A stretch of DNA of 50,609 bases from a virus (Duplodnaviria > Caudoviricetes). Under the pieces are notes generated by a model that was given only the letters and a program-made list of their open reading frames with translations, made no database searches and was not told the origin of the DNA. Below, one piece after another: positions 1 to 50,609 of this stretch. The DNA is taken from positions 1 through 50,609 of IMG/VR virus record IMGVR_UViG_3300020042_011508; one strand, 5' to 3'. Position 1 is the first letter of the stretch, and each line of letters opens with the position of its first letter. The position numbers and the translations under genes were made by a program.

Positions 1-76
1 TATTGCAAATGAATATCTAAACGATCTATTAAAACTATTTAAAGACTAAAACAATAAAAACAAAATAAAATAAACT

Positions 77-307
77 ATGGCAAATATACCCGTAAACCCC
101 TCAGCAGTATTATTAAGTGGATCTGGAAACATAACCGGTTCATTTGCAGGATTTTCAGTAGCTCAAGCAGTTACATTCACTGCTTTAAAAGATGCTAATG
201 GAACTAATTTAGCCGGAAGTGGATTAACATTTGCTTCAGGAGTAACTATACCATTATTCGTAACTAGTGCTTCTATATCAGCAGGAGCAATATTATTATA
301 TCCTTAA
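77..307 (+). CDS. Small Ser/Gly/Thr-rich putative virion structural protein (76 aa)
   Basis: ORF with A-rich leader; composition resembles the structural proteins of this window; lies in the head module. Confidence 0.55.
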   Translation: MANIPVNPSAVLLSGSGNITGSFAGFSVAQAVTFTALKDANGTNLAGSGLTFASGVTIPLFVTSASISAGAILLYP

Positions 308-320
308 TATTTATAATAAA

Positions 321-1676
321 ATGAAAACATTACAACAACAATATTTACTTATTAAAGAAGGCAAAGGCAATAAAGACTACTTCTTAAAACAAGCAAGAAA
401 TTTATTCCCTGAATATATCACTGTAAATAGTGATTATAAAACAGCCGTTCATGTATTAAAAAGCAAAAGCATTTTAAGTGAAGGTATTGGAGGAATAGTA
501 ACTATGAATCCTAATTCTAAACCTGATTGGTTTAAAATTTTTGATACAAATTTAAAAGAAGCCGTAGGTGTTAAAAACACTAAAGAATATGGTAATCAAA
601 ACGAATTTGATAAAATTGATACTGAAGTACAAAAGACTTTAGATAACGCTAACTTTAATTACAAAAACGAAAAAAATATCGATAACGTTTACGGTCAATC
701 ATTCTTAATGGGTTACTATACCGAAATGAAAGATCCTAAAAACGCTGATAAAACCGTAGATGAATTAAAACAAATTGTATTAAAAAACATGGTTAAAGAT
801 GTTACTTATTACAATACAAAAACTTCATTCGGTGTTAAAGACATTGGATACACAAAAGATGTAGTTGGTGGAGGCGATTCTGTAGCACCTAAAGGTAAAT
901 ATAAATCATCAGGATATGGTGACATGCCAAAAGCTAAAGTTGTTAAAGAAGGAATGGAAAATCAAGATGGTGATTATATTTGTTGGAATGCTGGTTCTAA
1001 TATTTATGACATAGCAAAATATAATAGTAATATTTCTTGGCATAATGATAAAGATGTTTTTAGAGGTTCTTTAAAAGATTGTGAACGATATAAAGAAGAA
1101 ATGGAGCAAAAATCATTTGAAAAAAATAATTTTGACGATGATTATTTTTTGCGTAAAGATTTAAACGAAGCTAAAAGTAAAAAATCAAATATTCATACTC
1201 GTATTAAAGACTTAGAAAAACAAAATGAAGTTTTAGCATTAGAATCTAAAATAACAGCATTAGACGAAGCAATCAGTGAATTAACTCAAAAAGTATCATT
1301 ATCTGAATCTGATGATTTAGCTGAAATGATGGATCCTAAAAAAATTAATGAACTTAAAAAAGATATTAAACAGCTTGAAAAATATAAAATGCAATGTGAA
1401 AAAAAATTATCAAAATTAGGTGGTAAAAAAGAAATAGTTGACGAAGTAGTAACAGGAGAAAATCCATACTTTGATACTGATCCATCTGATGGTGATGCTG
1501 ATGAGGTTGAAAATAGTCGATACGGTGCTGAAAATTACTATGATAAAGGTAAAAAAGCATTTGAAGAAGGTGATTTAGAAAAAGCACAAGAATATTACGA
1601 ATATGCTTTAAACTTTGGTAGTAATATAGGTTGGGATGAACGTGAATTACCTCCATACGAAACATTAAATAACTAA
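321..1676 (+). CDS. Putative internal head/prohead core protein with coiled coil; start probably ATG 321 (MKTLQQQYLLIKE), not 267
   Basis: ATATTTATA at 307-315 precedes ATG 321; directly upstream of the prohead protease (stop overlaps its ATG); many (L/I/V)xE motifs. Confidence 0.6.
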   Translation: MKTLQQQYLLIKEGKGNKDYFLKQARNLFPEYITVNSDYKTAVHVLKSKSILSEGIGGIVTMNPNSKPDWFKIFDTNLKEAVGVKNTKEYGNQNEFDKIDTEVQKTLDNANFNYKNEKNIDNVYGQSFLMGYYTEMKDPKNADKTVDELKQIVLKNMVKDVTYYNTKTSFGVKDIGYTKDVVGGGDSVAPKGKYKSSGYGDMPKAKVVKEGMENQDGDYICWNAGSNIYDIAKYNSNISWHNDKDVFRGSLKDCERYKEEMEQKSFEKNNFDDDYFLRKDLNEAKSKKSNIHTRIKDLEKQNEVLALESKITALDEAISELTQKVSLSESDDLAEMMDPKKINELKKDIKQLEKYKMQCEKKLSKLGGKKEIVDEVVTGENPYFDTDPSDGDADEVENSRYGAENYYDKGKKAFEEGDLEKAQEYYEYALNFGSNIGWDERELPPYETLNN

Positions 1677-2284
1677 TGAAACAAGTATTAATTGAAACAA
1701 TCCCATTTAATGTATCTCCAATACAGTTAACTGAAGGTATGAAAGCACCATCAGGTAACCCTATGGTTGAAGGTATTTTAGCTACAGCTGAAGTAAAAAA
1801 CGGTAATGGTAGATACTATTCTAAAGATTTATGGGAAAGAGAAATTGATAAATACATGGATGTGGTTAAAGGAAATAGAGCAACAGGTGAATTAGATCAT
1901 CCTGAATCTACAATTATTAACTTAAAAAACGTATCACATATCATCAGACAAATTAGATGGGAAGGTGATAAAGTGATAGGCAAAATAGAAATATTACCAA
2001 CAACATCAGGCAATATATTAAAAGCTCTTATTGACAATAATGTTATGGTCGGTGTATCATCTCGTGGAATGGGTAGCTTAAAAGAAATGAATGAAGGTAC
2101 TTTAGAAGTACAAGATGATTTTGAATTATTATGTTGGGATTTTGTCTCAACTCCTTCAAACCCAGGTTCATATATGAACTTAGTAAGAGAAGGTAAGGAA
2201 AATAATGTAGTAAACCCGTATAATAAAGTAAATTCATTATTAACTGAGATTTTATGTGCTAATGGTTCTTGCCCTATATTTTAA
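1676..2284 (+). CDS. gp21: Prohead core protease (T4 gp21-like)
   Basis: Motifs NGNGRYY, GELDHP, VSH, GVSSRGMGS, DFVSTPS typical of gp21-family proteases; upstream of scaffold and capsid genes. Confidence 0.93.
   Translation: MKQVLIETIPFNVSPIQLTEGMKAPSGNPMVEGILATAEVKNGNGRYYSKDLWEREIDKYMDVVKGNRATGELDHPESTIINLKNVSHIIRQIRWEGDKVIGKIEILPTTSGNILKALIDNNVMVGVSSRGMGSLKEMNEGTLEVQDDFELLCWDFVSTPSNPGSYMNLVREGKENNVVNPYNKVNSLLTEILCANGSCPIF
2211..2284 (+). repeat. Direct repeat copy 1 (3' end of the protease gene)
   Basis: 74 bp matching 3370-3443 with 4 mismatches; the last 57 bp (2228-2284) are identical. Confidence 0.95.
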
Positions 2285-2316
2285 ACAAAAACAAACATAT
2301 TTATAAATAAAAAACA

Positions 2317-2625
2317 ATGGAAAACATATTCGAATCAGTAGACAAAAAATTAAAAAAATTAAGAGAAGTTGGCGCTGAAAAACCATCATTAACTAATACT
2401 AGTGATGAAAAAATGCTGTCAGCACTTGTAGACAAATTACCTACATTAAAAGCTAAATTAAAAAATGTTGATCAACCTATTGAATTAGATGGTTTTTTTA
2501 AAACTTTTATAGAACAATTAGGTTTAAAAAATGTTAGTAAACAAACGGTTATGCTTGCTCTTAGAAAAGCATTAGATAATTTAACTCCTGGTGAACCAAC
2601 TATCACTACTAAAAAAATAAAATAA
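2317..2625 (+). CDS. Hypothetical protein, candidate capsid-internal protein
   Basis: ORF 102 aa; ATATTTATA at 2297-2305; N-terminus MENIFES...KKLRE. Confidence 0.65.
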   Translation: MENIFESVDKKLKKLREVGAEKPSLTNTSDEKMLSALVDKLPTLKAKLKNVDQPIELDGFFKTFIEQLGLKNVSKQTVMLALRKALDNLTPGEPTITTKKIK

Positions 2626-2638
2626 TATTTATTTTTAA

Positions 2639-3223
2639 ATGATTAAATTTGTTGATATATTAAATGAACTGGGAGAAGGTTCTAAATCATTTAATACAAA
2701 AGAAGTTTCTCAAGGTCAACAAATTTGGTTTAATATTGATGATCCTGATTTTCCTATTAGTAATTTTTGGATTTCTATAGCTATAGCAGATAAAGATATT
2801 ATAATAGGTAAAACACCTGATAATATATCTAAACCAAGATTTAAATTAGATAAAAGTGAAGGAAACGCAGCTAAAATAGATTTTGGAATTGTTGAAAACA
2901 ATGAATGGACTTTTCCTGTGTTAAATAAAGGGTATTTGTTTGGTATAATGGGAACTGTTGTTAATTCTATTAAGACTGTTTTAAATAAATACAAAAATGT
3001 TGAATATTTATTATTTGTTCCTGCAAATAAAATAAAAACTACTACCAAACAAACTAGTAAACTTAATTCTAATAAAAATTCAACACCCCAACAAAATACT
3101 CAAACTAGTGATAATGGTTCACAACGTGAAAATTTATATTTAGCATTTGTTAAAAAACAATTACCTAATGCTGAAATAACTAAAGAAAATGGATGGAATA
3201 TTATAAATATTTCTAAACAATAA
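2639..3223 (+). CDS. Hypothetical protein with MIKFVDILNE leader; resembles 44305-44814
   Basis: ORF 194 aa; ATATTTAT at 2625-2632. Confidence 0.7.
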   Translation: MIKFVDILNELGEGSKSFNTKEVSQGQQIWFNIDDPDFPISNFWISIAIADKDIIIGKTPDNISKPRFKLDKSEGNAAKIDFGIVENNEWTFPVLNKGYLFGIMGTVVNSIKTVLNKYKNVEYLLFVPANKIKTTTKQTSKLNSNKNSTPQQNTQTSDNGSQRENLYLAFVKKQLPNAEITKENGWNIINISKQ

Positions 3224-3236
3224 AATAAATAAAACT

Positions 3237-3443
3237 ATGAATACAATTAACTCTTGGAAATCAAAAACTAAACAAAAAGACAAATTTGAAATTACAATTC
3301 GTATTTCAACAATTACATTATTTGAAATCAATATTGACTTATCTAAAAAATCATATAGCTTTATGCTATTAAATCCTTATACTAAGGTAAATTCATTATT
3401 AACTGAGATTTTATGTGCTAATGGTTCTTGCCCTATATTTTAA
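3237..3443 (+). CDS. Chimeric small ORF: unrelated N-terminus fused to a copy of the protease C-terminus (NPYTKVNSLLTEILCANGSCPIF)
   Basis: The C-terminal 23 aa match the protease C-terminus except for one residue. Confidence 0.6.
   Translation: MNTINSWKSKTKQKDKFEITIRISTITLFEINIDLSKKSYSFMLLNPYTKVNSLLTEILCANGSCPIF
3370..3443 (+). repeat. Direct repeat copy 2 (duplicate of protease 3' end)
   Basis: Matches 2211-2284; both copies are followed shortly by CAAACATATTTA. Confidence 0.95.
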
Positions 3444-3477
3444 CTAACACCAAACATATTTATTTATATATAAAATA

Positions 3478-3981
3478 ATGAAAAAACAAATATTATCTGA
3501 AGAATTTAAAAGAATGCAAAAACTAGCAGGAATTATTATAGAATCACCCTTTAATAAAGATGGTGAACCATTAATGACTCATAACCAATATCGTGATTAT
3601 AGCGAACCATCAGAAGAAGATTATGATAATCAACATCACCACGATGAAGATATAAATATTAAAAAAGAATTCATTGGAGAAATGAAAAGAAACAATATTT
3701 TTGTTGAAACATTTAATGGCAATGAATATTTTATTCGATGTAAAGATTATGAAGATTTTATGATATATTTTACTAATAATGATACAATTGAAATATATGA
3801 TACTAATGATGATCAAAAAAAAGAATTTAATTTTCAAGATGCTGTTGATTATACATTATCTAACAAAGATAGACTTTATTCTTTTGAAGAATCTGTTAAA
3901 TCTAGAAATAAAGAATATGAAATAGATGCCCAGGATAGAAAAAACAATAGAGCTGAAATGGGCGGTTATGGTTTAGGATAA
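3478..3981 (+). CDS. Hypothetical acidic protein with leader MKKQILSEEFKRMQKLAGIIIE, candidate capsid-internal protein
   Basis: ORF 167 aa; ATATTTAT at 3456-3463; leader resembles the scaffold C-terminus RWQLLAGI. Confidence 0.7.
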   Translation: MKKQILSEEFKRMQKLAGIIIESPFNKDGEPLMTHNQYRDYSEPSEEDYDNQHHHDEDINIKKEFIGEMKRNNIFVETFNGNEYFIRCKDYEDFMIYFTNNDTIEIYDTNDDQKKEFNFQDAVDYTLSNKDRLYSFEESVKSRNKEYEIDAQDRKNNRAEMGGYGLG

Positions 3982-3989
3982 ATTTTAAA

Positions 3990-4877
3990 ATGAAGCTGTT
4001 AAGTATTTTAAAAAATATCATTTTAGAAGCTAAACAAGCTGGAGACTTATATCATTTTACTCCAGTATCATATTTAAAAGATATTTTATTAACTCAATAT
4101 TTATATCCTAATGATGAAAATCAAATTTCTACATCTAGAAGACCTAACATGTCTACTCGAGATTTTCAAGATATGAAAACAAACTCTATAGCTAGAATAA
4201 TGCTAGATGGAGATAAAATAAGTAATAAATATAAAGTTAGACCCTTTGCTTTTGGTGCTAATGAAAATAATCCCGAAGATTTAGGAGAAGAACAGATAGT
4301 TGTAAATGGACAAAAATTCCCATTTATTCCTTATCTTAAAAGGATAGATATTTTTTTAAATAAAAAAACTAAAGTAAATGATAAAATAGTTGAACTTTTA
4401 GAAAAAGCAAATATACCGTATAAAATATACCCTAACATACCAATATCTAATACTCCATATACTCAACCTAAAAAAGACAAACCAGAAGATATTAATATAT
4501 CTAATATCCCTAAAAGAGAAATATATAGTGCATTAGAATTATATTTTCCAGGAATGAAAACTAAAAAAATTCCATATTATAATACATACAATGGTGATAA
4601 TGAAAATGATCGTCTTGTTAGTATGAATGTAGGAATATCCCCAGAATATCCTAATCATTATCTTGGTTTAACTTGGCTTAGTCATAGTAAATATTTAAAG
4701 GATCATTGGTATAATAAAAATGGTAAAAAAATTAATAACTTAAAAATAGTACCTATTCCTATGTATAAAGATCCTAAATGGTTAAAAAAATGGGAAAAAA
4801 ATGTTCAAAAACCATATACTAATTTATCTTATGATTCATATCTTCTTATACCTAAAAAAGAAGTAGATGTTGAATAA
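3990..4877 (+). CDS. Hypothetical protein with leader MKLLSILKNIILE and possible ADP-ribosyltransferase-like domain
   Basis: ORF 295 aa; LYHFT ... ISTSR ... GEEQI motif order resembles ART folds (by eye). Confidence 0.5.
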   Translation: MKLLSILKNIILEAKQAGDLYHFTPVSYLKDILLTQYLYPNDENQISTSRRPNMSTRDFQDMKTNSIARIMLDGDKISNKYKVRPFAFGANENNPEDLGEEQIVVNGQKFPFIPYLKRIDIFLNKKTKVNDKIVELLEKANIPYKIYPNIPISNTPYTQPKKDKPEDINISNIPKREIYSALELYFPGMKTKKIPYYNTYNGDNENDRLVSMNVGISPEYPNHYLGLTWLSHSKYLKDHWYNKNGKKINNLKIVPIPMYKDPKWLKKWEKNVQKPYTNLSYDSYLLIPKKEVDVE

Positions 4878-4885
4878 TTTAATTT

Positions 4886-4919
4886 AAACCCTCCCTTAAA
4901 AAAGGAGGGTTTCTTTTTT
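4886..4919 (+). terminator. Rho-independent terminator
   Basis: AAACCCTCC / GGAGGGTTT stem followed by a T-rich tract. Confidence 0.85.
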
Positions 4920-5056
4920 CGATCTTGAGGAAGGGGCATATATGTATCGAGGAATATACGGTTTACATATCGTATCAATTTTAAATATTCTATTACGCTT
5001 CGATTTTATCTACAATAAGCGTATTTCCAACAAAACAATTTGAGGACAAAAAAACA

Positions 5057-6082
5057 ATGACAAACAGAGATTTGCTAAAAGAAGCAATCGCAGATGCCAA
5101 AGCAGTTAAAGAAACAGCTATCGCAAATGCAAAACTAGCTCTTGAAGAAACTTTCAACCCATTCCTAAAAGAAAGATTAGCAGCAGTGCTAGCTGAAATG
5201 GATGAAATGGAAGAAGGTGAAGAAGAGTTAAAAGAAGAAATGCATGATGATGCAATGGAAGAAGAAATGCATGATGATGAAATGGAAGAAGACATGAAAA
5301 TGGATGAAACCGAAGAAGACATGGATTTAGAAGAACTTTTAAGAGAATTAGATGAAATGGATTCATTAAATGAAGCAGAAGATTTATTAAACGGTAACGT
5401 TGATGAAGAAGAAGTTGCTAAAGGTGTTGATGATGATGCTGATGGTATCCCTGATAATATGGATGCTGACATTAACATTGAAGACATGAGTACTGAAGAT
5501 CTAGAAAATTTTATTAAAGACGTAATTTCAGACATGGTATCATCAGGCGAATTAGAAGCTGGTGAAGGTGAAGAGGAAAAAGAAGAAGAAGAAGAAGAAA
5601 TGGAAATGGGTGAAGAAGATGAAGAAGAAGAAATGGATATTGATGCTATAGTAGCTGAAATTAAAAAATCAAAAGCTAAAAAATCACCAGAAAAAGATGA
5701 TGACGAAAAAGAAAAGATGAAAAAAGAACTTAAAGAAGCTTATGACGCTTTAAAACATATCAAATCTGAATTAAACGAAGTTAACTTATTCAACGCTAAA
5801 TTACTTTATACAAACAAAATCTTTAGAAACAAAAATTTATCTGAATCACAAAAGGTAAAAGTATTATCAGCCTTTGATAAAGCTGTTAATGTAAAAGAAG
5901 CTAAATTAGTATATGAAACATTAAGTGAAGGTTTAAAAACAACAAAAACCCCAGTTAACGAATCATTATTAAGAGGTGCTGCATCTAAAGTATCAGGTAT
6001 TGCTCCAAAGAAACCAATTCTTGAAGTAAACAACCAGGTAAGCAGATGGCAGTTATTAGCTGGTATCAAAAAACAACTATAA
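5057..6082 (+). CDS. Prohead scaffolding/core protein (gp22-like role)
   Basis: Very acidic, helical 341-aa protein between protease and major capsid genes; C-terminus SRWQLLAGIKKQL. Confidence 0.8.
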   Translation: MTNRDLLKEAIADAKAVKETAIANAKLALEETFNPFLKERLAAVLAEMDEMEEGEEELKEEMHDDAMEEEMHDDEMEEDMKMDETEEDMDLEELLRELDEMDSLNEAEDLLNGNVDEEEVAKGVDDDADGIPDNMDADINIEDMSTEDLENFIKDVISDMVSSGELEAGEGEEEKEEEEEEMEMGEEDEEEEMDIDAIVAEIKKSKAKKSPEKDDDEKEKMKKELKEAYDALKHIKSELNEVNLFNAKLLYTNKIFRNKNLSESQKVKVLSAFDKAVNVKEAKLVYETLSEGLKTTKTPVNESLLRGAASKVSGIAPKKPILEVNNQVSRWQLLAGIKKQL

Positions 6083-6120
6083 CAAAAAACAAAAACAAAA
6101 ACAAAAACAATTAATTAAAA

Positions 6121-7893
6121 ATGTCAAACATACATCAATTATTAGAAAGCTCTGCAGGATCTTGGAAAACACTCCAAAGTGATGCTGCTAAATTAGCTTC
6201 TAAATGGACCAAAACGGGTCTATTAGAAGGCTTAACTACTGTGGACAGTAACAACATGTCCCTTTTATTAGAAAATCAAGCTAAGCAATTAGTAACTGAA
6301 ACAAACCAAATCTCATCAAATTCATCATTCACTTCAGGTGGACAAGGTGAAAACTGGGCTGGTATTGCTTTACCATTAGTTCGTAAAGTATTCGGTACTA
6401 TTGTAGCAAAAGAATTCGTTTCTGTTCAACCAATGAATATGCCATCTGGTCTTGTATTCTTCTTAGATTTCCAATACGGAAACAGTAAGACTCCATTTAC
6501 AACAGGTGATTCTTTATATGGTAATAGAAATACAGCTTCTGAGTTTCCATTTTCTACTCCAACTGCTGATGGTGGTTTATATGGTGCTGGTAGATTTACA
6601 TACTCTACTAACCAATTTTCTAGCTCAGCTATTAACTACACTGCCTCTGTTCTTAACTCATCAGTATTTAATACTGCTGCAGTTGCAGCAAACTCAGGTA
6701 GTATCGTATCAGCATCATGGGCTGAATTAAATTTTGATTCTACTTATTCTGCTTCAGTTGCTGGTGCTGGTAGTATTTATAAACTTACTATTTCTGGTGG
6801 TTTATATTTACCTTCATTTGATCAAGATGCAGTTCGTGGTTTCGTACCTGTATCAGGTAGTGGTATTAGTGCTACAAACTTGTTACCACAATTTACAACT
6901 TATAATTACACAGCTAATACAATTGCTTTCTTCTTTACTGGTTCTGCAAACTTCGTTGGTATCACAGCTGCCAGTACATTAACTGTTAACTACCAAAAAT
7001 CAACATCACAAAATGGTATCAACGTTACTTCAGGTAACAACGCTGCATCAGCAGTAGGTGGTAACCAATCAGGTCGTGGTGATTTTGAAGCTTCTGGTTC
7101 ATTTTCAGTACCAAACGCTACTTCAGCTACTCAAATCTCAATTCCTGAGATTAACGTTAGAATGCAATCTCAACCAATTACTGCTAAAACTAAAAAGTTA
7201 AAAGCTGTATGGACTCCTGAGTTTGCTCAAGATTTAAGCGCTTACCAAAATATCGATGCTGAAGCAGAATTAACTAACATCATGAGTGAGTACATTTCAA
7301 TGGAAATTGATTTAGAAATCTTAGACATGTTGATCGAAGATGCAGCAGCTGGTACTGAGTACTGGTCAGCAATTAACAACCAGATTTATAATGGATCTAC
7401 TTTAGTTACTAATGCTTCAGCGTTCTATAATACTCAAGGTCAATGGTTCCAAACTTTAGGTACTAAAATCCAAAAGTTAAGTAACAAAATTCACCAATTA
7501 ACATTACGTGGAGGTGCTAATTTCATCGTAACTTCTCCAACAGTAGCTACTATCTTAGAATCAATCCCAGGATTTGCTTCTACAAGCAATGGTGAAGCTG
7601 ATCAAATGGAATACGCTTTCGGTGTACAAAAGATTGGTACTGTAAACGGTCGCTATAAGGTTTACAAAAATCCTTACATGACTGAGAATTTAATGTTAAT
7701 GGGTTACAGAGGTAGCCAGTTCCTAGAAACAGGTGCTGTATTCGCTCCGTACATTCCGTTGATCATGACTCCATTAGTGTACGATCCAGATACTTTCACT
7801 CCAAGAAAAGGTCTATTAACTCGTTACGCTAAGAAAATGTTGCGTCCGGAGTTTTATGCTAAAATTTATGTTAGTGGTTTAAACACTATCTAA
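6121..7893 (+). CDS. gp23: Major capsid protein (T4 gp23-like) with Ser/Thr/Ala-rich insertion
   Basis: LLENQA, LPLVRKV, VSVQPMNMPSGLVFFLDF, AKTKKLKAVWTPEFAQDL, DAEAELTNIMS, FAPYIPL, FTPRKGLLTRY motifs. Confidence 0.95.
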   Translation: MSNIHQLLESSAGSWKTLQSDAAKLASKWTKTGLLEGLTTVDSNNMSLLLENQAKQLVTETNQISSNSSFTSGGQGENWAGIALPLVRKVFGTIVAKEFVSVQPMNMPSGLVFFLDFQYGNSKTPFTTGDSLYGNRNTASEFPFSTPTADGGLYGAGRFTYSTNQFSSSAINYTASVLNSSVFNTAAVAANSGSIVSASWAELNFDSTYSASVAGAGSIYKLTISGGLYLPSFDQDAVRGFVPVSGSGISATNLLPQFTTYNYTANTIAFFFTGSANFVGITAASTLTVNYQKSTSQNGINVTSGNNAASAVGGNQSGRGDFEASGSFSVPNATSATQISIPEINVRMQSQPITAKTKKLKAVWTPEFAQDLSAYQNIDAEAELTNIMSEYISMEIDLEILDMLIEDAAAGTEYWSAINNQIYNGSTLVTNASAFYNTQGQWFQTLGTKIQKLSNKIHQLTLRGGANFIVTSPTVATILESIPGFASTSNGEADQMEYAFGVQKIGTVNGRYKVYKNPYMTENLMLMGYRGSQFLETGAVFAPYIPLIMTPLVYDPDTFTPRKGLLTRYAKKMLRPEFYAKIYVSGLNTI

Positions 7894-7925
7894 TATTAGA
7901 TAACACTTTATAACAAAAGTTAAAG

Positions 7926-7952
7926 AACCCCACTGAAAAGTGGGGTTTTTTT
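7926..7952 (+). terminator. Rho-independent terminator after capsid gene
   Basis: AACCCCACT-GAAA-AGTGGGGTT plus T-run. Confidence 0.9.
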
Positions 7953-7958
7953 ATCAAA

Positions 7959-7989
7959 TTTGGATAAGTAATATTAGTTTAGTATATTT
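7959..7989 (+). promoter_or_regulatory. Bacteroidota-type host-sigma promoter TTTGG-N19-TATATTT
   Basis: One of six sites with identical 19-nt spacing; resembles the Bacteroidetes -33 TTTG / -7 TAnnTTTG consensus. Confidence 0.65.
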
Positions 7990-8036
7990 ACCTAGGCCTA
8001 TATAATATGTATAATTAACAAAATTAGTTTTTAAAA

Positions 8037-8951
8037 ATGAAAGAAACCCCATCGCAATTAAAGGTTCCAAGTTATGTATTAAACTTCCCCTTTTCTTTAA
8101 ACACCGAAAATCCAAATAATATTTGGATGGAAGAATTATCACCTGAAGAATTACAAATTAATAAACCAAAAGCATACAAACAGTTTATGGATTTGTATAA
8201 TTTTATTGCTGGTGGTTCTTTAGTTTATTTATTACCCTCGTATGGTGATTATCAAGATCAAGTTTACGTAGCTAACGTTGGAATTCATTTACCCCACATT
8301 AAAGACGATAATATCGTGGTATTATCCAATTTTACTTCCGAACCTAGACAAGGTGAAGAATTAGTAGCTAAACCATTTTTTGATTTAATGAATTATACTA
8401 CTCATTTATGTCCATTTAAATGGGAAGGTGAGGCAGATTTAAAATATATTGGTGGAAATAATTATATAGGTGGTTATGGTCAACGTTCAACATTAGAGGC
8501 TTATGAATGGATGGAAACAATGTTTGGTATGAATATTATCAAAGTTGAAATGGTTGAACCTTATTTATATCATTTAGATTGTTCAGTATTTCCATTAACT
8601 AATAAAAAAACATTAATTTGTACTGAATTATTTCTACCTGAGGAATTAGAAGAAATAAGTAAATATACTGAAATTATTGATATTAATGTTGATGATGCTT
8701 TTGGTGGAATAACAAACTCAGTAAGAATGGGAAATATGATTTTATGTGCTTCTAATATATCTGAACTAAAACGTACTGATCCTTTATATGATTTAGAAAA
8801 ACATAAAATTGATACATTAGAAAAAATATGTGCTAATGAAGGTTTAGAACCAGTTATATTTAATCTATCAGAATTTATGAAATCAGGTGCAATGTTAAGT
8901 TGTATGATTTTAAATTTAAATTATGTTGATTACTATAAATCATTAATCTAA
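8037..8951 (+). CDS. Amidinotransferase / dimethylarginine dimethylaminohydrolase (pentein) family protein
   Basis: DQVYVAN, R.GE, WEGEAD, YHLDC and C-terminal SEFMKSGAMLSC with the catalytic Cys. Confidence 0.8.
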   Translation: MKETPSQLKVPSYVLNFPFSLNTENPNNIWMEELSPEELQINKPKAYKQFMDLYNFIAGGSLVYLLPSYGDYQDQVYVANVGIHLPHIKDDNIVVLSNFTSEPRQGEELVAKPFFDLMNYTTHLCPFKWEGEADLKYIGGNNYIGGYGQRSTLEAYEWMETMFGMNIIKVEMVEPYLYHLDCSVFPLTNKKTLICTELFLPEELEEISKYTEIIDINVDDAFGGITNSVRMGNMILCASNISELKRTDPLYDLEKHKIDTLEKICANEGLEPVIFNLSEFMKSGAMLSCMILNLNYVDYYKSLI

Positions 8952-9670
8952 TGGCTAAGACATTAAACGAATGGATTAAAACAGATGTTAAACAGGCTGA
9001 GAAAATGTCTATTGAACAATTGTCTAATCAATTTTTCTTTAGAGATCCGCTTAGAACAATGTATATTGACAATGAGCATTTTTATTCACCAGCAGACGGA
9101 ACTATTTTATATCAAAAAATAATTAAAGATCCTACTGAACCAATTGTAGAAATTAAAGGTATAAATTATACCTTACAAGACGCAATGGGTGATAAAGATT
9201 ATAATAAACCATCTTTAGTTGTTGGTATATTTATGTCATTTTATGATGTTCATATCAATCGTATACCTTATGGAGGTTATTTATCATATAAACATATAGA
9301 CGCGATAGAATCAACAAACAAACCAATGTTAGCAACCGAAAAAGATATCTTTAACGGTAAAATTAATCCTGCTAACTTAGAATATTTAAAATATAATGAA
9401 AGAATGTGGAATAAAATTTATTCTCCATCAATAGATTATACTTATTATCTTATACAAATTGCTGACGAAGACGTAAATGTTATTGTCCCCTTTACAACAA
9501 ATCAAAATGATTTGTTTGCTCAAAATGAAAGATTCTCATTAATAAGATGGGGTTCTCAGTGTGAGATCATTGTTCCAATAGATAGTAGGTTTGATTTTGA
9601 ATTATGTCAAGAAGATCACACTCATGTGGAAGCTGGTATAGATCCTATATTTAAAATAATATATAAATAA
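8951..9670 (+). CDS. psd: Phosphatidylserine decarboxylase-like (pyruvoyl) proenzyme
   Basis: FFFRDP, SPADG, IFMSFYDVHINRIP, and the RWGSQ autocleavage motif; start overlaps the upstream stop. Confidence 0.8.
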   Translation: MAKTLNEWIKTDVKQAEKMSIEQLSNQFFFRDPLRTMYIDNEHFYSPADGTILYQKIIKDPTEPIVEIKGINYTLQDAMGDKDYNKPSLVVGIFMSFYDVHINRIPYGGYLSYKHIDAIESTNKPMLATEKDIFNGKINPANLEYLKYNERMWNKIYSPSIDYTYYLIQIADEDVNVIVPFTTNQNDLFAQNERFSLIRWGSQCEIIVPIDSRFDFELCQEDHTHVEAGIDPIFKIIYK

Positions 9671-9714
9671 TAATCTAAAAATATAAAAAATAAACTTATT
9701 AAAATATAAACAAA

Positions 9715-10401
9715 ATGATCCAACCAAAATACGACGACGAAGTTTTTAAAAACAAAACTAGACCAAAAGGTCCAATCAAATTTAAAATTGATTTAAATGC
9801 TGAACAAAAAGAAGCTAAACAAATAATATTAGATAATCCAGTAACACTTATTAAAGGTATGGCAGGTAGTGGTAAAACATTATTAGCATGTCAAATTGCC
9901 CTAGATATGGTATTTAAGAAAGAATTAGATAAAATTATTATTACTCGTCCTACAGTATCTAAAGAAGAAATTGGTTTTTTACCTGGTGATTTAAAAGAAA
10001 AAATGGATCCTTGGTTAGCACCTATTTATTCTAATTTATATCTTTTATACGATAAAGAAAAAATTGATAAATTAGTAATAGATGGTCAAATAGAAATTGT
10101 GCCATTTGCATTTATGAGAGGTAGAACGTTTCCTAAATCATTTGTTATTGTAGATGAATGTCAAAACATAACACACTCACAAACCGAAATGATGTTAGGT
10201 CGTTTAGGTAAAGGTGGTAAAATTGTATTTTGTGGAGACATATCCCAAGTAGATTTAAAAAGTAAAAAAGATTCTGGTATAGGATTTTTTAACAATCTAG
10301 AATCAAGAATTAAAGGTGTAAGAATAATTGTATTAAAGAAAAATCACCGCCACGAAATAGTAGAAGAAATTCTTAAAATTTACGAGGAATTTAGAGATTA
10401 A
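9715..10401 (+). CDS. phoH: PhoH-like ATPase
   Basis: GMAGSGKT Walker A, IITRP, GFLPGDLKEKMDPW, FMRGRT, DECQN, GDISQ. Confidence 0.95.
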   Translation: MIQPKYDDEVFKNKTRPKGPIKFKIDLNAEQKEAKQIILDNPVTLIKGMAGSGKTLLACQIALDMVFKKELDKIIITRPTVSKEEIGFLPGDLKEKMDPWLAPIYSNLYLLYDKEKIDKLVIDGQIEIVPFAFMRGRTFPKSFVIVDECQNITHSQTEMMLGRLGKGGKIVFCGDISQVDLKSKKDSGIGFFNNLESRIKGVRIIVLKKNHRHEIVEEILKIYEEFRD

Positions 10402-10423
10402 ATATTTAGAATAATAATGTATT

Positions 10424-10456
10424 AAAGCCATTCATTAGAGTGGCTTTTTCCTTTTT
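10424..10456 (+). terminator. Rho-independent terminator
   Basis: AAAGCCATTC / GAGTGGCTTT stem with T-tract. Confidence 0.75.
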
Positions 10457-10482
10457 ATTTTAATATTTATAACTAAAAAACA

Positions 10483-10905
10483 ATGGCGAATTTTACTTTT
10501 AAAATAATTGAACAGTTAACTCTTAATGGAGATGATGTTGGATCATCTGTTACTCAAACAATTAACAATATTAATTACATTGATAATAGAATTTTAAGTA
10601 TCCCTACAGGATCAGTAACAACTATATTTTCAATGGATAGTGTACCTGGAGCAGGTACTTTTGTATCAAGTAGTTTTCAATATGGTAGAATTACAAATAA
10701 TTCAACAGTTGTACCTATTAAACTAATTGTATCTTCTTCAACAGAAGCTATGAGTTATTTAATAGCAACAGGAAGTTCATTTTTACTTTCTACAAGTAAA
10801 ATAACAGGTAGTACTACAGGATTATTATTTAATGATATTAAATCAGTTAAAATAGAACCATCAGGTAGTGCGGCTTCTATAGAATATTACATTTTAACAA
10901 ACTAA
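10483..10905 (+). CDS. Putative virion structural protein
   Basis: 140-aa S/T-rich ORF after a late-type motif (10463-10471), upstream of neck genes. Confidence 0.6.
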   Translation: MANFTFKIIEQLTLNGDDVGSSVTQTINNINYIDNRILSIPTGSVTTIFSMDSVPGAGTFVSSSFQYGRITNNSTVVPIKLIVSSSTEAMSYLIATGSSFLLSTSKITGSTTGLLFNDIKSVKIEPSGSAASIEYYILTN

Positions 10906-10912
10906 TTAAATT

Positions 10913-12136
10913 ATGGCAAACATTCCTATTTGGCCCGGTTCGAGTTCATTTACAACAGTATATAATACATTTTATTATACTGGATCATTACCTTCACCAA
11001 CACCATTTGGGTTTTATGATAATGATGTTCAATTTCAAACAGATGCTAATAAAGTAGCTAATTTTTGTGCTTTACGTTTAGGATATCCTATTGAAAATAT
11101 TGAATTACAAGATATTAATTTTTGGGCTGGATTTGAAGAAGCAACAACAGTTTATGGTAATGAATTATATGCATTTCAAACAAGAGATAATTACTTAAGT
11201 TTTGAAGGTGCATCAACTAATACAAATGTAAATACTTCATTAATAACTCCAACATTTGCAACAATTGTTAGATTATCTCAACAATATGGTGAAGAAGCAG
11301 GTGTTGGTGGTAATATAACTTATTATAAAGGACGCTTAGCTTTAACAGCTGGTCAACAAAGATATGATTTAAAACAATGGGCAATAGATGAAGGTATTAT
11401 AGGTGGTATTGAAATAAAAAGAGTATTTTACCAACCACCTCCAGCAATTAATCAATTATATTCTCCAATGTTAGGTACAGGACCAGGTGGTTTAGGAGGT
11501 GTTCCAGCAGCAGGTGTTTATGGTTTAGGATATGGTTATACAAATTATATGATGATGCCAACTAGTTTTACTATGCAGAATATAAATGCTATTGAAATGC
11601 AAAATACAGTAACACTATCTAATTATACTTTTGAATTAGTAAATAATATTATAAGTGTATTCCCAGTTCCTGGAACAGGTTTAGTTGATGGATTTGATAG
11701 TGAACTTGATGGATTTTTAGGTCATTATTTAGTATTTGAATGTATTAAAATAGAAGACAGAATTAATGCTGCTTTTGCTAATGGAGACAATTTAATTACA
11801 AATACTTCAAATGTACCTTATGTTAATCCTGTATATACTCAAATAAATTCAATAGGTAGAAGTTGGATTTTTGAATATACTTTAGCATTAGCTAAAGAAA
11901 TGTTAGGATATGTTAGAGGAAAATATTCTACTATTCCAATACCTGGGGGTGATGTAACTTTAAATCAACAAGACTTATTATCATCATCTCAAGCAGCTAA
12001 AGATGCTTTAATTTTAAGATTAAGAGAATATTTTGATCAAACCTCACGTCAAGCATTACTTGAAAGAAGAGCAGCAGAATCAGTAGCTCGTGTTGCTGAA
12101 ATTAACAATGTACCAATGACAATTTTTATAGGATAA
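10913..12136 (+). CDS. Neck protein (T4 gp13-like head-tail adaptor)
   Basis: RLGYPIENIEL N-terminal motif; WIFEYTLALAKEMLGYVRGKY..IPGGDVTLN C-terminal motif. Confidence 0.8.
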   Translation: MANIPIWPGSSSFTTVYNTFYYTGSLPSPTPFGFYDNDVQFQTDANKVANFCALRLGYPIENIELQDINFWAGFEEATTVYGNELYAFQTRDNYLSFEGASTNTNVNTSLITPTFATIVRLSQQYGEEAGVGGNITYYKGRLALTAGQQRYDLKQWAIDEGIIGGIEIKRVFYQPPPAINQLYSPMLGTGPGGLGGVPAAGVYGLGYGYTNYMMMPTSFTMQNINAIEMQNTVTLSNYTFELVNNIISVFPVPGTGLVDGFDSELDGFLGHYLVFECIKIEDRINAAFANGDNLITNTSNVPYVNPVYTQINSIGRSWIFEYTLALAKEMLGYVRGKYSTIPIPGGDVTLNQQDLLSSSQAAKDALILRLREYFDQTSRQALLERRAAESVARVAEINNVPMTIFIG

Positions 12137-12137
12137 T

Positions 12138-12695
12138 ATGGCATTATATGGCGAAAGTCGCGACATTTCATTTTTTAGAAATATTAATCGTGAATTAATG
12201 GGGAATATTGTTTCTCAAGAGATAATATATTACAAATACAATATTACAACTACTAAAACAAACATGTATGGTGAATCAGTTGAAGGTAGAAACTTTGCTG
12301 ATCCTGTTATATTATTTTCTCGTATAGAAGTAGGTCCTCAAGAAGCACCAGTAAGTGATTTAGGAGTTGATTTTACTTGGACTATGACATTTTACTTTTT
12401 ACGTGATGATTTATTAAATAAATTTCCTGATTTTAACACAGGTAGTTTATATGGTGCTAATTTACATCCTGAAGTAGGAGATGTAATAGCATATCAAAAT
12501 GGTTATTGGGAAGTAGATAATACAAATGCTACTCAATTTTTTATGGGTAAAGATCCACAATATCCTTATTATGACGGATACGGACAAAATCCATTAAACC
12601 CAGGATTAGAAAATTTTGGATACAATGTTGAAGTAAGATGTGATTGTCATTACGTTCCCTCAGATAGATTGAATATTATTAAATCAAGAATGTAA
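12138..12695 (+). CDS. Neck / head-closure protein (gp14-like)
   Basis: NMYGES and PEVGDVI motifs; follows the gp13-like gene. Confidence 0.65.
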   Translation: MALYGESRDISFFRNINRELMGNIVSQEIIYYKYNITTTKTNMYGESVEGRNFADPVILFSRIEVGPQEAPVSDLGVDFTWTMTFYFLRDDLLNKFPDFNTGSLYGANLHPEVGDVIAYQNGYWEVDNTNATQFFMGKDPQYPYYDGYGQNPLNPGLENFGYNVEVRCDCHYVPSDRLNIIKSRM

Positions 12696-13702
12696 TGGCT
12701 AAAACTAGAAAACCAATACCACCAACCCAAAGAGAACTTAGTGTTCAACAACATAAATCTTTTGATAAAGAAGTAGGAAATCCTAATTATGCTGTTGAAA
12801 CTGGAAGAACTAATAGATCATTAAATGTATCATTTAAAGGTGATAATACAAAACCATTTTCAATAGGCATTAAAGATATTGATGAATCAATATTTTATTA
12901 TTTTCAAAATGTAATTAAACCTACTGTAATACAAAATGGACAACGATTACCAGTTCCTGTAATATATGCTTCTCCTGAGAAAATGAAATCATATCAAAAG
13001 GATGGTTATTATAGAGATCAATTAGGTAAAATACAAGCACCTTTAATAGCTTTTAAACGCGAATCTATAGATAAAAATAGAACTATTGCTAATAAATTAG
13101 ATGCTAATAATCCTAATAATTTTGGTGTATTTACTAAAAAATATAATCCAAAAAACGCATATGACAATTTTAATGTATTAAATAATAGGATTCCTGTTAA
13201 AACACATTACGCAGTAGTAATGCCTGACTATTTAACAGTAACATATTCATGTACTGTATTTACTTATTATGTAGAACAATTAAATAAAATTGTAGAAGCA
13301 ATTGAATACGCTTCTGATGCTTATTGGGGTGATCCTCAATTATTTCAATTTAGAGCAATGATTGATTCTTTTAGTTTTCAAACTGAATTAAATGTAAATG
13401 ATGAAAGAATGGTACGTAGTACATTTACTGTAAAATTAAATGGATACATCATTCCTGATGTATTACAAAGAGATTTAAATACTGTTATAAAATATAACGA
13501 TAAAGCAAAAATCATATTCTCTGTAGAAGCAACTAACAATACAGGTATATTTGAAGGTGCTATTGAAGGTAATAGAATTATTACAACAGATCCTGTTCGT
13601 CTTAAAGATCGTGCTACATTTATTAATGGTCAAGAAGGTGGAGACGTAATTGGAGATATAAGTAGCACAGAAGCTAAAAACAGATCAACTACAATTGGGT
13701 AA
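12695..13702 (+). CDS. Tail completion / sheath terminator-like protein (gp15-like)
   Basis: VPVIYASPEK motif and synteny after neck genes. Confidence 0.6.
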   Translation: MAKTRKPIPPTQRELSVQQHKSFDKEVGNPNYAVETGRTNRSLNVSFKGDNTKPFSIGIKDIDESIFYYFQNVIKPTVIQNGQRLPVPVIYASPEKMKSYQKDGYYRDQLGKIQAPLIAFKRESIDKNRTIANKLDANNPNNFGVFTKKYNPKNAYDNFNVLNNRIPVKTHYAVVMPDYLTVTYSCTVFTYYVEQLNKIVEAIEYASDAYWGDPQLFQFRAMIDSFSFQTELNVNDERMVRSTFTVKLNGYIIPDVLQRDLNTVIKYNDKAKIIFSVEATNNTGIFEGAIEGNRIITTDPVRLKDRATFINGQEGGDVIGDISSTEAKNRSTTIG

Positions 13703-13721
13703 TTTTTAATATTTATATTAA

Positions 13722-16700
13722 ATGGCAAAAATTAGATTTTTAGATCAGGTACCAATAGGTGTTTTTCAAACCCCCAATAATGGTGGTAGTGGTACTATTG
13801 ATATATATCAAAATGGAACGCTAGTAAGTTCTAGTGTTCCTGTAATTAATTTTAGTGGATCTGTTCAATTATCCACTTTTATATCATCTAGTATTACTGG
13901 AATAACAGTTTATGTAACATCTTCTGGAGGATCAGGAACAGGTTTTCCATTTTCTGGTTCAGCCGTAATTACAGGTTCATTAATAATTTCTGGTTCAAAT
14001 CCTTTTGTAGTAATTGGGTTAAGTCAATCTTCAAATCCAAATTCTTTTGTAACTTATAACTCGGGTTCAGGAACATTTACTTATACTCCTATAAGTTATA
14101 TACAAGGTACTTCTGGTACTAGCGGTACTTCTGGAAATTCAGGTTCTTCAGGAACATCTGGTTCTTCAGGAACTAGCGGTAGTTCGGGTTCAAGTGGAAC
14201 TTCCGGTTTATCAGGATCATCTGGAACATCTGGTTCAAGCGGTTCATCAGGAACAAGCGGCAACTCAGGTTCTTCAGGAACATCTGGTTCAAGTGGAACT
14301 AGCGGAAGCTCAGGAACATCAGGTTCAAGTGGTTCATCAGGAACTAACGGAAGTTCAGGTTCTTCAGGAACATCAGGTTCAAGTGGAACTAGCGGCAGCT
14401 CAGGAACTAGTGGAATAAATGGTAGCTCAGGTAGTTCAGGAACATCTGGTTCAAGTGGAACATCTGGTTCAAGCGGTTCATCAGGAACAAGTGGTAGCTC
14501 AGGTTCTTCAGGAACATCAGGTTCTTCAGGAACTAGCGGCAACTCAGGTTCATCAGGAACAAGCGGCAACTCTGGTTCTTCAGGAACAAGCGGCAACTCT
14601 GGTTCATCTGGAACATCTGGTTCAAGTGGAACTAGTGGTTCATCAGGTTCAAGTGGTTCAAATGGTTCATCAGGATCATCAGGTACTTCAGGTTCATCTG
14701 GAACTTCAGGTAGTAGTGGTATATCCGGTTCAAGTGGTTCATCAGGTACTTCTGGCAACTCAGGTAGCTCAGGTACTTCAGGTATAAGTGGTTCTTCAGG
14801 AACTAGTGGTTCATCAGGTACATCAGGTTCAAGCGGAACTTCAGGCTTAAGCGGAAGTTCAGGAACAAGCGGCAACTCAGGTTCATCAGGAACAAGCGGT
14901 TTAAATGGTTCATCAGGTACTTCAGGATCTAGTGGTATTTCTGGTTCTTCAGGAACCTCAGGTTCATCTGGTAGTTCGGGAACAAATGGTTCTTCAGGAA
15001 CATCAGGTTTATCAGGTTCAAGTGGTACTAGTGGTTCATCAGGAACAAGCGGTTTAAATGGTTCATCAGGTACTTCAGGATCTAGTGGAATAAGTGGTTC
15101 ATCTGGAACTTCAGGTAGCAGTGGTTCTTCAGGTAGCTCAGGTACTTCTGGTTCAAGCGGTTCATCAGGAATAAGCGGTAGCTCAGGTACATCTGGTTCA
15201 TCAGGAACAAGCGGTTTAAATGGTTCATCAGGTACTTCAGGATCTTCAGGAACAAGCGGCAACTCTGGTTCATCTGGAACATCTGGTTCAAGTGGTACTA
15301 ACGGTTCTTCAGGTTCTTCAGGTACATCAGGTAACAGTGGTTCTTCAGGAACTTCTGGATCTAGTGGAACAAGCGGTTCATCTGGAACTTCAGGTGATAG
15401 TGGATCTAGTGGTACTAGTGGTTTATCAGGTTCTTCAGGTACATCAGGTTCATCTGGTACTTCAGGTTCATCTGGATCTAGTGGAACAAGCGGTTCATCA
15501 GGAAATAGTGGTAGTAGTGGAACATCAGGAAATTCTGGTTCATCTGGAACTAGTGGAATTTCAGGTTCAAGCGGAACCTCAGGTTCTAGTGGAACAAGTG
15601 GAAGTTCAGGTTCATCAGGAATATCAGGTTCATCAGGCAGTTCTGGAACAAGCGGTTCATCAGGTAGTTCAGGAATTTCAGGTTCAAGCGGAACCTCAGG
15701 TTCATCAGGATCTAGTGGAACAAGTGGTTCATCAGGAACTAATGGTAGTAGTGGAACATCAGGTAGTTCTGGAACAAGCGGTTCATCAGGAACAAGCGGT
15801 TCTTCTGGTTCTTCAGGAACATCAGGATTAAGTGGTTCTAGTGGAACATCAGGTTCTTCAGGAACAAGCGGTTCAAGTGGTTCTTCTGGTACTAGTGGTT
15901 CATCAGGTACTTCAGGTTTAAATGGGTCTTCAGGTAGTTCAGGTACATCTGGTTCATCAGGATCTTCAGGATCAAGTGGTACCTCAGGTATAAGCGGTAG
16001 TTCAGGAACCTCAGGTTCATCAGGAACAAGCGGTTCAAGTGGTTCATCAGGAATAAGTGGTTCTTCAGGTACATCTGGTTCAAGTGGGTCTTCAGGTTCA
16101 TCAGGAACAAGTGGTACAAATGGTAGTTCAGGAACTTCTGGCTCAAGTGGTACTAGCGGCTCATCAGGAACAAGCGGTTTAAATGGTTCATCAGGTACTT
16201 CAGGATCTTCAGGATCAAGTGGTACTTCAGGTATAAGTGGTTCATCAGGTACATCAGGTTCATCTGGTACTAGTGGTAGTTCAGGAACCTCAGGTTCATC
16301 AGGAACTTCAGGTTCAAGTGGTTCATCAGGAACAAGCGGCAGCTCAGGTTCTTCAGGAACTAGCGGCAGCTCAGGTTCTTCAGGTTCAAGTGGAACAAGC
16401 GGTTCTTCAGGTAGTTCAGGAACTTCAGGTTCATCCGGTTCTTCAGGTACAGGTGGTTCATCAGGAACATCAGGCTCATCAGGTTCATCTGGTACTTCGG
16501 GAACTAATGGTAGCTCAGGTTCAAGCGGAACATCAGGCTCATCAGGCTCATCAGGTACTTCAGGTTCAAGTGGTTCATCTGGAATAAGTGGTTCTTCAGG
16601 TACATCTGGTTCAAGTGGAACAAGCGGTAGTTCAGGTAGCTCAGGTACTTCTGGTTCATCTGGTACTTCGGGAACTAATGGTAGCTCAGGTTCATCAGGA

Positions 16701-17906
16701 ACCTCAGGTTCATCAGGTTCTTCAGGAACAAGTGGCAGCTCAGGTTCAAGCGGAACATCTGGTTCAAGTGGTACTTCAGGTTCAAGCGGAACATCAGGTT
16801 CATCTGGTACTTCAGGAACTAACGGAAGTTCAGGTTCATCAGGAACAAGCGGTTCTTCAGGTACATCTGGTTCATCCGGTTCATCAGGTACAGGTGGTTC
16901 ATCAGGTACATCTGGTTCAAGTGGAACTAGTGGTTCAAATGGAACAAGCGGCAGCTCAGGTTCTTCAGGAACATCAGGAGCAAATGGTAGTTCAGGTACA
17001 TCAGGATTATCAGGTTCTATTGGCAATGATGGTTCAAATAGCGGTAGATGGTATTATAACAGCTTAGTACAAGCTTCCGACGATCCAGATCCAAATAATT
17101 TTATTACAGATACTGGTACACTTGCATCTATCCAATATATTTCTATATCAGTATTTGATAAAAACGGAACAGATTATACTAACTGGCTTGATAGTTTAGA
17201 TGTTTTAGATAATACTAGTCATAATATATATTTACAGATATGTGAATTAGGTAATGACTCTGTACTTGGATTATATGAAGTCGTATCAGTTTCTCCCCTT
17301 GCTAGTTATTATGATATACAAGTAACTAATTTAGTTGGCAATGGGAGTTTAACAAATGATGTTGTTTACACTATTTCTTTTGTTTCTAATGGTAAAAATG
17401 GTCCATTATACAATCAATCGGTAGCTAATCAAGGGGGAGGTTTCGCAACTGATACTTATTTAACGGGTTCAAATATAACTATTGATAAATTACAAGTGGG
17501 TACAAGATATAAAGTTGTATTTGATGTTTCTAAAACGGCTGCTGGTGTTAGTACTCCGATTATTCAAGTAAGATTTGGAACAAATGGAAATATTTCTGAC
17601 GCATCTCTTTTATCATTTACTTTTAATCCTCAAACGGCAGCGATAGATATTGGTAGATGGGAATTAAATGTTACATTCCGTACAATAGGAGGAGGTACAA
17701 GTGCGGTTATTCAAGGTGTAGCGGGTGTTTATCACTCACTATCAACAACGGGTTTACAAAATGTACCAACTAAAGTAGTTATTACGACATCGGGCGGATT
17801 TAACAGTAATCCACCTAACTCAATTATTGGTGTTAGTGTAAATGGTGGTACTTTAGCAGTTTGGACAGTTTCTTTAGTACAAGCACAATTAGAAAATTTA
17901 ACATAA
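13722..17906 (+). CDS. Giant fibre-like virion protein with ~970-aa (G-S-S/G-T-S)n repeat
   Basis: 1394-aa ORF, Gly at every third residue over 14106-17024, non-repetitive N- and C-terminal domains, late-type motif at 13709-13717. Confidence 0.85.
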   Translation: MAKIRFLDQVPIGVFQTPNNGGSGTIDIYQNGTLVSSSVPVINFSGSVQLSTFISSSITGITVYVTSSGGSGTGFPFSGSAVITGSLIISGSNPFVVIGLSQSSNPNSFVTYNSGSGTFTYTPISYIQGTSGTSGTSGNSGSSGTSGSSGTSGSSGSSGTSGLSGSSGTSGSSGSSGTSGNSGSSGTSGSSGTSGSSGTSGSSGSSGTNGSSGSSGTSGSSGTSGSSGTSGINGSSGSSGTSGSSGTSGSSGSSGTSGSSGSSGTSGSSGTSGNSGSSGTSGNSGSSGTSGNSGSSGTSGSSGTSGSSGSSGSNGSSGSSGTSGSSGTSGSSGISGSSGSSGTSGNSGSSGTSGISGSSGTSGSSGTSGSSGTSGLSGSSGTSGNSGSSGTSGLNGSSGTSGSSGISGSSGTSGSSGSSGTNGSSGTSGLSGSSGTSGSSGTSGLNGSSGTSGSSGISGSSGTSGSSGSSGSSGTSGSSGSSGISGSSGTSGSSGTSGLNGSSGTSGSSGTSGNSGSSGTSGSSGTNGSSGSSGTSGNSGSSGTSGSSGTSGSSGTSGDSGSSGTSGLSGSSGTSGSSGTSGSSGSSGTSGSSGNSGSSGTSGNSGSSGTSGISGSSGTSGSSGTSGSSGSSGISGSSGSSGTSGSSGSSGISGSSGTSGSSGSSGTSGSSGTNGSSGTSGSSGTSGSSGTSGSSGSSGTSGLSGSSGTSGSSGTSGSSGSSGTSGSSGTSGLNGSSGSSGTSGSSGSSGSSGTSGISGSSGTSGSSGTSGSSGSSGISGSSGTSGSSGSSGSSGTSGTNGSSGTSGSSGTSGSSGTSGLNGSSGTSGSSGSSGTSGISGSSGTSGSSGTSGSSGTSGSSGTSGSSGSSGTSGSSGSSGTSGSSGSSGSSGTSGSSGSSGTSGSSGSSGTGGSSGTSGSSGSSGTSGTNGSSGSSGTSGSSGSSGTSGSSGSSGISGSSGTSGSSGTSGSSGSSGTSGSSGTSGTNGSSGSSGTSGSSGSSGTSGSSGSSGTSGSSGTSGSSGTSGSSGTSGTNGSSGSSGTSGSSGTSGSSGSSGTGGSSGTSGSSGTSGSNGTSGSSGSSGTSGANGSSGTSGLSGSIGNDGSNSGRWYYNSLVQASDDPDPNNFITDTGTLASIQYISISVFDKNGTDYTNWLDSLDVLDNTSHNIYLQICELGNDSVLGLYEVVSVSPLASYYDIQVTNLVGNGSLTNDVVYTISFVSNGKNGPLYNQSVANQGGGFATDTYLTGSNITIDKLQVGTRYKVVFDVSKTAAGVSTPIIQVRFGTNGNISDASLLSFTFNPQTAAIDIGRWELNVTFRTIGGGTSAVIQGVAGVYHSLSTTGLQNVPTKVVITTSGGFNSNPPNSIIGVSVNGGTLAVWTVSLVQAQLENLT
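14106..17024 (+). repeat. Degenerate 9-bp-unit coding tandem repeat (about 324 Gly-X-Y triplets)
   Basis: Units such as GGTTCATCA, GGAACATCA, GGAACAAGC with synonymous diversification. Confidence 0.97.
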
Positions 17907-17989
17907 TTTGATATATAGAAAAAATAAATTAATTTTGTATAATGAATAAACCATTATTTTCAAGATAGAGTAGGAAATCTACAGTAAAA

Positions 17990-18020
17990 TTTGGATATTT
18001 AAGAAAAGGTTATTATATTC
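17990..18020 (+). promoter_or_regulatory. Bacteroidota-type promoter TTTGG-N19-TATATTC
   Basis: Same spacing as five other sites; upstream of the glycosylation cassette. Confidence 0.6.
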
Positions 18021-18032
18021 GGTCTAATCTAT

Positions 18033-18905
18033 ATGATAAATATAACTTACGATCGAAATCAAAATAAAACTAAAGTTGAAGTAAGTAAATTTAATGTTAT
18101 TAAACAACATTTACCTTTAAAGGTACAATTTAAAAACATTATTACAGATGAAATTCATTATGAAGCTGAATTAAATGACTATTATTGGGTTGAGTGGTGT
18201 GGTTCTGAATTAATTACTGATGTTTTATTTTACTCATCAGATGGAACTTTATTATATGAATATAAATGGGATGTAACAATTCATGGTGATGAAATTGAAA
18301 AAATGTTATGGTTTTATTTAAAATCTAAAAAAATTCAAGGAATAAAATCTAATGGATTAGTAATTGGTTCACACGATGGGAGAAACGGACATTGGATTTA
18401 CCCAGTAAAACACAAATTAACAGATGCTACTTTAGTAGATGGTAGTGATAAACAATATATTGAATTAAAACAAAATTATAAAGATAATCCTAACATAGAA
18501 ACATTAAATACTATTGTAACTACAGATGGTTCTGATGTTGAATGGTACCAAGGAGGAGAAGGTTATACAGATACTATTGTCCCATCAGTTATTAATAGTT
18601 GGTTAAATACTTCAGAAATTGTAAAAAGTTATAGAAAAAGTATATCAATTAATGATTTAATGAAAGATAAAAACTATGATTGGTTACATTTAGATGTTGA
18701 AGGAATTGATGGTGATTTAGTTTTAGCACTAGAATATAAACCCAATGTTATTATTTATGAAAGTATGAATTTAGATCAAATTATGAAAGCTAAACTTAAT
18801 TTATGGTTTATAAAAAATTTATACGAAACAATAGAATGTAACGGAAATACTATTGCTATAAAAAAGGAATTTAATTTAGATTCTTTAAACCCTAAAATAT
18901 TATAA
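18033..18905 (+). CDS. FkbM-like SAM methyltransferase with N-terminal extra domain
   Basis: LVIGSHDG (motif I-like), LHLDVEGID, IIYES. Confidence 0.65.
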   Translation: MINITYDRNQNKTKVEVSKFNVIKQHLPLKVQFKNIITDEIHYEAELNDYYWVEWCGSELITDVLFYSSDGTLLYEYKWDVTIHGDEIEKMLWFYLKSKKIQGIKSNGLVIGSHDGRNGHWIYPVKHKLTDATLVDGSDKQYIELKQNYKDNPNIETLNTIVTTDGSDVEWYQGGEGYTDTIVPSVINSWLNTSEIVKSYRKSISINDLMKDKNYDWLHLDVEGIDGDLVLALEYKPNVIIYESMNLDQIMKAKLNLWFIKNLYETIECNGNTIAIKKEFNLDSLNPKIL

Positions 18906-18916
18906 ATAAAATAAAT

Positions 18917-19486
18917 ATGGCTCATAAAGAACAAGTAAATTACATAAATAGGGTTAAAGATAAATTTCCTATGTTTTTTCAAAACCAAAAAGTTTTAGGT
19001 ATAGGTACCTTCAATGTTTGTGGTACTGAAAATGAATTTTTTAGTGATTGTAATTATCAAGGATTAGATTTAGGTCCAGGACCTGGAGTAGATATTGTAT
19101 GTCCTGCTCAAGATTATGATGCACCTGATAATTCATATGATGTTATTATTTCATGTGAATGTTTTGAACATAATCCTTTTTATAAAGAAACAATCCAAAA
19201 TACTTATAGAATATTAAAACCAGGAGGTATGTTCTTATTTACCTGTGCTACAACCGGTAGACCAATTCATGGGACAATTTCTTTAGAAGAAGAAAGTAAA
19301 AAGAAATGGACAAATTGGAAAACAATGCCTAATGTTGTAAAGGAAAATTGGGATAACAATTACTATAAAAATCTTACTGAAGAAGATATTAGAGAATGTA
19401 TTGATATTGATAGTTCATTTAGTAAATATGAATTTGAAGTAGAAACAAACCATTGTGATTTATTTTTCTGGGGATTAAAAAAATAA
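18917..19486 (+). CDS. Class I SAM-dependent methyltransferase
   Basis: KVLGIG, GLDLGPGPGVD, YDVIISCECFEH, RILKPGG. Confidence 0.85.
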   Translation: MAHKEQVNYINRVKDKFPMFFQNQKVLGIGTFNVCGTENEFFSDCNYQGLDLGPGPGVDIVCPAQDYDAPDNSYDVIISCECFEHNPFYKETIQNTYRILKPGGMFLFTCATTGRPIHGTISLEEESKKKWTNWKTMPNVVKENWDNNYYKNLTEEDIRECIDIDSSFSKYEFEVETNHCDLFFWGLKK

Positions 19487-19490
19487 TATA

Positions 19491-20411
19491 ATGAAAAAAA
19501 TAGCTTTAATAAGTAGTTTTTGTGATAATAAAGAAAAAATAAATTTATTATATGATAATGTTTTTATTTTAAAAGAATTAGGAATTGATGTAATGATATT
19601 TACTCCTTTTATATTAACAGAGGAAATTAATAAAATAGCCGATTATATTTTAATATCAAAAGAAAACCCAATATTAGATTGGCCTGAAAAAGCTTTAACC
19701 CAATGGACTAGCATAAAAACAAATGATAACTATTTTAATATGTCGGTTACTACTATTGACTATGGGTTTGCTGCTTTAAATCAAATAAAAAGAATGGCAG
19801 ACTTAGCTTTATCTATGGATTATGATTTATTTTTTCCTATGATTTATGATATTAATATAAACGAATATGTAGAATCAATATTTAAAAATAATAAAAAAAA
19901 TAGTTTTTTTCCTTCTATAAGAGACAGCCATGTATGGTCAATAGGATTACATTTAATATCTTTAGATAGAGAACATTTAACTAGATTTAAAAATTTAATT
20001 ACTAAAGAAAGTTATTTAAAAGATCTTGAAGGAGATGCTTTTACTTGGACATACAAAGCTATAGATTTTGTTCCTGGAGTTCTTGAAAAAGAACCGGTTG
20101 AAGATTTAATTTACTATTTTAAAGATATTAATTTTTTTAATTTTTCTATTATAGAAGAAATAAAATGTTTTATACATAAAGTAGAAAACCAAGATATAAA
20201 ATTTATTTTTTATGATTTTAATGAAATAAAAACTTTTATAATAAAAACTGAAGATTTTACTCAAGAATATAATGTTAAGGAATGGGAAGAAATTAAACTT
20301 CCCTATAAAGAATATATTTCTTTTATCGTAATTTATGAAGAAAAAGAATATGATTTTACTAGTATAATAAATAAAATAAAACATAATATATTTACAAAAA
20401 CAGTAATATGA
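19491..20411 (+). CDS. Hypothetical protein, possibly glycosyltransferase-like
   Basis: 306-aa ORF within the sugar-modification cassette; no unambiguous motif. Confidence 0.5.
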   Translation: MKKIALISSFCDNKEKINLLYDNVFILKELGIDVMIFTPFILTEEINKIADYILISKENPILDWPEKALTQWTSIKTNDNYFNMSVTTIDYGFAALNQIKRMADLALSMDYDLFFPMIYDININEYVESIFKNNKKNSFFPSIRDSHVWSIGLHLISLDREHLTRFKNLITKESYLKDLEGDAFTWTYKAIDFVPGVLEKEPVEDLIYYFKDINFFNFSIIEEIKCFIHKVENQDIKFIFYDFNEIKTFIIKTEDFTQEYNVKEWEEIKLPYKEYISFIVIYEEKEYDFTSIINKIKHNIFTKTVI

Positions 20412-22696
20412 TTAAACCAAAGTTATATATTCATGGTTCTTATATAGGAAATACTGGTTATAATCAACATACTAGAGATTTTTTTAGAGAACTATCTAAA
20501 CAATTACAATTAAAAGTTAGAAATTTTACTGTAGGTAAAACATGGGAAGGTCATAATGAAACTCCTCACAATAAAGAACTTTATATTAACGATGTTGATA
20601 AAAACATTTTATATGAACAAGTACTTTGGAATAGTAAGGGTGGAAGAGATAATTATAAAATTTATTCTAATTCATCTAAAGAATTTACACCTGATTTAAA
20701 TATTGTATTGTGTGAAACTGATCATCACTTATTTTATGATTCTTATAAGGGTCCAAAAATAGCATATAATGTTTGGGAAACAACAAAACAACCAGAAGAT
20801 TTTTTTAATAAGTTAAAAGAATTTGATGAGTTATGGGTTCCATCAAAATGGCAAAGAGATTGTACAATTGCTCAAGGTTATAATCCTGATAAAATTAAAA
20901 TAGTTCCTGAAGGTGTTGATATTAATACATTTTATCCTAAAGAAGAAACCCATGAATTAACATCTGATGGACGTTTTAAATTCTTTTTAGCAGGTAGATG
21001 GGATTATAGAAAATCAACTAAAGAAATTATTGAAACATTCCTTAAAACATTTGATAAAGATGAACCTGTTGATTTAATTGTTTCTATTGACAATCCATTT
21101 TCAGGAGATGATTTAGAAACAACAGAAAATAGATTAAAACATTATGGATTAGAAGATGAGCGAATTAAAATAGTTCACTTTCCTAATAGAGAGGATTATA
21201 TTAAATTACTAAGATCTAGTAATATATTCTTATCTTGTGCTAGATCAGAAGGCTGGAATTTACCTTTAATTGAGGCAATGGCTTGTGGAACACCATCAAT
21301 CTACTCAAATTGTTCAGGTCAATTAGAATTTGCTAAGGGTAGAGGTATTCCTGTAAATATTATTGGAGAAAAATCAGCAAGTGATTCTTCATATAACCAT
21401 TTTAATGGATATGATGGAAATTATTATGAACCCGATTTTAATCATTTATCAGAAAAAATGAAATTTGTTTATGAATTCTATGAACAAGTTAAATCCAAAT
21501 CATTAGAAGAATCAAAAGAAATTCGTAATAATTTTAGTTGGGAAAAAATAGGTGAAATTGGATATAAAACAATAATAGATTTTTATAAAAAAATAAATTC
21601 TAGTAAATATAATAAACAACTTCCTGAAAATAAAATTAAAATAAGTTATTTAGAAGGACCTAAAGTAGAAATTATTGGAGAAAAAAATCAAAAATATTTT
21701 ATAGAATTTTTAGATGAAAATAATAAAATAATCCATAGCGATACTATTAATAATAACATGTGGACTTTATGTTCTAGAAAGTATTATACTAAATGGAAAA
21801 TTAGAGTTGATGGTAAAATTATTGATGAGTTTGATTTAACAAATAAAAGAGTTTTAATTTCAATGGAATCTAAATCAATTGGTGATACAATTGCATGGGC
21901 ACCTTATATTGTTGAATTTTTAAAAAAACATAATTGTAAAGTTATATTTAGTACTTTTTATAATTCTTGGTTTGAGGGCCATGAAAATTATAAAGATATT
22001 GAATTTATCAAACCAGGTGACTTAACAAATTGTGATGTTATTTATAGAATTGGTTGGATGCGTTCAGATAATAATCAATGGGATAAGTTTGATTGTTACC
22101 CAAATTATCCTAACACTCAAGAATTACAAAAAACAGCATCCGATATTTTAGGTTTAGAATTTAAAGAATTAAATTTAGGAATAAATTTTACACCTAAAAA
22201 TAAACCTTATATGGGTAAATATATTATATTAGCACCTGAGTCAACAGCTGGTTGTAAAGAATGGACTTATGATAATTGGGTGTTATTATCAAACTTACTA
22301 AAAGAAAATGGATATACACCAATACTTTTAACAAGTAAAAAATATAACATCAAAAATGTTACAAATGCATATGGTAGGAGTTTAGAGGAAGCGATGAATA
22401 TTTTATACCACGCAGAATTTATGATTGGATTAAGTTCAGGTTTATCTTGGATAAATTGGGCTTTAGGAAAACACACAGTTATGATAAGTGGTTTTACACC
22501 AAAACACCATGAATTCACAACAAATATAACAAGAATACAAAATGAACATTCTTGTAACTCTTGTTGGTCTAATATTAATTTTAAATTTGACCCAGGAAAT
22601 TGGAATTGGTGTCCAATTTGGGAGGGTACTGACAAACAACACATTTGTCAAAAATCAATTTCACCATTAACAGTATTTAATTTATTACCAATATAA
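20408..22696 (+). CDS. Bifunctional glycosyltransferase: N-terminal GT4 (GT-B) plus C-terminal Aah/TibC-like O-heptosyltransferase domain
   Basis: SEGWNLPLIEAMACG GT4 motif; SIGDTIAW, IGLSSGLSW, MISGF and CNSCW...WCP...C Cys cluster as in autotransporter heptosyltransferases. Confidence 0.8.
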   Translation: MIKPKLYIHGSYIGNTGYNQHTRDFFRELSKQLQLKVRNFTVGKTWEGHNETPHNKELYINDVDKNILYEQVLWNSKGGRDNYKIYSNSSKEFTPDLNIVLCETDHHLFYDSYKGPKIAYNVWETTKQPEDFFNKLKEFDELWVPSKWQRDCTIAQGYNPDKIKIVPEGVDINTFYPKEETHELTSDGRFKFFLAGRWDYRKSTKEIIETFLKTFDKDEPVDLIVSIDNPFSGDDLETTENRLKHYGLEDERIKIVHFPNREDYIKLLRSSNIFLSCARSEGWNLPLIEAMACGTPSIYSNCSGQLEFAKGRGIPVNIIGEKSASDSSYNHFNGYDGNYYEPDFNHLSEKMKFVYEFYEQVKSKSLEESKEIRNNFSWEKIGEIGYKTIIDFYKKINSSKYNKQLPENKIKISYLEGPKVEIIGEKNQKYFIEFLDENNKIIHSDTINNNMWTLCSRKYYTKWKIRVDGKIIDEFDLTNKRVLISMESKSIGDTIAWAPYIVEFLKKHNCKVIFSTFYNSWFEGHENYKDIEFIKPGDLTNCDVIYRIGWMRSDNNQWDKFDCYPNYPNTQELQKTASDILGLEFKELNLGINFTPKNKPYMGKYIILAPESTAGCKEWTYDNWVLLSNLLKENGYTPILLTSKKYNIKNVTNAYGRSLEEAMNILYHAEFMIGLSSGLSWINWALGKHTVMISGFTPKHHEFTTNITRIQNEHSCNSCWSNINFKFDPGNWNWCPIWEGTDKQHICQKSISPLTVFNLLPI

Positions 22697-22903
22697 AAAA
22701 TTTAGAAATCTTTAATTGGGGTTGAATAGAAAAATCATCCGATTAGTATTAATACCTAAAACATAAAGATACTAATAAATAATTTAAATACTATACTTTA
22801 ATAACACCAGAATATATATTTAATAAAAAAAATAGATAAGAAACTAAATCTTTAAATATTTATTAATAAATGGCATAAATTAGTAGTAGAATATATAAAA
22901 TAA

Positions 22904-23857
22904 ATGCCACCTTTTAATACAATACCTGGATTAGTCCCTTTAAATATATATAGTGGAAGTACATTACTTACCACTAATGTTAACCTTATCAATTTTACAG
23001 GATCAGGAGTAACAACTACTGTAGGTAATTTTAATAATTTAACTATTACTATGGGTGAAGGAACAACAGTTAATACTGGTTCATTATTAAAAACATCATC
23101 ATTTTCTAATCCTGATTTAACATTTACAAAAGGAGATGGAAGTACATTTAATGTAAATTTATCTACTCTAGTACCTACAAGTGCTTTCCCATTTACAGGT
23201 TCAGCTTTAATAACAGGAAGTCTAACAGTAACAGGATCATTAACAACAAATGATAGTTTTTTATATACTAGTTCAGTATTCCAAACAACTCTAAATACTA
23301 CAGGATTTAAATTAACAAACATAGCAAGTGGTTCTCAAAGTGCATCAATCCAAATATCAGGTAATGGTACTGTAGGTGGTGCTGCATATATAGATTTTTT
23401 AAAAGTAACTAATACAGCGTCAGGTTCTATAGATCCAAATAAATCATTTAGAATAAATAACACAGGTGCTTGGGAAGTAATAAATAGTGCTTATGATACT
23501 ATTATCTTTTCTCTTACAAATGCTGGTGTATTAAACACTCCAGGTGGTGGTGTCTCAGATAGAAGAACTAAAGATAATATTAATTATATTATTGAAGATA
23601 CTACTTATATCATAAATCAATTACAACCAGCAGAGTTTGAATTTAAAAATAATTTAGGAATAAAACGTCGTGGTTTTATAGCTCAAGATGTTTTAGAAAT
23701 AAAATCTGATTTAGTATTAGGTGATGGTAGTAAGGAAAATGGTACTTATGGTTTAGATTATGATGGTATATTAGCTTTAACTGTAAAAGCATTACAAGAA
23801 GCAAATACTAGAATAGATAAATTAGAAAAAACAATAGAAGAGTTAAAGAATAAATAA
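22904..23857 (+). CDS. Tail fibre/spike protein with C-terminal intramolecular chaperone (peptidase S74-like)
   Basis: SDRRTKDNI...GFIAQDV...LDYDGILALTVKALQE followed by a coiled coil. Confidence 0.85.
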   Translation: MPPFNTIPGLVPLNIYSGSTLLTTNVNLINFTGSGVTTTVGNFNNLTITMGEGTTVNTGSLLKTSSFSNPDLTFTKGDGSTFNVNLSTLVPTSAFPFTGSALITGSLTVTGSLTTNDSFLYTSSVFQTTLNTTGFKLTNIASGSQSASIQISGNGTVGGAAYIDFLKVTNTASGSIDPNKSFRINNTGAWEVINSAYDTIIFSLTNAGVLNTPGGGVSDRRTKDNINYIIEDTTYIINQLQPAEFEFKNNLGIKRRGFIAQDVLEIKSDLVLGDGSKENGTYGLDYDGILALTVKALQEANTRIDKLEKTIEELKNK

Positions 23858-23877
23858 ACTTATATATTTATAGATAT

Positions 23878-24723
23878 ATGGCAAACGTCCTATCAAAATC
23901 AAACATTGCAAATAGTAATACTATTGAAGCATGGCAAGTATCACAATCAGTAGATGCTTTTACAGGTATAGCAGCTTATGATATTACAATATCTGGTTCA
24001 TTAATAATAACAGGTTCACAAAAAATATCAGGTTCTATATCATCATCTAATGGTGCTAATACTATAGGTTTTCATGGTACTTCATCTTGGGCAGTATCTG
24101 CTTCTTCTACTGTAAGTGCTTCTTATGCTTTAAGTGCATCATATGCTTTAAGCAGTTCATATGTTTTAAGTAGTTCATATGCTTTAAGCAGTTCATATGC
24201 TTTAAGCTCATCAACATCAATTAGTTCGTCATATGCTCTTTCTGCTTCTTATGCTTTAAGCAGTTCATATGCTCTTAATTCAATAACAGCTTCTTATATT
24301 AATCCTGCTTCTGTAATTCCTTTAAAATTCGCCCCTAGTTATTTACTAGTTAGTAGTGCAACATACCCACCTTCAACCCCTTATAGTATAATAGGAGCCT
24401 CACCAACAAATCTTTACATATCTGCTTCTTCTGTTGTAGGTTTACAATTTACCTCAACTAACGTAACAGATGGACAAATAATTAATTTTAATCCTTTTTG
24501 GGAATTTCCCGATATAACTACAGCTTTAATAGCAATAACAGCATCAGTAAATGTTTATGGTATAAATGGAGGAACTAGTTTAGTATCTCCTGGTATTCCT
24601 AAAACTTTAGATCAAATAGGAGTAGCATCTACTATTAAAAGTTTTACTTTCCAATATATAAACACCCCAGGAATAACTTTCCCAGCAGCAGGTTGGTATT
24701 TAATTAATATAAACCAAAACTAA
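23878..24723 (+). CDS. Fibre-like virion protein with (S-A/S-S-Y-A-L) hexapeptide repeats
   Basis: Repeats at about 24115-24280; ITISGSLIITGS motif; late-type motif at 23864-23872. Confidence 0.7.
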   Translation: MANVLSKSNIANSNTIEAWQVSQSVDAFTGIAAYDITISGSLIITGSQKISGSISSSNGANTIGFHGTSSWAVSASSTVSASYALSASYALSSSYVLSSSYALSSSYALSSSTSISSSYALSASYALSSSYALNSITASYINPASVIPLKFAPSYLLVSSATYPPSTPYSIIGASPTNLYISASSVVGLQFTSTNVTDGQIINFNPFWEFPDITTALIAITASVNVYGINGGTSLVSPGIPKTLDQIGVASTIKSFTFQYINTPGITFPAAGWYLININQN

Positions 24724-24752
24724 TAATATTTACAAACAACAAACAATATAAC

Positions 24753-25004
24753 ATGGAAAAAATAGTTTTAACAACAGACGAGTTACAATCACTTAAGAAT
24801 TTTCAATCAACAAGAAGCCAAATTATCAATGATTTTGGTATTATTGAGTTTCAAATCCAAGAATTAAAAACACAAAAAGAAATGCTTGTAGGAGCATTAG
24901 CTAACTTAAAAGTAGAAGAAAATAAAGTTAGTCAAGAACTACAAGAAAAATATGGAGAAGGAAATATTGATTTAACTAGTGGAGAATTTGTTAGTATAAG
25001 TTAA
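24753..25004 (+). CDS. Small coiled-coil protein upstream of the sheath gene
   Basis: 83-aa ORF ending KYGEGNIDLTSGEF. Confidence 0.7.
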   Translation: MEKIVLTTDELQSLKNFQSTRSQIINDFGIIEFQIQELKTQKEMLVGALANLKVEENKVSQELQEKYGEGNIDLTSGEFVSIS

Positions 25005-25062
25005 TTTTCAAACCTTTCTGTCATATTTATTACAGAATAAAACAAACTAATAAATAAACAAC

Positions 25063-27153
25063 ATGGCAGAAACATTAATATCTCCTGGTGTATTAGCGAT
25101 AGAAAACGATCTATCGTTTATTACCCAGCAACCGGTAACCGTAGGCGCAGCTATCATCGGTCCAACAGTTAAAGGTCCTGTAGAAGTTCCTACAATTGTT
25201 ACTTCTTATAGTGATTATCAAAATAAATTTGGTACTACTTTTTTAAGTGGTAGTCAGGTCTATTCTTACTTTACTTCAATTGCAGCTTATAACTACTTTA
25301 ACAATGGTGGTCAAACACTATTAGTTTCTCGTGTAGTAAGTGGTACTTTTAGTGAAGCAACTACTGTAACAGGAGTTAATGGTACTAATGGTATTATAAA
25401 TTCAACTAGTTTAACAACAGCCTCATTAACTATTAGTAGTGCAAGTTTAGCCCCATTTATTACTCCAACAGGTTCATTTATAGTAAACGGTATTACAATT
25501 AATATAACAGGAAGTACAGTTCCAACAAACACAGCAACTACTATTTTCTTAGCTTCTGGTTCAACACCAGCAAATACAGTTACTGCTATTGTAACAGCAT
25601 TTAATGTTAGTAAATCAATTGCTCCTTATAGTACTACATTACAATATATTACTGCAAGTGCATCAGGTTCAACAGGATTAATTTTTAATTCTACAACAGG
25701 TGTTTCCGGTAAAACTGCTAATTTATATTATGCAACTTCAGGTAGTACTACATCTTTCTTTACTGGTGGTACTGATACTCCTGCTTTAATATTATCTACA
25801 CTTTCAGAAGGTGCTATTATGAATAGTACAGGTAGCGAAGATGCTAGTGGTTCATTAGATAGTGGATCAGCAGATAACATCAGATGGTCAGTATCTAATA
25901 GTGATACTACTGCAGGTACTTTCTCATTAGTAATTAGACAAGGTGATGATAACACAAATAATCAAAGTGTATTAGAAGTTTGGACTAATTTATCAATGGA
26001 TCCTACAGCTCCTAACTTTGTAACTAAAGTAATAGGCGATTCTCAATCAAATTATAATGCTTCAACTAACCAAATTGAAGTATCAGGTTCAACTCCTAAC
26101 TTCTCAAGATACGTAAGAGTAAAATCAATATTAACCCCAACACCATTCTATTTTGATAACACAGGTATTGCAAAATCACAATTTACAGCTTCTATCCCAA
26201 CAAACGGAAGTGGTTCATTTGCTAATGCAGTGGGTGATTTATTTGGTGCTGGTGCTGCTTATTATGATACAATTATAAATGGTAATAACTCACAAGGTAT
26301 TCCAAGTGCTAGTTATGATAATATGATCGATTTATTATCTAATCAAGATGATTATAGATTTAATGTAATAACAGCTCCTGGTTTATTTAACTCATTACAA
26401 GCTTCTCAAACTACAACTATTATCAATAATACTCAAAACAGAGGTGATAATATTTTTATATTAGATTTAGTTCCTTATAATGTAAATGCTATTGCCTCAG
26501 TAACAGCACAATCAAATTCAAGAAATACTTCATATGCTGCTTCATACTGGCCTTGGGTTCAAACAATTGACCCAGATTCTGCTCAACGTGTTTGGGTTCC
26601 AGCTTCAACAATGGTAGCAGGTGTATATGCATACAACGATAACGTAAGTGAGCCTTGGTTTGCACCAGCAGGTATTAATAGAGGTGGTTTATCTACAGTT
26701 ATTAGAGCTGCTCAAAAATTATCACAAACTCAAAGAGATACTTTATATAATAATAAAATTAATCCAATTGCAACCTTTCCAGGAACTGGAGTTGTAGTAT
26801 ACGGACAAAAAACATTACAAACTAAAGCATCTGCATTAGATAGAGTAAACGTAAGAAGATTATTAATTTCATTAAAATCATATATTTCTCAAGTTGCAAA
26901 CAACTTAGTATTTGAACAAAATACAATTGCTACAAGAAACCAATTCTTATCTCAAACAAATCCATATTTAACATCAGTTCAACAAAGACAAGGTTTATAT
27001 GCTTTTAGAGTAATTATGGATGATAGTAATAACACACCAGACGTAATTGATAGAAACCAATTAGTAGGTCAAATTTATTTACAACCAACTAAAACAGCTG
27101 AATTCATTTACTTAAACTTCAACATTTTACCTACAGGAGTAAGTTTCGGTTAA
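25063..27153 (+). CDS. gp18: Tail sheath protein (gp18-like)
   Basis: LISPGV..E.D N-terminus, YWPWV, PWFAPAGINRG, INPIATFPG, GQKTLQ, DRVNVRRLL, PTKTAEFI. Confidence 0.95.
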   Translation: MAETLISPGVLAIENDLSFITQQPVTVGAAIIGPTVKGPVEVPTIVTSYSDYQNKFGTTFLSGSQVYSYFTSIAAYNYFNNGGQTLLVSRVVSGTFSEATTVTGVNGTNGIINSTSLTTASLTISSASLAPFITPTGSFIVNGITINITGSTVPTNTATTIFLASGSTPANTVTAIVTAFNVSKSIAPYSTTLQYITASASGSTGLIFNSTTGVSGKTANLYYATSGSTTSFFTGGTDTPALILSTLSEGAIMNSTGSEDASGSLDSGSADNIRWSVSNSDTTAGTFSLVIRQGDDNTNNQSVLEVWTNLSMDPTAPNFVTKVIGDSQSNYNASTNQIEVSGSTPNFSRYVRVKSILTPTPFYFDNTGIAKSQFTASIPTNGSGSFANAVGDLFGAGAAYYDTIINGNNSQGIPSASYDNMIDLLSNQDDYRFNVITAPGLFNSLQASQTTTIINNTQNRGDNIFILDLVPYNVNAIASVTAQSNSRNTSYAASYWPWVQTIDPDSAQRVWVPASTMVAGVYAYNDNVSEPWFAPAGINRGGLSTVIRAAQKLSQTQRDTLYNNKINPIATFPGTGVVVYGQKTLQTKASALDRVNVRRLLISLKSYISQVANNLVFEQNTIATRNQFLSQTNPYLTSVQQRQGLYAFRVIMDDSNNTPDVIDRNQLVGQIYLQPTKTAEFIYLNFNILPTGVSFG

Positions 27154-27202
27154 TTCTTTAAAAACACAATATTTATAACAAAACAATAAATAACTAAACA
27201 AA

Positions 27203-27691
27203 ATGGCAGTATTAGATCCAAACGAAATATTTTTCACAGCCTTCGAGCCTAAACAACAGAATAGATTTATTATGTATGTTGACGGTATACCTTCGTATAT
27301 AATTAAGGGAGTAAACGCTGTGACACTAACCCAAGAAGCAATTGCTCTTAACCATATAAACGTACAACGTTTCGTTAAAGGTAAATCTAAATGGGGTCCT
27401 ATTCAATTAACATTATTTGATCCGATCACTCCATCAGGAGCTCAGGCAGTAATGGAATGGGTACGTTTACATCACGAATCAGTAACAGGTAGAGATGGTT
27501 ATTCTGACTTCTATAAGAAAGATTTAACAATTGATATTTTAGGTCCAGTAGGTGATATTGTTTCAGAATGGATTATTAAAGGAGCTTTAATTACAGAAGC
27601 TAATTTTGGTGATTACAGCTGGGATAATGAATCTGCAGCCCAAAATATTCAATTAACTGTACAACCAGATTATTGTATCTTAAATTTCTAA
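27203..27691 (+). CDS. gp19: Tail tube protein (gp19-like)
   Basis: Follows the sheath gene; EPKQQNRF, W..I..TL.DPI, YKKD motifs. Confidence 0.88.
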   Translation: MAVLDPNEIFFTAFEPKQQNRFIMYVDGIPSYIIKGVNAVTLTQEAIALNHINVQRFVKGKSKWGPIQLTLFDPITPSGAQAVMEWVRLHHESVTGRDGYSDFYKKDLTIDILGPVGDIVSEWIIKGALITEANFGDYSWDNESAAQNIQLTVQPDYCILNF

Positions 27692-27714
27692 TTAAGAAAA
27701 ATAAATTTAAAGAT

Positions 27715-27744
27715 AGCTCGCAATTTTTGCGAGCTTCTTTTTTT
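27715..27744 (+). terminator. Rho-independent terminator
   Basis: AGCTCGCAA / TTGCGAGCT stem with T-tract. Confidence 0.88.
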
Positions 27745-27788
27745 CTTATATATTTATATAGGACAAAAAGTTATAACAAATAAAAATT

Positions 27789-28526
27789 ATGGAAGAAAAT
27801 AAATTTAGTTTCCCAACAGAAGTTGTGGATTTACCTTCAAAAGGTTTAGTTTACCCCGAAACATCCCCTTTAGCATCTGGAAAAGTTGAAATGAAATATA
27901 TGACAGCTAGAGAAGAAGATATTTTATCAAATCAAGCTTATATTCAAAAAGGTACAGTACTTGATAAGTTATTAGAATCCCTTATAGTAACTAAAGGCGT
28001 AAATGTTAAAGATTTAATTGTAGGTGATAAAAATGCATTATTTGTTGCTGCTCGTGTTTTAGGATATGGTAAAGATTATTCTTTTAATTATGCTGGAGAA
28101 GAAATAACAATTGATTTATCAAAAGTAGAAAATAAACTATTTAATGAAACTCAAATTACTAAAGGTATAAATGAATTTTTATATACTTTACCAAATTCTA
28201 ATAATAAAATTACCTTTAAAATATTAACTGGAAATGATGAAACGAATATTGATAAAGAAATTGAAGGATTAAAGAAAATCAATAAAGATTTCTCACCAGA
28301 ATTATCTACTCGTTTAAAATACATGATAACTTCAGTTGAAGGTAATAGAGATAATAAATCTATAAGAGAATTTGTTGATAATTATTTATTAGCTAAAGAT
28401 TCACGTGCTTTAAGAGAACACATAAAAAAAACACAACCTGATGTTGATTTAACTTTTACAACTGATAGCGGAGTGGAGGTTGCTATCCCAATAGGGATTA
28501 ACTTTTTTTGGCCTGACGCTGGATAA
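27789..28526 (+). CDS. Tail/baseplate hub assembly chaperone (gp26-like)
   Basis: VDLPSKG, MTAREEDIL, FFWP C-terminus; located between tube and tape measure genes. Confidence 0.75.
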   Translation: MEENKFSFPTEVVDLPSKGLVYPETSPLASGKVEMKYMTAREEDILSNQAYIQKGTVLDKLLESLIVTKGVNVKDLIVGDKNALFVAARVLGYGKDYSFNYAGEEITIDLSKVENKLFNETQITKGINEFLYTLPNSNNKITFKILTGNDETNIDKEIEGLKKINKDFSPELSTRLKYMITSVEGNRDNKSIREFVDNYLLAKDSRALREHIKKTQPDVDLTFTTDSGVEVAIPIGINFFWPDAG

Positions 28527-28542
28527 TGCTTCTTTAGTTCGT

Positions 28543-28818
28543 ATGAGTTTGTTTAAACAAATTCACGAAATAGTATTTCATGGAAATGGTGGTTTTGATT
28601 GGAATACAGTTTATAATATGCCTATATGGCTTCGTAAATTTACATTTTCTCAAATCCAAAAACATTATGATAATGAAAAAGAAGTAAATGAAAAAGCACA
28701 AAATAATGGTAAAACAACATTAATGGATTCATCAGGTAATGTTAATAAATCTGAATTTAACAAAACCGCTAAACCTATTACACCACCAACTTATGTTACA
28801 AAGGCATCTAAAAAGTGA
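28543..28818 (+). CDS. Tail assembly chaperone second ORF (gp51-like); may be translated as a frameshift fusion with the upstream gene
   Basis: VYNMPIWLRKF motif; frame open from 28495 across a T7 run. Confidence 0.65.
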   Translation: MSLFKQIHEIVFHGNGGFDWNTVYNMPIWLRKFTFSQIQKHYDNEKEVNEKAQNNGKTTLMDSSGNVNKSEFNKTAKPITPPTYVTKASKK

Positions 28819-28851
28819 TGCCTTTAAATATTTATAATAAATAATAATTAG

Positions 28852-31566
28852 ATGGTTGATGATATTAAAAAAATAAATGATGAGATAAATAATCTTAGAG
28901 CTGAGCTTAAAAGAAATCCATTAAAACCTTTTAATGAAAAGGATCTAGAACAAGCAAAAGCACTACTATCAGGTTTAAGTGCTGAAGTTCGTGAAATGTC
29001 ATCTGATTTAGATTATGTAGCTAAATCATTTAAAGATAGTGTTAATGAATTATCTAATCAAAAATCTTATCTTTTAGATGCTAAAAAATCTCTTAATGGA
29101 ATTGCAAATATAGCTCAAAAAATTACAGAATATAGAAGAGGAGAAACATCATTAAATGAAAAACAACTTAAAGATCTACAAAAACAAGCTAAATTTAAAT
29201 TTGAAGAATTAGAAAAAATTAAACAAGTAGGTAATTTAAGTAGTGAAAACCAAAGAGAAATTATAAAAACATTAGATGAACAAGATATTTTTAACAAATC
29301 TGTTGAAAGAACAGTTGAAATTCAAAAACAAGTTAATAAAGGAATAGGTTTATTAGGAACAGGTATTGGTGGAGTAGCAAAAGCTTTATCAAAAATGGGT
29401 TTTGGTGATTTATCTCAACCACTTGATGATGCAATAGAGAAAACTAAAAATGCTCAAATACAAATCGCCTTAAATAAAGATGAAATTGAAAAAATAAATG
29501 AATTACAAAGAATCCAAAACAAAAATTATGATAATCTAACAGATGAAGAAGTAGAAAGATTTTCTCGTTTAGTTGACATTTATGGAATAGATAAAAAGGC
29601 TCATAAAGAAAAGATTAAAGATTTTGAATCCCAAAATCAAGAATTATCTACTCAAACTTCTAAATATAAAAATATAGGAAATGCATTAAAAGATCAATTA
29701 ACAAAAACAAATCTAATAGATTTTGCTATAGGTCAAATGGTTAGTGCTCTTTCAAAAGCAGATAATGAAACAGGACAATTAGCAAAATCTTTTGGTACTT
29801 CATATAATGAAGCATCAAATATAAGAAATGAACTTAATACTATTGCTAATTTAAGTGGAGATGTTAATATTACAACTTCTGCTTTACAAAAATCATTAAT
29901 AGCTGTTAATAAAGAATTTGGAACAGCAACCGTGTTTAGTGGTGAATTATTAAAAGATTTTACTCAATTAACAGAAGTTGCAGGATACACAAATGAAGCA
30001 GCTGCTCGTTTATCTAAAATATCAGTAGCTACTGGAACAGATTTATCAAAAAATACAGCTAAAATTTTAGGTCAAGCACAAGCGTTTAATGCAACTAATA
30101 AATTAGCTTTAAATGAAAAAGAAATTGTTGAAGAAGTAGCAAAAGCATCTAAAGCAACAACATTATCTTTAGGAATGCAACCTGGTGCATTAACTAAAGC
30201 AGTTGCTCAGGCCAAAGCCTTAGGATCTAGTTTAGAAAAAGTAGAATCAATATCTCAATCATTACTTAACTTTGAATCATCTATATCTTCAGAATTAGAA
30301 GCAGAATTATTAACGGGAAAAAATATGAATTTAGAGCGTGCTCGTATGTATGCTTTAAATAATGATATAGAAGGAGTAGCAAGAGAAATAGCAGGACAAA
30401 TAGGTTCAGCAGCTGATTTTACTAAAATGAATGTTATTCAACAGGAAGCTTTAGCTAAAGCTGTTGGTATGACTAGAGAAGATTTAGCATCTTCATTAAT
30501 TGAAAGGCAAGCATTAGCGGCAATAGGAGAAGGTGATAAAACAGCAGTAGAAGCTTATAATAGATTAAAAAAAGAAGGATTAACGGATGATCAAATTGCT
30601 GCTAAATTAGGTGATAAAAAACTAGCAAAACAATTAAAATCTCAATCAGTTCAAGCAAGATTTAATGCATCTATTGAAAAATTAAAAGAAACATTTATTA
30701 GTATAGCAGGACCTGTATTACAAATTGTATCTCCTATAGTAGATATGCTAGCCCCAGTACTGTCAGTTATTAGTGGTATAGTAGGAACTATTGCTAGTAC
30801 TTTTGGAAAAATATTAGGTCCTCTTGCTGCAGGTTATGCTATATTAAAAAGCACACAGATTGTTTTAACAGCAATATCTGCTTTACAAGCATTTATAACA
30901 ACATCAAAAGCATCTGAACTTGGATTAGGAGGTAGTATTTTAGCTACTTTAGGCTTTCAAAATGCTGCTGAAATGTATAAATTAACATTAATGGATGGTG
31001 GTAATAAAAAACAAGCAATTTCAGCCTTTTTATCTAAAACTATATTAGGTAGTATAATAGCTCAAAGTGGTGCTATATTAAAAAATATAGGAAAATCTAC
31101 TATAGAATTAGGTGTAAAATTGGGAATATTATCAGCTACTTTAGCTACAAATGCTGCTTTAACTTTTGGAGTAGGAGTAGCTGTAGCAATAGCAGCAGCA
31201 TTAGCTGGGTACGCAGTTATAAAAGCTATAACAGCAAATGATATGGTATCATCACCAGGGTATGGTAAACGTACATTATTTGGACCTGAAGGAGCAATTC
31301 AACTAAATAATAAAGATACAGTAATTGCTGGTACTGATTTAGAAGGAAATAATAAAATTAATACAAATAAAATTAATAGATCATCTACATCATTATCAAA
31401 TGCTAAAATAGAAGCATTATTATCTCAAATGATTCAAAAACAAGACAAACCAGTTCAAGTACAAACATCAGTTCAAGTCGATGGAAAAGAAATAGCACAA
31501 GCTGTTGGTAATAATTCAACTAAATTAGGTAATTCTATGAGTACAAACACTTATAAAATTCAATAA
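28852..31566 (+). CDS. Tape measure protein
   Basis: 904-aa Ala/Leu/Lys-rich helical protein with hydrophobic C-terminal stretches, after tube and chaperones. Confidence 0.85.
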   Translation: MVDDIKKINDEINNLRAELKRNPLKPFNEKDLEQAKALLSGLSAEVREMSSDLDYVAKSFKDSVNELSNQKSYLLDAKKSLNGIANIAQKITEYRRGETSLNEKQLKDLQKQAKFKFEELEKIKQVGNLSSENQREIIKTLDEQDIFNKSVERTVEIQKQVNKGIGLLGTGIGGVAKALSKMGFGDLSQPLDDAIEKTKNAQIQIALNKDEIEKINELQRIQNKNYDNLTDEEVERFSRLVDIYGIDKKAHKEKIKDFESQNQELSTQTSKYKNIGNALKDQLTKTNLIDFAIGQMVSALSKADNETGQLAKSFGTSYNEASNIRNELNTIANLSGDVNITTSALQKSLIAVNKEFGTATVFSGELLKDFTQLTEVAGYTNEAAARLSKISVATGTDLSKNTAKILGQAQAFNATNKLALNEKEIVEEVAKASKATTLSLGMQPGALTKAVAQAKALGSSLEKVESISQSLLNFESSISSELEAELLTGKNMNLERARMYALNNDIEGVAREIAGQIGSAADFTKMNVIQQEALAKAVGMTREDLASSLIERQALAAIGEGDKTAVEAYNRLKKEGLTDDQIAAKLGDKKLAKQLKSQSVQARFNASIEKLKETFISIAGPVLQIVSPIVDMLAPVLSVISGIVGTIASTFGKILGPLAAGYAILKSTQIVLTAISALQAFITTSKASELGLGGSILATLGFQNAAEMYKLTLMDGGNKKQAISAFLSKTILGSIIAQSGAILKNIGKSTIELGVKLGILSATLATNAALTFGVGVAVAIAAALAGYAVIKAITANDMVSSPGYGKRTLFGPEGAIQLNNKDTVIAGTDLEGNNKINTNKINRSSTSLSNAKIEALLSQMIQKQDKPVQVQTSVQVDGKEIAQAVGNNSTKLGNSMSTNTYKIQ

Positions 31567-31597
31567 GATATAATATTTATAATCAAAAACAAATATC

Positions 31598-31885
31598 ATG
31601 GGACTATTAAACTTATTAACACAAACAGGAACACCATTCAGTACAGGTAATGGTGCTACTCCTTCAACTAATCCAGGAGCAACTAAACAATCATTATTAC
31701 ATGCTGATGGTAATCAAGCATCATATTCATTAAATGGAGCTAATGCTCCTGCTGTTAATAAAGCATATGTTGAATATAATGATGGATATAATAACGCATT
31801 ACCTCAACCATCACAATTAGATTTAAATGGCCAAAAACCAACATTACCAGGTAAATTACCTTACTTAGATAATCTACCAAAATAA
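31598..31885 (+). CDS. Small tail/baseplate-associated protein
   Basis: 95-aa ORF after a late-type motif (31573-31581). Confidence 0.6.
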   Translation: MGLLNLLTQTGTPFSTGNGATPSTNPGATKQSLLHADGNQASYSLNGANAPAVNKAYVEYNDGYNNALPQPSQLDLNGQKPTLPGKLPYLDNLPK

Positions 31886-31888
31886 TAA

Positions 31889-34411
31889 ATGGGGTTAATA
31901 AACCTACTTACAGATCCGAAAAACTTTAAGTTTTATAATGGCGGACAAGGTTATACCGGCGATGGGTCAAAACCTAGTTTACTTAATATTCCTTATGGTA
32001 AGGATAGAATTGATGGTGGAAGTAGTGGTCAACCATATATTACATCTCCTATTCTTTACAATCAAAATAGTGTAACACTATTAAAAAATGATTTTTTATT
32101 AAGAGGAGGAACAACATATCCTGAAAACGCAGCACAAGATGTTGTTCGTTTAAGTAAAATGTTTGGTGATACTAAATCACCTAATGGTTTGTTGTTTATA
32201 GCTAAACAACAATTATTATCCCGTACAGCAGTTCGCACTCAAACAAGTGGTATTTTAAATGAAGGAATTTATTCTCCATTAAATACATTAGCTGAGGCTG
32301 GTGTTGTAGGTTTAGGAATTCATTTAAATAAACAAGGTTTAAATCCATTTGCTACAACAGGTGCATATTCTAATAATCCTAATTTATATGGTGTTAGAGT
32401 AACACCAGAACAAAGTATATTAAATAATAGATTATACGGTTTATATAATGAAAAAATATTAAATAATAAATTTTCAACACCTGGACTTAAAGGATTTACA
32501 ACAAATCCAATTAGTCTAAATCCATTATTAATTTCATATTCAGGAGGACCAGGATCTACTTTAGGTGTAGGAAAAACAAATATTAGATTTGCAGATCAAA
32601 GAACAGGTAAAAATAATCCTTTATATAATTCATTATATTTTACAGGAATTAATCCTACAGGTTCATTAATAAATGATACTCCTGTTTTTTTACATGATAG
32701 AAGAGATATTTCTAATTATATAGAATCTAAAAAATTTACAGGACTTTTATCATTTAAAATTCCAAGTAATGTAAAAAGCAAAGAAATAGGTAAAAATAAT
32801 CCATTAGCTAAAACTAATCCAACATATTTTTATACTGGAAGTATAAAATCAGTTTTTATAGATAAAGAGGCAGAATTAGAGGAACAACAGGGTGGATTGC
32901 TTATTAATACTACTCAAAGTTGGACAAATACTGGCAATTATAAAGTTTATGATCGTTTAACTTCAAAATATGTTAACTATAATTCAGTTTTACCTAATTT
33001 TAATGTAAATTCATTACAATCATCAGGATTAAGTTTAATACCTAAATCTCCTAATGGTTTTACAGGATCAATTTCAGTAAATAGTGATAATAAACAAGTA
33101 GGAGGCTTATTAATAGATACATACCAACCATGGACAACTACAGAAGTAATAACTCCTGATTTTGATGTAAATGTTGAGCAAAAATATGGAACTATTTTAC
33201 AAATAACTGGTGAAAAATCATGGACTCCACAATATGATATTACAACTAAAAATACTTCTAGTTTAACAAATAGAGTTAGTAACACATATCAAACACTAGC
33301 TTCTGGGTCTAAAATTAACAATAGTGGAAGTTATAATTATAATGTATATGATTCTGGTTCTTTAAAAAATAATCAATTAATTAATGCTCAAGGAACTTAT
33401 ACTTATACTCAAACAGATTTAATAAATACACCTATTACTCCTGGTAAATTATCTTTTTCACCAAAAATTCAAGATTTTAGAGCTATTTTAAGAGGTAAAA
33501 CAAATCAATCAACTTTAGGAACTATAGAAAATGCAACTGCTTCAGGTCAATTAACTGCAGCTCCTGACTATACTAATTTTAATATAGAAACAAGAGTTAA
33601 TATAGGAAATGAAGATGGTAGTGGCCCAGGAGCAAGATCAGGTAAAAATTATGCTAACTACACTTCAGGATCAACATATTTAATTAGTAATAAAAGTGTA
33701 GGCCCTTTAGATATGATTAATGCTTTATCTATTTATACAGGTAGCTCAGTACCTTCAACAACAGAACAACCAATAAATGATTTATGTAAATTTAGAATAG
33801 CAATTATAGATAATGATACTCCTACTACTAAAACTTTCGTACATTTTAGAGCATTTTTAGATTCAATATCAGATGCATATACTGCTGAATGGAATCCTGT
33901 AAAATATTTAGGAAGAGGTGAAAATTTTTATACTTATAATGGTTATACTAGACAAATGTCATTAAGTTGGACAGTAGCAGCTCAATCAAAACAAGAGTTA
34001 ATACCAATGTATAAAAAATTAAACTATCTTGCTTCTAGTTTAACTCCTGATTACAGTACAACTGGTTATATGAGAGGTAATTTGGTTCAATTAACCATAG
34101 GAGGATATGTTTATGAACAACCTGGTATAATAACTGGTTTAACATATACAATGGAAGAAACTTCTCCATGGGAAATAGGAATAAATGCTCATGGAGGTTT
34201 TGATTCTAGTGTTAAAGAATTACCACATATTATTAGAGTAACAGGATTTAATTTTATACCAATCCAGAAATTTAGACCTGAAATACAAAAAGGTGAAAAT
34301 GATTATAAACACTATATTTCACTTGCTGATGGTGATAATGTACTAGATAACAGTTATAAATCCTTACCACCAAAAGTTTCAACTACTATTGTACAAACTC
34401 CAATAATCTAA
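31889..34411 (+). CDS. Baseplate / tail-tube initiator-like protein
   Basis: C-terminal FRAFLD...W....YLGRGE.FY.Y.G..R...LTIG tube-like domain; synteny. Confidence 0.65.
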   Translation: MGLINLLTDPKNFKFYNGGQGYTGDGSKPSLLNIPYGKDRIDGGSSGQPYITSPILYNQNSVTLLKNDFLLRGGTTYPENAAQDVVRLSKMFGDTKSPNGLLFIAKQQLLSRTAVRTQTSGILNEGIYSPLNTLAEAGVVGLGIHLNKQGLNPFATTGAYSNNPNLYGVRVTPEQSILNNRLYGLYNEKILNNKFSTPGLKGFTTNPISLNPLLISYSGGPGSTLGVGKTNIRFADQRTGKNNPLYNSLYFTGINPTGSLINDTPVFLHDRRDISNYIESKKFTGLLSFKIPSNVKSKEIGKNNPLAKTNPTYFYTGSIKSVFIDKEAELEEQQGGLLINTTQSWTNTGNYKVYDRLTSKYVNYNSVLPNFNVNSLQSSGLSLIPKSPNGFTGSISVNSDNKQVGGLLIDTYQPWTTTEVITPDFDVNVEQKYGTILQITGEKSWTPQYDITTKNTSSLTNRVSNTYQTLASGSKINNSGSYNYNVYDSGSLKNNQLINAQGTYTYTQTDLINTPITPGKLSFSPKIQDFRAILRGKTNQSTLGTIENATASGQLTAAPDYTNFNIETRVNIGNEDGSGPGARSGKNYANYTSGSTYLISNKSVGPLDMINALSIYTGSSVPSTTEQPINDLCKFRIAIIDNDTPTTKTFVHFRAFLDSISDAYTAEWNPVKYLGRGENFYTYNGYTRQMSLSWTVAAQSKQELIPMYKKLNYLASSLTPDYSTTGYMRGNLVQLTIGGYVYEQPGIITGLTYTMEETSPWEIGINAHGGFDSSVKELPHIIRVTGFNFIPIQKFRPEIQKGENDYKHYISLADGDNVLDNSYKSLPPKVSTTIVQTPII

Positions 34412-34428
34412 ACAAGTAATAAATAACA

Positions 34429-34752
34429 ATGAATAGATATCAAAACATATTAAAAACAAAAATAGATGGAAATTTAGTTTATGTAACTTCTCGTTATCCT
34501 GAGGTTCCTCTATCTTCTAATGATATTTATGTATATACAACACAAGGAGATAGATTTGATACTTTAGCTCAACAGTTTTACAAAAATAGTTCATTATGGT
34601 GGGTTATTTCAATAGCAAATACAGCAGTAGCAGGAACTGACTTACCATCAGATTTACCTCAAAATACATTAGTAGTACCTGAAGGAATACAAATAAGAAT
34701 ACCAGCAAATTATCAAAATGTAATAAATAGTTTTAATATAATAAATAGTTAA
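34429..34752 (+). CDS. LysM-like baseplate wedge protein (gp53-like)
   Basis: GDRFDTLAQQFY.NSSLWWVISIAN...QIRIP. Confidence 0.8.
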   Translation: MNRYQNILKTKIDGNLVYVTSRYPEVPLSSNDIYVYTTQGDRFDTLAQQFYKNSSLWWVISIANTAVAGTDLPSDLPQNTLVVPEGIQIRIPANYQNVINSFNIINS

Positions 34753-34753
34753 T

Positions 34754-35664
34754 ATGAATATAGTAGGTGAAGATTTTAATCAAGAAATAGCAAAACAAGT
34801 AATTCAAAGACAAAAAATTTATGGTTCTATAAATAGAAGTAATGAAGAATTAACTTATTTAAATGCTAGAACTGGTTGGTGTAAATTAATGTCTGGAGTA
34901 TCTGTTAATCCCGCAGAATTAAATACTTTTGCTAATATTAGAAATTTAAATATACCTTCAGGAAACTTCTTAGCTCAAAACCATGTTTTATGGAATGGTG
35001 TAACATCTTTTAATACTGAAAATAATAATCATTTTGGAATAATCAAGGTATAGCTACAGATAAAAGTGTATTTAATGATGGAGCATATGGTTTTGGAGGA
35101 TTAGAATTAGGTATAAGACCAATGCCGGGTATAATTTCAGCAGAAATAAAAACCGAAACAAGAGGTTCAATTAAAAAAGCTACTGTAAAAATCCAAGCAA
35201 ATAATAGAACTCAATTTGATATAATTGATTTATTATATATGCGTTTAGGATATAGTGTTTTATTAGAATGGGGTCAAAGTTCTTATTTTAATAATGATGG
35301 AACTTATATAAAAAAAAATCCTTATAGTTTAGCAATACCTTGGTTTACAGAAAAATATGCTACTGTTGGTGGAGGAACTGCTCCTTTAACATATAATTCT
35401 ATATTAAAAGTTATAAATAGTTATAGATTATTATCTTGTGGTAATTATGATGCTATTTTTGCTAAAGTAGTTAATTTTAGTTGGAATTTTACTAATGAGG
35501 GAAAATATGATATTACAATAAATTTAATAAGTTTAGGTGATGTAATTGAATCTTTAAAAGCAAATACTTTATTAGGAAAAACAGCAGCAGAAATACAAGC
35601 AGAGGAGGCAGCAATAGAAGAAATAAATGCAAATGCCGCTGCCTCCTCGTTTATTTTTACATAG
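34754..35664 (+). CDS. Baseplate hub-like protein, N-terminal part, interrupted by a -1 frameshift near 35030
   Basis: ORF 34754-35053 continues in the -1 frame from 35029 (SFWNNQGIATDKSVFNDGAYGFGGLELGIRPMPG) into 35122-35664. Confidence 0.6.
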
Positions 35665-35694
35665 AAATAACACAAAACGAAAATTTATATTAAC

Positions 35695-37670
35695 ATGGCA
35701 GAAAAAGATCCTATAGTATCGTTTAAAAACGCTCATGAAATTGGAAGACATTTTTATGATATACAACAACAATTTGAAAACATACCAGAAACTGGTTATG
35801 GTATATATCTTATTAGAAAAGATTATTTAATAGGCACACCCCAAGCATTTACAGCAGCCAATTACTATGCTCAAGATTTTAGTGATGGTATAAAAAAACA
35901 ATACTATATAAGATTTGGTCGTTTTTTAGATTTTTTAGTAGAAAAAATCATCCCTAATATAAATTATGATAAAGATATTAAATTAATAAAAATAGATACT
36001 AATATTAAATCTAATATAATACATGTATTACCAAGAATAGTTAGTGCTGATCCTAAAGTTTGTACTATACGTACTAAATTTAATTTTAATGAGGTAATTT
36101 ATTATTATGGATATAATACTCAAGAATTTATAATTCCTTTTAATGATTCGGCTATTAAAGGAACATATGGTTATGTGATGAACATTTATTTTAATTTTGA
36201 TTTTATTCTTAATAAAATAGATGAATTAAAAGACGATAAAGGTAAAATATCATTATATAGTTTATTAGATGCTTTATGTAAAGGATTTAATGAAGCAACA
36301 GGTCATTACAATAAATTAGAGCCAATAATTGATGCTGAAGAAAATATTATTAAAATATTAGATGATGTAGCTTTACCCGATAGAAAAGCTATATTAAAAT
36401 CCTCATTATTATCTGGATCTTTTGGAGATGAATTAACAGAAAATGTAATTTTTGATACATACGGATATTACACAGGAACATCAGGTAGTATATATGGTAT
36501 AGGAGTACCTCATGCTGGTTTTATTAAAAATTTAAGTTTTAATACAACTGTTTCTCCTGAATTAGCTACAATGATTACTGTAGGTTCTACAAATAAAGGA
36601 TATGTAAAAGGACAAGATGCGACTGCTTTATCTAGAATGAATAATGGATTAGAAGATAGATTTAAAAAAGAAATTACTAATACTAATCAAGTAGAAGATG
36701 AACTACCTCATTAGAGGTTGAATATAGAGAATCAATTGAAGCATTTAATCTATATATACAAAATTTAGGAGTAAGTGAAACGGGTGGAGAACCTACATAT
36801 ACTGAACAATCAGTTAATGATTATAAAAATACTCAAACTCAATTTATAGAATATCAACAAGCACAAGCAATACTAGAAGAAAAAAGACAACACCCCGAAA
36901 GTACAGCTGCTTCTCCTAATGCAGGATTTTTACCATTTGATTTATCACTAACAATGGATGGATTATCAGGAATGAAAGTATATCAAAATTTTCTAATAGA
37001 TACATCTTTTTTACCTACTAATTATCCTGGTACTTTAGAATTTTTAATTAAAGGTATAACTCATAAAATTGAAGGTAATCAATGGACAACTAATATTGAA
37101 TCAATGGCTATTCCTAAAAATCCATTTGCAGTAACAGGATCCGATAACCCAGTAGATGAAGCTTCACGTAATAGTAATAGAGGAGAAGCAAACTTCAGTG
37201 CAGTACGTGGTGGTTCTTTTAAAACAATAGATGGTGTAAAATATAAAAACGGAGAAATACCTGAAAATAAATTAAGAGCTATAAATAATATGGCTAAATA
37301 TATAGGATCTATTTCAAGTGATAAAATTAATGCTAATGATCGTAGTGGTAGAATTAGATTATATGAAAAAGCCTCTATATCATTAGACAAACTTATAGTA
37401 GCAGCTGAAGCAGCAGGAATAACTGTAAAAATAAACTCAGGTTACAGAACATATGATGATCAAGTAAGAGTTAGAAAACAATACCCAAATGACTCAGCTA
37501 AACCAGGTACATCAAATCACGGTTTTGGTTTAGCAGTTGATTTTGCAACACCTGGATTAAAAAGAGTAAAACCAGGAGATAAATTATATGACTGGTTAAT
37601 AGTAAATGGTCCTAAATATGGATTTCAAAGAATACAAAAAGAAACATGGCATTGGGAATATCAAGCTTAA
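35695..37670 (+). CDS. Baseplate hub-like protein, C-terminal part with M15 (VanY-like D-Ala-D-Ala carboxypeptidase) domain, interrupted by a -1 frameshift near 36708
   Basis: ORF 35695-36714 continues in the -1 frame (LEVEYRES...GFLPFDLSLTMDG) into 36954-37670; SGYRT..Q, PGTSNHGFGLAVD, ETWHWEY Zn-peptidase motifs. Confidence 0.7.
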
Positions 37671-37686
37671 ATAGTTATAATAAAAT

Positions 37687-38631
37687 ATGCCTTATTATCC
37701 TTTATCACAAATAAAAACTAATTTATATACTAATGGTAACGGATTTGTTACTAATGTAAATAATCCTGATACTATATATAAAGGATATTACTGGAAAACA
37801 TCTAGTGGAAAGTATTTTACTGGTAAAACACCTCAAGATAAACCTAATACAGAATTATTTTTAAAACAACAAATTAATTTTAACCAATATTCAGATATAG
37901 CTATAAATCTAATATTAAATTCTATAGCTACAAATGGTGGTAGTGAAATAAATGGAGGTGATAATATTGAAGGTGGAAATCCTACTGTTTTAGATTATAT
38001 AGCTCTTAAAAACATACCTAAAGGCACAGTTCAATTTATACCTTACTATAATCCACAAATTCCCACTCAACAAAATTATCAAAATGAAGAATTTAGAAGA
38101 TTTTTTTGTAAAAAAACAAACGAAATAATTTATATTGAAATAGATGTAACTCAATATAATAAGTTAATATCTAAAAATCCTGAAATTTTATGGCAACTAT
38201 ATTTACCATACAATATAACTTGGCAATTAACAGGAGATAAACAACAAGTAGCTAAAGTAAATAAAAATATGGTTGAATTAGCTTCTAAAAATTTAAAATT
38301 ACCTAGCTTTAATCTTTACATAAAAGAAGATTATACAAAGTATTACCAATATACTGAGGCATCTAATTTATATACTGCTGGTGGAGAATTTAAAACCGAA
38401 AAAGGTGTAAATTATGTAGGATTTTATCATATCCATAATAGTAAAGGACCAATGGTTGGTAAAATCCATACTATAGAACCTCACGGATATTTATTTCCAA
38501 TAAACGAGAATATTATCTCTAGAATTCAAACTTTAACGCCTAGTTCTATTTCTGGTAGCAATACTACACCAACCTATACCCCTAATAATACTAATATAGG
38601 TGGAGGAGGAGGAGGAGGAGGAGGTTATTAA
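37687..38631 (+). CDS. Hypothetical (probably virion) protein with two LYT.G.EF-like repeats and a poly-Gly tail
   Basis: 314-aa ORF; (GGA)7 at 38602-38622. Confidence 0.65.
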   Translation: MPYYPLSQIKTNLYTNGNGFVTNVNNPDTIYKGYYWKTSSGKYFTGKTPQDKPNTELFLKQQINFNQYSDIAINLILNSIATNGGSEINGGDNIEGGNPTVLDYIALKNIPKGTVQFIPYYNPQIPTQQNYQNEEFRRFFCKKTNEIIYIEIDVTQYNKLISKNPEILWQLYLPYNITWQLTGDKQQVAKVNKNMVELASKNLKLPSFNLYIKEDYTKYYQYTEASNLYTAGGEFKTEKGVNYVGFYHIHNSKGPMVGKIHTIEPHGYLFPINENIISRIQTLTPSSISGSNTTPTYTPNNTNIGGGGGGGGGY

Positions 38632-38633
38632 AC

Positions 38634-38662
38634 TTGGAATTATGACTTCTAGTTTGTATATT
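38634..38662 (+). promoter_or_regulatory. Bacteroidota-type promoter TTGG-N19-TATATT
   Basis: Conserved spacing; at the start of the replication module. Confidence 0.6.
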
Positions 38663-38681
38663 AACGGAGTAAATAAAGGTT

Positions 38682-39953
38682 ATGTATTGGTTGATAGAAA
38701 CAGAGGAGCAATTAGAGTATTTCACTCAAAATCCTATAAAAGAGGCTTTTATTGAGATAATACCTTTACACGATCAAATCCATCCTGCTATTAACGATGT
38801 GTCTTTAGTGTATATTAAACCGTTTAACGATGCTAAAGCTTATATGTTATGTATTGACCATAGTGAAACCTTTAGCGTTAATAAGACAACTATAGGCGCG
38901 TTAATACAAAGTATAGATAAAGTATGGGTACGTGATAAAAAATCCGCATTATATTATTTTCCATTTAAAAATATATGCTGCCTATCCCCACTTAACCCTA
39001 CGTATATACAAAGCGATACACAAGCACACATTCATTTTCAAAATACGGATTATCCAAGATTAAACAGAATAATACCGGTTTCAAAACACTATGAAAAGTG
39101 TGAAAATATTTATAAACAAGTAATACAAGTTTTATCTCAACCCATACCCGATTATTATTCGTTTTATAACGAAAAAGTAATATTAGCGTTTTTCGGAATT
39201 GAGAGAAACGGAATTAAAATAAACAAACAACAATTTAATGAACATTATCACCCGACTAAAGACATTTATTCTATATATGATGATAGAATTTACACGCAGT
39301 ACAACTTATCCACTACTACTCGGAGACCAAGTAACGCTTTTAATGGTATTAATTTCGCAGCTTTAAATAAAGACAGTGGCGCGAGGTCTTCATTCATTCC
39401 GAACAATAAATTTGTGGAGATTGATATTTCGGCATATCATCCGCATTTAGCAGCTTGGCTGATTGGTTATGATTTTAATGGTTTAGACGTACATAGTGCA
39501 TTTGCTGAAATGTACGGTGTATCTTATGAGGAATCCAAACAAATTACGTTTAGACAACTATATGGCGGTATTTACAAACAATACGAGCATTTAGTATATT
39601 TTCAACAGGTGAAAACATTCATTAACAGGATGTGGAACGAGTTTGAGGCAACGGGTAAATATAAAGTACTAATTTCAGGTTATATATTTGAAAAAGATAA
39701 ATTAGATAATATGAATCCGCAAAAATTATTTAACTATGTTTTACAAAATGTAGAATCAGCGGTTAATACTTATATTTTAATGGATATACATAAATTATTA
39801 AGAGGTAAACAAACTAAAATAGTACTATATACTTACGACAGTTTTTTATTTGATATAGGAGATGAGGGAATTGAGGAAGAATTAGGAGAGATATTTAAAA
39901 AATACAAATTACAAATAAAGACTAAACATGGGACAAACTATGATTTTAAGTAA
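38682..39953 (+). CDS. polA: Short, divergent family A DNA polymerase
   Basis: IERNGI, TTTRRPSN, motif A EIDISAYHP, motif B KQITFRQLYG, motif C YTYDSFLFD. Confidence 0.8.
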   Translation: MYWLIETEEQLEYFTQNPIKEAFIEIIPLHDQIHPAINDVSLVYIKPFNDAKAYMLCIDHSETFSVNKTTIGALIQSIDKVWVRDKKSALYYFPFKNICCLSPLNPTYIQSDTQAHIHFQNTDYPRLNRIIPVSKHYEKCENIYKQVIQVLSQPIPDYYSFYNEKVILAFFGIERNGIKINKQQFNEHYHPTKDIYSIYDDRIYTQYNLSTTTRRPSNAFNGINFAALNKDSGARSSFIPNNKFVEIDISAYHPHLAAWLIGYDFNGLDVHSAFAEMYGVSYEESKQITFRQLYGGIYKQYEHLVYFQQVKTFINRMWNEFEATGKYKVLISGYIFEKDKLDNMNPQKLFNYVLQNVESAVNTYILMDIHKLLRGKQTKIVLYTYDSFLFDIGDEGIEEELGEIFKKYKLQIKTKHGTNYDFK

Positions 39954-40014
39954 ACCAATTGATATGTATAATGTAGGCAATCAATATGACTTTGATACCT
40001 ATATAGATACTAAC

Positions 40015-40404
40015 ATGTTGAATAACAAATTGTTTGCGACGTTTACCGGATTGGATTCTTTAGATGAGCTAATTGTTAGTTTGTCTTCAACGTACACAAT
40101 TATGTACAATAAGATGTTTGTACTTTATGTTAAAAGTACAGATGAATATGTAGTAACTTACAATGTTGAGCAAAGTAATGTTGACGGTATCCCAGTTAAT
40201 ACTATTTTAGTACATAGGAAAAAAGAATCTAATACTTTATATACTATAAATGCATTGAATGATTTAATTAAAAAATTAAATGGTGGTGTGGTTGATCCGA
40301 CTTTTAGGATTGATTGGCAACATTATAGAAACTGTATTTTATTAACAAATCATAACGAATTAAAACAATTAAATACAAAAGTTCATAAGATTATTGATCT
40401 TTAA
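40015..40404 (+). CDS. Conserved-looking phage hypothetical protein (start uncertain: 39928, 39964 or 40015)
   Basis: ORF with ILVHRKKESNTLYTINALN; ATATGTATA at 39962-39970 favours a downstream start. Confidence 0.6.
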   Translation: MLNNKLFATFTGLDSLDELIVSLSSTYTIMYNKMFVLYVKSTDEYVVTYNVEQSNVDGIPVNTILVHRKKESNTLYTINALNDLIKKLNGGVVDPTFRIDWQHYRNCILLTNHNELKQLNTKVHKIIDL

Positions 40405-40419
40405 TATATGTATAATCAC

Positions 40420-40665
40420 ATGAAAAAAGCAGATAACTTTGATTTAAAAAAATTCATTACCGAAGGTTTGTTTAATTCTAAAAATGAAACGACCGCTAGA
40501 ATACTTGAATTAGAAGAGACAGTCAAGAAATTAGATATGATATTTGAGAATGTTATTAAGTATGATTTATCACCTAACACTCCTAACGTAAACAATCTTA
40601 AAAAGCTGAAAAAGCAGTATATGAATAATATTTTTAATACTATAAGATTCTTAAAAGGCTTATAA
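40420..40665 (+). CDS. Small protein with leader MKKADNFDLKKFITE
   Basis: ATATGTATA at 40406-40414 precedes ATG 40420. Confidence 0.65.
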   Translation: MKKADNFDLKKFITEGLFNSKNETTARILELEETVKKLDMIFENVIKYDLSPNTPNVNNLKKLKKQYMNNIFNTIRFLKGL

Positions 40666-40701
40666 ATAATATTTATAATAAAACAATAAAAATAAATTAA
40701 A

Positions 40702-41184
40702 ATGAAAAAAGCAGATAATTTTGACGCGGGTAAATGGTTAGTAGAAAATAAATTAACTAATCAGTCTCGTTTAGATGAGCTTTCATCTAATACATTTAAA
40801 AGCGCAATAAACGTATCAAAAGAACGTGGTACCGATAGGAGAACATATAAACTTGGAGAGTTATATCTCAACCAATTTATAGGTAAAGATTTGATTGGCG
40901 GTAAGATAACTAATATTGGCGTTCATAGTCCACAACAAAGTAATTATAGAAACATAGCTATAGAAGTTACGAAAAGTATTTATCAAGATAGTGGCTATAA
41001 TAAAGGTGAAAATAAACTTATAAAAGATTATATTTATTACGATATAGATAATGATTTATTTGACATGGAAAGTGTTGAAATAGATAGAAAAGATGCAGTA
41101 GTTCTTGCTAAAATAGCTTTAAAAATAAATCCTGATTCTAGATATAAAGAAACAGGTAAATACTTTAAAATAAAAGGTTATTAA
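40702..41184 (+). CDS. Hypothetical protein with leader MKKADNFDAGKWLVE
   Basis: ATATTTATA at 40669-40677; first 8 aa identical to the 40420 ORF. Confidence 0.7.
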   Translation: MKKADNFDAGKWLVENKLTNQSRLDELSSNTFKSAINVSKERGTDRRTYKLGELYLNQFIGKDLIGGKITNIGVHSPQQSNYRNIAIEVTKSIYQDSGYNKGENKLIKDYIYYDIDNDLFDMESVEIDRKDAVVLAKIALKINPDSRYKETGKYFKIKGY

Positions 41185-41209
41185 TTCCTTATAAAAAATT
41201 ACACTATAG

Positions 41210-41240
41210 TTTGGTGTCTCAAACTCAAGTTCTTATATTT
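41210..41240 (+). promoter_or_regulatory. Bacteroidota-type promoter TTTGG-N19-TATATTT
   Basis: Conserved spacing; upstream of SSB. Confidence 0.65.
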
Positions 41241-41265
41241 CCCACAATAAACAAATTAAACAATC

Positions 41266-42120
41266 ATGGATATCAATGCAATTAAACAACGACTAAATTC
41301 ATTACAGTCGAATCAGAACACAAGCAAGAAAGAAAAAATCGATTACACAAAAGTTTACTGGAAACCAAAACAAGAAGGAAAGTACCAAATTCGTATTGTC
41401 CCTTCAAAGAATGACTCAACAAACCCTTTTCAAGAGGTTTTTGTTCACTATGGAATCTCTAAATTTCCGATTTACGCTCTAACTAACTGGGGTGAAAAAG
41501 ACCCAATCGTAGAATTCGCAGCAAAATTGCGTACTACAAATGACAAAGAAAACTGGGTCCTAGCTAAAAAAATTGACCCTAAAATGAGAATTTTCGCACC
41601 AGTAATTGTGCGTGGTGAAGAAGATCAAGGCGTTAGGCTTTGGGAATTCGGAAAAGAAATTTACATGCAGTTGTTAGGAATTGCTGAAGATGAAGATTAC
41701 GGTGATTACACAGACATTAACGAAGGCAGAGACTTTACAGTCGATGTAGTTAAAGGTGATATAGGTGGACGTATCGGATTAAAATCATCAATCAGAATTA
41801 AACCTAAAACATCTCCTGTAAGTAAAGATGCCGCTCAAATCAAAACATTTTTAAGTGAACAACCTTCAATTTTAGAGGTTCAACGTAAAATGGATTATGA
41901 GACTCTAAAAGCAACTTTACAAACATGGTTAACACCTGAAGAAGGTGAAGAAGAAATACCAGTAGAAGAAGTTGAAGAAGCAATTGAAGCAGAAGTAGCA
42001 GCAGCACCAGTTAAAAACTATGCTCTAAAACAACCAACTCCTCCAAAAGCATCATCTAAAACTGAGAAATTTGATTCATTATTTGATGATGAAGAATCAA
42101 ACGACGATCTTCCATTCTAA
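41266..42120 (+). CDS. Single-stranded DNA-binding protein (gp32-like)
   Basis: YWKP..G...IRIVP, VRLWEFGKEIY, D.NEGRDF, acidic tail ending DDLPF. Confidence 0.85.
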   Translation: MDINAIKQRLNSLQSNQNTSKKEKIDYTKVYWKPKQEGKYQIRIVPSKNDSTNPFQEVFVHYGISKFPIYALTNWGEKDPIVEFAAKLRTTNDKENWVLAKKIDPKMRIFAPVIVRGEEDQGVRLWEFGKEIYMQLLGIAEDEDYGDYTDINEGRDFTVDVVKGDIGGRIGLKSSIRIKPKTSPVSKDAAQIKTFLSEQPSILEVQRKMDYETLKATLQTWLTPEEGEEEIPVEEVEEAIEAEVAAAPVKNYALKQPTPPKASSKTEKFDSLFDDEESNDDLPF

Positions 42121-42135
42121 TTAAATTAAAAAGTT

Positions 42136-43236
42136 ATGGCAAAAGTAAAAAGAAGCGAATCGCTAACGGCAGCCGTCTCTAAAGAGATTAAAGCCAAATT
42201 TAACCTTGATTCATTCAAGGAGAAAAAAATGCTTAACGGTAACGTTAAGTTTAAAGAACAACGATGGGTTCCTTTTTCCACTGCCTTACAAGAAGCTTTA
42301 TCAATTCCTGGTATTCCCTTAGGCCATATTTCAATGGTTAGAGGTAAAAGTAATACTGGTAAATCAACAACAGCAATCGAAGTAGCGGTAAACGCCCAAA
42401 AAATGGGTGTTTTACCGGTACTTATTATTACTGAGATGAAGCATGATTGGAAGCATTGGAGAACAATGGGATTCGAAATGGAAGACGTTGTTGATCAATC
42501 AACCGGTGAGGTTTTAGATCACAATGGTTTCTTTATCTATCGTGACCGTAGTACATTAAACTCAATTGAGGACATTGCTGCGTTTATTATCGATCTAATT
42601 AACGAACAAAAGAAAGGTAATTTACCTTATGATTTATTGTTTATTTGGGATTCAGTAGGATCAATTCCTTGCCAAATGAGTTTAGATCAAGGTAAAAACA
42701 ACCCAATGTGGAACGCAGGTGCTATTGCAACACAATTTGGTAATTTTATTAACCAACAAATTGTAATGTCTAGAAAAGAAACCTACCAATACACAAATTC
42801 ATTATTGATTGTAAACAAAACAGGTGTTGCACCAGCAGAAGGTCCTATGGCTCGTCCTAAAATGACTAATAAAGGTGGTGACACATTCTATTATGATTCT
42901 TCATTAGTATTAACATTTGGTAATATCACAAATGCTGGTACATCAAAAATAAATGCTACTAAAGATAAGAAAAAAGTTGAATTTGCATTACGTACTAAAA
43001 TTGCTTGTGATAAAAACCACATTAATGGTATTACAACAACAGGTACTATTGTAAGTACAGTTCACGGTTTTATTAAAGATGATAATAATGTTATTAATAA
43101 GTATAAAAAAGAACATTCTAAAGAATGGGTTAGTATACTTGGTGAAGGCGAATACGGGCTTACTGAGGATAATAGTGAATGGGAAGAAAAAGCCGATATC
43201 ACTGAATTGTTAGAAAACCTAGAAGCCAGCGAATAA
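42136..43236 (+). CDS. uvsX: RecA/UvsX-like recombinase
   Basis: GIPLGHI, Walker A GKSNTGKST, Walker B FIWDSV, GG..F.Y.SS, KNH. Confidence 0.88.
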   Translation: MAKVKRSESLTAAVSKEIKAKFNLDSFKEKKMLNGNVKFKEQRWVPFSTALQEALSIPGIPLGHISMVRGKSNTGKSTTAIEVAVNAQKMGVLPVLIITEMKHDWKHWRTMGFEMEDVVDQSTGEVLDHNGFFIYRDRSTLNSIEDIAAFIIDLINEQKKGNLPYDLLFIWDSVGSIPCQMSLDQGKNNPMWNAGAIATQFGNFINQQIVMSRKETYQYTNSLLIVNKTGVAPAEGPMARPKMTNKGGDTFYYDSSLVLTFGNITNAGTSKINATKDKKKVEFALRTKIACDKNHINGITTTGTIVSTVHGFIKDDNNVINKYKKEHSKEWVSILGEGEYGLTEDNSEWEEKADITELLENLEASE

Positions 43237-43237
43237 C

Positions 43238-44278
43238 ATGAACAAAAACGAATTATTAAAACTCCTAAACGATACTCCTGAACCCGAACAATCAGTAGAA
43301 ACTAATCCTCATGAAAGAGTATTATTAATAGATGGTTTAAATCTATTTTTTAGAAACTTTGCGATGATGAATTTTACCAATCAAGCAGGTGTTCATGTTG
43401 GTGGTTTAGGTGGTTTTATTCGTTCATTAAATTCCTTAATCAATACAATTAAACCAACATCAGTATATGTTGTATTTGATGGAGTGGGTTCTTCTGTAAA
43501 TCGGAAGAACTTACTCCCCGAATACAAATCAGGACGTAATTTAGTTAGAATAACTAATTGGGATTCATTTGAATCGCTAGAAGAAGAACACGATGCTAAA
43601 GTAGATCAGATTGTTAGATTAATACATTACTTAAAATGTTTACCTGTTAAGACTATAAGTTTAGATAAGGTAGAAGCCGATGATGTTATCGCATATTTAA
43701 GTGATATAATGTCTAATAAATACGATTCTCAGGTTTTCATAGTATCTAACGACAAAGATTTTATTCAACTTATAACGGATAAAATTATAGTTTATAGACC
43801 TACAGAAAAAGATTTCTATACTAAAACTTTAGTTAAACAGAGCTTTGGAGTCTTAACTGAAAATTTTATATTATATAAGACATTATTAGGAGATAAATCA
43901 GATAAAGTAGATGGTATAAAAGGATTAGGCGAAAAAGGACTATTAAAGAAATTTCCTGAATTAGCTGAACGTCCTTGTACACTACAAGATATCTACGATA
44001 TTTCCTGTGCTAAGTTTAAAGAACATATTGTTTATGCGCGAGTTGTTGATGAAATTGAAAAATTAGAAAATAATTATTTAATTATGGATCTACATAATCC
44101 GCTGATGGGCGATATCGAGAAGGATTATATTAACGAGGTTGTGATTGAGCCGTTATCACCACTTAGAGTTAGTGATTTTATGCGTCTTTATAATGAAGAT
44201 GGATTAAGTCATATGATCAAAAATACGGAATATGTACTTAATACTACATACCAAACATTAAACGGTTTCGCAAAATAA
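43238..44278 (+). CDS. 5'-3' exonuclease / flap endonuclease (T4 RNase H-like)
   Basis: LLIDGLN, VVFDG, YKSGR, EADDVIA, SNDKDFIQL, GDKSD.VDGIKGLGEK. Confidence 0.92.
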   Translation: MNKNELLKLLNDTPEPEQSVETNPHERVLLIDGLNLFFRNFAMMNFTNQAGVHVGGLGGFIRSLNSLINTIKPTSVYVVFDGVGSSVNRKNLLPEYKSGRNLVRITNWDSFESLEEEHDAKVDQIVRLIHYLKCLPVKTISLDKVEADDVIAYLSDIMSNKYDSQVFIVSNDKDFIQLITDKIIVYRPTEKDFYTKTLVKQSFGVLTENFILYKTLLGDKSDKVDGIKGLGEKGLLKKFPELAERPCTLQDIYDISCAKFKEHIVYARVVDEIEKLENNYLIMDLHNPLMGDIEKDYINEVVIEPLSPLRVSDFMRLYNEDGLSHMIKNTEYVLNTTYQTLNGFAK

Positions 44279-44304
44279 AGTTATATTTATAACAAAATAA
44301 ACTC

Positions 44305-44814
44305 ATGAAAAAATCAGAATTGAAACAAATTATTAGAGAAGAGATTGTCAAAGAACTATTTGATACAAAAGAAAAAATCAGATGGCGTGAGGGTGAAGAT
44401 ACAGATTTTACTGCTACCTTTACTGGTCCTAATAATCAAAAATACGTAATAGACATTACTTCTTTAGAATATTTAAATTTACCTGATAGCGCAGTTGTTG
44501 TTGCTAGTAAATTATTGCCTGATGAAGTACTTGAAATGTTTAATGATGGTGAAGGATATCATGTTGAATTTAGGGATGCCATTAAAGGTAAAGGCATTAC
44601 TGGGTTAGGTGGTACTGATACAGCAAAGATCTTCGGTATTGTTATCAATGCGATAGTTGATAAAATCAATCGAGAAAAATCCAATCTTGTATTCTTTTCA
44701 GCAAAAGAACCTTCTAGAAAAGAGTTATATAAAAAGATGGCTCCACTTATAGCTTCTGAGTTAGGAATGAAACAAGTTAACAACGGTAAATATTATTTTC
44801 TTTATAAAGATTAA
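44305..44814 (+). CDS. Hypothetical protein with leader MKKSELKQIIREEIVKE; resembles 2639-3223
   Basis: ATATTTATA at 44283-44291; inserted between exonuclease and helicase. Confidence 0.7.
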   Translation: MKKSELKQIIREEIVKELFDTKEKIRWREGEDTDFTATFTGPNNQKYVIDITSLEYLNLPDSAVVVASKLLPDEVLEMFNDGEGYHVEFRDAIKGKGITGLGGTDTAKIFGIVINAIVDKINREKSNLVFFSAKEPSRKELYKKMAPLIASELGMKQVNNGKYYFLYKD

Positions 44815-44855
44815 CCACACATACAAAGTATTAAACAGTTTTACAAAATAAAGTT

Positions 44856-46235
44856 ATGACATTAGGATCACTAGACAAATATGGAATGGGCTTCCAGATT
44901 AAGGTATTATCTTCATTATTAACACATAAGGAATTTTTATTGAATATCCAAGATGTGTTAAGTGATGAATATTTTACAAATCAAGCTCACAAATGGATTA
45001 TTAAAGAAATATTAAGATATTTCACAAAATACCACACTTGCCCAAGTATGGATGTATTAAAAGTAGAACTTAAAAAAATCGATAATGATGTTTTACAACT
45101 TTCAATTAAAGAACAATTAAGAGAAGCTTATAAAGCATCAGATGAAGATTTAAAATATGTTGAAGAAGAATTTTCAAATTTCTGTAAAAACCAACAATTA
45201 AAGAAAGCATTATTAACAAGTGTTGATTTTTTAAATGCTGGTGATTATGATTCAATTAGATCATTAATTGATAATGCTTTACGATCAGGTCAAGATAAAA
45301 ATTTAGGTCATGAATATAACAAAGATACAGAATCACGTTATAGAGAAGATCATAGAACAGTAATACCAACACCTTGGAAAGAAATTAATGATTTATTACA
45401 AGGCGGATTAGGTAATGGTGATTTTGGATTAATATTTGGTAATCCAGGTGGAGGTAAATCATGGTCATTAGTTGCTTTAGGTGGTTATGCTGTAAGTTTA
45501 GGTTATAATGTATTACATTATACATTAGAATTAGGTTCTGATTATGTTGGTCGTAGATACGATGCGTTCTTTACAGGAATTGGTGTTCAAAATATCGCTC
45601 AACATAAAGATCAGATTGAGGCAAAAGTAAACACACTTCAAGGTCAATTAATTATTAAAGAATTCCCACCCGGTAAAGCATCAGTTTCTACAATTGAATC
45701 ACATATTAAAAAGTGTGAAGATTTAGATTTTAAAGCCGATCTTATCATTATAGACTATGTCGATCTATTACGTTCTAAGAAAACAAATAGAGAACGAAAA
45801 GATGAAATTGATGATATTTATGTAAGCACTAAGGGACTTGCTAGAGAGCTAAACTTACCAGTTTGGTCGGTTTCTCAAGTAAACAGAGCAGGAGCTAAAG
45901 ATAATATTATTGAAGGAGATAAAGCAGCAGGTTCATATGATAAAATGATGATTACTGATGTAGCAATATCTTTATCAAGAAAAAAAGAAGATAAGTTAAA
46001 TGGAACAGGACGATTACACATTATGAAAAATAGATACGGAATGGACGGATTATCATATTATATGAAAGTTGATACTTCAACAGGCCATTTTCAAATTATG
46101 TCTCAAATGGATGAAGATGATGAACAAAATCAAAATACACCTCCTCAACAAAATACCCAATTCAGTAATAATATTAGTCCTATAGACAAGTCAATTATTC
46201 AACAAAGATTTTTCGAATTATCAAAAACAAATTAA
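44856..46235 (+). CDS. dnaB: Replicative DnaB-like helicase (gp41-like)
   Basis: GNPGGGKS Walker A, YTLEL, IIIDYVDLL, SQVNR, KNRYG. Confidence 0.92.
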   Translation: MTLGSLDKYGMGFQIKVLSSLLTHKEFLLNIQDVLSDEYFTNQAHKWIIKEILRYFTKYHTCPSMDVLKVELKKIDNDVLQLSIKEQLREAYKASDEDLKYVEEEFSNFCKNQQLKKALLTSVDFLNAGDYDSIRSLIDNALRSGQDKNLGHEYNKDTESRYREDHRTVIPTPWKEINDLLQGGLGNGDFGLIFGNPGGGKSWSLVALGGYAVSLGYNVLHYTLELGSDYVGRRYDAFFTGIGVQNIAQHKDQIEAKVNTLQGQLIIKEFPPGKASVSTIESHIKKCEDLDFKADLIIIDYVDLLRSKKTNRERKDEIDDIYVSTKGLARELNLPVWSVSQVNRAGAKDNIIEGDKAAGSYDKMMITDVAISLSRKKEDKLNGTGRLHIMKNRYGMDGLSYYMKVDTSTGHFQIMSQMDEDDEQNQNTPPQQNTQFSNNISPIDKSIIQQRFFELSKTN

Positions 46236-46258
46236 AAAATAACAAATAAAAAATAACA

Positions 46259-48112
46259 ATGAATATAGAAAATCAAATCATCTCAGAAATCACAACCCAT
46301 TTAAAATATGCTAAATACCTCCCAGAAGAAAATAGGAGAGAAGTATGGAGTGAATTAGTTACTCGTAACAAAAATATGCATATTAAAAAGTATCCCCAAT
46401 TAACAGAGGAAATTGAAAAAGCTTACCAGTTTGTATATGATAGAAAAGTATTACCATCAATGCGTAGTCTCCAATTTTCTGGTAAACCGATTGAAATAAA
46501 CAATGCAAGAATATTTAATTGTTCTTATTTACCAATTGATGATTTTAGATCATTTTCAGAAATTATGTTCCTATTACTATCAGGTTGTGGAGTAGGTTAT
46601 TCAGTACAAACACATCACGTAGAAAATTTACCTGAAATTAGAAAACCATTAAAATTAAAACGTTATTTAGTAGGTGATTCAATTGAAGGATGGGCTGATG
46701 CAGTAAGAATGTTAACTAAAGCTTATTTTGGTCAAACATCAACTGCTCCAAATTTTGATTTTAGAGATATTAGAGCTAAAGGTGCTTCATTGATTACAGT
46801 AGGTGGTAAAGCACCAGGTCCTGAACCATTAAAAATTGCTTTAATTCATATGCAAGCTATTTTGGATCGTAAACAAGACGGTGAAAAATTAACTGCATTA
46901 GAGTGTCATGATATTATTTGTCACTTAGCAGATGCTGTATTAAGCGGTGGTATTAGAAGAGCAGCATTAATTGCTTTATTTGATTTAGAAGATGAAGAAA
47001 TGCTAACTTGTAAATTCGGACCGTGGTGGGAAGTAAATCCACAAAGAGGTAGAGCTAATAACTCAGCAGTATTACTTCGTAATAAAATAGATAAAGAAAC
47101 ATTTATGAGTTTATGGGGTAAAATTGAAGCATCAAATAGTGGTGAACCAGGTTTCTTATTTACAAACGATAAAGATGCTGGAACTAATCCATGTGCTGAA
47201 ATTAACTTAAAACCAAATCAATTCTGTAATTTATGCGAAATTAATGCTTCAGATATTGAAACACAAGAAGAATACAATGCGAGAGCTAAAGCAGCAGCTT
47301 TTATAGGTACATTACAAGCTAGTTATACTGATTTTCATTATTTAAGAGATGTTTGGAGAAAAACAACTGAAAAAGAAGCATTATTAGGTATTGGAATGAC
47401 AGGTATCGCTTCAGGTGCTGTGTTGAAATTAGATATGAAACAAGCAGCTAAAATTGCTGTTGAAGAAAACGCAAGAGTAGCAGCAATATTGAATATTAAT
47501 AAAGCAGCTCGTGTTACTACAGTAAAACCATCAGGTACTACATCTTTAGTATTAGGTACTTCAAGTGGTATTCATGCTTGGCACGATGATTTTTATATGA
47601 GAAGAATTCGTTTAGGCAAAAATGAAGCATTATACTCTTATTTATCAATTTATCATCCTGAAATGTTAGAAGATGATTTCTTTAAACCACATTTACAATC
47701 AATTGTTTCTGTACCACAACGTGCTCCTAAAGGTTCAATTACACGTAAAGAATCAGCTATGGATATGTTAGAGCGTATTAAAACAATCAACAAAAACTGG
47801 ATTAAACCAGGTCATAGAAAAGGTTCTAATATGCACAACGTATCAGCTACTGTTACTATTAAAAACAATGAATGGGGACCAGTTGGAGAATGGTTATATG
47901 AAAATAAAGAATACTTTACCGCTTTATCATTCTTACCTGAAGATCTTGGTACTTATGTACAGGCACCTTTTTCTACAATTACTGAAGAAGAATTCAACGA
48001 AGCAGTAAAATCATTACATCAAGTTGACCTATCAAAAGTTATTGAAATGAGTGATAATACAGCGTTAATGGAAAGCGTTGCCTGTGCTTCAGGAGCGTGC
48101 GAAATAGTATAA
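46259..48112 (+). CDS. nrdJ: Class II (adenosylcobalamin-dependent) ribonucleotide reductase
   Basis: PSMRSL, FNCSY, GGIRRAA, TNPCAEI, CNLCE, TTVKPSGT, C-terminal CASGACE; no small-subunit gene adjacent. Confidence 0.88.
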   Translation: MNIENQIISEITTHLKYAKYLPEENRREVWSELVTRNKNMHIKKYPQLTEEIEKAYQFVYDRKVLPSMRSLQFSGKPIEINNARIFNCSYLPIDDFRSFSEIMFLLLSGCGVGYSVQTHHVENLPEIRKPLKLKRYLVGDSIEGWADAVRMLTKAYFGQTSTAPNFDFRDIRAKGASLITVGGKAPGPEPLKIALIHMQAILDRKQDGEKLTALECHDIICHLADAVLSGGIRRAALIALFDLEDEEMLTCKFGPWWEVNPQRGRANNSAVLLRNKIDKETFMSLWGKIEASNSGEPGFLFTNDKDAGTNPCAEINLKPNQFCNLCEINASDIETQEEYNARAKAAAFIGTLQASYTDFHYLRDVWRKTTEKEALLGIGMTGIASGAVLKLDMKQAAKIAVEENARVAAILNINKAARVTTVKPSGTTSLVLGTSSGIHAWHDDFYMRRIRLGKNEALYSYLSIYHPEMLEDDFFKPHLQSIVSVPQRAPKGSITRKESAMDMLERIKTINKNWIKPGHRKGSNMHNVSATVTIKNNEWGPVGEWLYENKEYFTALSFLPEDLGTYVQAPFSTITEEEFNEAVKSLHQVDLSKVIEMSDNTALMESVACASGACEIV

Positions 48113-48114
48113 TT

Positions 48115-49044
48115 ATGTTACAAAAAATTAAAGAAAGAATATTTCCGTTTTTAATCGCGCTGTCAGCACTATCAATTAGTGCCTCAGCAGCGTTTTACAG
48201 TGTTACTGGCCTCAGCATGTTATTTGCTGGGGCTAGTGTCGCTGTATTAATTATGGCTTCTTCATTAGAAGTTGCTAAATTAGTTATCGCTTCACTTTTA
48301 TATCAATATTGGAATAAACTAAATAAAATTTTAAAAATTTATTTAACAATTGCTACTATTGTATTAATGTTATTAACATCAGCAGGTATTTATGGTTATT
48401 TAAGTAATGCTTATCAAATAACAGCAAACCAATCATCAATTGTTGATCAAAAAATACAAACATTAGAAACAAAAAAAGGCTTGTATAAGGATACTCGAGA
48501 TAATATATTAAAAGAAAAGCAATCAATTTCTGAATTAAAAGGCACTTTATCAACAAGTTCTACAACACAATCAACTGATAAACGAGGTAATTTAGTAATA
48601 CGTTCTAATAAAGCAAATATTGAACAATTAAAATCAGCTAATCAATCAGATGAAAAATTGACTGTTAAACTAGATATTACTAATGATTCTATATTTGCAT
48701 TAGAAAATAAAATATTGGAGGTAAAAACTACATCTAAAGCAGCTAATGAATTAGGTCCTTTAAAATATTTAAGTAATTTAACAGGTCAACCAATGGATAA
48801 AATTATTAACTGGTTTTTACTAGTTATTATATTTGTATTTGATCCATTAGCTATTGCTCTTGTTATAGCCGCTAACTTTGCTTTTAATCAGCTTAAAAAA
48901 AAACCTGAGGTGATAGAAAATAATCCACTACCTCTAACATCTAAAACACCTCAAATATTTTATCCTGAAAGTGTAAGTAATACTACTGCTTATTTAAATA
49001 AAATAAAAAATAAACCAGAAGAAGATATAAAAACTTATTTTTAA
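48115..49044 (+). CDS. Membrane protein with central coiled coil
   Basis: Three N-terminal hydrophobic helices, LEVAKL, GIYGYLS, GPLKYL, IIFVFDPLAI. Confidence 0.75.
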   Translation: MLQKIKERIFPFLIALSALSISASAAFYSVTGLSMLFAGASVAVLIMASSLEVAKLVIASLLYQYWNKLNKILKIYLTIATIVLMLLTSAGIYGYLSNAYQITANQSSIVDQKIQTLETKKGLYKDTRDNILKEKQSISELKGTLSTSSTTQSTDKRGNLVIRSNKANIEQLKSANQSDEKLTVKLDITNDSIFALENKILEVKTTSKAANELGPLKYLSNLTGQPMDKIINWFLLVIIFVFDPLAIALVIAANFAFNQLKKKPEVIENNPLPLTSKTPQIFYPESVSNTTAYLNKIKNKPEEDIKTYF

Positions 49045-49047
49045 AGA

Positions 49048-49081
49048 AAGGCTTGGTTTTCCAAGCCTTCTTTCGTACGTT
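49048..49081 (+). terminator. Hairpin terminator overlapping a TTGG-N19-TACGTT promoter
   Basis: AAGGCTTGG-TTTT-CCAAGCCTT stem; TTGG at 49053-49056, TACGTT at 49076-49081. Confidence 0.6.
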
Positions 49082-49087
49082 TAAATT

Positions 49088-49600
49088 ATGAGTATGATAC
49101 AAGAATTTAAAGAATGGGAAGCTACATATGATCCAACACCACCTAAACCGACTAAAACATATAATAAGTTTTTTTGGTGGAGACGTTATCAAGAACATAA
49201 ATCATTACCTAACCCTAATAAAGTTATAGCTAAAGCTTTAAATGGTGATTATGATTATTCTCCTTACTGGAAACAACTCCAATACGAATATTGGTTTGAA
49301 AAACAAGATCTTAACAAATTCAGAGCTACTTATACTGGTTCTTATGAAAATATAGATTGGAATGAACGTAAAATATCTAAATTGTTTTATGCCCGTAGAG
49401 AACGTTTACTTAAGGATGCAGAAAAAGATGAAAATAATCGTTTAAATTCATTATTTAAAGATATGAAAAAAGAATTTAGTAGTAATGAAGAAGATATAAA
49501 GGAAAAATTTTATAGTTTTGAAGGTACAATTGTTGAATTTATTGAAGCATATAAAGCAACAAGAAATATCCCAGAAATAAAACCTGTACCTAAATTCTAA
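49088..49600 (+). CDS. Hypothetical protein
   Basis: 170-aa ORF (YNKFFWWRRY, NGDYDYSPY). Confidence 0.7.
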   Translation: MSMIQEFKEWEATYDPTPPKPTKTYNKFFWWRRYQEHKSLPNPNKVIAKALNGDYDYSPYWKQLQYEYWFEKQDLNKFRATYTGSYENIDWNERKISKLFYARRERLLKDAEKDENNRLNSLFKDMKKEFSSNEEDIKEKFYSFEGTIVEFIEAYKATRNIPEIKPVPKF

Positions 49601-49628
49601 TATATGTATAATTAAAATAAACAACAAA

Positions 49629-50036
49629 ATGAAAGACTTAATAAGAATGAATCAATTAGCTGGTTTAATTACAGAAAACCAAGCACAAAAAATGATGGCT
49701 GTGTTAAATGAAGAAAAATCATGGGATGATGTTGATAAAGAATTAGCAGATAAAGAAGCTCAAGATATGGAAAATGCTAAAGCATTTACTAATACACCAC
49801 AAGGTAAAAATGCTGTAAGAGTAATTAAAGCTTTAATTAATAAACCATATGGATATGATAAATTAGATAAAGTATTACAGGTATTAAATTTAGATAGACA
49901 AAATTTTATATATGCCGCTGAAGCAGCAGGGATGGATTTTGGAACAGATGCTGCCGGTATTCATATAAATGATGATAATTACCAAGATCAAGATGTATCT
50001 ATAAATCAAATAAATGGTGAGTGGATTGTAGGATAA
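49629..50036 (+). CDS. Hypothetical protein with leader MKDLIRMNQLAGLITE
   Basis: ATATGTATA at 49602-49610; leader resembles the scaffold C-terminus. Confidence 0.7.
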   Translation: MKDLIRMNQLAGLITENQAQKMMAVLNEEKSWDDVDKELADKEAQDMENAKAFTNTPQGKNAVRVIKALINKPYGYDKLDKVLQVLNLDRQNFIYAAEAAGMDFGTDAAGIHINDDNYQDQDVSINQINGEWIVG

Positions 50037-50051
50037 ATAATAAAAAACATT

Positions 50052-50207
50052 ATGACAATAGATGAAAAATATGATATTTTTGTAAAAGAATATTGGGAAG
50101 GTGTGGATGAAATTAAAAAAACCAGTGAAAGATGTGCTGCTATTTTATATAAATGTGGAGCACCACTTACCAAAGAAGAATGGTTAAAATCAAAATTCAA
50201 TAAATAA
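50052..50207 (+). CDS. Small hypothetical protein (51 aa, MTIDEKYDIFVKEYW...)
   Basis: Read manually; ATG 50052 to TAA 50207 with an A-rich leader; absent from the supplied ORF track. Confidence 0.5.
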   Translation: MTIDEKYDIFVKEYWEGVDEIKKTSERCAAILYKCGAPLTKEEWLKSKFNK

Positions 50208-50233
50208 TATTTTAATAAAATATTAAATTAAGC

Positions 50234-50263
50234 TTGGAAAATCAATCCTTTTTTTGTATATTT
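50234..50263 (+). promoter_or_regulatory. Bacteroidota-type promoter TTGG-N19-TATATTT
   Basis: Conserved spacing; just upstream of ATG 50269. Confidence 0.6.
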
Positions 50264-50268
50264 ACAAT

Positions 50269-50609
50269 ATGAAAATTAGTCATGAAGTACCTATCTGTCT
50301 ATTAGAAGATAGTTTGTGGTTTAACGATTATCAATATTGTTTACCACATTTATTAGATCAAAGCGAAGAATATAAAGATTTTTTTATTAAAGCCAAACAA
50401 AATGGTGTGTATATAATAATGGATAATTCACTCCATGAATTAGGTTACGCTTATGATAGTGAACGCTTATTATACTGGATTAACGAGCTAAAACCCAATG
50501 AATTTATCGTTCCTGATGTATGGCAAGATAGACAAGGTTCAATTAAAAACGCTAGAGAATGGTCTAAAATTGAATTACCTGGAGAAGTTACTAAAGTAGC
50601 TGTAGTTCA
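50269..50609 (+). CDS. Partial CDS running off the window (MKISHEVPICLL...IIMDNSLHELG...FIVPDV); possibly a TGT/DpdA-like TIM-barrel
   Basis: Open frame to the window end; MDNS and PDV motifs recall tRNA-guanine transglycosylase-like folds. Confidence 0.5.
   Translation, partial: MKISHEVPICLLEDSLWFNDYQYCLPHLLDQSEEYKDFFIKAKQNGVYIIMDNSLHELGYAYDSERLLYWINELKPNEFIVPDVWQDRQGSIKNAREWSKIELPGEVTKVAVV

Follow-up and report, generated by a model that had tools for sequence, protein, structure and literature searches.

Candidate capsid-targeting leaders on unrelated accessory proteins of a T4-like phage

The head module and the accessory genes

The window, meaning the whole stretch of DNA that was analysed (50,609 nucleotides from a virus of the Caudoviricetes, IMG/VR record IMGVR_UViG_3300020042_011508), contains a T4-like head module and a set of accessory ORFs, some within this module and others far from it. 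The features are as follows.

307..314, + strand: late-type promoter motif ATATTTAT, upstream of 321
321..1676, + strand: conserved gene of the head module, before the protease and at the position of T4 gp67/gp68
1676..2284, + strand: gp21-type prohead protease (Peptidase_S77 match)
2208..2314, + strand: 107-nt direct repeat, first copy (protease 3′ end plus promoter motif)
2297-2304: promoter motif before 2317
2317..2625, + strand: accessory ORF, no leader family
2625-2632: promoter motif before 2639
2639..3223, + strand: accessory ORF, leader A at 2639-2668 (10 aa, ends LNE)
3367..3473, + strand: 107-nt direct repeat, second copy (88%; protease 3′ end joined to ORF 3237, then promoter motif)
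3456-3463: promoter motif before 3478
3478..3981, + strand: accessory ORF, leader C at 3478-3543 (22 aa, ends IIE, resembles the scaffold tail), payload acidic and of no family
3990..4877, + strand: accessory ORF, leader A at 3990-4028 (ends ILE), 8 nt behind 3478
5057..6082, + strand: acidic scaffold-like protein between the protease and major capsid genes, no family match
6008..6079, + strand: scaffold C-terminal tail, residues 318-341, matches leader C
6121..7893, + strand: Gp23-type major capsid protein (Gp23 match)
40406-40413: promoter motif ATATGTAT before 40420
40420..40665, + strand: accessory ORF, leader D at 40420-40464 (ends ITE)
40669-40676: promoter motif before 40702
40702..41184, + strand: accessory ORF, leader D at 40702-40746 (ends LVE; conserved extension to LDE-26)
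44246..44857, + strand: cassette between exonuclease and helicase genes, with a 39-nt direct repeat at both ends (44246-44284 and 44819-44857, 85%)
44283-44290: promoter motif before 44305
44305..44814, + strand: accessory ORF, leader B at 44305-44355 (ends VKE), DUF6934-like payload
49602-49609: promoter motif ATATGTAT before 49629
49629..50036, + strand: accessory ORF, leader C at 49629-49676 (ends ITE; swap junction after LNE-28)

The prohead protease carries LIE-7 and LTE-20 sites of its own, and His75, Ser128 and Asp155 are presumably its catalytic residues. His75 and Ser128 align with the residues replaced by Ala in PDB 5JBL, and Asp155 aligns with T4 gp21 too. From its position and composition, we infer that 5057..6082 encodes the scaffold. 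In the major capsid protein, LLE-9 and V-x-E60 are invariant among 36 relatives. The product of 321 has a conserved N-terminal domain, a variable length and an N-terminus that ends IKE, with no family match; counted among the leader-bearing ORFs in the first-pass annotation, it proved to be a conserved gene immediately 5′ of the protease in relatives, and not a swapped payload. Lake-water RNA-library contigs cover parts of 3478 and 3990, a record of presence only, and one such contig skips 2639 at a joint that has a 21-letter side. Searches for Rfam families and tRNA genes found none.

The motif ATAT[T/G]TAT occurs at 29 sites on the coding strand of the window and at 5 on the other strand, and 18 of the 29 lie within 50 nt of a start, where shuffled upstream regions lead one to expect 1.7%; this strand and start-site bias indicates that the motif is not there by chance. 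It stands 5′ of 9/17 tail and neck genes versus 1/11 genes classed as early or metabolic. Nine ORFs had been singled out beforehand (321, 2317, 2639, 3478, 3990, 40420, 40702, 44305 and 49629), all but 3990 being said to follow the motif, and this holds: it precedes eight of them at 14-33 nt and is lacking before 3990. The association between promoter motif and leader is significant in five genomes (p=0.0006-0.034) and not in the cultured Flavobacterium phage immuto_2-6A (p=0.28). No late sigma factor was firmly identified, the search yielding only a weak Sigma70_r2 match (E 6.5e-4).

Leader families and their exchange

The nine N-termini had been described as one type of leader ending in (I/L/V)xE. 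Their coordinates are all correct, and seven carry true leaders when scored against profiles trained without the window (threshold for family assignment, 13), while 321 and 2317 fall below the score for every family. The ending as a rule does no better than chance, since [ILV]xE is found within the first 25 residues of 8/18 motif-bearing and 13/34 other genes of the window (p=0.77), and internal windows of 24 residues contain it in 25-31% of cases. Rather than a single type, there are four distinct and unrelated families, namely leader A (2639 and 3990), B (44305), C (3478 and 49629) and D (40420 and 40702). The leaders of the seven ORFs are 10-22 residues long and each has a hydrophobic-x-Glu end, with V also frequent at the L/I position.

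With leave-genome-out profiles, leaders were detected in 7/20 unannotated ORFs of the window compared with 0/32 others (early 0/11, tail 0/17, head-core 0/4). The complete relative G001 gave the same picture (unannotated 19/162, early 0/43, tail 0/20, head-core 0/8), and none of its nine homing-endonuclease-like genes has a leader, though most follow the late-type motif. Equal frequency in early and replication genes, which the first-pass annotation had named as an outcome that would speak against the system, was not observed. Shuffled N-termini were matched by the family profiles in 0/1,040 and 6/4,960 cases (0-0.1%). Hydrophobic moment alone was rejected as a discriminator, as leader genes are interspersed with others in the ranking. 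In 26/40 relatives, leader B has a further match in the helix at the N-terminus of the large terminase, a helix conserved in T4 gp17; the pattern thus picks up false positives, proteins without a known head-cargo role.

That leaders are conserved while the bodies behind them differ, as was proposed at the outset, is borne out across relatives. When 1,860 ORFs were clustered by N-terminus, the top three clusters united 21, 17 and 14 unrelated body families, followed by clusters of signal-peptide-like starts (7 body families) and Rossmann-like starts (5). Codon identity in the leaders is 0.49-0.57 at third versus 0.74-0.87 at second positions, which indicates conservation at the protein level, although amino-acid conservation is inflated because the seed patterns were picked by eye. 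A genome or fragment has 7-19 leader genes, and immuto_2-6A has all four families on 12 leader-bearing proteins, among them gp40, gp41, gp176-178, gp187 and gp194-195.

The modular design suggested earlier (promoter, leader and variable payload) is now better supported: leaders replace each other on a given payload at the presumed cleavage site, and replication and tail genes are free of leaders. Among 120 homologs of 44305, 86 begin with leader B, 13 with A and 7 with D; 3 have stacked leaders, 8 are unclassed and 3 have no boundary. At 115/117 junctions, I, L or V stands two residues ahead of Glu, and the bodies are 81-86% identical across most leader swaps. The 49 homologs of 49629 bear leader C (37), D (6), B (5) or another (1), and the 40702 payload has other leaders at 4/7 loci. 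Conversely, one slot is occupied by a different leader gene in 5/5 genomes.

Leader C has a counterpart in the head itself. A leader-C profile made from N-terminal sequences detects the tail of 58/58 scaffolds (median score 22.5 versus -3.6 for shuffles), each scoring beyond the 99th percentile of the shuffled sequences. The idea that leaders A, B and D are scaffold copies was rejected, with matches in 2, 3 and 0 of the 58, so the scaffold tail does not account for their docking. The sole PDB match of the leader-C alignment, APC16 (E 0.04), was taken as chance.

Payloads and the possible fate of the cargo

The nine payloads match no Pfam, PHROG or PADLOC family at E≤0.001, and a PADLOC search with the nine ORFs, which bears on the anti-defence role suggested beforehand for such proteins, was likewise without a match. 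The 2639 and 44305 payloads point to DUF6934 only through Atlas (predicted structure, for 2639) and a sub-threshold Pfam match, so that the 2639 payload may be said to resemble DUF6934. The two are not closely paralogous (BLAST gives E 0.76, profile comparison a probability of 1.8%), and the T4 Alt N-terminal domain was rejected as an identity for 2639 (probability 0.2%). PDB sequence searches with 2639, 44305 and small 3990 alignments gave no match; relatives of the 3990 or 44305 payloads were not found among cultured phages, nor was any relative of the 3990 payload found in IMG/VR by word search.

The N-terminal payload domain of 3990 can tentatively be assigned a likely ADP-ribosyltransferase (ART) fold. 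Across 145 aligned domains of its family, H22 is conserved in 100%, T24 in 99%, S47 in 98%, R50 in 94%, E100 in 96% and E101 in 92%, and the conserved His, Ser/Thr and acidic positions may correspond to the ART triad. ORF 3990 itself has no ART profile match; 10/25 relatives match Tox-ART-HYD1 at E≤0.001 and 3 lie at or above the cut-off, with scores summed over repeated copies. Its best PDB match, DarT1 (8BAQ), is weak (E 0.21). Related domains form part of multi-domain proteins that also contain NUDIX, ART-PolyVal, InPase and DUF6934. Zeta-toxin-like kinases account for 2/73 proteins scanned, and DUF6934 was seen as well.

Leaders A-D are probably T4-style capsid-targeting propeptides, predicted to be cut at maturation. 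The late-type motif would drive late expression at any site where a cassette lands, and the leader would bind the prohead core or shell, leader C through the docking site of the scaffold tail. The gp21-type protease would then cut after hydrophobic-x-Glu and free the payload inside the head. Some payloads at least, such as the ART-like 3990, might pass into the next host with the DNA, like T4 Alt and IPI; we hold the chances of such injection to be about evenly balanced. On a broader and more tentative view, a large group of aquatic T4-like phages could share an open cargo code, in which several independent capsid tags, one of them copied from the scaffold docking tail, are recombined at the protease site onto thousands of payload families, each phage carrying a changing set of 10-20 injected enzymes or inhibitors.

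It is possible, if rather unlikely, that the leaders do place proteins in the prohead core but that the payloads are core accessories or passengers, degraded or left in the spent head. This agrees with loading and cleavage as proposed above and parts from it only at delivery. A number of payloads are of small size, acidic or helical and have additional hydrophobic-x-Glu sites, leader motifs also lie within longer modular proteins, some leader genes are kept near the head module in most relatives, and T4 gp22, gp67 and gp68 are themselves cut down to peptides (PMC9958956). What speaks for delivery instead is the enzyme-like character of some payloads, with the kinases, DUF6934 and the conserved His, Ser/Thr/Arg and Glu-Glu of 3990, and the fusions with NUDIX and ART-PolyVal domains. 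We consider it improbable that the leaders are docking helices, uncut at their Glu sites, for a late partner located elsewhere than inside the head, be it the terminase, the portal, a complex of replication or transcription, or a host protease or chaperone. The resemblance of leader B to the terminase helix, the missing scaffold match of A, B and D and the commonness of amphipathic Glu/Lys-rich helices would suit this, but the interchange of four unrelated leaders at one hydrophobic-x-Glu junction is more readily explained by a single processing enzyme than by four partners; leader C has its match in the scaffold tail, and leaders are missing from tail genes, which are late as well.

The cassettes lie between direct repeats made up of the ends of adjacent genes, and promoter-cassette recombination shuffles genes in T4-type phages (PMC2839356). 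The leader could be a by-product of gene birth, in which ORFs are captured behind a ready promoter and start and the first codons serve as a translation aid or homology arm with no protein role. This is very unlikely given that synonymous positions diverge while residues are kept, that the homing-endonuclease-like genes of G001, most of them behind the same motif, lack leaders, and that the terminal hydrophobic-x-Glu is kept in all families. Chance N-termini rich in Glu, Lys and Ile in an AT-rich genome suffice for 321 and 2317, as a quarter of random windows have the loose [ILV]xE; for the seven family members chance is hardly credible and is refuted by the near absence of profile matches to shuffled N-termini and by the precise exchange of leaders on a single payload.

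By what means proteins are directed to the prohead core of T4-type phages has been called unresolved (PMC9958956), and natural swaps among four tags, together with a scaffold-tail-like tag, offer a testable route to the docking site. Since immuto_2-6A is cultured and has all four families, the packaging idea is directly testable. If packaging is confirmed, the tags would mark candidate injected proteins among unannotated phage genes, where one payload family alone accounts for 2,204 clusters, and provide new loading signals, and if the open cargo code is true, injected effectors would be predictable from sequence. Searches of openly accessible text without supplements found no published account of leader families A-D, and the terms 'capsid targeting', 'propeptide' and 'internal head' are absent from the jumbo-phage review of Iyer 2021.

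Comparison with known systems

T4 propeptides are 10-19 residues long and are cleaved at L/I-X-E, residues 4 and 7 serving for targeting, 8 and 10 for processing, and the capsid targeting sequence (CTS) has already been proposed as an evolutionary means of loading varied proteins (PMC9026906). The phage described here shares with the T4 CTS (IPI, IPII, IPIII and the Alt propeptide) a T4-like head module whose gp21-type protease has the aligned His, Ser and Asp, and short N-terminal peptides ending L/I-x-E that are borne by proteins neither related nor conserved. Like IPII and IPIII, leader A is 10 residues long, with hydrophobic positions 4, 7 and 8 and Glu 10; the 6-residue leader form in relatives and the ART-like payload are parallels to Alt. 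The likeness, noted in the first-pass annotation, does not extend to homology: T4 IPI-III and Alt score ≤6.1 on profiles A-D, below the threshold of 13, and only the spacing of leader A agrees. T4 has 3-4 leader genes, fewer than any genome or fragment here, and differs further in that the present leaders form four unrelated families, swapped and stacked on one payload, and are dispersed in early regions with their own late-type motif, as known from sequence alone. Leader C matches its own scaffold tail, whereas the T4 CTS does not, and the T4 scaffold tail has no match to leader C.

In P22, a short conserved helix-turn-helix at the scaffold C-terminus docks the coat protein (bioRxiv 10.1101/2022.12.13.520362), on which ground we read leader C as a putative borrowed docking peptide. 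The likeness would be one of role, and the abstract of that work does not report the element on cargo proteins. In SPN3US and phiKZ, many head proteins are cut after Glu by a gp21-related protease, prohead targeting is proposed, and the diverged paralogs gp53 and gp54 have identical N-termini; the motif there is A/S-X-E, propeptides are mostly >100 residues, and the accessible part of the account does not describe exchange of short leaders between unrelated proteins (PMC5694885). The PeSL cassettes of RB49 and phi1 bear promoters, are flanked by repeats and move unrelated ORFs, as here, but are described as early sigma70 promoters with terminators and no protein leader, unlike the late-type motif and conserved peptide of the present cassettes (PMC2839356). 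Polyvalent proteins (PMC5512222), injected according to PMC7824862, share the NUDIX, ART-PolyVal, InPase and DUF6934 domains seen among 3990 relatives. Neither MuF nor any other targeting domain of the polyvalent kind turned up in the window, and while polyvalent proteins are multi-domain, the domains here stand alone after a leader.

Phage, protease and late-type motif

Gene content identifies the window as a 50.6-kb fragment of a T4-like myovirus, with two head genes placed by family matches:

1676: gp21-type protease
6121: Gp23 capsid protein

Other genes encode sheath, tube, baseplate, a gp32-like SSB, recombinase, exonuclease, helicase and ribonucleotide reductase. Two coupled genes with a late-type motif (ATAT[T/G]TAT) ahead of them follow the capsid gene (8037-9670), the second being phosphatidylserine-decarboxylase-like. 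A collagen-like Gly/Ser-rich fibre of 1,394 aa (13722-17906) and, after it, a lower-GC block of methyltransferase and glycosyltransferase genes (18033-22696) possibly form a fibre-glycosylation module. At 34754-37670 four ORFs replace a single 1,018-aa gene of the complete relative genome G001 (50301-53357), which may reflect a split gene in the window or assembly errors.

Public runs containing the head region come from freshwater and lake metagenomes. Among cultured phages, the protease is nearest to those of Microcystis phage Mel-JY01 and Flavobacterium phage immuto (45-47% identity), and immuto_2-6A shares the window's gene order. Early genes are preceded by TTGG-N18-CGTATATT, whose resemblance to the Bacteroidota -33/-7 consensus TTTG/TANNTTTG (PMC6847099) points to a Bacteroidota host. 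Promoter-like sites of host type (TTGG ... TATATTT), which differ from the late-type motif, also lie upstream of the SSB gene (41230-41250) and of the last, cut-off ORF (50240-50270).

The first-pass annotation had described nine ORFs (321, 2317, 2639, 3478, 3990, 40420, 40702, 44305 and 49629, named by start coordinate) with short N-terminal leaders, and all nine N-termini and the eight upstream ATAT[T/G]TAT motifs are present as claimed. The motif occurs at 29 sites on the coding strand and 5 on the opposite strand, 18 lying within 50 nt of a start, and precedes 9 of 17 tail/neck genes versus 1 of 11 early/metabolic genes in the window. In G001 it stands before terminase, portal, sheath and tube, where the -33 element is absent. 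We infer that ATAT[T/G]TAT is a late promoter. In G001, a conserved protein of 236 aa (locus L088, 8875-9582) matches Sigma70 region 2 weakly (E 6.5e-4) and is a candidate for the late sigma factor that would recognise the ATATTTAT motif.

The protease is 35% identical to T4 gp21 across 141 residues and has His and Ser at positions that are Ala in the crystallised construct 5JBL. T4 gp21 is described as cleaving after L/I-X-E (PMC9026906). Early hydrophobic-x-Glu sites are present in the protease, the putative scaffold (the acidic protein encoded at 5057..6082, between the protease and capsid genes) and the capsid protein themselves, and those of the capsid protein are invariant across its alignment.

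Four leader families

The [ILV]xE rule by which the leaders had been recognized does not discriminate: it is found within the first 25 residues of 8/18 motif-bearing versus 13/34 other genes (p=0.77), and in 25-31% of internal sequence segments. Clustering was done on the N-terminal 23 residues of 1,860 ORFs, drawn from the window, from four IMG/VR genomes, from immuto_2-6A and from 76 protease loci, and the unrelated body families in each cluster were counted. The top three clusters brought together 21, 17 and 14 body families; 42 N-termini of terminases and some stray sequences also fell into the first. The next-ranked, on our reading, were signal peptides (7 body families) and Rossmann motifs (5). 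Four families were defined from the clusters, with seed patterns picked by eye.

Leader families and their window ORFs
Leader A: short, K-L-x-D-I-L-x-E; 2639, 3990
Leader B: S-E-L-K-x-x-I-x-E; 44305
Leader C: R-M-Q-x-L-A-G-I; 3478, 49629
Leader D: N-F-D-L-K-K-F-L-x-E; 40420, 40702

Profiles trained without the genome under test, with gene classes assigned by us from family matches and gene order, matched 7/20 unannotated ORFs in the window and none of its 11 early, 17 tail or 4 head-core genes. In G001 they matched 19/162 unannotated ORFs and none of 43 early, 20 tail, 8 head-core or 9 homing-endonuclease-like genes; shuffled sequences gave 0/1,040 (window) and 6/4,960 (G001). The seven window hits are all among the nine proposed ORFs, of which 321 and 2317 do not belong. 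ORF 2317 matches none of the four families. ORF 321 is conserved and lies ahead of the protease gene, in the position of T4 gp67/gp68, with 69 copies of 145-593 residues sharing its start. Leader and motif co-occur above expectation in five genomes (p 0.0006-0.034), an excess that is not significant in immuto (p=0.28). Across the leaders, identity is 49-57% at third codon positions versus 74-87% at second positions, which indicates selection at the peptide level, subject to the caveat that these sequences were picked by pattern. Outside the families, the neighbouring tail-region genes at 31598 and 31889 have near-identical first ten residues (MGL[L/I]NLLT) without a terminal Glu.

Leader exchange, cassette positions and payloads

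Leaders are swapped on related payloads, the protein bodies behind them. Leader assignment for the best 120 of the 122 homologs found for 44305 gave 86 with leader B, 13 with A, 7 with D and 3 with stacked leaders; another 8 fitted no class, 7 of these being a six-residue form, and a boundary was lacking in 3. Since the query itself carried leader B, swaps are probably undercounted. The bodies have a median identity of 83% (B), 84% (A) and 82% (D). With the junction Glu fixed by the boundary rule and the residue two earlier left free, the latter is I/L/V in 115/117. The 49 homologs of the 49629 payload, window copy counted, carry C (37), D (6), B (5) or another leader (1). At 4/7 loci the payload of 40702 is joined to a different leader or is part of a fusion, with the motif 24-32 nt upstream in each.

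The 44305 payload occupies six different neighbourhoods, omitting a seventh, weak locus, with the motif directly upstream at 4/6. A leader gene fills the slot before the SSB gene in 5/5 genomes covering it, with unrelated payloads. The protease-to-scaffold slot holds leader genes in 1/60 loci covering it, and in none of the three closest protease relatives (91-94%). Two cassettes lie between direct repeats (107 nt and 39 nt) that copy the ends of adjacent genes, pointing to insertion through recombination. At 3237-3443, a resident gene that encodes 51 aa in the closest relatives has gained a copy of the last 22 protease residues and now encodes 68 aa; this copy is apparently a mark left by the insertion through which 3478 and 3990 arrived. 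Elsewhere, the G001 slot equivalent to that of 44305 (L084, 61745-62395) has an ORF that we read as GIY-YIG-like, with a late-type motif and no leader, and a relative's locus (L119, 1107-3448) has one late-type motif followed by four consecutive leader-A genes, relatives of 44305 and 3990 among them.

None of the nine ORFs matched a family at E<=0.001; 2639 and 44305 both point to DUF6934. The 3990 domain has 2,204 clusters of relatives, the best 150 of which carry leader A (61), B (2) or unclassed starts (87). A hydrophobic-x-Glu lies within 16 residues upstream in 139/144 copies, a count biased by a profile that included the leader. An ADP-ribosyltransferase fold is the likely, though tentative, reading of this domain: His, Ser/Thr/Arg and Glu-Glu positions are conserved, 10 of 25 relatives scanned from the best 150 match Tox-ART-HYD1 weakly, and the best structure-database match is DarT1 (E 0.21). 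The relatives' proteins (n=73; 67 leader-bearing per profile and 6 added by hand) include two zeta-toxin-like kinases, one DUF6934 and one DUF5661, the majority having no family. The proposed anti-defence role of the payloads has no direct support.

Leader origins and known systems

The scaffold C-terminus carries the leader C core, R-[MW]-Q-x-L-A-G-I. A leader-C profile built from N-terminal leaders only matches the tail of 58/58 distinct scaffolds (median 22.5 versus -3.6 for shuffles), compared with 2, 3 and 0 of 58 for profiles A, B and D. In P22, the coat protein is reported to be bound by the scaffold's C-terminal helix-turn-helix (bioRxiv 10.1101/2022.12.13.520362), and by analogy leader C may borrow the scaffold's docking site. 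Counting against a simple reading, the leader B profile matches the first helix of terminase in 26/40 relatives, a helix conserved in T4 gp17. The large terminase (L002 2216-3781 and other terminase genes) begins at this helix, ~100 residues short of the gp17 start, and many relatives have a leader-B gene just upstream; the terminase start is thus a possible donor of leader B.

Leader A has the length and residue spacing of the T4 IPIII leader, in which residues 4 and 7 are assigned to targeting and 8 and 10 to processing (PMC9026906). T4 peptides run against the A-D profiles gave no match, which makes this a resemblance and not homology. A literature search, with subscription papers and supplements outside its reach, returned no paper describing the leader families, exchange among them or the likeness of leader C to the scaffold tail. 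The concept itself is already published for T4 and its kin (PMC9026906), and related propeptides have been shown in SPN3US (PMC5694885). By sequence, the window arrangement is not a member of the T4 capsid-targeting system, yet it quite probably works like it.
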